The notes under the pieces: model-generated
What the model was told of the DNA's origin: nothing
Databases searched by the model: none
What the model saw: only the letters and a program-made list of their open reading frames with translations
Assembly: GCA_965645245.1 (NCBI GenBank)
Contig: OZ287086.1
Location: 1,116,001-1,180,000, forward strand
Reading direction: 5' to 3'
Length of the DNA: 64,000 nt
From: Massalongia carnosa
Lineage: Eukaryota
Made by a program: the position numbers and the translations under genes
Shown here: positions 1 to 64,000 of the stretch, in pieces
Layout: the number at the start of each line of letters is the position of its first letter
Numbering within the stretch: position 1 is the stretch's first letter

Positions 1-499
1 CAAATACAGCTCGAGACATCCAAGAAGCGCGTGCCGTTCAACGCAAAATAATCGCAAAATAAAACAACGATATACAGACGCATGGCAGACCTCTTGGAAA
101 TCATATCAGAACCTCACATCTACGCCTACTCCAGCACAAGCAGCCCCACTCACAAAAACACGCATCAAATTGCACGAAACTCTAGCCAAAGCAGAAAGCG
201 CTCTAACAATTCAGATACGCTCAGAAAAGATAGGTCTAGCCGACTTCCTATTTAGACGTCGCGTTCCCGACGTCTTGACACCGGGGTGTCCATGTGGCTG
301 GCCAAAACAAACCGCGAAACATGTAATCATGTTTTGCAAACTCAACAGTAACAGACATTCAATGTTACGCTCCATAGGAACAAATAATTATCGACTCATT
401 ACTGGCTCATCCAGAGCGATGAAACTAGTCGCCGCTTGGTTAATGAAGACCGGCTTACTAACCCAGTTCTCACTGGCAGCACAGCATTTATATCATTGA
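1..499 (+). mobile_element. 3' end of a Tad1-like LINE ORF2 (C-terminal CCHC zinc-knuckle region), cut by window start
   Basis: ORF 170..499 has QIRSEKIGLADFL...CPCGWPKQTAKHVIMFC, the typical C-terminal motif of fungal LINE pol proteins; similar to the tail of the LINE at 29 kb. Confidence 0.75.
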
Positions 500-1469
500 C
501 AATTGGCGATTAAATACATCGATTCTTTTCTTTAACTTGTCATCGGTCAACTGTTCTTTAGGAAGATCTCTCGACGGAGACTCGGAGAGTATTCGTAGAA
601 GTATCGGATTACTTGGTTTTTCTTCCTCAAAAGGTTTTCCATGTGTTATATAATCCCATAGACTTGCCCGCATGGGCCGGCCTTCGGCCGGTACCACATC
701 GGAATAAGAATTATCATCATCATGACTTGCATTCTACTGAATCAATGTCTACTTTGTTCGTCGGCGAGGACAGTGACGTCTCTTCTTGATACAAGCAAAG
801 CCGAATGCTGGCCAGTGATCTTAAAACCTCGAGGCGGTCACAAAAATGAATGACAGTCAAAACGCAGGATTCAGCTCAATGCTGCGCTGATGAAAGGCCG
901 CTTGTTTCCACAATCGGATCAAACGACAGTTTCATCACGTAACGTAATCGTATCGAGAGCACTTCTCAAACTCAGGATCATTTCTTGATTTCCGAATCGG
1001 TCAAGATTGTAGCGATACCTACGCACTTTCAAGGTTATTTATGTTCAGTATCCACAGCAAACTTTCACACAGTCCTTCATACAGCCCTGGGACAAATTAA
1101 GATAAGCATATTTATGCCAGTATTTCGTTTAGTAAAAAACAATCTTCTCCGGCCGTTGTTTTTTGGATTCAAATACATGATCCTACCCCATACATCATGA
1201 TTGCCAACGGCGAAGAAAAAGGAGAAGGAGTAGAAACGACCACCAGGTAGCCGAGGGATGGATGCTCATGGACATGCAGCGGTAGTAGCACTACATATAT
1301 AGAAAAAGGAAAGACTTGACGAAAGAGCATTTGCCGATTTCGTCGATATCGAAGGAAAGATCGCACTAATCATTTAATTACCCAATCGGATTCTCGCTGG
1401 CAAATGTTAGATGGTCAGGTGATGTCGAAAAAAAGGGGTCAGCGTATATACATAACTTAAAAGTAATTC

Positions 1470-1570
1470 GGAGGCAGGCCGCGAAACAGCCGACGAAGGC
1501 TGAAGGCCATGGATAGCCGAAGGACCGAGTGGAGGCAGGCCGCGAACAGCCAACGAAGGCCGAAGGACAA
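1470..1570. repeat. Imperfect ~60-bp direct repeat (ggaggcaggccgcgaa..cagcc.acgaaggc.gaagg x2), probably within a TE relic
   Basis: Two copies visible at ~1470-1507 and ~1531-1567. Confidence 0.6.
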
Positions 1571-2639
1571 AGGAGGATGATTTCCAAAATAGTTGGACAA
1601 GCAAGGGAGAGAAAGGGCATAAATAGGTGGCCTTTTGGCACTCTTCTCCTCATCATCACCATTGATTCGGAGTTCAGCACCAAAAGGTCTTTTGCCCACC
1701 CACCCACCCACTCCCTGAATCAGCCGCATAGGTAGATGGAGTTTTTCCCCTCACTGCTGCCAAAACAAAGCCATTATAGGAGGGGCGCTCAGCAAAACTG
1801 AGCGCCAGCAGGGCAGCAGCGAGGGGAGAGTTGCCCAAACATAGATAGAAATTATGTATATGTTCAGCTGACACGATGGAGCCCGCGAATTAATTACGAA
1901 ACCTAATTAATTTCTCTTTCCCTCCTTTCCCCCCTTATCTGGGCTCTACCTAACTATCTATCTATACATGCATGCAGGCATGACTCTCTACCTCTCTACC
2001 TCTCTAACCAATTAACCACCTGACTAACGAAACTAAACCAAACGACACACCAAACGACAGCCAACTCCCGTTTCTAAGCGCCAGCCGTCCCTTTCCCTTC
2101 AAAATCGGTAATTTGATTTTTTGCGTTTGCTCATGGACGTGGACATGCACATGGATGTGGTTATTTATGTCAAGCAAGCAAGCAAATTGTGTGGGTCGAG
2201 TGAGTGAGCGAGTGAGCGCTATTCTACATCCACCTAGCCATCTATTCATTCACTCATCCAGAACACGATACTTGCTGTTTGCTACTTGCTACTTAGCATA
2301 CATGCGCCCTTCTCCCCCCCCCCCCCCCCCAAAATTCTTCACGACTTAACCTCCCTCTATGAGGGGCCGAGTAGAAAAATGAAGGAAAAAGAAATCAGCC
2401 TTTGATCAGCCCCCCTTTATCTCTTTTTTTGAAAGTGGGGGGGGATGTAACTAGCGCCAATTCTGTAAATTTGAGTTGAAACGGCGAAAAGGTGAAGAGA
2501 AATGAAAGGGAATAGAAGGCAGTGGAGGGGTGGAGGAAGGGGTTCCTTATTTCTTCCTTGGGCTTCTGCTATCATACGAGGTTATGGCTTTTTTTTATTA
2601 GTTCTTTCTACTCTATTTGATTCTATTTAGCTCATCTAT

Positions 2640-3740
2640 ATACTTACCTACTTACCTCCCTTACAGATATGTACGATACATACTGTGTGTACTATCTCTA
2701 TATAACTCCATTCTTCAACATCATCATCATCATCATCATTCACTTCTTTGTTGTAGTCGTCGTCGTCTACTTCCCCTTTCATATCGAGTCTTAAGACAAA
2801 ACACCTCGCAAAAATCGAGCAAGAAACAGGCAAGTTAGGCAAGTAAGCTTACAGACAAGTAGGACAAGAATGATTGAAAAACCGACTGATCATTTGACGC
2901 ATGAACGGACGAATGAATAGATAGAAGGCTCGAAAACACCTCGATTTTATTTTTTTTGGCAATATATCCCATGTACTTGATCGATCTATCCATCAATCCG
3001 TTTCTAAAGCTTCACAATATCTCGCGACAGAAAACAGCCGGCTGCCTCCGCGATTAAGGGTATAGAGGGGAAGGAAGGAAGAATAAAAGAAACGGAATCG
3101 TCAAAGATGACAGAACGTATGGAAAAATCCGGAAATCTCAAGAATGGAGGGCGGGAAAATGCGTGAGCAAATCAACAAAAGCGATAATAATCATACGTTA
3201 ATGGTTACTTCAGATACTTGTATACTTATATACGTATCGTTACATACACAACTACTGCCGAACCATCCATCCATCCATCCGAGTAGATAGAATGAAATGA
3301 TCAATCCAATCAATCAACCAATCCGTAGCGTCACGTAGCGTAGATGCGATCCCATCTCATCTACGGTAAGAAGTCCTGGGCGAAAATAAGAACCCCCCCC
3401 AAAAAACCCCAAAGCACAAACAGAGAGACGGACGGACAGACAGACAGACAGACAGATAGGTAGGTAGGTAGAGGGATGAACGGATGGGAGAGGATGACTG
3501 GGAAGGTAGATTGATGGATGGATAGACAGACGGATAGAACGGATAGGTAAATAATAGATAATAGATAAACGCGGGGGGGGGGGGGTATGCGTGGAGATGG
3601 GGAGGTAGACAGGCAGGCTGATAGATATGGAGACAGCCAGCCAGCCAGCCAGCCAGCCAGCCAAGCTAGTCCGACAGTACAGACCACCCCCCCTGGGCAA
3701 ACATGCATTCATACAACATACAAACAATCAATCAACCAAG
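2640..3740. repeat. Microsatellite-rich intergenic region: (CAT)n, (CCAT)n, (GACA)n, (GCCA)n, poly-G
   Basis: Directly visible short tandem repeats; the ORFs here are low-complexity artefacts. Confidence 0.8.
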
Positions 3741-4188
3741 CAATCAAAAAAGAAAACCCAAAAAAAGAGAATAAAATCATAAGGATGAACGCAGCCAAAA
3801 ACGAGATTGACGAATAAAAGGGGGAAAATTAGGATAAAAATGGGGAAGTAGGGCACGAAGGAGAGACTGGTCTACGAACAGAACAGAACAGACCAGAAAC
3901 CTACTTAAACTAAACTGAATGGACCGAGATTTGGTATACTTACCTAGCTAGATAGTTGGAAAATGGGAGCAGGACCACGATGATGATGCGCACGATAACT
4001 GTGTAAGGGGAAGGGGGGAAAGGGGGGATACGTAGAATACATGTAAACAACAAAGCGTCGCTGGGTGGGTCGTACTCTAAGCGTGCACATGAATGACTTT
4101 TTCCGCCCCGTGCCGCTCACAGTCCTAGCGATAGTACAATGTAGTATACAGGTGGGGAGAGAGAAGAAATCGTACATCAAGGATGGGC

Positions 4189-5898
4189 TCACGTCTCGTC
4201 CTCCAGCAGCGAAGTCTCCTCGCCGCGAACCTGGAGGGGCCCGCCACGGACGGCCTGCAGTCCGAACCGACCCAGCAACGCCGTCACCCCCGTGAACATG
4301 ATGAGGCGGCCAAACTTGGTGCCGTACGCGAATTTCAGCGTGCCCTGCGGCATGGCCGAGTCGACCAGCATCTCCCCCACCGGGCCGCTCAGGATGCAGC
4401 CGAAGCCTCGCCCCGCAGCCAAAATGCCCATGATCACCGCGACCTCGGCGTCGGGGGTTTTGTTCCGGATTTCCGTGGCGCAGCCGGTCCAGGTGGACGT
4501 GTACCCCCCGGCGAATATCCCGTATGTAATCGCGAACATGTACAGGACCGGTTCGACAACGGCGAACCCCCACAGCAGGAAAACCGACAGGGCCGAGCCG
4601 ATGGCCGAAATGAACAACACCGTCGACACGTGCAGCCGGTCGCACAGAAAGCCCATGAAAATCATGCCCACGGTCGCAGCCGTGTTCAGCAGAGAAATGC
4701 TCGCGGTGGCGGTCAACGGCGAGAAGCCGATCGATGTGGCATAGTCTGGAATCCAGTCAGCAGCGCTCGTCCTCGGTTTCGTGGGTCAAAGGCTCACCTG
4801 ACATGAAGATGTGTGGCATGAAGTATCCAAACCCTTCAATCACGTTGCCGATTTGAAAAAGCCAGAAGGCTCGTTGTCGAAGAAATCCAATGTTCAACAG
4901 TCCTGTTGTGCGTTTCGCTGGAGGAGGTCGTCGTGGGCCCATACAATACACCAACGTCGATAGTATCACCAACTGATTTGGTAAATCGTATGTTAGCGTG
5001 CAAGGTCTGGAGTTACGCAGCGCAGATGCCCTCACAGGAATGGAATGACCCTTACCGTGAGTACTGCCCAGACCCGCAAGGTTGTCCTAAAGCCATACGT
5101 GTGCAACGCCCAGTTCATGAGCATCGGCATCACCGTTCCACCGACGCCCGATCCCGCCCAGAACACGCCATACGCAAGCCCTTTCCGTTTGATAAACCAG
5201 TCATCCAACCAGAAGATGAATGGATTGTACACGAGGCATGCGCCTATCCCATACAACAACCCCTGGGTCAGTATGAGGTTGGACACACTGTCCGCAAACG
5301 ATGCAGCAACCAGAGAAGTGGTGAGGCAGACCACACCAAGGACGGCGCTAGTTTTCTGGAACCTAGGCCATCGTTGTAGCACCAACACCGCGATCGGCGC
5401 TAAAAAGTATGCAATCCCCTGCGACGCATTTAGCACCTCTTCACATCGTTGACCGGCAATCGTCTCACCAGCGTGGTGGTTCCCACCGCAGCCACTCCCG
5501 GCTGCGACGAGAACGGCTCGAGACGAGAATAGTAATTCTCGAAGACGCCGTAGGAGAAGGGGAGTGCTAGGTTCCGTCACTTCAGTTGCCGTTGCAGAAC
5601 ACCGATCGGGGCATGATCCCTTACCCCAGATAAACGCTTCGAGGCAGAAGCAACCTCCTAGAAAGAGCCAGGCGGCGGCTCCGTAGTCCGCGGGCGGAAT
5701 CCCAGCGTCTTCCTCCCAGACGGGTGCCGCCGTCTTTCCTGAACCCGACAGTGCTGTTCCATAGCTTTTGGGTCTTTCTGCACCCGGTCGGGGGTGGGGG
5801 TCATTGGTTGGACAAGACACGTTGTCACGACGCTGAGTCTTGCCGTCTGGTTTTTCCACACGAGGCATTGGTACGCGCGGGTGCGTGTGCGTGTGCAT
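4189..5898 (-). CDS. MFS transporter, monocarboxylate-porter (MCT/Mch)-like, about 4 introns
   Basis: Exon ORFs: PPADYGAAAWLFLGGCF, LILTQGLLYGIGACLVYNP...DDWFIKRKGLAYGVFWAGSGVGG, FWLFQIGNVIEGFGYFMP, MGFLCDRLHV...GCILSGPVG; GT-AG introns; stop TGA at 4189. Start could instead be ATG at 5868. Confidence 0.88.
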
Positions 5899-6804
5899 CT
5901 CGATGATTGACGTTGAGAGAGGAACGACGAGAAGGGTGTGGGATGGGAGGGGAACTCCGAGGGAGAATTGCCAATATAATCAAGCGGACAGATACGGTGT
6001 GGAAAGATCTAGATGCTCTGGATTCTTCACGACGTCATGGAGGGGGAATAAGCCAATCTGGAACATTTCACGCTCTGTCATCGTGAAAAGTCAAACGCAC
6101 TCCCCGAACCAATCAGACGCCGGCCGGTGGATTCCGGACTGGTTTCGGTAAGTGAGATCATAGTAACTACTTCGTACATCGTACACAGTACACGGAGGAG
6201 GAACTGCATCGAGCGGAGTCACTAACCCAGTCCAAACCCAGTCCAATTACCGAGTACCACCAAAGCCCGTATTAGAGTATTACGTAAGATGGCCACTGAG
6301 TTGCCTCAACCACCTGGGCTGGGTGGCTGGGTACTCCTATCGTTTTATGATCAATCTTTAAGTAGAACAGGGGTTCGAGTCCCTGTTAGCGCGGGCCCAA
6401 TCCTTAGTGGGGTTGATGGTTTTGGGTTCTGCCACTGGCCACATGTGGTGTCCCCTTGTCGAGAGCTGAATGCGGTCTGGCCGAGGGGCTCACATGCCAA
6501 TCAGCAGCGAGAGCATGGCTTGCTGGATAATCAGAACTTTACAATGTAACAGTCGATCATGAGCCGACACATCGATGGCCGGATTGCGGGTGGCGGCTTT
6601 TCAGCTGCTGCTGCCAGATCTCAGACCGTGCGTAAAAGCCGCGTCGGACTAGCCTTACTCAAGCCGAACTACGCAGGTTTACGTCCGGTGATGACAATCA
6701 TGCGACTCGGGTGGTTATGACTACGAGTGATAACTACAAACAGTGCCCGAATCCTAACGGTGCGCGTGCCCAACGTGAAGCGTCGTGGCGAATGAATCCA
6801 TGAA

Positions 6805-9004
6805 TCACGCGTCTGATTCCGAACCTGCCGAGTCTCGCACTTTGGTGCAGATCCAGGTGGATTGGTACGTGGGATCGCTGTCAGAAATTAGTCAACCGTT
6901 GATGCTCGCCATGTGTGGCCAGGATGGAGGCCATACCGATCATCCTGATGCGGCGAATGGACTGGATGCGACTGAAAGCCCGACGCATTGAAGGCGGCGA
7001 TATAAGAGGGCGTGAGCATGGTGGAATGAAGCAGTGCCCGACCCTCAATCCGAAGAGCACGGTTCATGGCGAAAATCCGTCGGCTCGTCTCAATGGAGTC
7101 GGATGTGATCACGTCCATCGTGTGCATAACCTATGCGATGATCAACCGGACAATGACAGCGATAAAGTGACAGTGCGGTACGTACGACAACAACAGTCAA
7201 GCTTCCTGGCGCGATGCGACCGAGAACTACGCTCAAGTCCTCGGTGTGAATGATCAATCCCTCAAAGGTATGGGGCGATGATAGTCGATCAAAAGTGTCA
7301 GAATCTCGTAATGCTGTATGGAGACTAGACGATGATACTTATTAACCATGGAGCAGCGGCTGGAGGGAGCAGACTCCAGCTACCTTGCAATGGGTGTTTG
7401 ACGTTTCACGTCATGGATCCCTGCCTGGTGCAACCAAAACTGTAAAGCACGGCTCGACAGGTACGGGCTGACTCTCGAGATCAGAGTCCGGCAGAATGAC
7501 GCAGGATCGGTATTGCCAAACAATGACAAGAGTCCGGGGTGATCGAGACAAGCGTAGGACGCGACGTGGAGTTCCAAGACATGGTTTGAGATGGGATTGT
7601 CGTCAACAGCGTGGATCTGTAGAGGCCGCTCCTTGGCGTACTCTAAAATGTTATCGCCACCACTGGTCAGCGCCAAAACCACGTCGTCCGTATGGATCTT
7701 TAGTATCGCTTTATCCTTCCAAGAGTCTTCGCAGGTGAAGGGCCATCGGCACTGTACTAGACGAGCCGACTTTTCCAATTTTTCATCGTACGGGAGTCTC
7801 CACTTTTTATTTTGGTAATAATAGCAGGGCAACGGCAAGTTTGTTCCGAGGTTCAATACAGCAGCGTCGTAAGCGGTGGACCGGATTTTCATGACGTGGA
7901 GTGCTTTGTGCTGTTGGACGTGGTCCTCGATATCAACCGACACGGAAGAAGTGGCCGTGGCGTTGAGTCGTTGGATTTCTTCTTCAAGGAACTCTCTAGA
8001 GTCTGTTACGGGTGAGTGCAATGTCTTGAGACTACCAATCCAGATGTAGTACGGGATAAAGCGGTAATGATAATCCCAGCGGTTGACATTGAGGATAGAA
8101 CCGAACTTGTATTCTAAATAATCCCTTCTCGAGGAGTCGAGGTTAATCCGATCGATATCAAACCATGCTCTCCAAAACATCCTACTCCACGAGCCAACGT
8201 GTCGTTTCGAGAAGCCTGCCGTGTAATTTCGGCTGGCTATGTCGCATTGATTCTGGACATAAAAGTCTACTACACCGACGACACCAGACGGAGAAAGTAT
8301 AGTGGTACATAAATCAATCGCAGGACAAAAGTCTGGGATGGCCGACAATGAATAGGAGAAAGTAATCAGGTCGGCGTGAAAAGTATCCTTAGCCAAAAGG
8401 GAATTGGCGCGACCCCTGCTGCTAGTATCACTGTTATCTTCGGCTTCTTCAAAGTCCTCGAGACGAAGACGGGATGCATCTTTACAGATGATCCGGATAT
8501 TCGTCCAACCCAGACGATTAAAGCGTTCCCGGGCCACCTCCAAGAGCGATGGTGTCAGATCCACCAAGTAGACTCTCTCGAAAAAGTCCGGAACAGGAAG
8601 GAATTCGGACATGGCCTCCACATTATAGCCCGTGCCACCACCAATCTGGTCATCAGTTCGGTCAGCTTATCCACAGCAATAAGGTATTTGCTTACGTCTA
8701 TCCAGATTGGCTTTCGGCTTCCGCTCTGTGGCTGATCCATTCTGTACGACAACTGAGCTGCCACCAGCCCAAGCAAAGCTTCACGACCAGGCAGAAAGTA
8801 CGACCGAATGGCATCATACTCGCTCGCCTGCTCTTTGTATTTGTTCTCCAAGAAAGCCTGCGGGTTCGAACCATCTCCGTCTTCGGCCCGAGGCTTCAAG
8901 AAAGTCCCATAGACAAATTTCCACGCAGACAACACCGACGAAGCATTGTTGATCGTGAAATAAATCAAAGGCACTGACAGTGCGGTTGTTACAAGTGTCC
9001 ACAT
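6805..9004 (-). CDS. BTA1: Betaine lipid synthase (BTA1)-like protein: N-terminal SAM N-methyltransferase (BtaB-like) plus shortened, divergent BtaA/DUF3419-like domain; about 4 introns
   Basis: N-terminal TM helix; Y..QASEYDAIR; WID/IGGGTGYNVEAM; TFSYSLSAIPD; GVVDFYVQ; RRDYLEYKFG; ALTSGGDNIL. Further exons give FEGLIIHTED..GSLTVVV, MNRALRIEGRALL and STWICTK ending in TGA at 6805. Confidence 0.82.
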
Positions 9005-10211
9005 TGGGTAGGCTTCGATGAAATGCGTCGGAACGGAGAAATCATAGGGAGGGTGAAACTGTGCAACGATCTTTGGTCAATATAAAACTCCAGTCTTCAA
9101 GGAGCTACTGAACACCAGTGGCAAACGGATTCTCATGAGATGCATACTGCCTCAGTTACGTCCTCGCTCCGCATGTGTTAGATCCACATGAGTCGATTGA
9201 GGAAACGGGCGTATAGAGGACGGCCAGCTTTCCAGTAGTTGTGCCCACTGGGGCCATGCAGGTAGCACGGCAACGCAAGCCTCTACTGCTCTAGATACAA
9301 ACTCCGTAGGGGATTCCGCGTTCATCTTGCCCACGCTCTTGAACCAAACTTCCTAGGCGAGAAATATCCTTTGGCGATACTTACAAAGTAGTAATCTAGG
9401 ATGTTTGCTCTTCTCGATGTCAACCTGGCCGCCGTGCATCTCAACCGCATTAGCATTATTCGCGCGCATGCAAGTATGCCTTTAGTTGCGGTACCTGCTC
9501 CGTACGCTGTGTTCTGAACCGAACTATCTATTGAAATAACTTTCCAATGTATCGTGTTTCATTACGCTGTATGATTAATGTCCTTGTTATCGGGAGTACT
9601 CCGTACATGTAGAACCGCAACGTTAATCCATAAACAGAACCGTGGCGTCCCCTAAAGCGGCGTGGGCGATAAGATAGGCGTTCCGGAAGCGAGTAGTCTA
9701 CGTCCGTCCAGGATTTCTTCATCGCCGAGCACTCAAGCGGTTCGCTCATGCATGCATCATGCAAAGATGCAAAGATGCTCGAAATATATTCTGCTGCCGT
9801 ACTCTGTACACGAATGTGGTGGCTTGCGTTGGTGGTGAAATAGATGCATCTAGGTTTTGGAGTCCTGCAATACGCTCTAACGTACCTCCGTACTTGTTGA
9901 TCGGTTCATCAACACCCCAGCTCAATGCCAACGCGTATCCTGCAAGCCTTCACTATCAGGACGGGCTGGCCTTCACAAGCAAGCGGCATTAAAGTGGGGT
10001 CCTTGTTAAGCACTAAAGCAAGCCATTCTGGGGGACGTGCCTAGAATCCCATGTGTCAAGAAAAGCTGTTAGGTGCTGATGGCCTTCGCTGCACTCCGAG
10101 GCCGATTCTGGGACGACGAGTGTGTCTTCCTCGATCCACGCCACCCAAGAAACTCGTCAAATATTGAAAAACTCGCTCGCGATGAGGTATCAGGCGTGAC
10201 ACCAACTTAAC

Positions 10212-12288
10212 ATGGGTTCTCAAGCAGTATCGTACACTGATCTTTTGATCGTGGGTGCTGGGCCGGCTGGCATGATGGCTGCGGCATGGGCTAGTCAGTA
10301 TCAGATGTCAACGCGAATCATAGACAAGAACTCAGCACGAACGAGCAAAGGACAGGCGGACGGGTTGCAGTCCAGAACATTGGAGATATTTGACAGCTTC
10401 GGAGTTGTAGATTATGTCTGGAAGAAAGGATTTCATGACATAGAAATGGGGATTTGGGTATGTAAGCCAGCGCTTCTACCACCGTGTTGACTCTGATGTG
10501 ACATAGGAGGCTGATAAGAATGGGTGTGCACAAAGACTTCAACGAGTGCTCTGTCAAAAGGTTGGTCTCAGCAGGTACACACAAATCAGCATTCATCAAG
10601 GTGCGATTGAACAAAGTCTTCTGGATGTGATTCGCCCAAAATTCTCGGTAGAGAGAAACGTGACTCCGGAGGAGCTGGAACTAGATCATTCAATTGTAGA
10701 CGAAAACGATGCCTACCCAATTACGATCACCCTTCGCCATAATAGGAGAACTCCGAATGCGAACGAACGCAGTGACACCCAGAAGACCACGGATAACTCC
10801 CATGGTGATTCTCCCAGCGGTACTGATAACGCTGGCGAGAGACAACGCGTGGAAAGGGAAGGACTTGAGATTGTCAAAGCCAAGTACCTGGTTGGCTGTG
10901 ACGGTGCACATAGTTGGACGCGGAAACAGCTTGGTATATCTCTAGAGGGCAAGCAGTCCGATTCGATTTGGGGCGTCATGGACATTGTCCCCATCACGGA
11001 TTTTCGTAAGGATTTGCTCTCTTCGAGAAATTCATTTGGCTGACCATCCCCAGCCGACATCCGTCAATCCTGTGCCATTCATTCCGCAAAATACGGCAGC
11101 ATCCTAAACATCCCCCGCGAGAACCGCCTCAACCGCCTCTACATCCAACTGAACCGCGACAGCCAGGACCCTGTCTTCGACCGAACCCAAGTCACCCCGG
11201 AAACCATGCTGCACGTAGCGCAAAACATCCTGAAACCCTACACCCTTGAATTCCGGCACTGCGACTGGTGGTCCATCTATCAGATCGGCCAACGTATCGC
11301 CCCCAATTTCAGCGTCGCCTCCCGCATTTTCCTTGCCGGCGACGCGGTGCACACGCATTCCCCGAAGCTGGGCCAGGGCATGAACGTATCCATGCAAGAC
11401 AGCTACAACCTGGGCTGGAAGCTCGGCAGCGTCATCACAGGGCGCTCCCCGCGCGCGTTGTTGGCAAGCTATGAGGACGAACGGCGCCGGGTCGCGCTTC
11501 AACTCCTGGCGGTGGACGAGGAGATTGCTCGTTTCTACGCTCGTGCGAAATCAGAGGCAGCGGACTCGACAAACGGGGATGAAACCGACTTCGGCGCGAT
11601 CCGGGAGAGGATGTATGAGTTTTTGGCGGGCATTGGCGTTACTTACGGGCCAAGCGTTTTGGTTGCCGAGTCCCAGGGAGCGCTGGCGACGAAGATCACG
11701 CTCGGCGCGCGCTTCCCGTCCCATCAGGTTCTGAACCAGGCGGAAGCACGGCCGATTCAGCTGGGCGACATGCTGCCGAGTGACGCGCGATGGCGTGTGA
11801 TTGTTTTCGCGGGCGACATCACCGATCCCGTGCAAGCCCGACGGATGCAGCAGCTCGGCGACGCGCTCGCGGCACCGGACTCCTTTCTCCGCCGCTTCAC
11901 GCCTCCGGGGCAACGGATTGATTCCGTCATCGAGATTCTCACCCTCCACAACGCTCGGCGGACCGCCGTGAGCTTGGCCGATTTCCACCCCATCTTCCGG
12001 CCGTTTGACGAGGAGCTGGGATGGGATTACTGGAAGGTGTTTGTGAGCGACGTCCCCCATCACGGGGTGTTTGTGGATGCGTACGAGAAGTATGGCGTTG
12101 GCAAGGACGGCTGTATGCTGGTTTGCCGGCCCGATCAGCATGTGGGCCACGTGGGCGCGTTGGAGGACGTGGCCGCCGTGGCGAGCTATTTCGCGGGGGT
12201 TTTGATCCCCTGCGTTGGATCGTCATCGGGAAAGATGGGGGGTGTAGATGTTGGGGGGGCTCCCGGGCATATGGGGGATGGATGTTAG
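10212..12288 (+). CDS. FAD-dependent aromatic hydroxylase (phenol 2-monooxygenase family), 2 introns
   Basis: GAGPAG Rossmann motif, GQADGLQSRTLEIF, VGCDGAHSW, FLAGDAVHTHSPKLGQGMNVSMQD, C-terminal thioredoxin-like domain ending RPDQHV. Confidence 0.92.
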
Positions 12289-12548
12289 ATGCTGTACAAA
12301 CCAAAAACCTTCATTCCTACGAGATAATTACATGGGCGAGCGCATTTTTGAGATATCCGCATCCCAGCGGTCGAGGATGGTTCTTGGAATTCCTGATCTA
12401 CCATGACATCCGCGTCGCACGGGATGATGATCCCGTGGCGCACACATGATGGCCCACCGATCCTCGCTCATGCTCACACGCGGTGGGTGGCAGCATGCCG
12501 GATGCAATGTCGGCCGCGCCTGCGCTCTCCTCTCGTCCGCCGCCACCA

Positions 12549-13340
12549 TCACTTGACCACCGCCAGCAAAAACCCATCGTAATTCTTCTCGCTGACCGTC
12601 TGCAACAGCACCGCGTCCACGCCCTCCATCCGCCCAATGCCCTCCACCGCCCTCCGGATCCCCTGGACGTTGCGATCGCTGACCGCCAGCTCCTCGTCCG
12701 CCAACAAGCCCTTGCGCACCATGTTGTCCAGATAGATGCACGCGCCGGGGCGCGACATCTTCACCGCCCACTCGAAATAATCCAACGCCTCGGCCTTGTC
12801 GGCATCGATGAAGGCGAAATCGAACCGGTCCCGCTCCCCGCGCTCGACCTCGGCCGCGAGCCGCGGGAGCACCTCCAACGCCGAGCCGACGACGACGTCG
12901 ACGCGGTCCTGCATGCCCGCGAACGCGAGGTTTTCCCGCGCGACGGCGGCGACGTGCTCGTCGATCTCGATGCTGGTGATCCGGGCGTGGGGGCGGCCGC
13001 TGGCCATCCAGATGGTCGAGTAGGCGCCCAGCGTGCCGACCTCGAGGATCCGCTCGGCGCCCACGAGCTGGCACTGCACGGCCAGGAACTTGCCCTGGGA
13101 CGGGGCCACGGAGATGTCTTCCAGCCCCTTGGCGAGCGAGTTCCGGAGCGCGTGCTCGATGGCAGCGTGGTACGGCTTGGAGGCCGGGTGGAGGCGCGGG
13201 ACCGCGTACTCGTCGACGGCCGTCCAGCGGGGGGTGGTTTCCGTGACGTAGGCGTTCGGGTCGACGCCCCAGTGGGGGAGTTGGGTGGTTGGAGCGGCAG
13301 CGGTGGCGTGATGCTGGGAGTTTGCGTGATCGGTCGCCAT
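12549..13340 (-). CDS. SAM-dependent O-methyltransferase family 3 (catechol/CCoAOMT-like), intronless
   Basis: ISVAPSQGKFL, ILEVGTLGAYSTIW, FDFAFIDADK, YLDNMVR, KNYDGF. Confidence 0.92.
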   Translation of the reverse strand: MATDHANSQHHATAAAPTTQLPHWGVDPNAYVTETTPRWTAVDEYAVPRLHPASKPYHAAIEHALRNSLAKGLEDISVAPSQGKFLAVQCQLVGAERILEVGTLGAYSTIWMASGRPHARITSIEIDEHVAAVARENLAFAGMQDRVDVVVGSALEVLPRLAAEVERGERDRFDFAFIDADKAEALDYFEWAVKMSRPGACIYLDNMVRKGLLADEELAVSDRNVQGIRRAVEGIGRMEGVDAVLLQTVSEKNYDGFLLAVVK

Positions 13341-14244
13341 TGTTTTTTTTTATGTTGTCCCTTCCTCGACGTCTTTTTTTTGTGAATTAGTGAGGAGTCG
13401 AGAGGTGGGAGGGGGTTGTTTGAAGAGAAAGGTGCAGTTTTGATGTCTGCTTTGGGATCGATCCTTTGCCGGGCACCCCTCTGCCCTTTTTTTTGGTTAT
13501 TGTCTTTGTTTTTGTTTTCGTTCGTGAAGATCACGAATCGACGTCACAATTCCGAACCACCGTAATTACTCCGTATCGTATCAAGTCCGTATTGACTCCG
13601 TATCGACTCCGTATCGAAAGAAACGCGTTTCATGTGTCGACGATCAGACCGAGGCCGAGAACGGAGGTAATCGTGCGTCTTTTCCGAGTCTTGTACGACA
13701 GACCCGCAGCCGAGAAGCGGGGCGAGTGAGGGGGAGGTGGGGAAAAGACACCTTTTTGTCTCCACATGTTTGTATTCTCTCTACTCCGTATGTAACTCGG
13801 TACTCGATACGGAGAATGCCATATCGACAAACGGCTATCTACACTGGGTACAGAGTCACGAACGATGCATGTTCGATGCATGCGTGCGGGAGTGATGGTA
13901 GATTACAGAGTACGCTGTGCAGAACCAGTCTGTCTATCTTTAGTTGCGGCATGCTCGGCATCACCATGTCGATACTCGATAGTCGGTCGTGACTCCGTCG
14001 TGAAACTGCGTTCGACATGAGTACAGATACGGAGTACAGATACTCGGTGTCTGTCTGTCCACGGCACAGAGCGTGCTTTGGTTACATATGCACGGCGTCA
14101 CTAGCACCAAGACGCTCATCCGGAACGAGCTTACTCCGTACACGTTCCGATTAACTAATCGTGTTGGTGCGTGATTCTTCGCTTGCTCGTTTGGGCCGTG
14201 GCGCTTTCGGCCTCTGGACTCGACCGAGGACGGAAACTGGGTGG

Positions 14245-14345
14245 ATACATACACACATACATACATACATACATACATACATACATACATACTTACTTAC
14301 TTACATACATACGTACATGCATACATACTTACATACATACATACG
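14245..14345. repeat. (TACA)n/(TACT)n microsatellite in the OMT-aconitase divergent promoter
   Basis: Directly visible. Confidence 0.9.
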
Positions 14346-14912
14346 TACAGCGCTGTACCGAGCACTCTGTACTTTGAGGGATGTACGGTATTGACGGTAA
14401 CCGAACATAGGGTACAGAATACAGGGCGTGTGTTACCGAGCATGTCTGCATGCCTGCGTGTCTGTATCATGAGAGCGAACCGAGGCGACGCATGTACCCC
14501 TCTCCCCCACTTCCGAAATCAAAACACTGCATCGTCCGTCGTCGAGGAGACGCACGTAGTTCTTCCGCAGGGCACCGCTTCCATAACTATGCATCGTGAG
14601 TCAAGCGGGGAATGGGTGGCGGAATGCGCACTACAGGCCAGCGTCATCCTCGCCTCTTCGTCATTCTCGTCCATGTGGACACCGGAATGACGCTAACGCG
14701 GGTGGGAAATGGCGAGCTAAATAGATACCCTGGCGCTCCGATGTCCTCCACTGCGTCCAGTCCAGCGAGAAACGGGACTGGTGGATCTCAGACGCCATCG
14801 TCGAGAGCAATGGCGGGCAGAATGTCTCGGCTCGTTTCGTGATATACAAAGACGAACATCAAATCCGCTAGAACTCGTATGATGCGAAAGGAATCCTCGA
14901 TCCCCCCGCGAG

Positions 14913-17900
14913 ATGTCGTCGTCGATGCAATACGGCTTCGAACCTGGCGTTTCGGACAATGTCCAGACCTTCCTGCGCCACATCTTCCATCTGCTGGGAA
15001 CCGTGCGCCACATCGCGTGTCAAGAGAAATCCACGCACGATGTGTCCCCGGACAATGACAGTGAGAGTGCTCCGCCACACCTCGTCGGACGACGGCTCCG
15101 CTCAACTGACGGGTTAGACGCGCAGAATCCTCCCAGGGTCGAGTTCGCCGTGTCCGCGAGTCTGCAGGAGTGTGTCGGTCGCATCGGCGATGCCTTGCGG
15201 GATCGTTCTCGGGAACGGGAGGCGGAGACGTTGCAACACGTCCTCGAACTGAGCGGATCCGACGTGGAGCTGGGAGGGCTGGGAATTGGCCCGGCCCTTC
15301 GGTCCACTCCCTGGCCGTTGAGCGCCAGGAACCTGGACGATGTGGCCTTCCTGGTCGAGGCGTGGCTGGAAGCGCTCAACTCCGCCGACAACGCGCGACC
15401 GTTGCCGGCACCGGTGACGGCGAGAGACCCCGCGCGGCGACCGATGACGCTCTCCGAGAAGATCTTCGCCCATCATGCGACCCGCATCCCCTCGCCGGCG
15501 GGGATCAAGCCGGGAGATTTCATCCGGGTGTTGGTGGACTGGGTGATTGCGAGCGAGTTGTCGTGGGTGGTCAGTGCACCGCTGCATGCGTCCGTTCGCG
15601 ATGGGAATTAACCGGCGATGAGGAGCGGATTAGGGGATGAAACACAGCCTGGAAAGCATCGGCCGACCGCCGACGGTCTGGCGAAACGATCGCTTTTGGC
15701 TCGCGGGCGACCACGTGGTCGATCCACGAACGTACGAGCAGCCTCGAGTGCGCAAGCTGATGGACGGAATGGCAGAGGCCAAGAAGCGCTTCCGGATGAC
15801 GGAGAATCAAGGCTCCAACGTGCGCTGCCCTCCCTGCTCTCGTGGTGTGCTTGGGTTGACGTGCAGCCTGATGACGACAACAGTTTACCATCTTGCACAC
15901 GGAGTTTGTTCGCGAACGCGCCGAACCGGGCATGCTGGTCGTGGGGTCGGATTCGCACACGTGCTCCGCCGGCGCGGTCAGTTGCCTGGCGATTGGGCTC
16001 GGAGCCGCCGACGTGATGATGGCGCTGGCCACCGGGGAGACCTGGTTCAAGGTTCCGGAAAGCATCCACGTGCGGCTCGTGAATCGGCCGGCGTGGTACA
16101 TCAAAGGCAAAGATACCATCCTCTACATCCTGAAGGAGCTGAAGCGCAACACCGTGGCGGCGGACCGCATCGTCGAGTTCGGCGGACCGGGCGCTCGACA
16201 CTTGTCGTGCGATGCCCGGTTCGCCATCACCAACATGTGCACGGTGAGTGCGCCTGCGTCCCGTGCCCTGATGAAGTCGCATCGCGCTGATGACCGCCCC
16301 GGGGGGGGGGAGGGGGGGTTTTGCAGGAACTCGGAGGCATCACGGGAATCTTTGCACCGGACGAAGTCACGCACGCGTACATCCACGCGCGCGCGCGCAA
16401 AGCCCATAAGGCATCGTCCCGGTATTTCCAGGCCGACCCCGGAGCGCAATACGCCGAGACGTTTGAGATCGATCTGGCTCAAGTCGAGTCCTTTATCGCG
16501 CTGTATCCATCGCCGGATAATGTCGTCCCGATCACGGACAAGATCGGCATGCCGTTCGACGGCTGTTTCATCGGAGCGTGCACCACCACCGAGGAAGAGC
16601 TCATTCTGGCCGCGCTCGTGTTGCAGGTCGGCCTCGAGGAGAACCTCCCGCTCGTGCCAGGCAAGAGACAGGTCGTCCCGGGCTCGCTTCCCATTGTGCG
16701 CAAACTCACGAAGCTTGGCCTCCTGGAGGTTTACGAACGCGGGGGCTTCGCTCGTGCGGCTCCCGGCTGCAGCCTATGCCTGGGCATGGGCGCCGATCGT
16801 GCCGAGCCTGGCGAAACATGGCTGTCGTCGCAAAATCGAAACTTCAAAAATCGCATGGGGCACGGTAAGCTGCACGCGCGCACGCTCGCAGGAAATGGCT
16901 CCTAACGTGGATTGCGTCCCGTAGGGTCGTTTGGGAACATCTGTTCCGCCGCGACCGTGGCCGCGTCGTCCTTCAGCATGACCCTGACGGATCCCCGACC
17001 GTTCTTGGCCAAAGTGAAGCCGAGCGATTACACCGCTCTCCTGGAAACACGTCAGGCGTCTCCAAAGATGCGTCCCGCAGGGAACCCTCCCGACAGCGGC
17101 TCCCGCTTGACCTTCGTGGAGCCATACCTTGCTTGCGAGGACCCGGAACCACATCACACGACCAGCAAGGTTTCCCAAAACGGCCTCGCCGTCAATCCGA
17201 CGACTCCGACGATTCAAGGCAAGGCTTACGTGCTCGGGGATTTCGTCGACACTGACGCGGTAAGCCTCGCTCCGTCGTTCACGCTGATTGAACCCTCCCA
17301 TGCGCGTCGTGATTTAATCGGACGTTTCGTAGATCATCCCCGCCTCGTTCATTCTGGCCAGCCCCACGGACGAACAGCTCGGGAGCCATTGTCTCGAGTA
17401 CACGAACCCCGATTTCCGCGAAAAGGTCCGTGCCGGTCATGACATTGTCGTGGCCGGCAAGGCGTTCGGATGCGGATCGTCTCGCGAGGAAGCTCCCCGG
17501 GCACTCAAAGGCAAGTCTCGCGTCTCGTCCCCTCCCGATCGACGGCGGGACCCGAACGCATGTCCCTACCCATGCGGCTTTGCCCGTCCACGCTGACCAC
17601 ATGCTCCTCGGGGGGCCACCGCAGGCTTGGGCGTCAAATGCGTCATCGCGCGCTCGTTCTCCTTCATCTACGGCCGGAACCAACCGTCGATCGGGCTCCT
17701 CGGCATCACCATCGCCGACGACGACTTCTACGCCCGCGTCGCCACGGGCGTCGACATTGCCGTCGACGTGTCCCGCCGCGCCGTCGTCGTCGCCGGCCGC
17801 CACCGGTATCCCGTCGCCTTCGACGACATGGAACTGCGCCTGATGGAGAGCCGGGGGCTGGCCGGAGCGTTTTTGAAGTACGGCCGTCGGGTGTTTCAGA

Positions 17901-17989
17901 ACCTGTGCGCCGAGAGCCCGGCGACGCGGACGGATGAGGCGGAGGAGAAGGAGGAATGGGACAGCGCGAAAGCGCAGCTGGCGTGGTGA
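14913..17989 (+). CDS. Aconitase-family isomerase (fused LeuC/LeuD-type isopropylmalate dehydratase; htyD/AMT8-like), 6 introns, last one GC-AG
   Basis: [35 protein letters not shown] and PGCSLCLG (three Fe-S Cys), [12 protein letters not shown]; swivel domain [28 protein letters not shown]. Confidence 0.92.
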
Positions 17990-18428
17990 AAAGTTATTGT
18001 TATTGTTGTTATTGTTGTTGTTGTTGTTGCTGCGATGATTTTGTGAAAGGAGAATTTGAAAAGAAATAATTCAATCAATCAATCAATCGATCTATCAATC
18101 AGACTTAAGCGAAATCGTGTTGAATCAATCGAGAAAAATAAAAAACAACAATCAGTCATTCACTTGAAGATCCAAAAAAGATATATCTCTCTTCTCGTTT
18201 TTCTTCAGATAAACTAAACTCGACCTTTTCTGATGTGTGATTTCAAGTAAAAAGATCCTTTTTTTTCCTTTTTCCCGCGCGCATACACACACACGCCCAC
18301 ACACACACACGATTATACTAACAATCCACCAATTCCGCGCGATGACAAACAAAACAAAACAAATCGAAAGAATCCGGAAAAGCTGTCATGTTTTTTTTTT
18401 TTCTCAAGTTACATTAAACAGGCATTAT

Positions 18429-18608
18429 TCATTCCCCTTCTCTGCTCTTCTCTTTGCTTCTCCCAATCTCCCCCTCCGGCTCCCGCACAACCTCCACCCA
18501 CCCGTCCGGCCCCCCGGCCCCCCTCCCCGTCTGAATCCCCCTCAACCGCCCCACCAGCCTCCCGTAACAGCTCCGGGGGCCCAACCACCGCGCCTCGCCC
18601 CCCTTCAC

Positions 18609-18640
<32 letters not shown>

Positions 18641-19903
18641 TCCCCCCGTACCGGAACGTGCGCCCCGCCGCGCCGTGCTCGATCGATCGCACCGGCACCA
18701 GCACTGCCGCCGTCCCCGCCGCGAACACCTGGTCGAACGATCCTAGCTCGGCCGCGCCGATGCGCCGCTTCTCCACCGTCCAGCCGAAGCTGCGCGCGAT
18801 CTCGCACACGCTGTCGCACGTGATGCTCGCGACGATCTGGTCGTCCGAGACGACGAGCGTGTACTTTTCCTCCTCCCTCCTCCTCCTCCTCCTTCTGCTT
18901 CTGGAGGTGGGCTTCGCCGGCACGGTCGGGCTCAGCGGTCGCCCCGTCCAGCTTGACCCCGATGAAGGCGCTCGTCGAGAACTCGTCAATGGCCGTGTGC
19001 GTCGCGCTGTCCAGGTGTAGCGTTAAACCGTAGCCCTTGGCCCGCGCCTGATCCAAGATCCCGAGCATGGGGCCATAGTTCCCGCCCAGCTTGGCGCTGC
19101 CCGTGCCGAGCGGCGCGCAGCGGTCGAAGTCGTCCACCACCAGCGCGTCGACGGCGTGGGCCGCGTGGCTCCCGTGCAGCGGCCCGACGGGCAGCGCGTA
19201 GATGCAAAACGTGTAGTCGGCCGCGATCCGGAGCCCCGGCGAGGCCGACGTCGCGAAGCAGAGCGCCCGCAGGTACAGCGACGCCGCCGTGTGGTGCGGC
19301 GGCACGAACTCCGAGTTGAGCCCCACGCATAGGTGCAGGCAGCGGAGGAAGTGCTCGTGGGGCACCGCGGGGATGGTGACGAAGCGGGAGGAGTGGGCCA
19401 GTCGGAGCGCGTTGAGGAGGGGGCGGAAGAGGAGGATGGTGTTGTTCGGGGAGCGGTGAGCTATGTGGGTGGGTGGGCGAGCGTTAGGGGGATTTTAGGG
19501 GGAGGAATGGGAAATGATGAGGAGGGGGAGGGGGTTACCTTTTAGTCCCTCGAAAGCTTGCTGGCCATAGTTGAGACAGGGGGCAAGACCGTGGATGCGG
19601 AGGACGGGGTCTTTAACGAAGACTGGCGCGCTCCAGTGACCGGTTGAGGTCGAATAATACGATTCGATGTGCCCGTTGACTTCGAGGGCGTCGAAGCCTA
19701 GGTTATCCCAATCTGTGTGGTTTCACGAAGTCGTTCTTAGTCATCATCGGTTGTGTATGTATATAAGAACAGGAGAAATCGAGAAAGAAGAAAGAAAAAA
19801 AGAAAAAAGAAAAAAAGAAAATAGAAAAAGAAAGAATGAAGGAAAGTATTTGTAAAAAAACATAGATACCTATTGTTTCGAGTGGAGGGCGTGGAAATGT
19901 CAT
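18429..19903 (-). CDS. Branched-chain amino acid aminotransferase (class IV PLP; htyB/AMT5-like), 2 introns, apparent 1-bp frameshift at ~18877
   Basis: MTFPRPP.., DWDNLGF, LNYGQQAFEGLK, LYLR, GSAKLGGNY (PLP lysine), IDEFSTS, SITCDSV, FAAGTAA. Confidence 0.88.
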
Positions 19904-21246
19904 TGTGAACCTCTATCGTCCTAGAGTTCTTATTCGTCATCAAGTTAGAACGCGAGAAAGAACGATATCATTGGAAACAGAGTCGGAAATGCAAAGCAAA
20001 GTATCAGCTTCGACACTTTTATTCCATGTGAATATTCCACATGATTTAGGGTTAGGGTTTGCGGTAGACAGTAAGAATTAGTGAGGGTTAAGCTGATAAT
20101 CGATGCATAACCGGAATGTTGATACAACGTATGCAATGCAACGCACAAGTCGACATGTATGTAATATATGTAATACATGTAACACATGTATTGCATGTAT
20201 TTTTACCGACCGCGTATGCAATAAATACATGTCATGTCTCCTTCATGCGGACTCGGTCGAACTCAGCTGCGTTCACATCGCCTTAAGCTTGACCCCGCAG
20301 TGGTACGCTTTGACAACCGATTCACAGCTCTTTCCTCCGTGAATTTTGACCACGCACGCCTTGAGTGATTTTTGAAAACGAGGCTGGCTGAGAAGTATGG
20401 TTAAGCGTATGATGGCGGATTTGGTCTCCGCTGCTGGCAGGAGGTGGTTGGATTCTTTGGGTTTTAGCGGCTGTGCCTAACCTTCAAGCGCAAACTTTCG
20501 ATAATCTCCCCTCTCCGAGAACCCGCAGAATGCAGCTAGAGTTGTGGGCGGGCAGAAGATGAAGGAATCGACGAACCGACTGCGTTTTGGATCAACGGAT
20601 TGCCGATTTTCGACTGGAGGTCTCCGCTTCAGGAAAAAGATAGATCGGACCTCTGTATCTTGTTGTTAGTCCCGTGAGTGGCGCTCCCATCTCAGATCAA
20701 ACCATTAATATGCACATCTTCCGTAATTTCTGCATCGTATGAGGCCAGTCGAATATTCCCATCCGCCGAGCGGAGGCTTTGAAATGACTGTGTAAAACGA
20801 ATTCATGTTATCGGACGATCTTTCTGTGCATCGATATATGCGCAGCGGTCCGAAAGCTTAACGATCGTATCGTAAACCGAGCCGACAACATCTTTTGTTA
20901 GATAGTCTTAAATGTGGAGCTGATATGAGGTGGGCGTGCAGCTTCGTCCATGAAGGCCCCCTGGGTTCCATCGTAGCAACTCGCGGAATAGCCAATGGAG
21001 ATGTTATCAAACACTCCGTCAATAGACTAACAAATCAAGCGTGGATTGAGATGGGAGCCATGGTCGTCCTGCAGAAAGCCATATAATTAAACAAGTGGTA
21101 CCGAGGCCAACTCTGCCTCTAGCAGTTCTAGGAGCAACAGAGCTAGATTAATCGACACCGAGGTCGGAATACCTACTTAGGATCTAGATCGAGTGCTCTC
21201 AACAGCATTTCACCGGGTTTCGGAGCAGCGACCTTGCACGGTGAAG

Positions 21247-23178
21247 ATGCCAATGTAGGTGCTTGATTGTCCGACGGTGGAGTGCTTGACGGATCGGGAT
21301 GCCTTGGTTTTTCGAGAGTATGATGTCCTAACTAACGGTTCTTTTTCATTACCTAGTCAAGATCTATCCACAAAATATGGACGAGTTGCTCCACCGTTGG
21401 ACCTGCCGAACCGTCAATGGCCATCCAAGACCCTAACCAAAGCGCCGATATGGCAATCGACGGACTTGAGAGATGGCAATCAAGCTCTCAAAGTGCCAAT
21501 GGTACGTAAGATCCCCCCCGACACCATGGGAATATATCCGTGTAGGGGCTAACTCGAACATAACCTATAGACGTTGAACCAGAAATTACAATACTTCGAG
21601 TTGCTGACCGGCCTCGGCTACAAATTCATCGAGGTAGCTTTTCCTTGCTCCTCAAATCTAGAATATGATTTTGTGAGGCGTCTGGTGGAGACTCCGGGTG
21701 CGGTGCCGGACGATGTCACTTTGCAGGCCATCTCCCCGTGCCGAAAGGATGCATTGCAAAGAACAGTGAATAGTTTGCGAGGGGCTAGGAGGGCGATTGT
21801 TTTCACCTACATTTCCACAAGCGAAAATTATCGGGAGACCATATTTGGAATGTCGGAAGATGAATGCGTACAGCAAGTAACCGATTGCATAGCCTTTGTG
21901 AAGTCCATCACAGTAGATGATCCTACCTCCAACAACACAGAATGGCGATTTGGCTTCGGATGCGAGGACTTCAGCAACGCACGTCCAGGTTTCATTGTTC
22001 GTCTTGGCGAGGCGGTCAAAACGGCCTGGGGACCCACCGTAGAGAAGCCTTTAATCTTCGGCTTGGCGGCCAGCGTTGAAGGAACCACTCCCAACGTCTT
22101 TGCTGACCAAGTCGAATACTTCCTAACCCACATAACCGAACGCAGAAAGATCTCGCTTTCAATCCACCCCCACAACGACAGAGGCTGCGCTGTGGCTGCT
22201 GCGGAACTGGGCTGCCTGGCTGGCGCAGATATGGTCGAGGGCTGTTTGTTCGGAAACGGCGAAAGGGCAGGCAATGTCGATTTAGTCACTCTAGCGTTGA
22301 ACTTTTTAAGACTCGGCATCAATCCGGGGATCGATTTCTCCAACTTAGCAAAGGTTCGGGCTATCGTGGAAGATATCACCAAGATTCCTGTGCATCCGCG
22401 CGCGCCTTACGTGGGAGACTATTATTTCCTAGCCTTGAGTGGAACACACCAAGACGCGATTAGAAAGGGCTTTTCGCGTCGTGACGACGGAGGCCGGGCG
22501 ATGAGTGACGGGACCATGAATGGCACCGATAAGACCAAAGCGTGGTGCGTGCCGTACTTGCCGATGGATCCGGCCGACGTCGGTATTGAGCAGGCCAACA
22601 TCATTGGAATCAGTAGTCAAAGTGGTAAAAGTGGCATACTTTGGATGCTCCAACACACGTTGGGACTCCATCCTCCAAAAGAACTCGCGATGCTTTTCTC
22701 CCAAGCAATCAAAAACACATCCATGGAACAAAAACAACAGTTAGCAGCGAAAGAGATTTGTAGCCTGTTTCTCGACACTTATCATGAGCGACGGTTCAAC
22801 GACGGCGTCGCTCAACTGTCTCGCGAAGGAAGCCCCAACATTGTCTCCATCGACATAGGATCCCTCGAAAAGCATATTCCCAAAGAAACAGAAGATTCGG
22901 TCGTCATGCACTCGGCGGTAGCGAAGTTGTCTCATGCCCTCGATGTGGATCTCTCATGCGTTGAGTATTCATCGCATATCGTGGAGAAAAGGGCGCAGAC
23001 GAGTGCGTTTGTTAAATGCTCAGTGGATGGAAAGGGCAGTGGGTCGTGGGGAGTTGGAATCGGTTCCGGCCTGGCTATGGCCTATCTCTCCGCTATCGTT
23101 TCCTCCGTTACTGTAGGTTTCGTCCTTTCTTTGCCTTTTTCCGTTACTTTATCTTGACAGGAGATTCTGACTGTATGA
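21247..23178 (+). CDS. 2-isopropylmalate synthase-like enzyme (yeast Leu4 type; htyA/AMT7-like), 3 introns
   Basis: MPIQDLSTKY after splicing 21255-21356; [47 protein letters not shown]; last exon EILTV*. Confidence 0.92.
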
Positions 23179-23419
23179 AAGACTAGCAAGGCATTCAGTG
23201 TAATAAAAGCATCTTAATACGGAGCATGAAACACACGGCATTCTTCTAAGACAATGTGATAGTGAGTTAACGCGAGTGTATGTAGAAGCGAAGGATATAA
23301 GTGACTCGTAAGATACCAAAAGAGCGTCATAGTCAACTTTTCCCAAACAAAGGCAATCAAGTTCTGATTTTTTCCATTGAGTCTATTCCCTTAAATGAAC
23401 GTGAAATACCTCTAATTCA

Positions 23420-24936
23420 TTAAGATTTGCCGGATTCCTCCAACAACGATGCCACGACAGCGTCACCAAATTCCTTGGTCTTGGCCGATCCACCGAGATC
23501 TGGTGTATGAACGCCAGCCTCAATCACCTTGCTGACCGCGGATTCTATTGATGCTGCCTCGTCGGGCATGCTCAATGAGTATTTCAGCATCATCGCCACG
23601 GACAGAATCATGCCGACTGGATTCGCGATACCTTTCCCTGCTATATCTGGAGCCGAACCTGCAATGAGAAGACCGTCATCAAAAGAAACCCTAGAGGGGA
23701 ATTCGTAGAATCCGAGAGAGCTCACCGTGTATCGGTTCATACAATCCGCGGACACGGTCTTTGAGATTGGTGGATGGGATCCCGCACAAGCTGGCACTCG
23801 GGAGCAAGCCCAAACTACCTGGAATCACACTTGCTTCGTCCGAGATGATGTCTCCAAACATGTTGCTGGTCAAAATTACGCCGTTCAAGCTCCGCGGGTT
23901 TCGAACCATGACCATCGCCGCGCTGTCAATTAACATGTGTTTGAGCTCAACCGAAGGAAACTCGCGCGCCATGGTTTCGCTGACAACACCTCGCCATAAC
24001 CGCCCTGCAGCGGCCAGCAGATTGGCTTTGTCCAAACTTGTCACACGCAACGGTGGATTGTGCGCCATAGCTAGGGTGCCGGCAAGCCGTGTAATTCGTT
24101 CGATTTCGCCACGAGTGTAGGATTCCAGATCCGAGGCGGAGTCAAGCGTAGCGTTAGGTTCGCAGCGTGTCCCATAATAGATGCCTCCGTTCAGCTCACG
24201 GACAATAATCATCGAGGCACCGCGGCACACCTCGGCTTTCAGCGGCGAGAGATCGACCAGAGACGGGGCAGCAAAGAAGATGGGTCGGAGGTTCCCATAG
24301 GTTTGCAATTCCTTGCGCAAAACGCCGAGGCCGCTCTCCGGCGGAACGGGTCCTGTGCCCCATTTCTGTAGCCGTATATGATTGAGCATAAGAGTCCGCA
24401 CCTGTGAACGAGCACACCCGGAAAATGTACAGAGACAATAGATTGGAGACAGGACAGGAGCAGGAAACGTACAGGCCCGCCAACTGCACCGAACAACACG
24501 GCATCGGCATTTTTTGCCGCCGTTAACGCCTCTTCCGTTAGAGGAATGCCGTATTTATCAATTGATGCCTGATTTCGTGACGAGGACAAATGTCCTGTAT
24601 GTCAACTGGGATCATAATTACTTGTTGGGGATTGGGCCACACAAAGAGGAAGCTTACGCCGCCCACAAGATAATGACTCAGCTCAAGTCGAATGTCCGTC
24701 CGCCGCTGTTGAATGACACCCAAGACCTATCTTGGCGTAATTAGTTTCAAGCATTTCGACGGAACGTCCAGTTGAAGGAATGAGGTCGCACCTTAAGAGC
24801 TTCCGTCATTACCTACATGTACATAGCGTCATCCCTCTTGTTAGTCTAGACATAAAGATTCATCGGAGTATCCTGCTTGTACCTCGGGTCCGCAATAATC
24901 GCCTGCCATGACAACAACTCGATAAGTCACTGACAT
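23420..24936 (-). CDS. 3-isopropylmalate dehydrogenase-like enzyme (htyC/AMT6-like), several introns
   Basis: [83 protein letters not shown]. Confidence 0.92.
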
Positions 24937-26634
24937 GTTGTTCAGCTTTGATTCTTAGTTATCTAGCAAACGCATTAGTTGAATACTCATAAGACGTCAG
25001 GATTGAAATATTCAAACAATTCAAGTGCTGGCTGTTGTTTTCAGACAACTGTTGACGACGAGAAGCGTCAAAAAGGGAAAGCCCGGAGCGAGAGGTCTGA
25101 GGGGAACCGTAGAAAGAGAAGCGATGTGGAGATGAAAGGAGCGAGTCTGGCCCATTCACCCAAATCAAATATCTTTCGTCAGAAATTCTACTCCAAGGAG
25201 AAAAACCAAAAATATATCATGCTCCATATCCTGTGCACTAGAGTTGTAGAGCCAATGACAGAGATGCCGAGGTCACGATGAGTAAGACATGGGCCACGAT
25301 CCAAGACCGGGTTTGGGTGCGTTTTGCCTGCCGCATCGAAAATCTACTTCTGCACGCCAGATGCAGGCGATCTCAATAGTAGAAATGTAAAACTTTGATT
25401 ACAGGAGGCTTAGTGGCAGACTGAAGGCTTTGAAAGGTGATTATCTTAAAATGCTATCTAGAAGGAAGGAAGTTCGAGGGGGTCCTCCCGAGGACCAGAT
25501 TGACCAGATTGTTTGCAAACACCTCCTTAATCACCTTACCGCATTAGGATTCAGGGGGGCGGTCTATTGTAAGGCCGGCCTCCGATAAGGCTAGGTGGAC
25601 CGTCGCTATTGTCAATCCAAAGTAAAATGCGGTCAACACTGTAAGCGAACAGGTTGATGTCGGAAAAGGAGAAATAAGAAATGATGGGCGTCTTGCGTCA
25701 TAGATTCAATCAGGATCGTCCTTGGTTTCAACACGTGAACGTAACGAGGTAGACATGATCGTAGACTTCTTCAGCGATCCTGTGATCCCGTCAATATCAA
25801 CCAGCCATGAGGAGTTCACATTAGCGGTAGCATTCAACACGAGAGACATGGAATATATACTTGTCATCTTGTTGATGTCGAAGGTGCACGACAGCTGGAT
25901 TGCTTTACCAACAAGGAAGCGATACCGGGTGCACTCTATTACAAACTTGAGGACTCGATTGGGTCACTGTTGACTCTTTAAGAAACCGCACATTAAGGCT
26001 CTATCCGCGACGGTCCATTCATTGTTATCCGTGCTAGTTTCTTTGACCAGAGTACTACATATTATATGCATTCTCTACTCATAACCACCATGTAGGCCAA
26101 GAAGTCAGCGTACTCAGCCGTCTTTCTGCCATTCCTTCCCGACATTGTCACCGCACCGGCCGCCCTCGTTATGACACTTAGATACTCGTAATTTAGTTCT
26201 GCAATCAGGGACTGCAAAAAGCCGCAAGGTTGCTAAATGGGCTGTGATATTATGCGGAGGAGGTAGTCGCAAAGGGTGGATGGGGCGGAGGTGTAATTAA
26301 GGCAGCATTCTGGATGTGAGGAAATTCTTGCTCGAGGGCATACTCCACTTACGGTACTGTATGGATAAGATAGGATCTCTTCCTCTTGATAGAATATCAG
26401 TTTTCAAGCACGTCTTTGAGACCACCTTTATCATATATCATCATTTCTTCGCTGTTTATGTTGACTTTATTATGCTCAATTCTCTGGGCTTTGTAATCTG
26501 AACGACGTTCTTGCATGCAAACTCTTCCAGCATCAAATAGTTCCGATCTTTGATATCATCCCGCTCTTCAATTCAAATATTGCCGAGTGTCTCGATTGTC
26601 TTGAAGAATTCATCTTTGACACTTTAAACCATTA

Positions 26635-26968
26635 TGTCGGACCGTTCTTATTGATCTGGAAAATGATGTTCTCCTTGTCTATCTAAACTGGAAATTCTAG
26701 CTAGCTATATAGACCATTTCGCCACATTCTTTCATAATCTAGATATCTTCCAGCCACTTCTATTTACTAATAGATCATTAGTGATCCGGAACCCATGCGA
26801 GGTACAATGCTTTGAAATCATTGAGTATTAGAAATCAGATATATGGCATAGAAAGAAATAGCATCTGAAAGATCGAGGCCTCGGTTATTAGTCCGAAATC
26901 ACGTGCTTTTCCTTCAACAGGATCTTACTTCGGGAATTGGCTTGAACCACGGTCTATTAATATCGACA
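26635..26968. mobile_element. Solo LTR (334 bp, TG...CA), family copy 1
   Basis: tgtcggacc...atatcgaca; near-identical copy at 58038-58371. Confidence 0.85.
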
Positions 26969-27454
26969 CCATCATTTAAAGCAAGATAAAGCTATAGGAA
27001 GCACGAAAGCTTATCACTAGAGGCAATGCTATGGTAAAGCTCTCTTCTAGTAGTGCAAGGCTCTTACGGGGTTAGTTAGTGTTCTTTGCATTTCAGTGTG
27101 TGCTGTCAACAGAGAATTCTTATCTTTTTGACAAGATACGGTTTAGCTCGAATCTAGCGGAGTATTCAAGGATTTGATTCATCTTTCTTCTTCATTTAGC
27201 ATCAGCACTTGTTATTAATAGACTTCATCATTTAATCCTCCAGTGACCAAAAGTTCTTTTCCAACCCTCCTTCATGAGATCATTTTCCGAACCCCCCCCC
27301 CAATCTTTAAAATCCTGAGCGTCATAAATGAAACATTTCATAGACTCATCCGTGTTTTACGAAAAATTTTACACTCAATATAACGGAGACAAGCGTCTCG
27401 CGAATGAAGCTTTTCATAAAAGTTAAAGTTAAATATTATCGCTAAAGGGGGTTG

Positions 27455-27720
27455 AGGACTAGTAGGGCTTTAAAAAGCGTAGGGACTGAAAGATTATAGA
27501 CGTTGAAAGAGAGTGAAGACTGAAAGAGAGTAAAGACTGGAAGGAAGTAGGAATTCAAAAAGCATAGGAACTGGAAGAGAGTAGCGACTGAAAGGGAGTA
27601 GGGACTGGAAGTGGGTAGGAATTAGACGAGTATAGGGACTGAAAGGGAGTAGTGATTGACAAGGAATATGGACTAAAAAGCCCCAGTCATTTCAAAGCCT
27701 TGGGCGTGTTTCTTGGCTAG
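27455..27720. repeat. Degenerate ~19-bp minisatellite (agggactgaaagggagt-like) followed by a ~90-bp segment repeated at 43590-43685
   Basis: About 10 imperfect units visible; the shared tail gactaaaa.gccccagtcattt.aaagccttgggc occurs at both loci. Confidence 0.7.
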
Positions 27721-29017
27721 GGACAAAAGCCCTGGGGGAATAAGTTCGTAAAGAGACACAACTCGTGGGATCAAACTCGTAGAACGAAATTCTTAAAATA
27801 CACACCAAAATTAAAGCAAAAATCTAGATTAATCTAATTGTACTCCACGCCTCTTTAATTACTGATTGCCTTTCCTTTTCACTCGCTTTTTCCAAGTCGG
27901 TTCTTTTCTTCGCCAACCAGCCTACGGATGTCTTGATCAGAAAAGTCAACAGTGCTCTTGAAGCAGCTAAGGCGTCAAATCCAATCTATGAAGTATTTCA
28001 GGTATTGTAATAGAAGCTCTGCTGGCATAGTAAAAAGCTCACTTTTGAAACGATTGATTTTTTTATCTACCTATCTAAGGACCGTGTTTATATAGATAGA
28101 AAAACATGCCGAAAACCGTTCTCCCTATGACTCACCTTCCTGCTTCCTAGAAATCTAAGATTGGTGATTGACTCATATCCAATTTATGACTCGATGGGAA
28201 TGTTCATAGAAGTTTTGCGGTGCTTCTCGAGGTCGTTATGTGTTGCCTAATGTTCTTACCAACGCACTAATCCCAATGCGGTACTATGTGACTCTGAACA
28301 CTTTACTAGGCATCAGCCGGGTGACTTTGCACATTACAACATCAGGGAACTTGTGTCGCGATCCGAATCTACGCCGACAAAACTGAATCCGCTTACATCA
28401 CCAGCCTGGCCGAACAGCGATACCGCGAGACAACAGCGCGTGCGAAAGGAGACGATAAGATGTATCTCACTGAAGTCGTGGACGCACCTCATACTTCTTT
28501 CCATCATCGTCGATAAGGGATGCTCTTCCATTCCGAAAGTGGTTTAGCACGATTAGGGTAACTATTAGTAGCATCATACGATTTAAACCGAAAAGAGTTT
28601 AGTGTGCTGTTGGCAGCTGCATTACTAGCTTGTACGCACCCTGGATGACAGTACGTTGATTGATTGATTGATTGATTCATACACCGATCCAAGGGCCGAA
28701 GGCCCTTATGCGGGAGTGCTAAACTACATCGGGGGGTGTCCCAGGGGATGGGTATCTAATTCTGCTGAGGGCAGAATTGCTGCACTAAGCGCTGAAAGTA
28801 CAAAAAATACAAAAACTCTTTTAGCTGTACAAGGGGTTGTGAATGCAAGGAAGAGGGAAAAGAAGACACGAACAGAGGGACAAACCGCTTGAGACAAATC
28901 GATAAATAGAACTCCAACGCCACCCTCCTGGGCCTCTGTGCTTGGTGTTGATACATGCAAGCCCTACCATGGTAGAGACTATTCTGTGAGCGGGATAAAA
29001 CAAGAGCCGGCCTGCCG

Positions 29018-32000
29018 TTAACTCGTGGATTGTTCGGTTGCTATCCTCACGTCTCCAAATTGGCCGAGGAGACGTGAGGATAGCATGAATTTGGATGCTG
29101 CCTTGGCCAGTCTGGGGGTGCTAAAAATTTCTTGGAGATCGAACACCTTCCGGCCTATCCAGATAGTCTCCATGCGCAATCGATGGTGCCTGACGCACTC
29201 CAGAAGCACATGGTGAACTGTTTGATAACCGAAGCCGCATGGGCATTCGCCCGTTTCGGTGCGGCCTATATCTGAGAGATACTTGCGTAGAGACCAATCT
29301 TACTGTTCTCATCTGCACCAGGGTGGAACTCATTGACTTGTGAAGCCCCTGGTAGAGCTGCAAGACCTTGTTAGTGGGCTGGGGGAGGAGCTTTTTCGTC
29401 ATCTGTCCGCGTTTTTCTGCCTCCCAATCCCCAGCCCATTCTTTGCTGATCATTGTCCTCATGTTGCGTTTTATCGCCGACTTCACTGTGTGTCCGAGGA
29501 AGTCGAAGTGGGTGATGGAGGGACTCTGGCCAGGTTCTAACCAGCCTGATGCTTCTTTTGCTGCTTGGTCTGCTATCTCGTTGCCTTCTACTCCCATATG
29601 CCCAGGTATCCAGCAGAGTCTGACTCTGGCCTGCATCTCCCGGCATGCGTGGAGTTTTCCAATGATCTCGCGTAGTATGAACTGACCTGATTGAGTTCCG
29701 GGGTCGGCTACTGATTTGATGGCTGATTGATTATCTGCAAAAACCGTTATTATCTCCCCTTGCCATCGTGCAATAGCCGCCGCCAGTCCCAGGTCGATGC
29801 CCACTAGTTCCGCGAGGTAAACTGTGGCTTCTTTGTTCGTTCCGAGGCGGGTTCCTACCCGTGTGTTGTCGCTGGGGATGACTGCTGCCGCACCAACTCC
29901 GAAGGGGTTATCACTCCCATCCGTGTATATGACTATTTGGTTCGGCTCTGATGTCATCTTGTCATGCTCTTTGATTGCTTCCTCTTTACTGGAAGCAATG
30001 TGCGTTTCGGGGGGAGACCACCATGGTTCCACTATGAATGGAAGAATGACCTCTAACCGCCAGGGTTGAGGGCATTTCCCCGAAGTCATTAAGCGGGACT
30101 CTAGCTTAGCTAGAGGGCTCCAGTATCGATAGTGGGAGTCCGCTTGGCTTGTCCAGGCGCGGATCTCACGTATTATGGCGTAAAGGGGGCTTGAACGTAT
30201 GCGCAGTAGTGACTCGTTCACTGCCTGCTCCATGCGTTGCCGGCCAGGCAGGAGGTGAAGCTCCATATCCAAGGCCGGGCCCGAGGTTGTTCTAAATGCC
30301 CCTGAAATGATCAGTGCCGCCCGTCGCTGAATAGATCTGACGGCTTTGAGCACGGCGGTTGCTTGCGTGATAGTCCCGTATCCGCCCTCGGGAACATACC
30401 ATGCAGAGCATCCAAAGGTGAGTTGCGGTAGTATGGTGGCTTGATAGATCCTTCGAAGGCTCGCAAGACTGGTGCCCCATGTGGAGCCCGCAAGGCTGCC
30501 TAGGGCCCCCAGTCTCTTTGAGGTTTTGGCTTCCAGTTTCCTTAAATGGGCGTGCCATTTGAGCTTGTCGTCGAATGTGGCGCCCAGGTAGGTGGCGGTA
30601 TGCTGTGGCTTGATGGTTTTGCCCGCTAGGGAGATAGCTCTCTCTGGGGGGTTCAAATCCGTCTCTGAGGGTCCTTTGATAAAGTGCAAGAGCTGGAATT
30701 TGGCGGGGGCAAATTTGGAGGCGTGTGTGTCCGCCCATTTCTGCTCTCTCGTCATGAACGAGGCTTCGAGATTTCTACAGTTCTGTTCTGCTGAAGTTCC
30801 AATAATTAGTTTGGATATGTCATCGACATAGCCCAAGTTCATCTTTTTGGGCCCTTCCTCTTCCATAAGGTCGGCGTTGTAGAAGAGATAAAGAATAGGA
30901 GATATAGGGGATCCCTGAGGGACTCCAAAGTTCGTGGTGAATGGTTGCGAGGTGTAGTCGGGCATGGCGATGGTCGTTTTCCTTTCCTGAAGGAAGCTTT
31001 CGATCCATTTAGCTATGTTGCCGCCTATTCTTCTCTTCCGTAGGTTGTGCAGTAGTCTTTCGTGGGATACGTTATCGTAAGCACCCGAGATGTCCAGCAT
31101 GAGCACTGTGGCCACTTCGTTGTTAAGCCAGGCTGCGTGGATGGCCTCTAGGAGCAGATGGAGGGCATGTTCGGGTGATCTAGCTCGCCTGCCGCCTATA
31201 TGGAGTCTGGGGAGTAGGCTCTCGGTCTCCACCGCGTGATTGATTCTGGTTGCAATGATCTTCTCCATAGTCTTACCTAAAGTGTTGAGCAAGGCTATGG
31301 GTCTGTATGAATTCGGCAAACTGTAGTCGGCCTTAGCTGGTTTTCTGAGAACCACCGTGGTGGATTCTCTTAAAGCATTGGGGTGATGACCCAGTTCCCA
31401 GCTGGCGTTATACAGAGCTACAAGTGTGGGCATGATGAGCGGTAACACATCTCTGAGGATTCTATTAGGCAGTCCGTCGGGGCCTGGGGCCGAGAGTGGT
31501 GCTGCCTTTGTGATGGCTTTAGTTATTTCCCGAGCTGAGATGGGAGCAAATTGGATTGGCTCTGGATAGTGATAATCGGCCATGTCTTCAAGATTGGTCG
31601 CGTCCGGGATAGGAAAAAACTGTCTGCGAAGCAGTTCAGCCTTGCCCGAGGCCTCCGTCACTTTGGAGCCATCGCTTTTCATTAGGGTTGGGGTGAAGGC
31701 TTGGAATGGGGTCGACCTGTTCTTAGCCCATTTCGCAAGCTTCCAGAGACCATCTGGAGTGCTGGTGGCCTCCTCTACCCTGTCCCTATGTGTTGTCTTA
31801 AGAGCTTTTTGTACGATTTTGTTTTTGCTGTTTCTCGCCTCTCGGTAGGCTTCCCAGTCTTCCAGAGAGCGCGTTTCCTTATGCTTGCGCCTGAGACGTC
31901 TGCATAGGGTGACTGCCTCTTTGCATTCCGGGGTAAAGCCAGGTTTTGAATGATTGCACCCTCTAGAAAGTGGGACTGCTGTCTCCACTGCGTGCTGGAT

Positions 32001-32873
32001 AGCTTCAACTAACTCATGGGCCAAGTTGTCGAGTTCTTGAACTGTGCTCACGCTCCTAGGTGCCGGGAGCTTGTCTGTCATCGTGTCTAGTAGCTTTTTC
32101 CTATCAGTCTTAGACCACATGCGAGAGGACCTTATGGCCCTCTTAACTGTGGTGATATCGAATGCTGTGCCAATGGGGTAGTGATCTGAGTCACAATCCA
32201 ACTCTCTTCTCACATCGCACATGAGTACGGCTGAAGCCACTGCGGGGGTTGCGAACGTTAAGTCTATCGTGCTCTGTGCTGATCTATGATCGTATGTTAT
32301 GGTGCCAGGGGGGAGCAGAAGTTCTAGCTCGCTTTGATCGAGAATCTCCAGTAGTTGGTCTGCCTCCGGGTGTTGATGATGGTAGTCTTCGCCAGTCCAT
32401 AGGGGATGGTGAAGATTGAAGTCCCCTACCACTATGTGTTCTCCCTCCACCTCTAGCGCCTTGCTTAGGTCTGGCAAGGTGCTGTAGTTTCCCTGAGAGG
32501 GGGAGGGATTGTAGATGTAATGGATATTGATGACTCGCTGGGTTTCGCCAGGAAATTCCAAGTGCAAAGTCATCAGATCGGGAGAGTGGAAGGTTACCTT
32601 CCAAGAGGCGCTTGCTATGTCTTTGTTGACGAACATGCATACTCTCGGAGGGAGCTCTTGTTCTCCTGTTTCGGGGGGATAGAGAAGGTGGAAAACATTT
32701 TTGACCGGATTGTGCGTGGTGTGTTGATAGGGGTTCCCCGCCCAGGGTTCCTGGATGGCCAGGATGCCGTATTTCATGCTTTCCTCCCTGCGAAGGAAGT
32801 CCGCCATGACAGTGTTCTTGGATTTGTTGCAGTTGTACTGAAGTATGGACAGATAGTGGGTGTATTCACTCAT
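29018..32873 (-). CDS. LINE ORF2: APE endonuclease, reverse transcriptase, RNase H; C-terminal zinc finger frameshifted at ~29300
   Basis: ILAIQEPW, GDFNLHHPLW, SDHYPI, YRPIALLNTLGK, GVPQGSPISP, YVDD, IYTDGS, WIPGHMGVEGNEIAD; the tail VLLEC lies in another frame (29018..29209). Confidence 0.9.
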
Positions 32874-34435
32874 AGTTTCTCTTCTGTCTGAGTACTGGGC
32901 TGCAAGCGACGGGTTGCCGATCTGGTGGTCATTGAAGAACTATCGTCGTTCTCCTTATCGCTCAAGACCTCCACAGCCTTCGAGGAGGGTTTCTTCTTTC
33001 CCTTCTTAGAAGCTGCTTGTGCCATGCTCCTGTTGGTAGAACTGGGGTTGTCTGCCAGGGGCTCTACCTCCCCATGCGCCCGCTTCTTCCCCTTGCGGAG
33101 AGTTGGCACGGTTTGCCAATCTTTCTCTCGTACAGAGCCCGTTCGAGGGCCCTGTTCCACCTGGGTTGAGGCTGGGGTCACCTCACTGCTTGTCGTGACC
33201 GTCGGCGTGGTCGATGCCGGCGGACCGCTCCGTTCTTGTTCCTGACCATTTAGGGTCTCCCTTGAGGAGGCCCTGAGAGGCCAGAAGAGGAGAGCTTCTT
33301 CTTTGGCCCGCTTCATTCGGGCCTTTTCCTTCTTTCGCTCCGGGCAAGACTCTGCGCTTGCCCCGTGGCCCTCCTTGCCACACGCATTGCATTTGAGAGT
33401 GACCGATTTGCAATCGGTCATGTGGTGACTTTCGGAACATTTGAAGCATGTTTGATGCTTCTGTCGGCAAGCATGGCTCGTGTGACCATACTTACCGCAC
33501 CGGAAACATTGCCTAAGCCTGGCCTCCGGAACATGTCTTTCCACCGCGAAAGATCTCCCATCCAAATATAGCTGCGAGGCCAAAATGGCATTGCAGTCTA
33601 ATTCGTTCTCAAAGTATACCACCATGGATCTAGCTGTGGCTCCTGCCTTACTCGTGCGGGACAACCATTCTACTCCTGTTACCCTATTCCTAACGGGCAT
33701 ATGTGACTTATTTTCCTCCCAGAGGCGTTCCTTGATGTCTGTCATGCTTAGATTAGCCGGTACAAAGTGCGCGATTAAGCCGAAGCTTGGCTGTATTATA
33801 GTAGCTTTGCTCGATAGCCTGATGGCCCATCGGGTGCCTTTTCTTAGGCGTTCCGTGTCTGAGGCGTTGTTGACTATTACCTGTAGGTCTCCGCTAGGGA
33901 GGACCCTTGCTGCTATTGCTACGGCTGCTGCCTTGGCTGTGCCATTGGAAATAGGGGGGGCGGGAGCGTTTTGATTGGTCGGAATTCTCGTGTTGTTATG
34001 ATCCTTTAACGCGTTAGATATTGCCGCGTTGATTCTGTCTTTGAGCACTGAGGAGGCCAGTTTGGCCAGATCCTTTGCTATGGCTTCGTTGTTCAGTTTG
34101 ACGACGATTTCACGAGCTTTCTCTTCTAGTATAGGAGCGGGGATGGACGTCCCCGAAAGCGTAGAGATCGTTGGGGCCGAGGCAGCAAAGGCTGCCCGTT
34201 CTGCCCAGGTCATCGTCCTCTTGTAGCCAGTAGTGGCCGCGGAGGAGGTAGTGGGTGTTGTGCGGGCGGTGTCTTGCTTGCGCTCGACATAGGTGACTTT
34301 AGTGAGCGTTTGCTCTGTAGTGTTCTTTATTTGGTTGATGGTAGCTTGGAGCTGATCCATTGTGGGCTGGTTGCGCATCTTCTCCAGTAGGCTGAGCATA
34401 CTGGAGAGTAACGGGGTGTAAGACTGAACCTTCAT
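32870..34435 (-). CDS. LINE ORF1 gag-like nucleic-acid-binding protein with CCHC zinc knuckles
   Basis: QCFRCGKYGHTSHAC, CFKCSESHHMTDC, CNACGKEGH. Confidence 0.88.
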   Translation of the reverse strand: MKVQSYTPLLSSMLSLLEKMRNQPTMDQLQATINQIKNTTEQTLTKVTYVERKQDTARTTPTTSSAATTGYKRTMTWAERAAFAASAPTISTLSGTSIPAPILEEKAREIVVKLNNEAIAKDLAKLASSVLKDRINAAISNALKDHNNTRIPTNQNAPAPPISNGTAKAAAVAIAARVLPSGDLQVIVNNASDTERLRKGTRWAIRLSSKATIIQPSFGLIAHFVPANLSMTDIKERLWEENKSHMPVRNRVTGVEWLSRTSKAGATARSMVVYFENELDCNAILASQLYLDGRSFAVERHVPEARLRQCFRCGKYGHTSHACRQKHQTCFKCSESHHMTDCKSVTLKCNACGKEGHGASAESCPERKKEKARMKRAKEEALLFWPLRASSRETLNGQEQERSGPPASTTPTVTTSSEVTPASTQVEQGPRTGSVREKDWQTVPTLRKGKKRAHGEVEPLADNPSSTNRSMAQAASKKGKKKPSSKAVEVLSDKENDDSSSMTTRSATRRLQPSTQTEEKL

Positions 34436-35214
34436 AGGTCTTTGCTTCTGATATGCCTCGCAGTAGTTAAGTTATTAAGCACATTGGTGAGGAAGTGACG
34501 ATGCTCGTCTAGTGAATCGGGGGGGCGTCGTTGGGCACGACAAAAGAGCTCCCCATGGTTGCCACAATGCAGCCACAACAGAAGGGACGATATAACTTTC
34601 GGCCAAGATAGCTACAGAGTCGGGGAGCAATTCTACGTGATCACAATGACTATTGAGGGCTTGTATGGGTAACGAATGCAATTTCTAGTGCTAGCTAAAA
34701 AAGTGCCAAAGTTTTTGGATGACAGTACGTAGTAACTGTTTAAGCATCTCGTTAAGCCTAGGCTTGACGTTTTCAGCCTTATATGGATAACGTAACTCAC
34801 TGGGCAACGGGACAAACTGGGCAACGGGACAAACTGGGCAACGGGACTAACTAAATTTCGCTTAATTTCTACAGCCTCCCTCTCACCCGTTTTACATACA
34901 AATTCGGCTTCAATGTCTATTAGACGTGAAATTGATATTTTGTCTGCATGCAACTTAATCACATTTTACGTGGTTGACGTACAATACGACCCCGTCTGGT
35001 AGTTTGAACCTTCTTCACCTCCTCTACCACCTCCACCTCCACCTCTACCCCCCCACTCACCTTCACCTCCTCCACCCCCTCTACCTCTTCTGTCATTGGT
35101 TGAAGCACGGGAGGAGGTAGTAATCGTCTTTGAAAAGAACAAATAGGCTTACTTTGTGAACTATCAGGTGCTTTCTGAGGACTTTTCTGAGGACTTTTCG
35201 TCGAAGATGCAGTA

Positions 35215-37120
35215 TTCGTGCCCCACACTTTCGCTCGGTCGACTCGCTTAGTGCTAGCCAGCCATACAGCCAGGACCAGCCATACAGCCAAAATCTTCAA
35301 ATTTCTACCCACCACCTTTGAAAAATTCATTATCCACCACCATCATGCCTGAATCTTATACTATAATTGAAAATCGTATTGCAAAGGCCATTGACGCCTT
35401 AAACTCACGCAAAAACGCCAAACTCAGTGCAATTGCGCGAGAATTTAATGTACCTAGAGGAAGACTTCGTTCTCGGGTCAAAGGGGTGTCATCTAAAACG
35501 AAAGTACGAGGACTGCATAATAGACGTCTAAAACCCGATCAGGAGTTGGCCCTACGTCTATATCTTTTGAAACTGGATTCTTTGGACATTCCGGCTCGTC
35601 TGCATATGGTGGAAGTGGCTGCATACTCCATTCTTCGTCAAACGGCTTCCGATTCGACGCCTCCTCCTCCTCTCGGCTCGCATTGGATCAAAAGATGGCT
35701 AAAACGTCAGTCAGATCTTTACAAGGTTAAACGTAAGCCTCTAGCTGCTGAGCGCAAAAATGCGCATGATTTGGAGTTATTGATGGGGCATTTTGAAAAA
35801 TATCAAGAAGTAGTGAACAAGTATGGAATAAATCCGAAGGATCAGTGGAATTTTGATGAAACTGGGTTTCGTATTGGTATGGCACGAAGTGATTGGATAA
35901 TCACAGCAGATTCTTCTCGACAATCATACAGTTCCGATCCATCAAATCGAGAATCGCTGACAGCGGTGGAGTGTATCAACGGGGCTGGTCAGGACATTCC
36001 CCCTTTTTTAATTGTGTCTGGCATCAACATCCTCGCTCCCTGGGTCAAAAACGATCTGAGCAATGATGTAGTCATTTCTACAGCTGAATCAGGCTGTACA
36101 AATGACTGGTTGAGTTTGCAATGGATCAAGCATTTCGACAAACACACTGAAAAAATAAGAGAGGGGGCTTGGAGACTTTTGATAATGGACGGTTATGGAT
36201 CTCATCATACTCGAGAATTTCTAGAATATTGTGAAACGAAAAACATCATTCCATTCGGATTACCATCTCACACCACACATCTCTTACAACCATTGGATGT
36301 GTGTGTTTTTCAACCTCTGAAACACTGGCATTCGGAGGCCGTCAATGAAGCAATTCAGAATGGAGATCAAACCTTTTCCAAAGTCGAATTTCTGAATGCA
36401 TTTAGCAAGTTTCGATCGCTGGCTTTTAAACCTTCCACCATACAGTCTGCTTGGAGAAAAACAGGCTTGATTCCGTTCAATCCAGGCATTGTTCTCGACA
36501 AAGTTCGAGAACTTCTTCCTCCCCCTCCTCGTGAGTCAACTCCATCTCATACAGCCCCCCTATCTGTACAAGAAACCCCTCGAACCGTGCGACAGTTGGC
36601 CACAGTAGCCACAGAAATCATGACGCATTCAGCTTGCTCGGATGACCTCGTACAAATTGTTAGCAAATTTGTAAAGGGAGCTGTTGCCGAGGTTCGAAAA
36701 GGCGATCTTCTGGAACAACGCTGGGAACAACAAATCAAGGCCCAAACTGCTCGGAAAGCTCGTAAACGAGAGGCCAATAAGATTCTTCATCACGGAGGCG
36801 TACTTACTGTTGGTGAGGCCCGTTCAATGGTTCGTGGTAGGGAGGAGCAGGAGGAGATAAGGGAGAAAGAGCGAAACGTCGCATGGGAAAAGCGTTATTG
36901 TACGGCTCTTACCAAAGTGGTTAGGCAGTCAAAAGCGCATAGAAAGATGCTTATGACTAGAAGCATGAATAGTCACAAAAGATGGATGATGATCATGAAG
37001 GAATTGCTGAAAAAAACCTCGATGTATGTAGGATAGTTGATTTTTGGCTGTATGGCTGGTCCTGGCTGTATGGCTGGCTAGCACTAAGCGAGTCGACCGA
37101 GCGAAAGTGTGGGGCACGAA
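35215..37120 (+). mobile_element. Inner pogo/Fot1-type DNA transposon with perfect ~79-bp TIRs
   Basis: ttcgtgccccacactttcgctcgg... / ...ccgagcgaaagtgtggggcacgaa; TA TSD at 35213-35214 and 37121-37122. Confidence 0.93.
35345..37036 (+). CDS. Intact pogo-family (HTH CENP-B plus DDE_1) transposase
   Basis: WNFDETGF, LLIMDGYGSH, HLLQPLDV; uninterrupted ORF. Confidence 0.9.
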   Translation: MPESYTIIENRIAKAIDALNSRKNAKLSAIAREFNVPRGRLRSRVKGVSSKTKVRGLHNRRLKPDQELALRLYLLKLDSLDIPARLHMVEVAAYSILRQTASDSTPPPPLGSHWIKRWLKRQSDLYKVKRKPLAAERKNAHDLELLMGHFEKYQEVVNKYGINPKDQWNFDETGFRIGMARSDWIITADSSRQSYSSDPSNRESLTAVECINGAGQDIPPFLIVSGINILAPWVKNDLSNDVVISTAESGCTNDWLSLQWIKHFDKHTEKIREGAWRLLIMDGYGSHHTREFLEYCETKNIIPFGLPSHTTHLLQPLDVCVFQPLKHWHSEAVNEAIQNGDQTFSKVEFLNAFSKFRSLAFKPSTIQSAWRKTGLIPFNPGIVLDKVRELLPPPPRESTPSHTAPLSVQETPRTVRQLATVATEIMTHSACSDDLVQIVSKFVKGAVAEVRKGDLLEQRWEQQIKAQTARKARKREANKILHHGGVLTVGEARSMVRGREEQEEIREKERNVAWEKRYCTALTKVVRQSKAHRKMLMTRSMNSHKRWMMIMKELLKKTSMYVG

Positions 37121-39167
37121 TAGACGTTTGTCCTAGTAAATCAGGTCCAAATCGACACATTTCCCTGAAAGTTTTGATAAGGTCCTGCTCAGCTCGTTTT
37201 AGCTGACCGGCCTTCTTTTTTCTGTCTTTCACCTTTTGTTTATCTTTGGCCCATTGCTGTCTTTGTTGAACGTCTTCAAGGCTTAGAACTCGAGCCTTTC
37301 CTCCATAGTGAGCCCCGCTACAATTGGCTCGATGATGGCGCCGTACATTGGCCTGAAGAAGCTCGTTGTTGGTGATACGTAGCAAGGTAGAGTCTGCGAA
37401 GGCATATTTAGCGCCTTTTATCAATTTATTTAGCGCTCGAACGGGAGTCGAGTCTGATTCTTCATCATTTCGAATTCGACGAATCAGTTGATTTATTTGA
37501 TCGATATTTGCAGGTGTCTTTTCAATTTCGTGAGAGTTTTGAAGGGTTGTCGGAGTGTTAGGATAAGAGGAGGTGATATTCGTGGTGGTGGTAGTAGTAA
37601 TGGTGGTGGTGGTGGTGATGGTGGTAGTGGTGGTGATGCTATCAGTCTTTCGCAACACCGATTGTTTATTAGTGAGTTTTTGAAGAACCGATGACGGATT
37701 GTATGGTACTAATCCGGTTGCTCTCCATGCAGTCAGCACGTTTTTTGTGTTGATTGCTTCTTTTCTTGCTTTTTGAATGATCTTCAGAAAATCCACCTTG
37801 TCCACTGAACAGACGTTGAATCGGGTGACGACCTCCAATTGTTTTTTGTACTCCCGTGATAAGGGCCCAAAAACACTCACGTCCAGAGGTTGCAACATAT
37901 GGGTAGTATGTGGAGGTAGACACCAAAGAATGATTTTCTTTTCGTTGCAAAACTTGATGAATTCGGTAGAAATATGGGAAGCATGACCATCTACTATAAG
38001 AAGTCGATATTCACCGTGTAGATATTTTGCAGTAGCAGGTTCAAAACACTTTTTCAACCAATCAAGACCTAGTTCATTGTCTGTCCATCCGTTTTCGCTG
38101 GTAACTATTTCAGTGTCAATGTCCTCCAGTGCATCGTACCAGGCCTTTTGCTTGTTGACTCCTTTGAAGATGACGAAAAGAGGTAAACTTCGACCGGTAG
38201 TACAAATGGACTCGATCAATGACACCCATTCTCGATTACCTGACTGTGCTGAAAAGGCTTGCTTTTCGTGCTTAGAAATTACTACTTTAGCACTAGCAGC
38301 TACCCCCATCATGAATCCCTTTTCGTCCATGTTGTAGATGTCTTCATCAAGAATTCCGTGCTTTTCTTTCATGGAAAGGAAAAGGTCAAACCAGTGCTGA
38401 AATATCTCTTCATTCTCAGCGAATAATCGTTCTTGATCTAGTGTGCGACTGTATTTAGCCTGCAGATCGGGATGACGATGTAAAAAATACTGTTGCCAAT
38501 TGACTCCTAGCACAGTATGATTCCCCCTTGCTCGTAGTAATTCTATGGCCATCTGACGTAGCTGAGCTATTTTAGCAGGCCAGCCCCAGGCGTACAGTTG
38601 TAAAACCCAGTTCTTCAAAGCGTCTTCCTCCTCGGGGGTCAGCAGTTGTTTAGTTTTATCAGACGTAAATCGTGGTTGACGACCCTGAATGCGGGCATGA
38701 AGGGTAGACTTTGAAACACTATATAGAAAAGCTGCCTTCGTAATGGAAAGAGCTCCATCGGCCTGTTTCCAGGCCAAAAAGGCTGACTGTAATCGTTGTT
38801 GATAGGTGGAGGTGGGGTGAAAACATGAAGAATGGAGGTCTTGTGGGAGGTGGTTTTTTACCTACACCCATGATTATAAAGTTTCAAAACGATGAATATA
38901 ATCTACTGTGATGTCTGAAGCTGAATTTGTATGTAAAATGTATGTAATGAAGGCTTCATCATCTAGAGTGGTCAAAAAGTGATGATTTCGGAATTACTTA
39001 GTCCCGTTGCCCAGTTTGTCTCGTTGCCCAGTGAGTTACGTTATCATTCAGCCGCGCAACAATAACAGCTTGACTGATGCTTTCTATACCACTCATTTCC
39101 AAAGCCAGCCTCTGCACATTCCTACCAGGCTAGTTGTACAAGTCGAAGAAAGCTAGGACCTTCTATC

Positions 39168-42100
39168 ATGCCAGATAAAGATTTATGCCTATTATCTCTT
39201 GATGGTGGTGGAGTGCGAGGGCTATCGTCACTCGCAATCCTCAAGCGACTGATGGAGATCATCAATCCGGATGCGCCGCCGAAGCCATGCGAGTATTTCG
39301 ACATGATCGGAGGGACAAGTACCGGTGGATTGATTGCTATCATGCTAGGTCGTCTTGAGATGAATATCGATGAATGTATTGATGCCTATGTCGCATTGTT
39401 CGATCAAGTGTTTAAAAAAAAGCGGCATCGTGTCACAATAAACGGACACGTGCAGGGGAGATTCGACACGGAAGAGCTGGAACGGTCGATTCGAGAAATC
39501 GTAAAGCGGAAGGAGAAGGCAGGGGAAAATGCTCTCCTCAAAGGATCAGAGAATCAGCAATGCAAGGTGTTAGTGCTTCGGAAGTTGCATTTACACGTAT
39601 AATTCTAGTGATACTAATGAAAGCTAGATTTGTATGCGCTCTGAGCAAAGAGACTGCCGACACAGTCCTTTTCACATCGTATCCTTCTCGAGGATCATCA
39701 GATATGTACCATATGACACGAATTTGGGAGGCAGCTCGAGCCACATCTGCCGCATCATCCTTCTTTGATCCAGTTAAAATTGGCCAGTTTGAAGAAGAGT
39801 TTGTCGATGGGGCTGTGGGGGCTAACAATCCTGTCGCACATCTTTGGAACGAGGCCAAAAGTGTGTGGTCAGATGAAGCGCTTGAGGGAAACATCAAATG
39901 CCTGATATCTATCGGTACCGGTGTTCCATCCTTGGATTCTTATGGCTCAAGCCTCTTCGAGATTGCAAAAACGTTGAAAGACATTGCAACAGAGACAGAA
40001 AAAACAGCGGAGTCTTTTCATCGAGCGCATTCCGATCTCGACGATGGGAATCGCTACTTTCGTTTCAATGTTTCTCATGGGCTTGAGAGTATTGGACTCG
40101 AAGATGCAGCACAGAAGAACAAGATCATGGCCGCCACAACCCGCTATGTGGCTTTGGAAAGCGTGATGAAACAAATGAAGCTTTGTGGAAATAATCTTTC
40201 AACACGAGAATGTGCGTCAATGTTTGCTTGATAATTCTTGAGTTACTAAATCCTTGAATAGATAATGGTTCATATAAAGTGCCGTTCAGTTTGAAAGGCT
40301 TACTCCCTGTACCCAAATTCATAGCTCGTAATCAGGAAATGAATGACCTCAAGAATACCCTTTTCCCAAAACCAACTCGTGAGACTCGCCGGAAGGTGTT
40401 CGTTTTGCACGGACTGGGCGGCTCCGGCAAGACTCAGCTAGCAATCGAGTTCGCTCAAAGATCAAAGAAGATTTTTAGTTCTATTTTTTGGCTAAACGGC
40501 GATAGTAAGGAAAGTGTAAGTCAAAGTCTTGCACAGATTGCTCGGCAATTACCCCCAGATCAGATTCCGGATTCATGTAGAAAATTCTCCAAAACATCCC
40601 CTGAAGAGCTAGATGAAATCATTAGCAATATTCTTAATTGGTTCAGTCGACATGAAAACAATCAATGGCTTCTCATTTTCGATAATGTCGATCGTGATAG
40701 TTTCCTTGAGGTAAATGATCCTCAATCATATGATGTGAAAGAATTTTTCCCGGAAGCCGATCATGGCTCTATTTTAATCACAAGCCGATTACGACAGCTT
40801 CGACAACACGGGCAGGACCGGCAAATTGGAAGGATGAGCGATCTACAAGGAGTAGAAGTATTACGATGCAGGATAGGACGATCAATTGAAGGTAATGAAA
40901 TTCGAGCAACAGTCTTAATCCAATTACTAAGCATTATATAGGCCTTGATAGGATCGTCGAGAAAGTGGGCGGTCTCCCACTTGCACTTGCTCATGCAGGC
41001 TCCTATATCCACGGAACGACTACAAGTGTGAACGACTATATTCGATACTATGAAGAGGCTTGGGAGAAGCTTCACAACAACAAAACGACCCGATTAAAAG
41101 ATTATCCTCGTAGCATTTTATCTACGTACACCATTTCCTATGAATATGTGCAACGCAATGACGCGAGCGCTGCAAAATTGCTTAATCTGTTTGCATATCT
41201 CGATCATTCAGATTTATGGTATTCTTTATTCGCACCTATACTTGACGAAGACGAGAGCATTATCCCAAAAGAGACATTACCTATCTGGTTTTTATGTAGC
41301 ATGAAGACGGAATTTGATTTTACACAGAAGATTCAAATACTGCTGGATTACTCCTTGATAGAAACACGATATGAGATCTCCTCTTATGCGATTCATCCAA
41401 TTATACATGACTGGTGTTTTCACTTGAATCTAACCTCTAACGACGAGATAGCTTCTTTAGCAGTTTCTGTAATTGGTTCCGCATGTCATTCCACTGGCAG
41501 TTCAGCAAACTGGCTGCATCGAAAACGACTGGCTGGCCATTGTAGTTATGTTCACTTCTGGATTGGAAAAAAACATCAAAACCTCGAAAGGAATATGAGA
41601 TGGGAACAGGTACTATATCCTTCGTATCATGCTATTGGCTATTTTTCAAAAGAACAAGGCAAGCTGAGCGAGGCCGAAGAGATGTATCTGCGGGCATTGA
41701 CAGGATGCGAAAAGGCCTGGGGTCCTGATCACACATCAACGCTCGACACAGTCAACAATCTAGGGCTTTTGTATGCAAATCAAGGCAAGATGAACGAGGC
41801 CGAAGAGATGTATCTGCGGGCATTGACAGGAAAGGAAAAGGCCTGGGGTCCTGATCACACATCAACGCTCGACACAGTCAACAATCTAGGAATTTTGTAT
41901 GCAGATCAAGGCAAGATGAACGAGGCCGAAGAGATGTATCTGCGGGCATTGACAGGAAAGGAAAAGGCCTGGGGTCCTGATCACACATCAACGCTCGACA
42001 CAGTCAACAATCTAGGAATTTTGTATGCAGATCAAGGCAAGATGAACGAGGCCGAAGAGATGTATCTGCGGGCATTGACAGGATACGAAAAGGCCTGGGG

Positions 42101-43370
42101 TCCTGATCACACATCAACGCTCGACACAATCAACAATCTAGGAATTTTGTATAAAAATCAAGGCAAGATGAACGAGGCCGAAGAGATGTATCTGCGGGCA
42201 TTGACAGGATACGAAAAGGCCTGGGGTCCTGATCACACATCAACGCTCGCCACAGTCAACAATCTAGGAAGTCTGTATGCAGGTTAAGGCAAGATGAACG
42301 AGGCCGAAGAGATGTATCTGCGGGCATTGACAGGATACGAAAAGGCCTGGGGTCCTGATCACACATCAACGCTCGACACAGTCAACAATCTAGGGCTTTT
42401 GTATGCAGATCAAGGCAAGATGAACGAGGCCGAAGAGATGTATCTGCGGGCATTGACAGGATACGAAAAGGCCTGGGGTCCTGATCACACATCAACGCTC
42501 GACACAGTCAACAATCTAGGAATTTTGTATAGAAATCAAGGCAAGATGAACAAGGCCGAAGAGATGTATCTGCGGGCATTGACAGGAAAGGAAAAGGCCT
42601 GGGGTCCTGATCACACATCAACGCTCGACACAGTCAACAATCTAGGAAGTCTGTATAAAAATCAAGGCAAGATGAACGAGGCCGAAGAGATGTATCTGCG
42701 GGCATTGACAGGATACGAAAAGGCCTGGGGTCCTGATCACACATCAACGCTCGCCACAGTCAACAATCTAGGACTTTTGTATGCAGATCAAGGCAAGATG
42801 AACGAGGCCGAAGAGATGTATCTGCGGGCATTGACAGGATACGAAAAGGCCTGGGGTCCTGATCACACATCAACGCTCGACACAATCAACAATCTAGGAA
42901 TTTTGTATAAAAATCAAGGCAAGATGAACGAGGCCGAAGAGATGTATCTGCGGGCATTGACAGGATACGAAAAGGCCTGGGGTCCTGATCACACATCAAC
43001 GCTCGCCACAGTCAACAATCTAGGAAGTCTGTATGCAGGTTAAGGCAAGATGAACGAGGCCGAAGAGATGTATCTGCGGGCATTGACAGGATACGAAAAG
43101 GCCTGGGGTCCTGATCACACATCAACGCTCGACACAGTCAACAATCTAGGGCTTTTGTATGCAGATCAAGGCAAGATGAACGAGGCCGAAGAGATGTATC
43201 TGCGGGCATTGACAGGATACGAAAAAGCCAAAGGTCCTGATCACACATCAACGCTCGTCATAGTCAACAATCTAGGAATTCTGTATGCAGATCAAGGCAA
43301 GATGAACGAGGCCGAAGAGATGTATCTGCGGGGCTCAAGCGGCTTTCCTGTGCCAGGTATGACATTCTAG
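39168..43370 (+). CDS. Fungal NLR: patatin-like phospholipase, NB-ARC, TPR (PLP-1/het-z architecture); 3 introns; in-frame TAA at 42285 and 43041
   Basis: Patatin DGGGVRG, GTSTG, DGA; P-loop GLGGSGKT; Walker B LLIFDNVD; GGLPLALAHAG; 42-aa TPR repeats; introns ~39569-39627, 40212-40261, 40892-40941. Confidence 0.9.
41655..43332 (+). repeat. 13 full plus 1 partial near-identical 126-bp tandem repeats encoding TPR motifs
   Basis: Units start every 126 bp from 41655 (caaggcaagatgaacgaggccgaagagatg...). Confidence 0.95.
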
Positions 43371-43882
43371 GCAGGACAAGGCCTGATGACATATTCAAAC
43401 GTCAAAATGAAATCAAATCAATACCGTCTGAAAGCTAGTTGAATCTTGCTGGCAATGATGGCATTGAAATTCTATCGTTCAGCTGAGAAGGAACTTGAAG
43501 GTAAGGGGCGCAGGGGCGCAAGGTGTACGGCGGAAGTTTCAATTTCTTGGCATCTTGTCTCGCTGTGCCAAATCGGATCTAATAAGAATTGAAAGAGAGT
43601 AGGGATTAAAAGGGAGTAGTGATTGAAAAGGGATAGAGACTAAAATGCCCCAGTCATTTTAAAGCCTTGGGCATTTTTTCTGACTGAAGATATCATGTTT
43701 CACAGGAGTTTAATATCGTTTTTTGATATTGCTACTATTGTACATAACGGTCTAGATAGTGGCCCCAAGGATAAAACCATTATCTCTGACTTCATGTGTG
43801 TTGCGCCGAGATGCTCTCCATCTATAACGCGGTACATGTATGATTTAGGCAGCCATGTTAGATGAATATTAGATGGAGGCAG

Positions 43883-44080
43883 CTATCCTTCGTAAGAATA
43901 CAGTGATTGATAGGTAAGGTCAGCATACGCACGATTGCCCCCGAAGTGAGCGACCCAAGTCTGACCTGTCCATGGCCGATGATCTGGTCCATGATGATGA
44001 GTCTTTAGACAGAAGGGACATTGTACGTATACTCCTAGGCTATTCCATTCGGTCGCTGTTGCAAATGGTACGGTAGCCAT
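43883..44080 (-). pseudogene. Short gene fragment with a CxxC..H-rich putative zinc-binding motif
   Basis: WNSLGVYVQCPFCLKTHHHG; no clear continuation. Confidence 0.3.
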
Positions 44081-44387
44081 GATTTTGAAGACGGGATGTT
44101 GCGAGGAGTAGAGGAGCCGAAATTGGGAGCTAGAGCGATACGAGAGTTGATGCTGATGATGACGCAGCAGTCATAGGCTACAAGGAGCGAAGTACCCATA
44201 AGAACCCGAGATGGTCATGAGACTTACCATTCGACGCATCGAAAACAGCAGAAGGGTATGGAATTAGTCAAGCTCGATGCCGAACCGAAGCTTTTCTATG
44301 GGGAGGCAACTTATTATGGCCGCTCGTAAGGCGGTGACCTTAAAAGGAATTTATGTAACCAATCTGCACGCAAAGGCCGAATGACAG

Positions 44388-44800
44388 TCAAGTGGGCGTC
44401 TTGTGAACTAACTCCGCAAGGTTCTGCAAGTGTATTGTGCTTGTCAAAACATCTTGACACCTTGGATGAGGGCATGCGATCGGATGACCGTCTTGGTGAT
44501 GACGAAGGTGTTTACAATGAAAGTGCTTTTTCAGATCGTAGCGGCTGTGAAAGACTTCAGACGTGTCTCGGTGGATAGCGCTACACAGCCGAGGCAAAAG
44601 ATACATTGAGTGGGTTCGCATTCAATCGGGATGGAGTCTGAAAGAGAGGCTGGATCGAGGACAGATGGTGGTGTTAGACGCCTTCCTTGACGACCGACGT
44701 GGACGCTTGCCTTCCTGCAAGCGACAAAGGGCTGTCAAAGTGTTGGAACTGTGACTGCAACAGGCGGAATGGTAGGTAAGTGATATGACTAGTTCGACAA
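44388..44800 (-). pseudogene. Degraded C-terminus of a DUF3435 tyrosine recombinase (Starship captain)-like protein
   Basis: Across frameshifts it reads ..LTALCRLQEG.. / DSIPIECEPTQCIFCLG..ETRLKSF / HSRYDLKKHFH..IACPHPRC..HLQNLAELVHKTPT*, resembling DUF3435 C-termini as I recall them. Confidence 0.6.
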
Positions 44801-45309
44801 ACGAGTTCTTGCACATGCAAAACAAACTGGGAGAAACGATTGACTTTCTACCACTACGTAGGGTAAAACTGCTCCTATTTATGCCCGTCCACCAGCGATT
44901 CCAGAAGCTTCCATTTCCATCTCATCGATTCCCGCTTCCGAAGCGATTTCTGACTTCATACAAATTTGCCACCGCCACAAGCCTTTCCTTGCCGAGGTAG
45001 ATGCAAATTGCTTTGTCAGCTGGTTTCGGTACTTGGCATCGGTTTGCCTCAGTACCTCAGACGTGCGTGGCTCTATGAGCCGGCTAAGCCCCTCCGGGTT
45101 AGCCTATTTCGCTAATCCTCTTCGGGTTAGCGTCGCTATAATTCCGCGCCATCCCAAACTCATCACTCGATGAAATATGGCTTGGAAAAATGGCTATAGG
45201 TGACTCTAGGTCCAGTCGCTAACTTTAAGTTATAGAAGGTATCGGGAAATCGGTTCTCACGTGCGTGCACTTCTTGTATTTCACAAAAGTAACTGAATCT
45301 CATGCAGCC

Positions 45310-47479
45310 CAGATCCCTTGTCATTGATTCTCTACAGAAAGCAACAAGGAGCAAAGACGTAGGCCTTGCGTATATCTACTGCAGCTACAAAGAAAGGCAA
45401 AGGCAATCATCAAGCAATCTAACAGCAAGCCTCCTGCAGCAGTTGCTCATGGAACAACGCGACATACCCAACGATGTAATAGCTCTTTACGAACGGCACA
45501 CCAGGATCAAGACTCGGCCATTGCTGAATGAGTATCTACAACATCTTCGAGCTGTTATCGACGACTTTTCACGAGTCTATATCATAATCGATGGCCTAGA
45601 CGAATGTTCAGAAGTAAATTCAACACGAAGCAGTTTTCTTGCTGGTGTGACGAAGCGAGATAGTGAATAGATTTCTACCATTGCGCCACCTGTCCTTCCC
45701 GACCAAAAGGCACAATACTTAGTCCGCAGACCAAGCTCTATTCTACTATAACTGGGACTCCTGCTATGTTCGCTGTAGGTCCTGCCGTCCGCACCACGCT
45801 TGGTCGAACCGTTACAGCTGGAATCAACGATATCAGGCCCCAGATCTGTACATTCGTCACCTCTCGCTATCTTCCCAGTATCGAGATCGAGCTGCCTGGA
45901 GCAAGGAGGCTACAAATAGAGGCCAATGATGACGACATTAAAAAATATCTCATTCAGCGTTTGCAAAATGGGGAATTTTTGAAACGTCATTTGGAAAAGG
46001 ACCCCAGTCTTCGTGAGAGCATCATCGGAAGCATCATCAGCAAAGCTCGACGGATGTTCCTTCTAGCTCGACTATATATGGAGTCGCTCACTCGCTTGAT
46101 CACTTTGCGCAAGGTGAAAGTGGCTTTGACAACTCTACCAGAAGGACTGGAGAACATGTACAACGATTTGCTTGAGCGGATACAAGGGCAGGAAACTGAG
46201 CTTGCCTCCCTCACCATGAACGTACTCGGCTGGATTTACCATGCAAAAAGACCGCTACAGCTTCTAGAACTACAGCATGCATTAGCAGTCGAGCCTAAAG
46301 ACACCTTCCTTGATGAGGATGGTTTGCAGGAGAAAGAGAGGATGATATCAGGTGTGCCTTGGTTTCTTGTCTGTGCAAGGGGACGATACAGTAACCTTCA
46401 TACATTACACTGCGTAGGAATACTTTGATCGAAGACCACCTTCGTTTTTTGATAAAGTCAGGATCAGCATTGCACAAGTGTGCCTTACCTATTTATTGTT
46501 CGAGAATTTCGCACTGGGTGCAAGTACAAACGATGAAGACTTCGAAACGCGTTCGAACCAGTACCCGTTCTTGAAGTACGCTTCCACCTATTGGGGCATT
46601 CATGCGCACAGTCAAAAGGCATCGAGCCAAGCTCTTGAGGATCAAATAGTGGACTTCCTTAATAATCCTGGCGCAATCTCTACCTCGGTCCAAACAAAGA
46701 CAGTGTATTCTCGAGAGCACAGAACCAAATATACTGGTTACAGTCAAGCATTCCCGAAGCATACGCCTGGCTTAGTGCTAGTCTCATCATTCGGTCTATC
46801 CAAGATCACAGCCGCATTGATACAGCAAAATGCTCGAGTTGAAGAAGAAGATTCCCGCGGTGTTAGAGCCATACACCAAGCCATTTGGGAGCACCGCGAT
46901 TCTGTAACGCAGATTCTCTTCGATCAAGGAGCAGATTTTAACGCTACTGTCAACAGCCCAGAGCCATCGCTACATTCGGCAGTAGCAATGCAGGGGTCGA
47001 CACTTCATCTGGCTGCTATCAAAGGCAACGTTTTCTTTGTGAAACAGCTCATTGAAAGAAAAGGAGAAGTAAACATCCGACTTGATAATGGCTGGACACC
47101 GCTACACATGGCCGCTGCTAATGGACACATATCTGTCATGGAGCTTTTGACGAATTGCGGCGCCGAAGTCAATGCCGTAGATGGTCATGGTGCAACAGCG
47201 ACCTATCGGGCAGCTGAGAATGGTCAAGGAGCTGCCATACAACTTTTGCTCAAGTATCAAGCGGACATCAATACCAGAACCAAGATTGATCAGACACCAC
47301 TACTCCGCGCGGCAGAAAATGGACACGAGGGCACGGTGGCTGTGCTGTTGCAGCATGGAGCGGATTGGAAGATCAAAGATTTTCTTAGATGGACGCCACT
47401 GTATCGAGCGTTAGATCAGGGACACGGTAGTGTTGCAAGGCTGCTTAAGAGATTGGCAAAGGAACAACAAGGACAGTAA
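45310..47479 (+). pseudogene. 5'-truncated NACHT-associated winged-helix plus ankyrin-repeat NLR-like pseudogene
   Basis: GLAYIYCSYK, YIIIDGLDEC, MFLLARL, AKRPLQLLELQHALA, YASTYWGIH, ankyrins GWTPLHMAA; solo-LTR insertion, frameshift near 46350, no P-loop exon visible. Confidence 0.82.
45646..45816. mobile_element. Solo LTR (171 bp, TG...CA) inserted in the NACHT-ankyrin gene
   Basis: 5-bp TSD GCTGG on both sides; removal restores FLAG/INDIRPQ. Confidence 0.85.
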
Positions 47480-47990
47480 TAGTGACTAACATAATCTCCT
47501 GTAAACTTGATTTGGAATGGAGACCGAAAAGACCGAAATTTAATCTACTCTCACAGATTAATTGGCCGCTAATATCTCACTTTTCCACAACCCATGGCTG
47601 TTCCGTTATTGAAGATTTTGTGGGTACTCCGGAGATGGAATTAATTTTGCTGAAGCGTGGAGAAATGAAATTAAACAATAGATGTGCTGAGAAATAAATT
47701 AGCTGGGATAAAGCGATAAAGGGTAATGAAATAGTGAAATCTTAATTAGAAAGAATGAGGGGTGGGAAGGATTAATGAAAGAATGAAAGAAGAGAAAAGA
47801 ATAAAATCAAGCAAAAGAAGATGTCAGGAGGAAGAATAGAAATCATAGATAGGGAATAAGGAAAGGAAAAGATGAAATGAAAGGAATATTCAGAAACAAG
47901 CACGAAGGAGAGATAACAGACAAAAACTCAATTGACGAAATTTTTTAAAGAAAATTCAAAAAAGAAAACAATATTAATAATCGTTACAAA

Positions 47991-48389
47991 TACGCCGCGC
48001 AACGGGTCGGGTTGGGTCGGGTTTTGACTAGTTGAACCCGACCCACTACCGGGTCGGGGAACCTGTAAGGCTCAACCCGCTGGGTTGGGGAGCCGTTCCC
48101 GGGTAAACCCGTTTGACCCGTTCGACCCGGTAGATTTTTTAATGTTATTTTAAACGTGTTTTTTAGACGTTTTAAACACATTTGAAAATTGTGAAAATTC
48201 TGGAAATTAGTCATCAAGAAATGATGATTAGTAAGCAAAAATTTAATCACTTCAAACGTCATATTTTTGTCGAATTTTCGTATATAATTTGCAGAAAAAA
48301 CTGACCGGGTTGAACGGTTCAACCCAGAAACCCGTATAAAAAACCCGAACCTGACCCGAAAACCCGACCCAAACCCGTTGCGCGGCGTA
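47991..48389. mobile_element. Non-autonomous TIR element (MITE-like) with aacccg subterminal repeats
   Basis: tacgccgcgcaacgggt / acccgttgcgcggcgta; related short copy at 58483-58630; no clear TSD. Confidence 0.7.
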
Positions 48390-48415
48390 TATAACTTTAT
48401 TCGAATTTTAACACT

Positions 48416-48769
48416 AGTTAAATGGTATATCAGGTAGGGAGAAGAGAAGACTGCATGAAGGTATGTTCTATTGAGATCTGTCTATTAGAATGTACAAATC
48501 AGGCTACTTCATTTCAGCTACACTTACTTTCTACCGCACGAGTATGGCGCACCCTAATGGCTAGACGTATCGCTAGTCTAATACTAGCATACCGTACATT
48601 GTCTATAAATCTAGCTATTCCCACTATATTGAAACAATAGCAAGCGTTCTATCCTCTATTTACTATACTACCTTTTGATACTGTCTACATGGCTATTATA
48701 TACTGCCTAGCGCGCCAAGGCTCGCAGGGCTGGGCTACACCCGCAAAGGGGTTGGAGGATAATTTAACA
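48416..48769. mobile_element. Solo LTR-like element with ACACT TSD
   Basis: agttaaat...atttaaca flanked by acact/acact; internally deleted copy at 57858-58008. Confidence 0.75.
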
Positions 48770-48773
48770 ACAC

Positions 48774-49290
48774 TGTCAAGGAACTGGATTTGATGGTCAA
48801 GCTTTCTAATTGACTGAGTCTATAGCTACAGCTAGGCTAGATTAGCTATTCAAGACGTCGGACAAGGAGCCAGAACTTTCGAGACTCGACCCCTTCTTTT
48901 ATATCTGTTCTTACCTCCTTACCCCTTTGTTTCCTTGATCTTCGATGTCTCCTATTCATCTCCTTTTCCTAAGTAAATACGAAGACACCTAATGGGGACC
49001 GGGTAATTTCGAAGATCGGGGGCGGAGCCGTAATCGATCTAACCGCATCGAGAAAGGTTGGAACAGCGCGCACGGACCAATGAACCTGTGGTAGGTCTAA
49101 TGAACCTACGCTAGGTCTAATGAACCCGCGGTAGTTCCAATGAACCTGCGTTAGGTCCAATGAACCTGCGGTAACTCCAATGAACCTGCGGAAGCTCCAA
49201 TGAACCTGCGGTACGGTAGGTAGGGACAGGATAGAGGGGGCAACTACGGATAAGGCCGAGATCCTTTTGGTTCGAAGCCGTTTCATGATA
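48774..49290. mobile_element. Solo LTR containing about 7 copies of a 20-bp repeat (caatgaacctgcggtag..)
   Basis: tgtcaagga...ttcatgata with AACAC TSD (48410-48414 and 49291-49295); repeats at ~49078-49212. Confidence 0.65.
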
Positions 49291-49476
49291 AACACGTTTG
49301 AAAATTTAAAAAAAATTTTATGCGTTTTCTTTTTTTGAATTGTGTAAGAATACTAGTCAAACAGCGTGACTACTATGGGCTTGTACGAGTAGGACCAAAT
49401 ATAGAAGATTGTTAATCAATAGATTGATCAGTGGTCCTCCGAAGAAGTGGGCGATAGAGCCTTTATCCTATAGTCC

Positions 49477-49720
49477 TGTCACGATCCTACTCGGCACGAC
49501 CTCGGCACCGCCTAGGGCAATCGTAGATGGAACACGCAGGCAATTTCGATTTCGTTCCCGCAGCTACTAGAAGATTCCATGACGACTATACCACATGGGT
49601 ACTAGCGCAGCAGAGGATATATAGGAGCAGGTTCTGGTTGTCGATTGTCTATTTCCTTCTTCATCTTTATTGTATTCGTTTCTAGTGTCCCTATGACTTG
49701 TCTCTAGGTAGATCATAACA
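49477..49720. mobile_element. Solo LTR (244 bp)
   Basis: tgtcacgatc...gatcataaca with AGTCC TSD. Confidence 0.8.
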
Positions 49721-50213
49721 AGTCCTACCTTTCTCGGACCACGTTTCGTCATACTAATTACAAGTACATGATTGGTGCGCTTATCAACATGGAAAAGTAT
49801 ATTCAGAGCTCATCAGGATTTAAGCGAGCTGAACGGGGGTATACTGATTATTTCAGGTAAGCTTATGAAGCTGGCCTGACAAATTGGTAAATTTTTTTCA
49901 TTAAAAATTGGTTAAATAAGAAACGTAACGAACTCCTTTATTGTCACGGTACTGCCTCGCTAGCACCCGAATCGAGTCACGGCGCTAAGGCTTGAATGAT
50001 AAGCGAGGGCTAGGCTCAGCATGGTTAGCGAGATCAACGGAAAGATTATATCTTTGCTTTCGCTGTTGAGATTTTCTTTCTTCCTTGTCGAACGTCTTGT
50101 AAATATCCGATAGCCTACATATAGCAAAGACTTCGTACCACCTGATCTTATCTCATTGAGTCCTTCTCGTCACACTACGTTCGACCTACCCTATCAGCTG
50201 GTACGCCTTTGCC

Positions 50214-51392
50214 ATGGCCGAAGCATCGCCCCCGTCCCCATACATCGTTCCAACTCCTCCCGTTTCCGTGGGTTCTGCGGAAAATTTGTTGTCCGCAGTT
50301 CAATCTAATCCCATAACCTGGTATGAGTATATGCAGCGCCTGGATCTATTCGCCGACGATGCCAGTACGCATCTGGATACCAATGATCGCGATTTAGCAG
50401 AGGCGAATCACGCGATCCTAGATTTGAACAACAGACTGGCTGGCAGTAACGCGATAGCTGCCGAGCTTCGTGAACAAATACGATCCGCCCCCACCGCAGT
50501 CGCACATTCATCTCCGCGTTCAGAGAAACATCCTGATCCGCCTATGTACGGCGGAGACAGAGCCGAATTACGCACATGGACTACTCAGCTGCGTCTGAAA
50601 CTCTTGATGAACGCAGATCGATACCCCACCATGCCAGGAAAATTAGCGTACGCGATAAGTCGTCTCAAGGATACGGCCTTGTATCAGATACGTCCTTATA
50701 TCAAGGATGACGACACTATCGATCTGCGCGATGTTAGCGAGCTGATTACCAAGCTGGAGCTGGCCTTCGGTGATCCGGACAGAAAGGCCACCGCACAGCG
50801 AGAACTTCGTCGCCTCCAGCAAGCAAACCGAGAATTCCATGTATATCTGGCCGAGTATCAGCGGTTGATCCCCGATACTGGATACAACGAAGAGGCGAAA
50901 CGATCGATCCTGCTAGAAGGCATTAGTAATGAGCTAAAAAGCGCCATCCTGACGCTTGATCTTCCGACCGACCTAGACGAGGTCATTCAGATTCTCCAGA
51001 AGATCGACAACCGCTACCGCGCCACCCAGGCCTCCATCCGCAAAGCTGGGACTGTCTTTAGCAACACATCACGATCTAGCTCTGCACCCACTATCGCCGC
51101 TGTCAGCAAACCCACACCCGCTCCCGCTCCCACCGTCACCACCACCACCAAAATCTCCGCACCCCCCTCCTCTGACGCCATGGATCTATCAGTATCTCGT
51201 CATCGAGGCCCTCTTACCCCCGCCGAGAAATCACGAAGAATGAACGAAGGATTGTGCATGTATTGCGGGGGATCTGGACATTTTGCGCAATCCTGCCCGC
51301 TATCCTCGTCCAAAACACGCCCGCGATTCCAAGTCTCTGAAATGGAACAGAAGACTGTTGATTTTGGGGGAAAAGTACAGTCTCCGAACTAA
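50214..51392 (+). CDS. gag: Gypsy Gag with CCHC knuckle
   Basis: SEKHPDP, FGDPDRKATAQREL, MDLS, CMYCGGSGHFAQSC. Confidence 0.9.
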   Translation: MAEASPPSPYIVPTPPVSVGSAENLLSAVQSNPITWYEYMQRLDLFADDASTHLDTNDRDLAEANHAILDLNNRLAGSNAIAAELREQIRSAPTAVAHSSPRSEKHPDPPMYGGDRAELRTWTTQLRLKLLMNADRYPTMPGKLAYAISRLKDTALYQIRPYIKDDDTIDLRDVSELITKLELAFGDPDRKATAQRELRRLQQANREFHVYLAEYQRLIPDTGYNEEAKRSILLEGISNELKSAILTLDLPTDLDEVIQILQKIDNRYRATQASIRKAGTVFSNTSRSSSAPTIAAVSKPTPAPAPTVTTTTKISAPPSSDAMDLSVSRHRGPLTPAEKSRRMNEGLCMYCGGSGHFAQSCPLSSSKTRPRFQVSEMEQKTVDFGGKVQSPN

Positions 51393-54300
51393 GTCGCGTT
51401 CGGAGACCAACACGGAACAAGTGTATTTCAATATCAGCATTTTCCTTGTCCACCAAACCTTTGCCAGAAGAAGAATTAGATGGCAAACATTTGGTGATAT
51501 CAATGATTGTATCCATAGGTAATCGTCAAATAAAGACCTATGCACTAGTTGACTGTGGAGCATCTGGTTTTGCTTTTATTGACTCTTCGTTCGCGCGCCG
51601 TCATTCCCTGCCCCTATCCCCCTTGAAGCAATCTCGTATCCTCGAATTAGCCGATGGACAACCCATCTCCTCTGGTGAAATCACTCACCTAGCCAACTTA
51701 CGTCTTCAAATCGCCACGCATTCCGAGCCCGCCAACCTTCTCGTCACCAATTTGGGCCACTACCCCATCGTTCTAGGGATCAAGTGGCTACAGATACACG
51801 ACACCAGCATACGATGGGCTGGAAACACTCTCTCGTTCACGTCACCATACTGTCTTCAGCACTGCCTCGAGAATCATGAACCCAACACTGTCGTCGGAAT
51901 AAGCAACGTTCCAGAACTTCGTGCAGAGAAGGAGCACCCCGCCGCAGTCATGAAAGTCACTAGTCCGGAACAACGAACATCCGCTTCAGACCAGCCCGGC
52001 CGGTCTGAAGGAAAGGGCGCTAAATTGAAGAGGTCTAGCGCTCCCTCCTTCGACCAATCAGATCCAGACCCAAGACCCAAGACCCCGCCCGAGACCGAGA
52101 AACCTGAGACCGAGAAACCTGAGACCGAGAAACCCGAGATCAAGAAACCCCTGAATATCTGCATGATAAGAGCCGCCCCTTTTGTCCGTCTTGCGCGGAA
52201 AAAGGACTGCGAACTATTTACCGTGAACCTTAGAGACATTGAACGAGCCCTGACCCCGAAACCGGAAGTTGATCCCGCTACAATATTGCCGCCGGAGTAT
52301 CACGAATTTCTTGATGTATTTTCCAAGAATGAAGCTGATAAACTGCCCGAACGCCGTAGCTATGACCACACTATTCCGCTGATGGAAGGGAAAGAACCCA
52401 CGTATGGACCCTTGTATGGCATGAGCCGAGATGAATTGCTGGTACTGCAGAAGTATCTTACCGAGAATTTGGAGAAAGGATTTATTCGTTCAAGTTCTTC
52501 CCCCGCCGCGTCCCCAGTACTGTTTGTCAAAAAGCCGGGCGGAGGCCTGCGCTTTTGCGTTGATTATAGAGCATTGAACGCTATGACTATCAAAAACAGA
52601 TATCCCCTGCCCCTGATCAGAGAAACTCTAGACCGCCTGAGTAAAGCATGCATTTTTACTAAGCTAGATATAGTCGCCGCATTCAATCGCCTTCGTATGG
52701 CCTATGGAGAGGAGTGGAAAACCGCCTTTCGGACAAGATACGGTTTGTTTGAATATCTCGTTATGCCCTTCGGTCTCGCCAATGCACCCAGTTCGTTTCA
52801 GCATTATATCAATGATGTTTTACGAGAATATCTCGATATATTCTGTACCGCTTATATCGACGATATATTAATCTACAGTAGTTCCATGAAAGAACATAAG
52901 GGTCATGTCACCAAAGTTTTGAAGGCTCTGCAAAAAGCGGGGTTACAACTGGATATTTCGAAATGCGAATTCCATGTAACGGAGACAATATATCTTGGAT
53001 TTATTATTTCGGATAAAGGCATAAAAATGGACCCTAAGAAAATAGAGACCATAAAGAACTGGAATACCCCGGAGAACCTCAAGGATGTGCAGGCGTTTAT
53101 AGGATTTGCGAATTTCTACAGACGGTTTGTGAAATCCTTTTCAAAGATCGCTGCCCCCCTCACCGCTATGTCCAAAAAGATTACGCCATTCGTGTGGACC
53201 GAAGAGTGTGCAAAGGCCTTTAAAATCTTAAAGGATGTGTTCTCCAGTGACACCATACTAATTCATTTCGACCCCGATAAGGAAAGCATAGTGGAAACAG
53301 ATTCTTCCGACTATGTAAGCGCAGGAGTACTATCGCAGTATGAGGTAGAGGGTGTACTTAAACCAGTAGCCTTCTTTTCCAAAAGACTATCGCCAGCGGA
53401 GTGTAATTATGAAATCTATGATAAAGAACTTCTGGCCATTATCAGAGCTTTTGAAGAATGGAGACCCGAATTGCAAGGAGCAGCACATCCAGTAAAGGTA
53501 ATAACAGACCATAAGAATCTCGAGTACTTCACTACCACCAAGCAACTCAGCAGGCGCCAGGCAAGATGGGCCGAATTTTTATCACGATTCGACTTTAAGA
53601 TAGGTTACAGACCAGGGAAACAAGGAGAAAAACCAGATTCTTTGACTAGAAGATCAGGAGATCTTCCTAAAGAGGGGGACCTGAGACTGGAACATCAGAA
53701 TCAGGTGGTACTAAAACCCCATAATTTCGAACTTCTGGCTAATAATCTGCTTCGCCTGACCGATATTACCAACGATGACGCTGATACGGATAATGATCTA
53801 GAAACCGAACATGAAGACTCCGAGAAATCTATCGAGGAATTGATGAATCAAGGATACGAGCTGGACCCATTCCCCAATAGCATTTTGACTCTTCTTCGAA
53901 ACGGTGCTAGCCATAGCAAGGATATAACTCTGGCCGAATGCGAAGACCGAGATGGGAGACTATATTACCGCGAACGCCTATACGTACCCGATTTCCATGA
54001 TTTGAGACTCAGACTATGCAAGGAACACCACGATAGCCCTGTCGCCGGTCATCCCGGTAGAGCCAAAACTTTCGGTTTGCTATCTCGAACTTATTATTGG
54101 CCCCAGTACCATCATTTCGTAGCACGATACGTACAGAACTGTCACGTATGTTCTCGTAGCAAAGCTTCCCGTCATCCAAAGTACGGTGTGTTAAGACCTC
54201 TGCCCATTCCTCAGCAACGCTGGAGAGATATTTCCATGGACTTTGTAAGCGGCATAACCGAATCCGGTAGTGACAAGAAAGACGCAATCCTGGTTGTAGT

Positions 54301-55520
54301 TGATCGACTCACCAAGATGAAGCATTACATACCGTGCAAAGAGACTACCAACGCTCACGATTTAGCCAAGTTGTATCTGCAGAATGTATGGAAATTACAC
54401 GGCCTGCCCGAATCAATAGTCTCGGATCGCGGAGGGCAGTTCATCTCGGAATTCTGGAAGGCTCTATGTGAAAGACTAGGAATTAAGTCGGCCCTATCCA
54501 CATCCTTTCACCCGGAGACAGATGGCCAAACGGAACGATTCAATGCAGTCATGGAATCATATTTAAGAGGCTACGTAAATTACATGCAAGATGTGATGAA
54601 TAGTAAAATTCACGTGTAGGTATAATAGCATGATTGTCATTGGAGGTATGGATTATATGTGAGCTATCTACTTCATTATATAGCAGTCACATTGGAGACC
54701 TTTCGGCGACCCTTTTCATAAGGAGTCAGCCGGTCCACTGAATCTCGGTCCCCGGAGGTCATCTCGGCCCCCGGAGGTCATCTCGGTCCCCGTGGTAGAG
54801 TCGCCGAAGATAAGCACTAGATGAATGCCCATGATGGTAGCCCCTACCATCTGACAAGATGATTGGGAAGAATGGCTACCAATGGCAGAGTTCACTAGCA
54901 ACAATGTTGATTCCGAGACCACTACGACAAGTCCCTTTTTAGCGAATTATGGCTTCCACCCCCGTCTAGGTTTCGAACCTCTCTCTCGCACCAACAACTC
55001 CCCAGAGCTCACCAATGCTGATGAATTTGCTACCAAGATGGAAGAGATTAATGCCCACCTTCAAAATGAAATGCGATTGGCTCAAGCTCGGTATGAATCC
55101 ACTGCTAATTATCATAGAACCCCCGCACCGTCGTTTCGCGTAGGAGACGAAGTCTGGTTGAATGCTAAGAACATCAAAACCAAGCGACCTTCTAAAAAGC
55201 TGGATTGGAAGAAGTTAGGAAGATTTACCATCAAGCGAGTAGTAAGTAAGTATGCTTACGAACTTGATCTCCCTACCTCTATGAAAATACACCCTGTATT
55301 CCACGTTTCTCTGCTAGAGCCGGTTGCTCAGAACCCACACGATGGCCAAATTCCTCCACCTGCCCCGCCGGTTGAAGTTGAAGGTGAAGAAGAGTGGGAG
55401 GTGGAGAGTATTCTTGATTCGAGATTTTTCCGAAGACGACTGCAATATCTTGTTAAGTGGGCCGGCCATGACGCACCTAGTTGGAATGAAGAAAAGGACA
55501 TCACTCACTGCGAAGATTAA
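51362..55520 (+). CDS. pol: Gypsy Pol (protease, RT, RNase H, integrase, chromodomain) in the -1 frame; integrase disrupted by a solo LTR
   Basis: [47 protein letters not shown]; resumes after 54856 with [25 protein letters not shown]. Confidence 0.9.
54594..54856. mobile_element. Solo LTR (263 bp, TG...CA) nested in the gypsy integrase
   Basis: AGATG TSD; removal restores CAA GAT GAT TGG. Confidence 0.85.
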
Positions 55521-56202
55521 TTACGAGAATATCACCAACTGAGGCCTACCAAACCTAGAGGTTCTCGCGGAGCTCGAACCTAAAGAGGAGACCTGATGTC
55601 ACGGTACTGCCTCGCTAGCACCCGAATCGAGTCACGGCGCTAAGGCTTGAATGATAAGCGAGGGCTAGGCTCAGCATGGTTAGCGAGATCAACGGAAAGA
55701 TTATATCTTTGCTTTCGCTGTTGAGATTTTCTTTCTTCCTTGTCGAACGTCTTGTAAATATCCGATAGCCTACATATAGCAAAGACTTCGTACCACCTGA
55801 TCTTATCTCATTGAGTCCTTCTCGTCACATTTATCAATTAAAGTAAAATCGTTCGTTCTTGCTTTCGAATCGTCTTTTTTCGATTCGTTCAATTTACTCG
55901 TAAACTTTTTGATAAAACTCGTGAATAAGTTAAAAGGAGACTCTGGTTGCATTTTAGGGGGGTGGAGCGGTGTTACTCTAAATTCAAATTGCTAGCGGTT
56001 CGGGAGTTGGTTCTTTTCGGCTGATACTCTGTAAAGGTAGCGGGGAAGTCAGGTGACAGTCCTTTTCTTAGTTATGGATAGTTCTTTTCCTTTTAGATAG
56101 GGAGCATGCATGCTCGTAGCAACAGCTACACAACACATAGCATCAACATATACAGTTTACAGGCACGAGGCGCGAGGCCCGACGCATACAGTGACCAGTC
56201 TA

Positions 56203-57540
56203 CAGTCCCGTGCCAAAAGTCTGCGGCCCAACCCGTAATTTTCGTGATTTCGCGTTTTCAACTCATCAACCCCCAATCTTCCACCTCATCATTTCACCAT
56301 GCTTCGTGCTTCTTTGACCCCTATAAGTAGTAATCGGCCTCGTAACACTGAATTGACGCCATATCAACGTGGTATGATTGTTGGGGCCCAGGCGTTGGGG
56401 CACACACCGACCGAGATTGGGAAGACTCTTAATTTCACTAAATCGACCGTGCAGAGCACCATTCAGAAGCACTCAATTCGCAACGACGGCGTGTCTAAAT
56501 CACGTTCTGGACGGCCTGAAGTGCTGTCAGAACGCGATCGACGTTATATCATCAAGCATGCACGAATCAATCCACGAATCACTTATGCACAAATCAAACT
56601 AGAAGTAGGGCTCGGCTGCAGTCGTACGACTATTTATCGGGCACTCAAACTGTATTGTTTAACCAACTGGGTGGCTAAAAAACGACCTTTATTGACGCCT
56701 GAGGTGGCCAAGAAACGATTGGATTGGTGCTTGCTGCGGCGTAAGTGGACTTTTGAGTAGTGGTCAAGAGTTATATTGTCAGATGAGTGCTCGGTGGAAA
56801 AGGGGTCAGGAAAACAGCGTCAGTGGGTGTTCAGATTGCCGAAAGAAAAATGGAATAAAGAGATGATACAACCTGTCCCCAAAGGCAAAGGAGTCAGTGT
56901 CATGGTTTGGGCAGCTTTTTGGGGAGATGACAGGTCAGATCTTTACAAATTGGCTCGTGCTTTTGCTGCGAAGAAGATGGGGTACTCGGCGAACTCATAT
57001 ATGGAATTATTGAACGATAATCTGCTTGGAATTTGGCAACCGGGCCTCATTTTCATGCAGGATAACGCACCTATACATAAGGCTAAAAAGGTGATGGAAT
57101 AGTTCAATGAGAACGGCATAGAGGTCATCGATTGGCCCCCCTATTCACCTGATTTAAATCCTATCGAGCACGTTTGGTATGTGCTCAAAAAGCTCGTCTA
57201 TCAAGTCAACCCGAATATAGATTTGGTGATCGGCAGTGATAAAACTGTTCGTGAGGTACTTTAGAAAGCGTTAGAAGAAGCCTAGACGTTGATAGATGTG
57301 AAAATGATGAGGAGGTTAATAGAGAGCATAAATAGGAGGATAAAAGCGTGTATAGCGTCGGAAGGATGGTATACCAAATATTAAAAATTAATTTTTGGGG
57401 AAATTCTTGTTTAGTATGTATTTAATCATTATGTAAAGTTTCAAGACATTTCAGCAATCGTGACGTGGTTGATTGTTGATTGAATAGAATGATTGAAATG
57501 TTGGTGGAATGCGGGGCTGCAGACTTTTGGCCTAGTACTG
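56203..57540 (+). mobile_element. Tc1/mariner DNA transposon with a stop-disrupted DDE transposase (56299-57383)
   Basis: Imperfect TIRs cagt....gccaaaagtctgc.gccc with TA TSD; SDE, QDNAPIH, WPPYSPDLNPIE; TGG>TAG stops. Confidence 0.9.
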
Positions 57541-57857
57541 TAGCTATTGTTCTTATTCTATTGTCTTGTTCTTCTCTTGTTTGTTTGTTCTCTTGCACTC
57601 CTAGCAGTAGTAGACCACGCACACCACCCAGTTCATCCTTCCATAGTATGTGATCGCATTGACTATATAGCTTTGTAAAAGGAAAAGAGCAGACTTGTCA
57701 CCAAAGTGCAAAGCACGCTAAACCTAAAATCTTCCTAGAGAAGATTAGACTACCCGCTATCCACGTTATGAGACAGTGAGCCCAACAAGCCATTATAACA
57801 GTAATCGCAAGCGCTATTAAACAGAATACGAGAACTCAATTTCAGAATTTCGCAGTA

Positions 57858-58008
57858 AGTTAAATGGTATATCAGGTAGAGTGGAGAGAAGACTGCATAA
57901 AGGTATGTTCTATTGAGGTCTGTCTACATGGCTATTATATACTGCCTAGCGCGCTAAGGCTCGCAGGGCCGCGCTACACCAATAAAGGGGTTGGAGGATA
58001 ATTTAACA
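57858..58008. mobile_element. Internally deleted copy of the 48416-48769 LTR-like element
   Basis: Shares both ends; about 200 bp missing between ctgtcta microhomologies. Confidence 0.75.
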
Positions 58009-58037
58009 CTTTGTATAAATTTTTCCTATTTGAAAAA

Positions 58038-58371
58038 TGTCGGACCGTTCTTATTGATCTGGAAAATGATGTTCTCCTTGTCTATCTAAACTGGAAATTC
58101 TAGCTAGCTATATAGACCATTTCGCCACATTCTTTCATAATCTAGATATCTTCCAGCCACTTCTATTTACTAATAGATCATTAGTGATCCGGAACCCATG
58201 CGAGGTACAATGCTTTGAAATCATTGAGTATTAGAAATCAGATCTATGGCATAGAAAGAAATAGCATCTGAAAGATCGAGGCCTCGGTTATTCGTCCGAA
58301 ATCACGTGCTTTTCCTTCAACAGGATCTTACTTCGGGAATTGGCTTGAACCACGGTCTATTAATATCGACA
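58038..58371. mobile_element. Solo LTR (334 bp), family copy 2, AAAAA TSD
   Basis: Near-identical to 26635-26968. Confidence 0.87.
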
Positions 58372-58482
58372 AAAAATTATACGAGAAATTGTCGTATCAA
58401 AAAAATCGAGTCTGCAGTTTTTGAATTTTCGTTGATAAAAACGATAAAAAGAATTTTATCGTTCGAATCGATATTTGTAACT

Positions 58483-58630
58483 GCGCCGCGCAACGGGTCG
58501 GGTTTCTCTACCGAAAACCCAACCCGTTTGTGGCGAACCCTATGATTTTTAGTGTCCGGGTTGAGTTTTCAGAGAAAAACCCGTTGGCGAAAAAGCAATT
58601 TTGTGGCGAAAACCCAACCCGTTGCGCGGA
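58483..58630. mobile_element. Short TIR element related to 47991-48389
   Basis: ccgcgcaacgggt / acccgttgcgcgg. Confidence 0.55.
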
Positions 58631-58635
58631 ACTCC

Positions 58636-61600
58636 TATCTACGGTTTCCGTAGATGGACCTTTAAGGGTTAGCTCGGTCGCACGGACCAGCTCGGGTGTT
58701 GCATCTTCCGCGCTTCGGCGGTCTAACCAATACAGTGAGATTGCGAGCTTACCGTATTGTGTCATTTAGGAGGCATATAGGAAATCTCTACAAGCAATGC
58801 TTTTCTCTTCGTGTTCGTCTTGTTTGACTATCATTTAGTATAGTCCATAGTAAAGTACAGTTCCACCACATGGATAGGACCATTACCTACCTACCGTGAC
58901 ATTACGAACACCTCCCATACTCCAGTGTGGTCCCTGTTTCTTATTTGTCCTGCCATGTCTTCCTCAGCCTCTCCAGCTCTCGACACTCCAGCATCTACTT
59001 CTCAGCCCCTTCGAGTCCCGATGCTCGGGGGAGGACTGGACCTTTCAGCAATCGCGGCCACTCAGGAGGGATGGGCACAGTTGACCCAAGCCTACCCGAG
59101 GGAATGGTATCGTTACACACATCGTCTCATCAATTTCTCCTCCGCAGCCAAGGGTGCCATCGAGGAAAGGACGCGACAATACAACCTCCTCGAGGCGGAA
59201 CATAACAACATCCTTGCCCAACTCCAAGTCTCCAACGACGAGCTCATAACCGCTCGTGCCATGATATCTGTCTTCCATCAGCAAATCCAAGAACACCAGT
59301 GCCAACCTACAATCAGGGGGGACAGTCGCTCTGAAAAGCTCCCTGACGTTCCCAAGTTTTCCGGCAATAAAGATGAGCTTCGTTCCTGGACCACGCAACT
59401 CCACCTCAAACTCTTTGTCAATGCTGATCGGTACACAGGGCCCAAGGCGGGTCCTATTTATGCTATTAGCCGACCAGAGGGCTTGGCCCTTTCCCAAATT
59501 CAACCGTATGTGAAGTCCGAAAGCGAGATCGTTCTTGAAGACGTTTCGGCACTACTGGTGATGCTAGAAAGAGCTTTTGGTGACCCGGACAAGAAGGCAA
59601 CGGCCCAGCGGGAGCTACGTTCACTTCGTCAGCGAAATCGAGAATATTATGTATACCTCTCTGACTTTCAACGCTTGGCCCCTCACACAAATTTCGACGA
59701 TGAAGCTCAGCGCTCAGCCCTCCTGGATGGTGTGAGCGATGAACTTAAGCAACTCTTGGTCACTCAGGACTTACCGAACGAGCTGAACGGACTGATCTCC
59801 TTGCTCCAGAAGCTGGATACTCGTCAGCGTAATGTAAACGCCTCCCTGCGGAAACCCTTCTCGTCTCGGTCCCCCTCGTCGTCCCCTATAGGGAGCACCC
59901 CCCCTCGCCTACTAGCGGGAGGAGGCGTCGCCCTACCTCGTGCCTCGTCGCCCGCTCCCCTGTCCTCCTCGGCCAGCCTGACCTCCGACCCCATGGACCT
60001 CTCGGCCGTTGGGCGAGGAAAATTGCCAATGGCGGAGGTCAGCCGGCGGATGGCGGAGGGTCTCTGTCGCTATTGTGGAGAGTCTGGACATTTCGCTACG
60101 AACTGCCCAAAGCTAACCAAAGGTTCGGAGAAGCCTAAGCCATCACGCCTCAATGAGGCCACCCTGGCGGAACCGGCGGAAAACGTAGAATCTTCGAGTT
60201 AAGTCGCGCTCGAAGGCCGTTGGAAGAACCTCCAGTGTCTATTTCGGCTTTTTCTCTGTAAGAAGATTCGTTAGATGGTAGACACCTCGTCATATCTATT
60301 AGACTTTCTGTAGACAATCGTTCCTTCTGCACCTATGCCCTGATCGATTGCGGTGCCGCTGGTTATGCATTTATTGATGCCTCCTTTGCGCAAAGAAACT
60401 CCCTGCCCCCTACCCCTCTCGCTCACCCTCGTGTCCTCAACGTAGTAGATGGTCGTCCATCTGCTGGAGGAATGTTGACTCATCTGGCTAATTTGGGGAT
60501 GAACGTCAAGAATCACACTGAACGTGGTTCATTTTTCGTCACCCAGTTGGGCCATTACCCTGTTGTTCTGGGAGTCAAATGGCTCCAAATCCACGATCCA
60601 TCCATTAGTTGGGTGCGTAATAGTTTGACCTTTCCGTCCCCTCACTGTTTTCAGGAGTGTTTATTGAACAAACGCTCAGCTCTTGTCATTCCCGGTGTCC
60701 ATGACCTCTCGGAAGAGTCTCCCCTCGAGGCTGCTTCTTTCTTGAAACCTACAGTTATTGAACTTCGCGCGGAAAAGGTCCCTCTTGAGGCTACTGAACC
60801 TTTCGAACCTGCCCAATTGTACATGCCTTTTCAGGATGTCAAGCGGGAGGTGGTCGAGCCCTCTGAACCTAAGAACCTTCGTGTTAGCGCCAGTCTTGAA
60901 CCCTCGAAGCTCATGCATCCTGTACTGTCCCCTGTTCTGTCCCCTGTTCTTTCCTCTGTCCTGTCTCCAGATTTGAGTATTCACATGATCGGGGCCGCCC
61001 CTTTCTCGACCCTTATGAAGAACCGGAAGAATGAGATTTTCACTGCTTCCCTTATGAAATCAACGAAGCGGTTAAGGCTAGTCAGGCCGTTAACCTTTCT
61101 GCTGCATCCCTGGAGGACGTCGAGAAGACGTTATAACCCAAGATTTATGTTGATCCTGCCACCGTTGTCACCAAGGAATTTCATGACCTACTAGATGTTT
61201 TCTCCAAAAAGGAAGCCGATAAGTTTCCACCACATTGTCCTTATGATCACAAGATCGCTCTGACCGAGGGAGCTGTTCCTCCTTCAGGCCCACTGTACAA
61301 AATGTCAGCCCCTGAATTACAAGTTTTACAGAAATACCTGAAAGAAAACCTCGCGAAGGGGTTCATCCGCTCGAGCTCATCGCCCGCCTCTTCTCCGGTT
61401 CTGTTCGCCCGAAAGCCTTCCGGAGGACTTCGTTTCTGTGAAGATTACCGAGCCCTGAATGCCATCACAGTTAAGAAGCGCTACCCACTGCCCCTGATTC
61501 AGGAAACCCTAGATCGACTAGCCAAAGCGGTGATCTTCTCCAAGTTTGACATAGTGGCAGCCTTCAACAAGCTGCGCATTCAGAAAGGACAAGAGTGGAT

Positions 61601-64000
61601 GACAGCGTTCAAAACACGATTTGGTCTCTATGAGTACAACGTAATGCCCTTTGGACTATGTGGAGGACCCGGCTCCTTTCAGCTTTACATCAACGATGTT
61701 CTTAGGGAAAATCTCGACGCCTTCTGCACTGCCTATATTGATGATATTCTGATTTACAGCAAGTCAGTCAAGGAACACAAGATTCATGTACGAAAGGTGC
61801 TAGAAGCGCTTCGAGCCGCTGGACTTCAGTTAGACATTGCGAAATGCGAGTTCTTCGTTATCGAGACTACCTACCTGGGACTGATAATCTCCGACAAGGG
61901 TATACGTATGGACCCTTAGAAAGTTCTGGCCGTCAAAGAATGGGCCTCGCCAAGGAACGTTAGAGATATTCAGGCCTTTGTGGGATTTGCCAACTTCTAT
62001 CGTCGTTTCGTCAGAGGATTCTCTGAAATAGCCTCCCCACTGATCAAGTTGACGCGAAAGAACACTGTCTTTGCCTGGAATCAGGAGTGCGAGAAAGCCT
62101 TTCAGGCCCTAAAGGATGCTTTTGCCAGCGATCAGGTCTTGATGCATTTTGACCCAGAGAAGAAAATTATAGTTGAAGTCGATGCCTCCGACTGGGTAGT
62201 TGGGGAGTTCTGTCACAGTACGATGATGAGGGAGTATTGAGGCCGGTAGCCTTTTTCTCCAAGAAACATTCCCCTGCAGAAATCAATTATGAAATCTATG
62301 ACAGAGGACTCATGGCTATCGTTCGTGCTTTTGAGGAATGGCGATCAGAGCTCGAAGGGGCTGCCTTTCCCATTCATGTCATTTCGGATCACAAGAAGCT
62401 AGAGTACTTCATGACAACCCAGCAGCTAAGTCGCCGTCAAGCTCGTTGGTCAGAGTATCTTTCTCGTTTCGACTTCAAGATCGTGTACCGCTCAGGAAAG
62501 AGTGGAGGAAAGCCAGACGCACTGACTAGAAGGTCTCAAGACCTACCTGAAGGGGAGGATGACTCTCGACTGAAAGTTCAACATCAAGTGGTCTTGAAAC
62601 CTCGGAGTCTGAACTTCTGAGCAATAGTGTAGACAACGCTAGTCAAGTTGACAGCCGACAAACGGAGCGGGAGGAGGCCGAACGGACTCTGGAAGAACTC
62701 TGGACGGAAGGCCTTCAGGTCGATCCCTTTCCAACGAAGATTCTGGGACTATTGCGAGACAAAGTAAGCCACTCGAAGGAATCTCCCTGGCGGAGTGCGA
62801 AGAAATCAATGGTTAACTGCATTATCGAGGGAAGATGTACGTCCCGGACTCACATGCACCGAAAATGAAGCTCTGTAGAATAATGCACGATAGTCCAGTG
62901 GCGGGACACCTAGGGAGAGCGAAAACTTTTGATCTTATGCAACGTCAGTACTATTGGCCTCGATTTTAGCAGTTCATAGCCAAGTATGTGAAGCACTGCC
63001 ATGTTTGCACTTGAAGTAAGACCTCTCGTCAAGGAAAGATAGGAGTTCTCAGACCCCTACCAGTACCAGAACAACGCTGGCAGGATATTTCAGTGGACTT
63101 CGTCACCGTTCTGCCCGAGAGCAAGGGATACGATGCGATCATGGTAGTGGTTGACCGTCTTTCCAAGAGACGTCACTTTTCGCCATGCCTCACCACTCTC
63201 GATGTCGAGGGCCTCGCCGCACTGTTCTTGAGGGATATATGGAAATTACACGGACTGCCTCGGACAATCATCTCGGATCGAGGAGTGCTTTTCGTCGCGG
63301 ACTTCTGGAAATCATTGTGCAAACGTTTGGGAACTCAAGGTCTTCTGTCTACAGCCTTTCACCCGGAAACCGACGGGCAGACGGAGCGAGTCAATTCCTC
63401 CATGGAACAATATCTGCGGATGCACTCCGATGACTTACAGGATGATTGGGTTGACTGGTTGCCGCTGGTAGAGTTCACGGGCAATAACACGACCTCGGAA
63501 ACCACTGGCTTCAGCCCCTTCTTTGCCGAAATGGGATTTCACCCTCGTATGGGTTTCGAATCTGTAGAACAAGTATAGTCAACCGCCAGTCTCAACGCTG
63601 AGAGCTTCGTCACCAGAATGCAGGAAATAAGCAGAAAGCTTCAAGAAGAAATGCAATTTTCGCAGGCAAAATATGAGTCGAATGCCGATGAACATCGAAT
63701 CCCCGCTCCGGTTTATAAAGTAGGAGACACCGTATGGCTAAATGCTAAAAACATACGTACTCAGAGACCTACTCGCAAACTGGACTGGAAGAAGCCCGGT
63801 CCCGTCAGAGTGTCCCAAGTCGTCAGCAAATACGCGTATCGCCTCGACCTTCCTTCCGGTATGAAAATCCATCCAGTGTTCCATGTCTCACCCCTGACCC
63901 CTGTTCCTCTTGACCCGCACCCTGGCCATATTCCTTCAGCTCCCCCAGCAGTCCTCGTCGAGGGCGAGAAAGAATATGAAGTGGAGGAAATTCTCGATTC
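58636..64000 (+). mobile_element. Degenerate Ty3/gypsy chromovirus (5' LTR ~58636-58901, gag ~58956-60202, fragmented pol), runs past window end
   Basis: Gag CRYCGESGHFATNC; pol fragments ALIDCGA, YIDD, EVDASD, ISDRG, DGQTER, start of chromodomain EYEVEEILD; many stops and frameshifts. Confidence 0.92.

Follow-up and report, generated by a model that had tools for sequence, protein, structure and literature searches.

The window analysed here is a 64-kb stretch of DNA, carried by a contig of 1.63 Mb. Pfam scans of stop-to-stop open reading frames (ORFs) recovered all eight predicted gene families between positions 4189 and 24936 (Table 1). The eight genes named in the preliminary description are therefore real, and the limits given there are exact, 4189 being the stop codon of the transporter gene and 24936 the ATG of the dehydrogenase gene. 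Open spliced models were obtained for seven of the eight genes, with GT-AG introns and a single GC-AG intron. The island as a whole recurs, collinear and ~98–99% identical, in contigs of a run that is labelled 'lichen metagenome' and belongs to a different study. GC3 spans 0.55 to 0.92 over the cluster genes and the island is thus a compositional mosaic: the O-methyltransferase (OMT), aconitase-like and aminotransferase genes form a GC-rich block (0.79–0.92), and values of 0.55–0.58 are found in the 2-isopropylmalate-synthase (IPMS)-like and isopropylmalate-dehydrogenase (IPMDH)-like genes and of 0.57 in the BTA1-like gene. No word common to the promoters exceeded shuffled controls.

Table 1. 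Genes of the island, with spans and introns given as positions in the window
Gene product	Span	Strand	Model and domain matches	Introns
SLC16/MCT-type MFS transporter	4189..5868	-	478 aa model; MFS_1 7.5e-11; open CDS; ATG 5868, alternative 5898	5624-5567, 5468-5419, 5055-4973, 4797-4746
BTA1-like paralogue	6805..9004	-	658 aa; Methyltransf_11/25 + DUF3419 (1.5e-33); open CDS	8695-8646, 7383-7325, 7185-7131, 6936-6878 (four, canonical)
Phenol-2-monooxygenase-type flavoprotein hydroxylase	10212..12288	+	659 aa; FAD_binding_3 7.8e-31 + Phe_hydrox_dim 3.1e-65	10458-10506, 11006-11053
Family-3 (cation-dependent catechol/CCoAOMT-type) O-methyltransferase	12549..13340	-	263 aa, one exon; GC3 0.92; Methyltransf_3 PF01596 4.1e-28	
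Aconitase / isopropylmalate-isomerase-like enzyme, large and small domains fused	15444..17989	+	695 aa; Aconitase + Aconitase_C 6.7e-32; open CDS	15570-15633, 15820-15883, 16244-16326, 16865-16924, 17260-17332, 17511-17624 (six; last GC-AG)
Class IV (branched-chain-type) aminotransferase	18429..19903	-	Aminotran_4 5.3e-08; parts of 264 aa and 147 aa, frame broken	19869-19713, 19538-19461
Hty-type 2-isopropylmalate-synthase-like condensing enzyme (predicted)	21247..23157	+	579 aa; HMGL-like + IPMS_D2 3.5e-54	21255-21356, 21502-21570
Isopropylmalate-dehydrogenase-like enzyme	23420..24936	-	372 aa; Iso_dh 1.6e-64; open CDS	24882-24813, 24791-24727, 24657-24569, 24472-24366, 23725-23659 (five)

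The surroundings of the genes were covered by two scans. The large-ORF scan took in 25 ORFs: of the 29 that are 130 aa or longer in 25–64 kb, 22 were scanned (the seven left out overlap others or are antisense), and three came from the left flank. The small-ORF scan took in a further 105, each 55 aa or longer, in the flanks and intergenic gaps. Domains of NRPS, PKS or terpene synthases, described from the outset as absent from the window, were indeed not found by Pfam in these 25 large and 105 small ORFs. None of the small ORFs gave a match above the Pfam cut-off, and the one sub-threshold match was to Rhodanese_C. The 39 kb to the right of the cluster hold transposons (a LINE, two pogo/Tc5 and two Gypsy elements, one Tc1 element and one solo LTR-like copy), an NLR gene and an ankyrin gene. 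The left flank (1–4100) is AT-rich, non-coding DNA of 44–45% GC with two short microsatellites, in which neither a TE domain nor a repeat shared within the window was found. Hence, of the TE or repeat boundaries proposed for both sides, only that on the right is shown.

A probable homologation cassette around an IPMS-like enzyme

The genes for the isomerase-, dehydrogenase- and aminotransferase-like proteins, which are assigned at the family level by Pfam and PDB matches, are all clustered with the condensing enzyme inside 9.5 kb. PMC7778625 describes how homotyrosine is made via these four enzyme types. The condensing enzyme is predicted to be a specialised, Hty-type synthase and not a leucine enzyme. 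In homology searches it is 50% identical to GloH and 49% to HtyA, with housekeeping enzymes ranked lower at 45–47%. PF08502 is absent from the precomputed Pfam annotation of the 36 best entries (the window's ORF and the next 35), which take in GloH, HtyA and enzymes from Venustampulla and Coleophoma, all above the housekeeping enzymes. On the window enzyme itself LeuA_dimer reaches 18.1 bits, below the cut-off of 24.9, through a weak alignment to the LeuA C-terminus, and this region looks like a decayed remnant.

A tree of 52 of the 120 listed matches, comprising 38 non-housekeeping and 14 housekeeping entries, separates the two groups with an SH-aLRT of 100 and places the window synthase in a 13-member clade (98), sister (92) to the 22-member clade of HtyA and GloH and outside it. 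At six positions of MtLeuA (H167, E214, S216, N250, P252 and T254), which we take, in part on the basis of a table in PMC12961565, to have a role in the substrate pocket, the LeuA residue is kept in all 14 housekeeping entries; the window synthase reads F, G, G, G, A and S, identical to both HtyA and GloH, and in position order the same substitutions occur in 35, 35, 38, 37, 37 and 38 of the 38 non-housekeeping entries. The side-chain contacts of IPMS are given as Leu, Glu, Ser and Asn in a section of PMC12961565. Because of this tree and the shared pocket signature, the quartet can be read, as originally proposed, as a specialised Hty-type cassette, and there is good support for a homologation cluster of the homotyrosine type that has new tailoring genes. 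LeuA position 217 is Cys in 7 of 7 members of the window synthase's own seven-member clade, versus Phe or Met in the Hty clade; with the sister-clade placement, this makes a different bulky 2-oxo acid possible, and 4-hydroxyphenylpyruvate is the most likely predicted substrate.

In the echinocandin and pneumocandin systems of Aspergillus pachycristatus (HtyA-D) and Glarea lozoyensis (GloH), the same four enzyme types are clustered, and neither HtyA nor GloH is annotated with LeuA_dimer (PF08502) in the precomputed Pfam column. In contrast to the echinocandin cassettes, the island has no nearby NRPS, 2OG oxygenase or P450, its tailoring genes encode a flavin phenol hydroxylase and a catechol-type OMT, and its host is probably an ascomycete that forms lichens. 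The AMT genes for AM-toxin in Alternaria alternata provide elongated aryl amino acids, including an O-methylated one, in a pathway that feeds an NRPS; they are likened to the island by description and not by sequence. Cyanobacterial HphA-CD (homophenylalanine, homotyrosine) and plant methylthioalkylmalate synthase (MAM) are likewise leucine-pathway paralogues elongating another 2-oxo acid, in which, according to excerpts of PMC12961565 and PMC8468904, the leucine-binding regulatory domain is lost or decayed and the pocket enlarged. These are separate recruitments in other kingdoms, also set beside the island by description.

Candidate tailoring genes and the BTA1-like paralogue

The families first assigned to the hydroxylase, the OMT and the transporter are all upheld by profile or structure matches. 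The hydroxylase combines FAD_binding_3 with Phe_hydrox_dim, and its closest solved match is the Trichosporon phenol hydroxylase 1PN0 (1.2e-82, covering chain residues 261–648). The OMT is a family-3, catechol/CCoAOMT-type enzyme by PF01596 (98.5 bits against a cut-off of 22) and by its solved relatives, 3DUL (8e-50) followed by CCoAOMT, norbelladine OMT and COMT. The transporter is of the SLC16/MCT type as judged from a single exon of 121 aa, for which 12 of 13 solved matches are MCT10 (the best, 3.3e-11), MCT8, MCT1 or MCT2, in this order.

The BTA1-like gene had been described as an N-methyltransferase. A BtaB-type methyltransferase domain is indeed present at its N-terminus (matches to Methyltransf_11/25, with an IGGGTG motif restored once spliced); however, its domain matches identify the gene as a BTA1 paralogue that has both domains, with a conserved deletion in BtaA, the aminocarboxypropyl-transferase domain, and not merely an N-methyltransferase. 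The domain order is identical to that of fungal BTA1, in which BtaB-like and BtaA-like parts serve DGTS synthesis, and identity to canonical BTA1 proteins is 42–49%. The BtaA/DUF3419 domain matches only profile positions 10–119, 261–301 and 301–360 of 385, positions 120–260 being absent, and in a tblastn search only residues 1–409, 566–607, 595–667 and 687–700 of the canonical BTA1 protein P0020 match the window. Canonical residues 410–565 (~156) are thus missing, and the intron at this place is just 59 nt long. Relatives P0002, P0004 and P0010 carry the same gap, and in the tree this deletion subfamily comprises 16 entries, is nested among Pezizomycotina BTA1 and has a stem of 1.17 substitutions per site; on its sequences the subfamily is fast-evolving.

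The methyltransferase domain is best kept in the subfamily, with 871 of 1037 cells at canonical near-invariant columns retained, compared with 810 of 1136 in the N-terminal part of BtaA; 46 of 65 and 41 of 71 of these columns, respectively, are conserved in 90% or more of the subfamily entries. The deletion takes away all 32 near-invariant columns that the canonical proteins have in the middle part. In the BtaA domain, the first strands, which bind SAM (LTSGGDN, HAVDxNP), are retained in the window and the subfamily. The motif MDSMDWF, present in 14 canonical proteins, has MHTMDVI as its aligned counterpart in the window paralogue. In an AlphaFold model of P0020, residues 410–565 lie inside an all-helical insertion (345–567) between strands 337–341 and 576–579, so that the sheet core of BtaA would be predicted to survive their loss; pLDDT is 53–89 in the insertion part (moderate confidence) and the model is poor overall (mean 56.8).

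Proposed pathway and alternative readings

We favour, with a probability of roughly 55%, a specialised-metabolism island that makes, hydroxylates, O-methylates and transports a homotyrosine-type amino acid, for which we infer the substrate, the order of steps and the product. Four leucine-pathway paralogues would insert one methylene into an aromatic 2-oxo acid, most likely 4-hydroxyphenylpyruvate, to give a homotyrosine-type amino acid. Next, the phenol-hydroxylase-type flavoprotein would add a ring ortho hydroxyl, the resulting catechol would be methylated by the catechol-type OMT, and the product or an intermediate would be moved by the MCT-type transporter. The BTA1 paralogue may be a late tailoring enzyme that N-trimethylates the amino acid, since the 2-amino-4-substituted-butanoate head of the product would resemble the homoserine head of the usual BtaB substrate; transfer of an aminocarboxypropyl group is a less likely role.

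Relatives of the hydroxylase and the synthase share a contig in two other assemblies, as deduced from equal contig size and source: hydroxylase P0252 and synthase P0130 are each on an ENA contig of 25,347 nt, hydroxylase P0333 and synthase P0132 are each on one of 102,588 nt, and both synthases fall within the window synthase's seven-member clade. Co-occurrence of the cluster genes in other assemblies is thus seen for this pair but not for the BTA1-like gene, no relative of which was found on either contig among the matches listed. OMT relatives were not found on the two contigs either, in a weak look-up. Contigs of 18.6 and 51.6 kb carry members of the BTA1 deletion subfamily, with no close hydroxylase or synthase among the matches listed there. 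Because no relative of the paralogue was found on the two linked contigs and subfamily members lie on others, its membership of the pathway is left unproven. There is nearly an even chance that it is a mere neighbour with an unrelated role and that the pathway has seven genes, a reading to which the 16 sequence clusters of the subfamily, most of them on other contigs, and a GC3 well below that of the GC-rich block add weight. However, the IPMS-like and IPMDH-like genes have a similarly low GC3, and the paralogue is inside an island that is collinear in a second lichen sample, with the transporter on one side and, 1.2 kb away and divergently oriented, the hydroxylase on the other. Fungal pathways typically embed duplicated primary-metabolism genes in clusters.

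The decorated homotyrosine-type amino acid could also be a precursor for an NRPS or ligase encoded beyond the 64-kb window. All characterised relatives named among the matches to the synthase (HtyA, GloH and the enzymes from Venustampulla and Coleophoma) are from echinocandin-type producers, in which, as stated in part of PMC7778625, homotyrosine is built into a lipopeptide, and just 4 kb are seen to the left of the cluster on this 1.63-Mb contig. We regard such a supply role as possible but on the unlikely side: adenylation, condensation and thiolation domains were not found in the 25 large and 105 small ORFs scanned, the right-hand 39 kb are occupied by transposons and the NLR and ankyrin genes, and a dedicated MCT-type transporter lies at the cluster edge.

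Returning to the favoured island, a doubtful extension of it is that the BTA1 deletion subfamily represents a lipid enzyme turned natural-product enzyme, which would render a small aromatic molecule quaternary, either through N-trimethylation or through transfer of an aminocarboxypropyl group and then trimethylation. The helical part lost from BtaA may be one that a diacylglycerol acceptor needs. If this were true, the island would provide the first genetic route to the aromatic amino acid betaines of lichens, without NRPS, PKS or terpene synthase. The specific form in which the paralogue acts as N-trimethylase, with an inactive or structural truncated BtaA, and yields, along the lines first proposed, a ring-hydroxylated, O-methylated and N-trimethylated homo-Tyr or homo-DOPA betaine is improbable, and a free, exported betaine as end product is a guess by analogy. 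We know of no compound with this structure, and a BTA1-family enzyme acting on a free amino acid was not found in the literature. The paralogue is intact (658 codons, four canonical introns) and close to the hydroxylase, within the subfamily it is the methyltransferase domain that is conserved best, and the 2-amino-4-alkoxybutanoate head used by BtaB may be close in shape to a 2-amino-4-arylbutanoate; the two linked contigs and the 18.6- and 51.6-kb contigs nevertheless argue against the betaine. An aromatic amino acid betaine does accumulate in lichens, sticticin being a major compound in Sticta and Lobaria according to an excerpt of PMC6332210. Sticticin, a DOPA betaine methyl ester-type alkaloid, likewise combines a catechol ring and a quaternary nitrogen in an aromatic amino acid (PMC6332210), but has a C3 side chain, and hence no homologation, and a methyl ester where the proposed product of the island would have a ring methoxy group.

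It is very improbable that the broken aminotransferase gene reflects a real frameshift in a decaying or non-functional cluster. The frame shifts at ~18873–18876 through one extra G within a (GAG)n run, and the shift is not undone by any intron that has a consensus donor or branch site. However, both parts align to BCAT 7LV7 (residues 90–254 and 275–338) and the break thus falls in a loop with a Glu-rich insert, the remaining seven genes are open, and a housekeeping aminotransferase could stand in. Moreover, comparison of the window with short-read contigs of the same organism, which do not bridge 18862–18910, shows indels at 18390 and 18842, 30–490 bp from the break, and assembly indels therefore occur in this low-complexity stretch.

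Least probable of all is that the paralogue keeps both activities on a new acceptor, aminocarboxypropylating a small-molecule hydroxyl and then trimethylating it to an aryl O-homoserine-betaine ether, given that the 32 near-invariant columns are gone, MDSMDWF is altered and cluster linkage is unproven, against which stand the retained SAM-binding strands, the 41 of 71 conserved columns and a sheet core that, on the poor P0020 model, would survive. Phenol O-aminocarboxypropylation is known, from an excerpt of PMC11869996, in nocardicin Nat and mollusc ACT (bursatellin pathway), which place a SAM-derived homoserine ether on a tyrosine-type phenol, as such a paralogue would, but are not DUF3419 proteins, coming from an unrelated methyltransferase-like family, and act without N-trimethylation. 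One example of an acceptor would be the free phenol of a guaiacyl ring.

Gene models of the cluster

Genes were called from Pfam scans of stop-to-stop open reading frames (ORFs), after which homologous frames were connected through GT/GC-AG introns; two 5' ends were set directly from the DNA sequence. All eight gene families named in the preliminary description were recovered between 4189 and 24936, and the ends claimed for the cluster are exact, 4189 being the stop of the transporter gene and 24936 the ATG of the dehydrogenase gene. In the spliced models the coding sequence is open from ATG to stop in seven of the eight genes, the exception being that of the aminotransferase.

Features of the cluster and of its right flank (positions in the window; GC3, GC content at third codon positions)
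Feature	Position	Strand	Domains or content	Length	GC3
Transporter			MFS	478 aa	0.71
BTA1-like			methyltransferase + DUF3419	658 aa	0.57
Hydroxylase			FAD_binding_3 + Phe_hydrox_dim	659 aa	0.65
O-methyltransferase (OMT)			Methyltransf_3; intronless	263 aa	0.92 (highest)
Aconitase-like			aconitase family	695 aa	0.79
Aminotransferase			class IV; frame broken		0.84-0.90
Synthase			HMGL-like/IPMS_D2	579 aa	0.55
Dehydrogenase			Iso_dh	372 aa	0.58
LINE	29121-34471	-	endonuclease-RT-RNase H frame, open	1272 aa	
Two pogo/Tc5 transposase genes	35258-38861	convergent	44-nt overlap	592 and 622 aa frames	
NLR-type gene	39078-43332	+	patatin / NB-ARC / TPR		
Ankyrin gene	right flank				
Gypsy LTR retrotransposon	49942-55829		233-bp LTRs, 100% identical; gag and pol open	410 and 1085 codons	
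Tc1 fragment	right flank				
Second Gypsy element	58037-64000		continues past window end		

GC3 is strongly uneven, 12549-19903 standing apart from 6805-9004 and 21247-24936; mosaic assembly, transfer of genes or biased conversion acting locally could lie behind this compositional mosaic. In the aconitase-like gene, the last intron (17511-17624, plus strand, 114 nt) has a GC donor (GCAAGT) and was accepted because no other splice restores the conserved join. An (ATAC)26 microsatellite occupies 14245-14349 within the 2.1 kb that separate the OMT gene from the aconitase-like gene, and short-read contigs end there. In the five upstream regions compared, 15 7-mers occurred in at least four regions, whereas shuffled sequences gave 9.1, which we do not regard as a signal, and there were no such words of 8 or 9 bases.

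The condensing enzyme and the putative homologation quartet

The synthase groups with the condensing enzymes of homotyrosine biosynthesis rather than with housekeeping ones. When its exon was searched, the 36 best of the 120 listed matches all lacked PF08502 (LeuA_dimer) in the precomputed Pfam annotation, and they include GloH of Glarea lozoyensis (50%), HtyA of Aspergillus pachycristatus (49%) and enzymes of Venustampulla and Coleophoma; housekeeping synthases ranked lower among the listed matches, at 45-47% identity. Loss of the regulatory domain is described for the IPMS-to-MAM transition in the relevant section of PMC8468904. A tree was built from 52 of the 120 listed matches, namely the 36 best and 16 hand-picked ones (14 of them housekeeping), in which 38 specialised rows split from the 14 housekeeping rows with an SH-aLRT of 100. 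Here the window synthase falls in an unnamed clade of 13 rows (98), which is the sister (92) of a 22-row clade containing HtyA and GloH.

The exon was also aligned to LeuA of M. tuberculosis (1SR9), and the columns of six positions which we take, partly from the LeuA/MAM literature, to line the side-chain pocket (H167, E214, S216, N250, P252 and T254, the roles of S216 and P252 being assumed) were read across all 52 rows. The LeuA residues are kept in 14/14 housekeeping rows, and the window synthase carries F, G, G, G, A and S, identical to HtyA and GloH; these residues recur in 35, 35, 38, 37, 37 and 38 of the 38 specialised rows, respectively. A table in PMC12961565 lists Leu, Glu, Ser and Asn among the side-chain contacts of IPMS. 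Together, the tree and the pocket residues counter a reading of the quartet as the housekeeping leucine pathway, and the conserved pocket signature offers a simple sequence test for such cassettes. Position 217 (window ~21950) is Pro in 14/14 housekeeping rows and Cys in all seven rows of the window's clade, whereas the HtyA/GloH clade has Phe or Met. It thereby tells the two clades apart and is a possible specificity marker; since this Cys is unlike the residues of the Hty clade, the substrate may be a differently substituted aryl-pyruvate.

The frame of the aminotransferase gene is shifted by one extra G within a (GAG)n run at ~18873-18876, and no credible intron able to mend it was found. 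Each half can still be aligned to branched-chain aminotransferases of solved structure (residues 90-254 and 275-338 of 7LV7), which places the break in a loop that carries a Glu-rich insert. Relative to the window, short-read contigs of the same organism carry an additional T after 18390 (X1, X3 and X5) and an additional GCT after 18842 (X1 and X3), so that small indel differences exist in the assembly in this GC-rich, low-complexity region; the contigs leave 18862-18910 unbridged, and X4 gives no cover over 18707-19373. Given these nearby indels and the unbridged stretch, an assembly indel and a true mutation are equally likely causes of the break.

A truncated BTA1 paralogue

An undescribed offshoot of BTA1, the fungal betaine lipid synthase, adjoins the cassette. 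The preliminary description had called its product a BTA1-like N-methyltransferase; the methyltransferase domain is indeed present, but the protein also carries a DUF3419 (BtaA) domain. The methyltransferase domain is encoded by exon 2 together with profile positions 10-119 of DUF3419, and exons 3 and 4 encode profile positions 261-301 and 301-360. Compared with the canonical protein P0020, residues 1-409 and 566-700 are matched, and as the intron at the junction measures merely 59 nt, the ~156 residues between them are truly absent. In the nearest relatives (P0002-P0017 except P0013, 53-57% identity) the same exon terminates at the same place, and one of them, P0010, continues through the junction and there joins the same segment as in the window.

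A tree of 16 subfamily and 33 canonical rows, hand-chosen from 103, unites the truncated proteins in a single clade (SH-aLRT 100); its stem measures 1.17 substitutions per site, and it is nested among the BTA1 proteins of Pezizomycotina. Measured against 30 canonical rows, the subfamily keeps 871/1037 (0.84) of the canonical near-invariant cells in the methyltransferase domain and 810/1136 (0.71) in the N-terminal part of BtaA; the missing segment had contained 32 near-invariant columns. Because the gene has four clean introns and a frame open over 658 codons, and the frames are open in 16/16 clusters of the subfamily, we reject a reading as a pseudogene. With frames kept open throughout, the subfamily is, as judged from sequence, a functional paralogue that evolves fast and has an altered BtaA domain, and as such an unstudied offshoot of the betaine lipid synthases, whatever its tie to the cluster.

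No solved relative of BTA1 was found by sequence, and a Protein Atlas search recovered BTA1-type clusters alone. The AlphaFold model of P0020 has a mean pLDDT of 56.8, with means of 53-89 for 10-residue blocks over the deleted segment (410-565). In this model the deletion is confined to an all-helical insertion (345-567) flanked by strands 337-341 and 576-579, so the Rossmann-like sheet could survive it. Foldseek returned no match to the model at E ≤ 0.001; the weak matches, among them phosphoethanolamine N-methyltransferase and SgvM, are SAM methyltransferases of class I.

Proposed pathway and genomic surroundings

Among solved structures, the hydroxylase is closest to the phenol hydroxylase of Trichosporon (1PN0, 1.2e-82), with 3-hydroxybenzoate hydroxylase next, and its best named relatives are from lichen-forming fungi (Trapelia, 60%; Circinaria, 58%; Gyalolechia and Squamulea, 56%). 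Taken with the metagenome contigs described below, these relatives make a lichen mycobiont the probable host. The OMT matches family-3 O-methyltransferases, solved structures among them including CCoAOMT, norbelladine OMT and COMT. For the transporter, of which one exon was searched, 12 of 13 solved matches are MCT10, MCT8, MCT1 and MCT2; in animals, MCT10 and MCT8 transport thyroid hormones as well as aromatic amino acids. At the family level, all three proteins would be compatible with a phenolic amino acid as substrate.

Genes were taken to share a contig when their source contigs had equal nucleotide sizes. A hydroxylase (P0252, 60%) and a synthase (P0130, 54%) each lie on one ENA contig that is 25,347 nt long, and a second such pair (P0333 and P0132, 55% each) lies on contigs of 102,588 nt; both synthases fall within the window's seven-row clade. 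No BTA1-like match on contigs of either size was found among the matches listed, and contigs of the BTA1 subfamily, up to 18.6 and 51.6 kb, showed no close hydroxylase or synthase among them. Being limited to the longest contig per 90% cluster and to the best 120 matches, the comparison is suggestive and not proof; it supports a conserved hydroxylase-synthase linkage and speaks against the BTA1 paralogue as a conserved cluster member. None of the OMT representatives, the best at 56%, is on a contig of 25,347 or 102,588 nt, a weak comparison because that library is clustered at 50% identity. A metagenome scan with the hydroxylase relative P0248 gave 13 loci, the sole close one (2.3 kb, 77%) being collinear with the hydroxylase gene over its 5' part; it has no clear coding frame in the 1 kb upstream and no bearing on synteny.

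We hypothesize, at a probability of roughly 0.55, that the core of the cluster makes a homotyrosine-type amino acid that is converted to a catechol, O-methylated and moved by a carrier. The aminotransferase, the Hty-type synthase, the isomerase, the dehydrogenase and the aminotransferase once more would yield the amino acid, the flavoprotein hydroxylase would turn it into a catechol, the OMT would methylate the catechol and the MCT-type carrier would move the product. To our knowledge, homotyrosine cassettes have been known solely as suppliers for echinocandin-type lipopeptides, and the product may be freely released or, which we hold less likely than not, be consumed here too by an unlinked NRPS. 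The reported absence of NRPS, PKS and terpene synthase genes from the window holds for the 25 larger and 105 small ORFs scanned: the former comprise three from the left flank and 22 from 25-64 kb, where 29 ORFs reach 130 aa or more (seven overlapping or antisense ones were omitted), and none of the latter, of at least 55 aa and from the flanks and intergenic gaps, reached the Pfam cut-off. For the homotyrosine route itself, the pathway outline in PMC7778625 runs from the keto acid of tyrosine and acetyl-CoA through isomerase and dehydrogenase to a transaminase.

The preliminary description went further and proposed an exported betaine, with the BTA1 paralogue as the N-trimethylase of the amino acid. 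The homoserine-ether head resembles a 4-aryl-2-aminobutanoate head, an attractive argument from shape, and lichens make aromatic betaines, as sticticin illustrates in the part of PMC6332210 concerned; with the contig comparison speaking against the paralogue as a conserved member, we consider this model improbable. That the paralogue instead transfers an aminocarboxypropyl group to a phenol, a reaction for which PMC11869996 describes, in the section concerned, unrelated enzymes, is very improbable.

The gene combination had been called unfamiliar from characterised clusters, and the literature searched likewise contained no description of the gene set, nor any work joining betaine lipid synthase with a natural-product gene cluster, or lichen-forming fungi with isopropylmalate and a biosynthetic gene cluster. 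The homotyrosine-type cassette is of a known kind; the tailoring genes and the host group are new. Polar compounds are a little-studied side of lichen chemistry, and a relative of this cassette together with a flavin phenol hydroxylase, a catechol OMT and an aromatic-amino-acid-type transporter in a lichen fungus points to an undescribed polar metabolite.

Of the transposable elements said to bound the cluster on both sides, those on the right are abundant, but the left 4.1 kb, AT-rich and non-coding, holds no recognisable element. The LINE and the pogo/Tc5 transposons look recent, with no appearance of RIP degradation. The TPR part of the NLR-type gene is a tandem array in a 126-bp register with copies 92-97% identical. 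The 335-bp terminal segment of the second Gypsy element is repeated alone at 26634-26968 (99.4%), where it resembles a solo LTR beside the cluster. In a 'lichen metagenome' run from another study, 67% of the sampled window words were present; contigs from it keep collinearity with the window over 4700-24699 (identity roughly 98-99%), and a contig of 8,224 nt covers the BTA1-like, hydroxylase and OMT genes.

Follow-up and report, generated by a model that had tools for sequence, protein, structure and literature searches.

Betaine lipid synthase Bta1 of fungi, as in Neurospora crassa, Candida albicans and Cryptococcus neoformans, joins a BtaB-like N-methyltransferase to a BtaA-like aminocarboxypropyl transferase in one protein. 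To our knowledge, it is known only as an enzyme of primary metabolism that replaces phospholipids with DGTS under phosphate scarcity. BTA1 is assigned to the phosphate-starvation regulon in the abstract of a preprint (bioRxiv 10.1101/199133). Rhodobacter sphaeroides has the same two Pfam families, DUF3419 and class I methyltransferase, and both chemistries, but its BtaA and BtaB are separate, whereas the gene described here combines them in a single protein whose BtaA part has an internal truncation (a comparison by family). BtaA is counted among the few known SAM aminocarboxypropyl transferases in sections of two articles (PMC10491745, PMC11869996).

The hty cluster, represented by HtyA-D of Emericella rugulosa / Aspergillus pachycristatus and by GloH of Glarea lozoyensis, contains the same four enzyme types as the present locus; the Hty homotyrosine pathway is taken here as described in excerpts of PMC8948627. 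Relative to these echinocandin clusters, the present locus additionally carries a phenol hydroxylase, a catechol-type O-methyltransferase, an MFS gene and a short Bta1, whereas P450 and oxygenase genes were not seen and no NRPS (adenylation, condensation or carrier domains) was detected in the 64-kb window, the whole stretch of DNA analyzed, among 71 scanned ORFs including all of at least 528 aa. EgtD/Egt1 convert histidine to hercynine by three SAM-dependent methylations of the alpha-amino group. This reaction type is like the one proposed below, but there is no family relationship, as our protein has only Methyltransf_11/25-type and DUF3419 Pfam matches. Sticticin, a DOPA-betaine-type methyl ester of Sticta and Lobaria, is presented in passages of PMC6332210 as a major lichen metabolite, an aromatic amino-acid betaine whose 3,4-disubstituted ring is accompanied by N-methyl groups and by a methyl ester; the sticticin passages of that article name no genes for it. 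Literature searches for homotyrosine, betaine and gene cluster together, and for a betaine lipid synthase within a biosynthetic gene cluster, returned nothing.

In the window, which probably comes from a lichen fungus, a BTA1-like gene has cluster-type neighbors in both directions, with the MFS gene on one side and the hydroxylase, the O-methyltransferase and the HtyA-D-like set on the other (Table 1). Judged from its sequence, the gene is an intact member of an undescribed 'short Bta1' lineage derived from the fungal DGTS synthase Bta1. Like canonical Bta1 (the examples used were P0018, P0020, P0058 and P0397), its product has a BtaB-like followed by a BtaA/DUF3419-like domain, most of the SAM motifs, the linker LPLP..YQN and the C-terminal W.CTK. 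It differs in being a short form without 135-138 aa of helical insert, in its weakened anchor, in 15 clade-wide switches, in falling into a separate clade and in its location in a secondary-metabolite cluster.

Table 1. Features of the BTA1-like gene and its neighborhood (positions in the window)
Feature	Position	Strand	Description
MFS transporter gene	4189..5979 (approximate limits)	-	PF07690 in two ORFs; tandem, downstream of the BTA1-like gene
BTA1-like gene	9004-6805	-	five exons, four GT..AG introns; 658-aa product (translated gene model)
Exon 5	6805..6877	-	TGA stop 6807-6805; DPTYQSTWICTKV..., homologous to canonical DRVNMYASCWICTK
Intron 4	6878..6936	-	59 nt, GTATGG..TGACTAAT..CAG
Exon 4	6937..7130	-	MHTMDVI...MNRALRIEGRALLHS..PSYIAAFNASGFQ; C-terminal strands of the BtaA-like fold
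Intron 3	7131..7185	-	55 nt, GTACGT..TAG
Exon 3	7186..7324	-	LHTALRD..FEGLIIHTEDLSVVLGRIAPGSLTVVVV; corresponds to Rossmann-fold strands 3 and 4 in BtaA; aligned to canonical CHP..LRIHTDE..LTVAVV
Intron 2	7325..7383	-	59 nt, GTAGCT..TAG; exactly at the junction of the ~135-138-aa deletion
Exon 2	7384..8645	-	entire BtaB-like class I SAM N-methyltransferase domain, linker and first half of the BtaA/DUF3419-like domain
Intron 1	8646..8695	-	50 nt, GTAAGC..GCTGAC..CAG; joins ...IWID to IGGGTG, cf. canonical VWVDIGGGTG
Exon 1	8696..9004	-	ATG 9004-9002; weakly hydrophobic N-terminus and conserved FLKP...GRE..LGLVAAQL region; aligns to the N-termini of canonical P0013 and P0089
Divergent intergenic region	9005..10211	.	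between the BTA1-like and phenol hydroxylase genes
FAD-dependent phenol hydroxylase gene	10212..12288	+	PF01494 and PF07976; intact
Catechol/caffeoyl-CoA-type O-methyltransferase (Methyltransf_3)	12549..13349	-	PF01596, E 4.1e-28
Aconitase-family (HtyD-like) gene	15875..17989	+	Pfam matches scattered over several frames
Class IV aminotransferase (HtyB-like)	18409..19494	-	PF01063
Isopropylmalate-synthase-like gene (HtyA/GloH-like)	21571..23157	+	without LeuA_dimer regulatory domain
Isopropylmalate-dehydrogenase-like gene (HtyC-like)	23420..24601	-	three ORF pieces; PF00180 positions 42-348

The coding sequence of the BTA1-like gene comprises 1977 nt, its sole stop is terminal, and homology to canonical Bta1 reaches the last exon and the last codons. 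The intact model bears out the proposal of the sequence-only reading that the frame is kept across four introns. That reading had placed the second intron at 7326-7384; the gene model has it one base away, at 7325-7383. Its donor, GTAGCT, is unusual. If intron 2 were retained, translation would meet a stop at codon 525 and the protein would end at residue 524. The sequences of canonical P0089 and P0107 stop at the same ..LTIAV(V) point as intron 3. A search of sequencing runs found no RNA run containing the gene.

In the BtaB-like half, 73 columns reach at least 90% conservation among canonical proteins, and 62 of these are kept, including the SAM-binding IGGGTG and other family motifs. The BtaA-like half keeps 52 of 73. 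The DUF3419 profile was matched at positions 10-119 in exon 2 (E 1.5e-33), weakly at 261-301 in the exon 3 frame (E 0.026) and weakly at 301-360 in the exon 4 frame (E 4.9e-4), and Pfam gave no match in the gene to profile positions ~120-260. The spacing from QFWL to FEGLIIHTED, previously put at about 35 aa and much below the canonical value, is exactly 35 aa, versus 170-173 aa in five of five full-length canonical proteins. About 135-138 residues are missing from the BtaA domain, lost in frame. The 34 canonically conserved columns of this segment, including GLYxTGGS and TLNEQRxxW, are effectively all gone (one match was counted), and a complete BtaA/DUF3419 domain with the helical insert (GLYxTGGS, TLNEQR..W, TLDP) was not found in the protein.

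To place the deletion, we used the model of canonical P0018, whose BtaA part has strands at 328-332 and 349-353, only helices from 357 to 579, and later strands at 588-591, 607-613, 637-646, 663-667 and 686-691. The deletion maps to about 420-562 of this model, where it would remove some ten helices and no strand. By this model, what is missing is the greater part of an all-helical insertion that separates strands 2 and 3 of the Rossmann fold in BtaA. Exon 2 encodes strands 1 and 2 with the first helices, up to QFWL..PIA, and exon 3 the counterparts of strands 588-591 and 607-613. Still present in the BtaA-like half are LALTSGGDN (motif I), HAVD with the acidic residue that follows strand 2, and every strand. 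At the N-terminus, the best 19-residue Kyte-Doolittle mean is 1.28 (2.36-3.16 in four of four canonical proteins), a value that a further upstream exon could change; the hydrophobic anchor is, by this measure, weakened and not strongly hydrophobic as in canonical Bta1.

All motifs reported earlier are at their places in the minus-strand translation, both those of the BtaB half (IGGGTG, SYSLSAIPD, GVVDFYVQ, RRDYLEYKFG) and the divergent ones of the BtaA half (CRWPFTCED, VDDNPISNHVLELH, MHTMDVI). The canonical forms given there for comparison (YIYAFTWED, VDLNPxQNHLLELK, MDSMDWF) are present in the retrieved canonical fungal proteins. At four positions, a residue that the canonical proteins and each of the 14 clade rows conserve has changed here: W to C (FTWE), Q to S (NPxQNH), K to H (LELK) and one E to Q. 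The same C, S and H replacements occur in P0121, a 98% relative. In addition, canonical MDSMDWF reads MHTMDVI, with loss of the first D of MDSMD. Because of the four replacements, classical aminocarboxypropyl transfer has probably been lost in this protein.

The short form is common to 15 protein clusters among the 120 matches listed, whose ORF calls covering exon 2 are 52-57% identical to ours; canonical rows among the matches listed show 42-50% identity over exon 2. The BTA1-like gene has the clade signature, an exon ending in ..SSRALQFWLH..PIA| and, a short way on, ..GL.IHTE(E/D), without the canonical insert. Clade ORF calls that reach the end of exon 2 run on across the same ..PIA|R junction. 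This read-through is out of coding frame in P0012 and P0132 and in frame in P0010 and P0141, where the downstream exon follows soon after the junction (58-59 aa unspliced). In the tree, the short clade (15 rows) was split from 39 canonical rows on a branch with an SH-aLRT of 100 and a long stem (0.56 + 0.47); among these rows, no grouping of the BTA1-like protein with characterized or annotated Bta1 was recovered. Forcing the clade together with the Toensbergia-type canonical pair cost 18.9 lnL (p-AU 0.0135), the constrained group having been chosen after the tree was seen. Full-length canonical Bta1 of 860 and 865 aa occurs in the lichen fungi Toensbergia leucococca and Lichina confinis. Since canonical Bta1 is thus present in lichen fungi, the short form represents a paralogous lineage, as the sequence-only reading had supposed when it called the gene a BTA1 paralog.

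The same reading had described the BtaA half as eroded. The insert is lost and the motifs are divergent, but 'eroded' overstates the case: 52 of 73 columns are kept and the half is conserved across the clade. Simple decay does not fit, as the deletion and most of the remaining motifs are common to 15 other clusters, and the sharing of the deletion by a separate clade argues against private decay. Within-clade identity is 0.60 in the BtaA-like half, 0.62 in the BtaB half and 0.31 in the linker. The BtaA-like half, about as conserved as BtaB and far above the linker, is therefore probably still functional in the clade, which argues against its being a passenger. This conservation pattern suggests that the remnant is under selection across the clade for some role in SAM binding, as a folding partner or in changed catalysis. 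Fifteen clade-wide switches at canonically conserved columns are spread over the two domains; those in BtaB include R to W and G to R, and those in the N-terminal part of BtaA include H to F, R to Q and H to A.

For the C-terminus, evidence of conservation within the clade comes from two short fragments, P0392 and P0393, together with exon 3 of P0010 and P0141; the fragments, which share the LHS and SGFQ signature, were the only two matches to exon 4 among 1.84 billion representatives. A metagenome scan with the clade alignment gave 124 pattern matches and four confirmed loci, all 43-46% identical. The one of the four that was examined, L003, is canonical with the full insert, and the scan yielded no short-form DNA of another clade member. 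Loss of one canonical exon was considered as the origin of the deletion and rejected, as the canonical L003 gene has no intron in the BtaA region. A protein atlas returned only generic DUF3419 and methyltransferase clusters; likewise, a PDB sequence search and Foldseek returned only generic class I methyltransferases and no BtaA-like structure.

We also aligned four sequencing runs, all of them consisting of contigs. X1 and X3 contain the same DNA, X5 is identical at low depth, and X4 is a 98.5% relative. This lichen-metagenome relative retains the exon-2 ORF, with seven amino-acid changes in 409 residues, all in loops, the linker or variable positions. The neighboring hydroxylase has three in 360, that is, a twofold difference in divergence. 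In exons 4-5, two of three differences are synonymous among the 40 of 110 substitutions listed, all at or below position 6960, and none of the 12 of 27 indels listed falls inside 6805-9004.

The isopropylmalate-synthase-like protein lacks LeuA_dimer, like GloH and HtyA, to both of which it is 49-50% identical; identities are 47-54% to named proteins without PF08502 (GloH and HtyA included) and 44-47% to those with PF08502. The three further Hty families (aconitase-like, isopropylmalate-dehydrogenase-like and class IV aminotransferase) are all present, with patchy profile coverage of the aconitase-like gene: its first ~107 profile positions were not found and its start is not defined, so the Hty cassette is only putatively intact. 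The window holds only 4 kb upstream of the cluster. An hty cluster may feed an NRPS encoded elsewhere, the distance in E. rugulosa being 42.5 kb according to a passage of PMC8948627. Transposons are present in the window from 29 kb onwards. No CACGTG (PHO-type box) occurs in 9005-10211, the 1.2 kb upstream of the BTA1-like gene, a weak result given 12 occurrences across the window versus 13 expected by chance.

Apart from the present locus, only the near-identical relative showed a short Bta1 linked to hty genes. We compared the sizes of short-form contigs (up to 51,571 nt) with those of contigs of the listed phenol hydroxylase and HtyA-like matches, and none were equal. Two other contigs (25,347 and 102,588 nt) pair phenol hydroxylase and HtyA-like genes, and neither size is found among the contigs of the 120 BTA1-like matches listed. 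This comparison is weak, as only the longest contig of each representative is recorded and most are shorter than 10 kb.

Taking the gene and its neighbors together, we suggest that the BTA1-like gene has probably been turned to the production of a small methylated metabolite, a betaine, with N-trimethylation of an amino acid derived from homotyrosine as its likeliest role. Tentatively, we favor a scheme in which a short Bta1 was recruited from lipid synthesis to N-trimethylate a homotyrosine-type amino acid, giving a soluble exported betaine. The protein would no longer perform membrane-lipid synthesis. Its BtaB-like domain would use SAM three times to convert the alpha-amino group of homotyrosine, or of a ring-hydroxylated and O-methylated derivative, to trimethylammonium, and the resulting soluble aromatic amino-acid betaine would be exported by the MFS pump. 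The natural head group of BtaB substrates is a gamma-O-substituted 2-aminobutyrate (O-alkyl-homoserine), and homotyrosine is a gamma-aryl 2-aminobutyrate of equal spacing. The BtaA step would be dispensable because the Hty enzymes supply this compound ready-made. The predicted product would be a one-carbon-longer relative of sticticin, which has a C3 side chain and a methyl ester.

Conservation of the BtaA-like half in the clade also fits a scheme in which both halves act on a new soluble acceptor: the BtaA-like half would aminocarboxypropylate the phenolic oxygen of the (hydroxylated) homotyrosine product, and the BtaB-like half would trimethylate the new amine, yielding an aryl-O-homoserine betaine. 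Motif I, the HAVD acidic residue and all strands are kept, without the helical insert the site could become accessible to small acceptors, and with the phenol hydroxylase and the O-methyltransferase at hand two ring hydroxyls would arise and become distinguishable. SAM enzymes that aminocarboxypropylate phenols are known from isonocardicin synthase and the bursatellin pathway, as passages of PMC11869996 and PMC10491745 describe, but those enzymes are, on the same passages, not homologous to BtaA. The four replacements and the change of MDSMDWF to MHTMDVI further speak against this chemistry, and the extra step is unneeded where the Hty cassette already supplies a gamma-substituted aminobutyrate; we regard the scheme as unlikely. 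Searches found no aryl-O-homoserine betaine as a natural-product class in the literature. Distinctly unlikely, in our estimate, is a broader conjecture, that the short Bta1 proteins form a family of soluble synthases of small-molecule betaines, which arose from a membrane-lipid enzyme by excision of its helical cap, and are the missing enzymes behind sticticin-type lichen betaines, with the cap-less BtaA-like domain of some members transferring the SAM aminocarboxypropyl group to a phenol, and not to diacylglycerol, to give aryl-O-homoserine betaines. It is rather unlikely that the clade has a conserved function of its own unrelated to homotyrosine, in making some other soluble or lipid betaine, with the hty adjacency coincidental or very recent. 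The 15 switches across both domains, the lack of contig-size matches and the two hydroxylase/HtyA-like contigs without a listed BTA1-like match would fit such a function; the contig-size test is weak, however, and cluster-type genes stand on both flanks, with a divergent promoter region shared with the hydroxylase.

A protein that is still a DGTS synthase, merely shorter, would account for the retained domains, domain order and most motifs, and for the weakly hydrophobic N-terminus homologous to the canonical anchor. Yet the 34 conserved columns including GLYxTGGS and TLNEQRxxW are gone, a long stem lies between the clade and canonical Bta1, and lichen fungi have the canonical enzyme; together with the weakened anchor, the missing upstream PHO-type box and the secondary-metabolite context, this makes continued DGTS synthesis very improbable. 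Quite improbable, too, is a decaying relic, that is, an unexpressed or unspliced pseudogene in a cluster degenerating beside a transposon-rich region. The losses specific to this gene (at four positions conserved elsewhere and at the first D of MDSMD), the odd intron-2 donor, the patchy aconitase-like gene, the transposons from 29 kb onwards and the doubled amino-acid divergence relative to the neighboring gene point that way. Against it, 1977 nt stay open over five exons with homology to the last codons, the metagenome relative keeps the exon-2 ORF with seven changes that avoid conserved positions, two of the three visible exon 4-5 differences are synonymous, and the listed indels spare 6805-9004.

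If recruitment of the short Bta1 is correct, this conserved paralogue would clearly exemplify the recruitment of a lipid enzyme into secondary metabolism: one without its likely lipid-binding cap and with most anchor hydrophobicity lost, in a homotyrosine cluster that is NRPS-free within the 64-kb window. It would also offer a first genetic handle on the aromatic amino-acid betaines of lichen fungi. Very few SAM aminocarboxypropyl transferases are known, BtaA among them, and its structure is unsolved (PDB search); a variant that lacks the cap by nature would help to probe how the fold selects the SAM substituent to be transferred. In the neighboring phenol hydroxylase gene, the in-frame stop at 11041-11043 falls within a GTAAGG..GCTGAC..CAG intron, and the nearest named relatives of its product among the matches listed are from lichen fungi (56-60% identity).

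The BTA1-like gene contains four predicted introns of 50, 59, 55 and 59 nt, all bounded by GT..AG, and its CDS of 1977 nt encodes 658 residues with a terminal stop as the sole stop. All motifs quoted in the sequence-only reading were found in the spliced translation, and the intron that it placed at 7326-7384 is there, although its true limits are shifted by one base, to 7325-7383. The donor of this intron (intron 2), GTAGCT, is unusual, and retention would terminate the protein at residue 524. In a canonical metagenome copy (locus L003, 10459-12324), a single uninterrupted ORF runs from mid-BtaB to the stop; thus, introns 2-4 are not universal across the family. Alignment of the spliced product to canonical fungal Bta1 extends from the FLKP region near the N-terminus to the W.CTK motif at the C-terminus. 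Its N-terminal hydrophobic segment is homologous to the canonical anchor, with a Kyte-Doolittle value of 1.28 versus 2.36-3.16 in all four canonical proteins. In Pfam scans, exon 2 matched class I methyltransferase models and positions 10-119 of DUF3419 (the BtaA family; E 1.5e-33), the frames of exons 3 and 4 weakly matched positions 261-301 and 301-360, and positions ~120-260 had no counterpart in the gene.

Features of the window, with strand and basis of assignment
Feature	Position	Strand	Remarks
MFS transporter	~5979-4189	-	first in gene order, followed by the BTA1-like gene
BTA1-like gene, exon 1	9004-8696	-	spliced translation
BTA1-like gene, exon 2	8645-7384	-	spliced translation
BTA1-like gene, exon 3	7324-7186	-	spliced translation
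BTA1-like gene, exon 4	7130-6937	-	spliced translation
BTA1-like gene, exon 5	6877-6805	-	spliced translation
Divergent intergenic region	1.2 kb		between BTA1-like gene and phenol hydroxylase
FAD phenol hydroxylase	10212-12288	+	Pfam
Catechol/caffeoyl-CoA-type O-methyltransferase	12549-13349	-	Pfam
Aconitase-family (HtyD-like) gene	14883-17989	+	Pfam; next after O-methyltransferase
Class IV aminotransferase			Pfam; follows aconitase-family gene
Isopropylmalate-synthase-like (HtyA-like) gene			Pfam; follows aminotransferase
Isopropylmalate-dehydrogenase-like gene			Pfam; last of cassette
LINE-like element	within 29121-38861	-	endonuclease, reverse transcriptase, RNase H; 1272-aa ORF
Pogo/Tc5-type DDE transposase ORFs (two)	within 29121-38861	opposite, overlapping	
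NLR-like gene	39416-43043	+	patatin-like phospholipase, NB-ARC/AAA_16 NTPase, long TPR_10/TPR_12 run
Ty3/gypsy-type LTR retroelement body 1	50160-55520	+	gag, protease, reverse transcriptase, RNase H, integrase, chromodomain
Ty3/gypsy-type LTR retroelement body 2	58844-63998	+	same domain set; several ORF pieces

QFWL and FEGLIIHTED are separated by 35 residues in the window gene versus 170-173 in all five full-length canonical proteins, confirming the shortened gap noted from sequence alone; thus, 135-138 residues are absent from the BtaA-like domain. Across 36 canonical sequences, 34 columns of the deleted segment reach at least 90% conservation, among them those of GLYxTGGS, TLNEQR..W, GVP..Q and TLDP, and all are lost (one chance match). 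In an AlphaFold model of a canonical protein, P0018 (mean pLDDT 62; within BtaA, means over 10-residue blocks of 53-92, mostly >65), the BtaA part adopts a Rossmann fold in which strands 328-332 and 349-353 are followed by helices only over 357-579 and then by strands at 588-591, 607-613, 637-646, 663-667 and 686-691. Since this model has only helices over 357-579, the missing stretch (~420-562 in P0018) is predicted to comprise some ten helices, all from an inserted all-helical subdomain, and no core strand. This insert may bind the lipid substrate. A PDB sequence search returned no solved BtaA structure, and the structural matches from Foldseek were generic class I methyltransferases only.

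Homologues at E <=1e-5 numbered 715, and among the best 120 of these, 15 clusters of 389-468 aa (52-57% identical) ranked right after the window's own ORF. The clusters are ORF calls spanning exon 2, and those reaching the exon end continue over the ..PIA|R junction, in which R is a codon read over the splice donor. Read-through stays in frame in P0010 and P0141, where the next exon (..CHPACLERE..GLTIHTEE..LTIAIV) lies 58-59 residues past QFWL; in P0012 and P0132 the frame is lost, consistent with an intron that requires splicing. These comparisons argue that the deletion is not private decay of the window gene. A quick IQ-TREE analysis (54 rows) set the window and 14 relatives apart from all 39 canonical rows (SH-aLRT 100; stem 0.56 + 0.47), and the window's own branch was long (0.54). 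Lichen-forming fungi also have canonical full-length Bta1, with the insert complete in both Toensbergia leucococca (860 aa) and Lichina confinis (865 aa), each inside the cluster of a canonical match. Forcing the short clade with the Toensbergia-type pair was rejected (delta lnL 18.9, p-AU 0.0135), for a constraint group picked after tree inspection and involving long branches. Elsewhere in the tree, canonical proteins labelled Amanita brunnescens and Aspergillus candidus (P0089/P0107) paired tightly; this odd pairing of a basidiomycete with an ascomycete could reflect contamination or transfer. An exon 4 query against 1.84 billion representatives matched two short fragments only, both carrying the window's LHS and SGFQ signature, one still opening with MDSMD. 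The window DNA is probably from a lichen fungus: a copy in a lichen metagenome matches it at 98.5% identity with unchanged gene order, and the closest named homologues of the adjacent hydroxylase come from lichen fungi.

The canonical proteins have 73 columns of at least 90% conservation in the BtaB half, of which 62 are kept in the window and 58 in 80% or more of the clade members; for the N-terminal half of BtaA, the counts are 52/73 and 49/73. Mean identity between the window and the main clade group was 0.62 for BtaB and 0.60 for the BtaA N-half versus 0.31 for the linker, which suggests a BtaA-like remnant under constraint, not drifting. The erosion proposed for this half is thus overstated. 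Some relaxation is visible, since the canonical proteins conserve the BtaA N-half better than BtaB (~0.70 vs 0.62). Fifteen columns, in both domains, have switched from one conserved residue in canonical proteins to another in the clade. In the window gene and its 98% relative, four residues conserved everywhere else are replaced: C stands for W in FTWE, S for Q in NPxQNH, H for K in LELK, and Q for one E. MDSMDWF has also become MHTMDVI in the window. Window and relative differ at 7/409 residues in exon 2, with conserved positions untouched, and at 3/360 in the phenol hydroxylase. We consider it quite unlikely that the gene is a relic.

The four enzyme types of the cassette are identical to those of the Hty pathway, whose product from 4-hydroxyphenylpyruvate is L-homotyrosine (pathway passages of PMC8948627). 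The synthase-like protein is without a LeuA_dimer domain, as are its nearest named relatives; it is 49-50% identical to Glarea GloH and Aspergillus pachycristatus HtyA, 47-54% to named proteins without LeuA_dimer, and 44-47% to proteins with it. The phenol hydroxylase is intact, because its in-frame stop sits inside a normal intron. Pfam coverage of the aconitase-family gene is patchy (profile positions 108-225 and 341-445 plus two short Aconitase_C pieces, in several frames), the first ~107 profile positions were not found, and the pattern would fit either many introns or damage. No NRPS/PKS domains were found among 71 ORFs scanned in the 64-kb window, all the longest included. An hty cluster can nonetheless serve an NRPS located far away, as in E. 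rugulosa, where 42.5 kb separate the two (PMC8948627).

The natural substrate of BtaB is a gamma-O-substituted 2-aminobutyrate, and homotyrosine, a gamma-aryl 2-aminobutyrate, matches its geometry; Hty enzymes could therefore provide what BtaA ordinarily builds. The best-supported reading, which we hold tentatively, is that the protein would have quit lipid metabolism, with homotyrosine or its ring-hydroxylated and O-methylated derivative being permethylated at the alpha-amine by the BtaB-like domain and the resulting betaine leaving the cell via the MFS pump. Lichens accumulate an aromatic amino-acid betaine, sticticin (PMC6332210). Retained DGTS synthesis appears very unlikely. PMC11869996 and PMC10491745 give BtaA solely as a lipid enzyme. 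Aminocarboxypropyl transfer may instead have been retained with a phenol as acceptor, an unlikely option. That the clade's function is unrelated to this cluster is also unlikely, if slightly less so.

Linkage was assessed by a weak proxy, in which contig sizes recorded per hit were compared across hit lists. Phenol hydroxylase and HtyA-like matches fell on a common 25,347-nt contig, and a second such pair on a 102,588-nt contig (proteins P0277/P0161 and P0358/P0163, related to window cluster 10212-24601). The pairing thus appears to recur in two other assemblies, and related fungi may repeatedly carry a 'homotyrosine plus ring hydroxylase' cluster that lacks an NRPS. By the same weak test, no short-Bta1 cluster (recorded contigs up to 51,571 nt) was size-matched to hydroxylase or HtyA-like hits, so a general association of the short form with hty genes gains no backing from it. 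In the main texts of openly accessible papers, nothing was found that links homotyrosine and betaine to a gene cluster, or betaine lipid synthase to a biosynthetic gene cluster and trimethylation; judging from titles and abstract openings, all but one of the papers found for DUF3419 treat plants, a plant pathogen or algae, and the remaining one a cyanobacterial lactylate gene cluster.

Beyond 29 kb come transposons and the NLR-like gene. The cluster is bordered by a transposon-rich stretch (29121-38861), and the NLR-like gene has the domain architecture of fungal non-self-recognition proteins.
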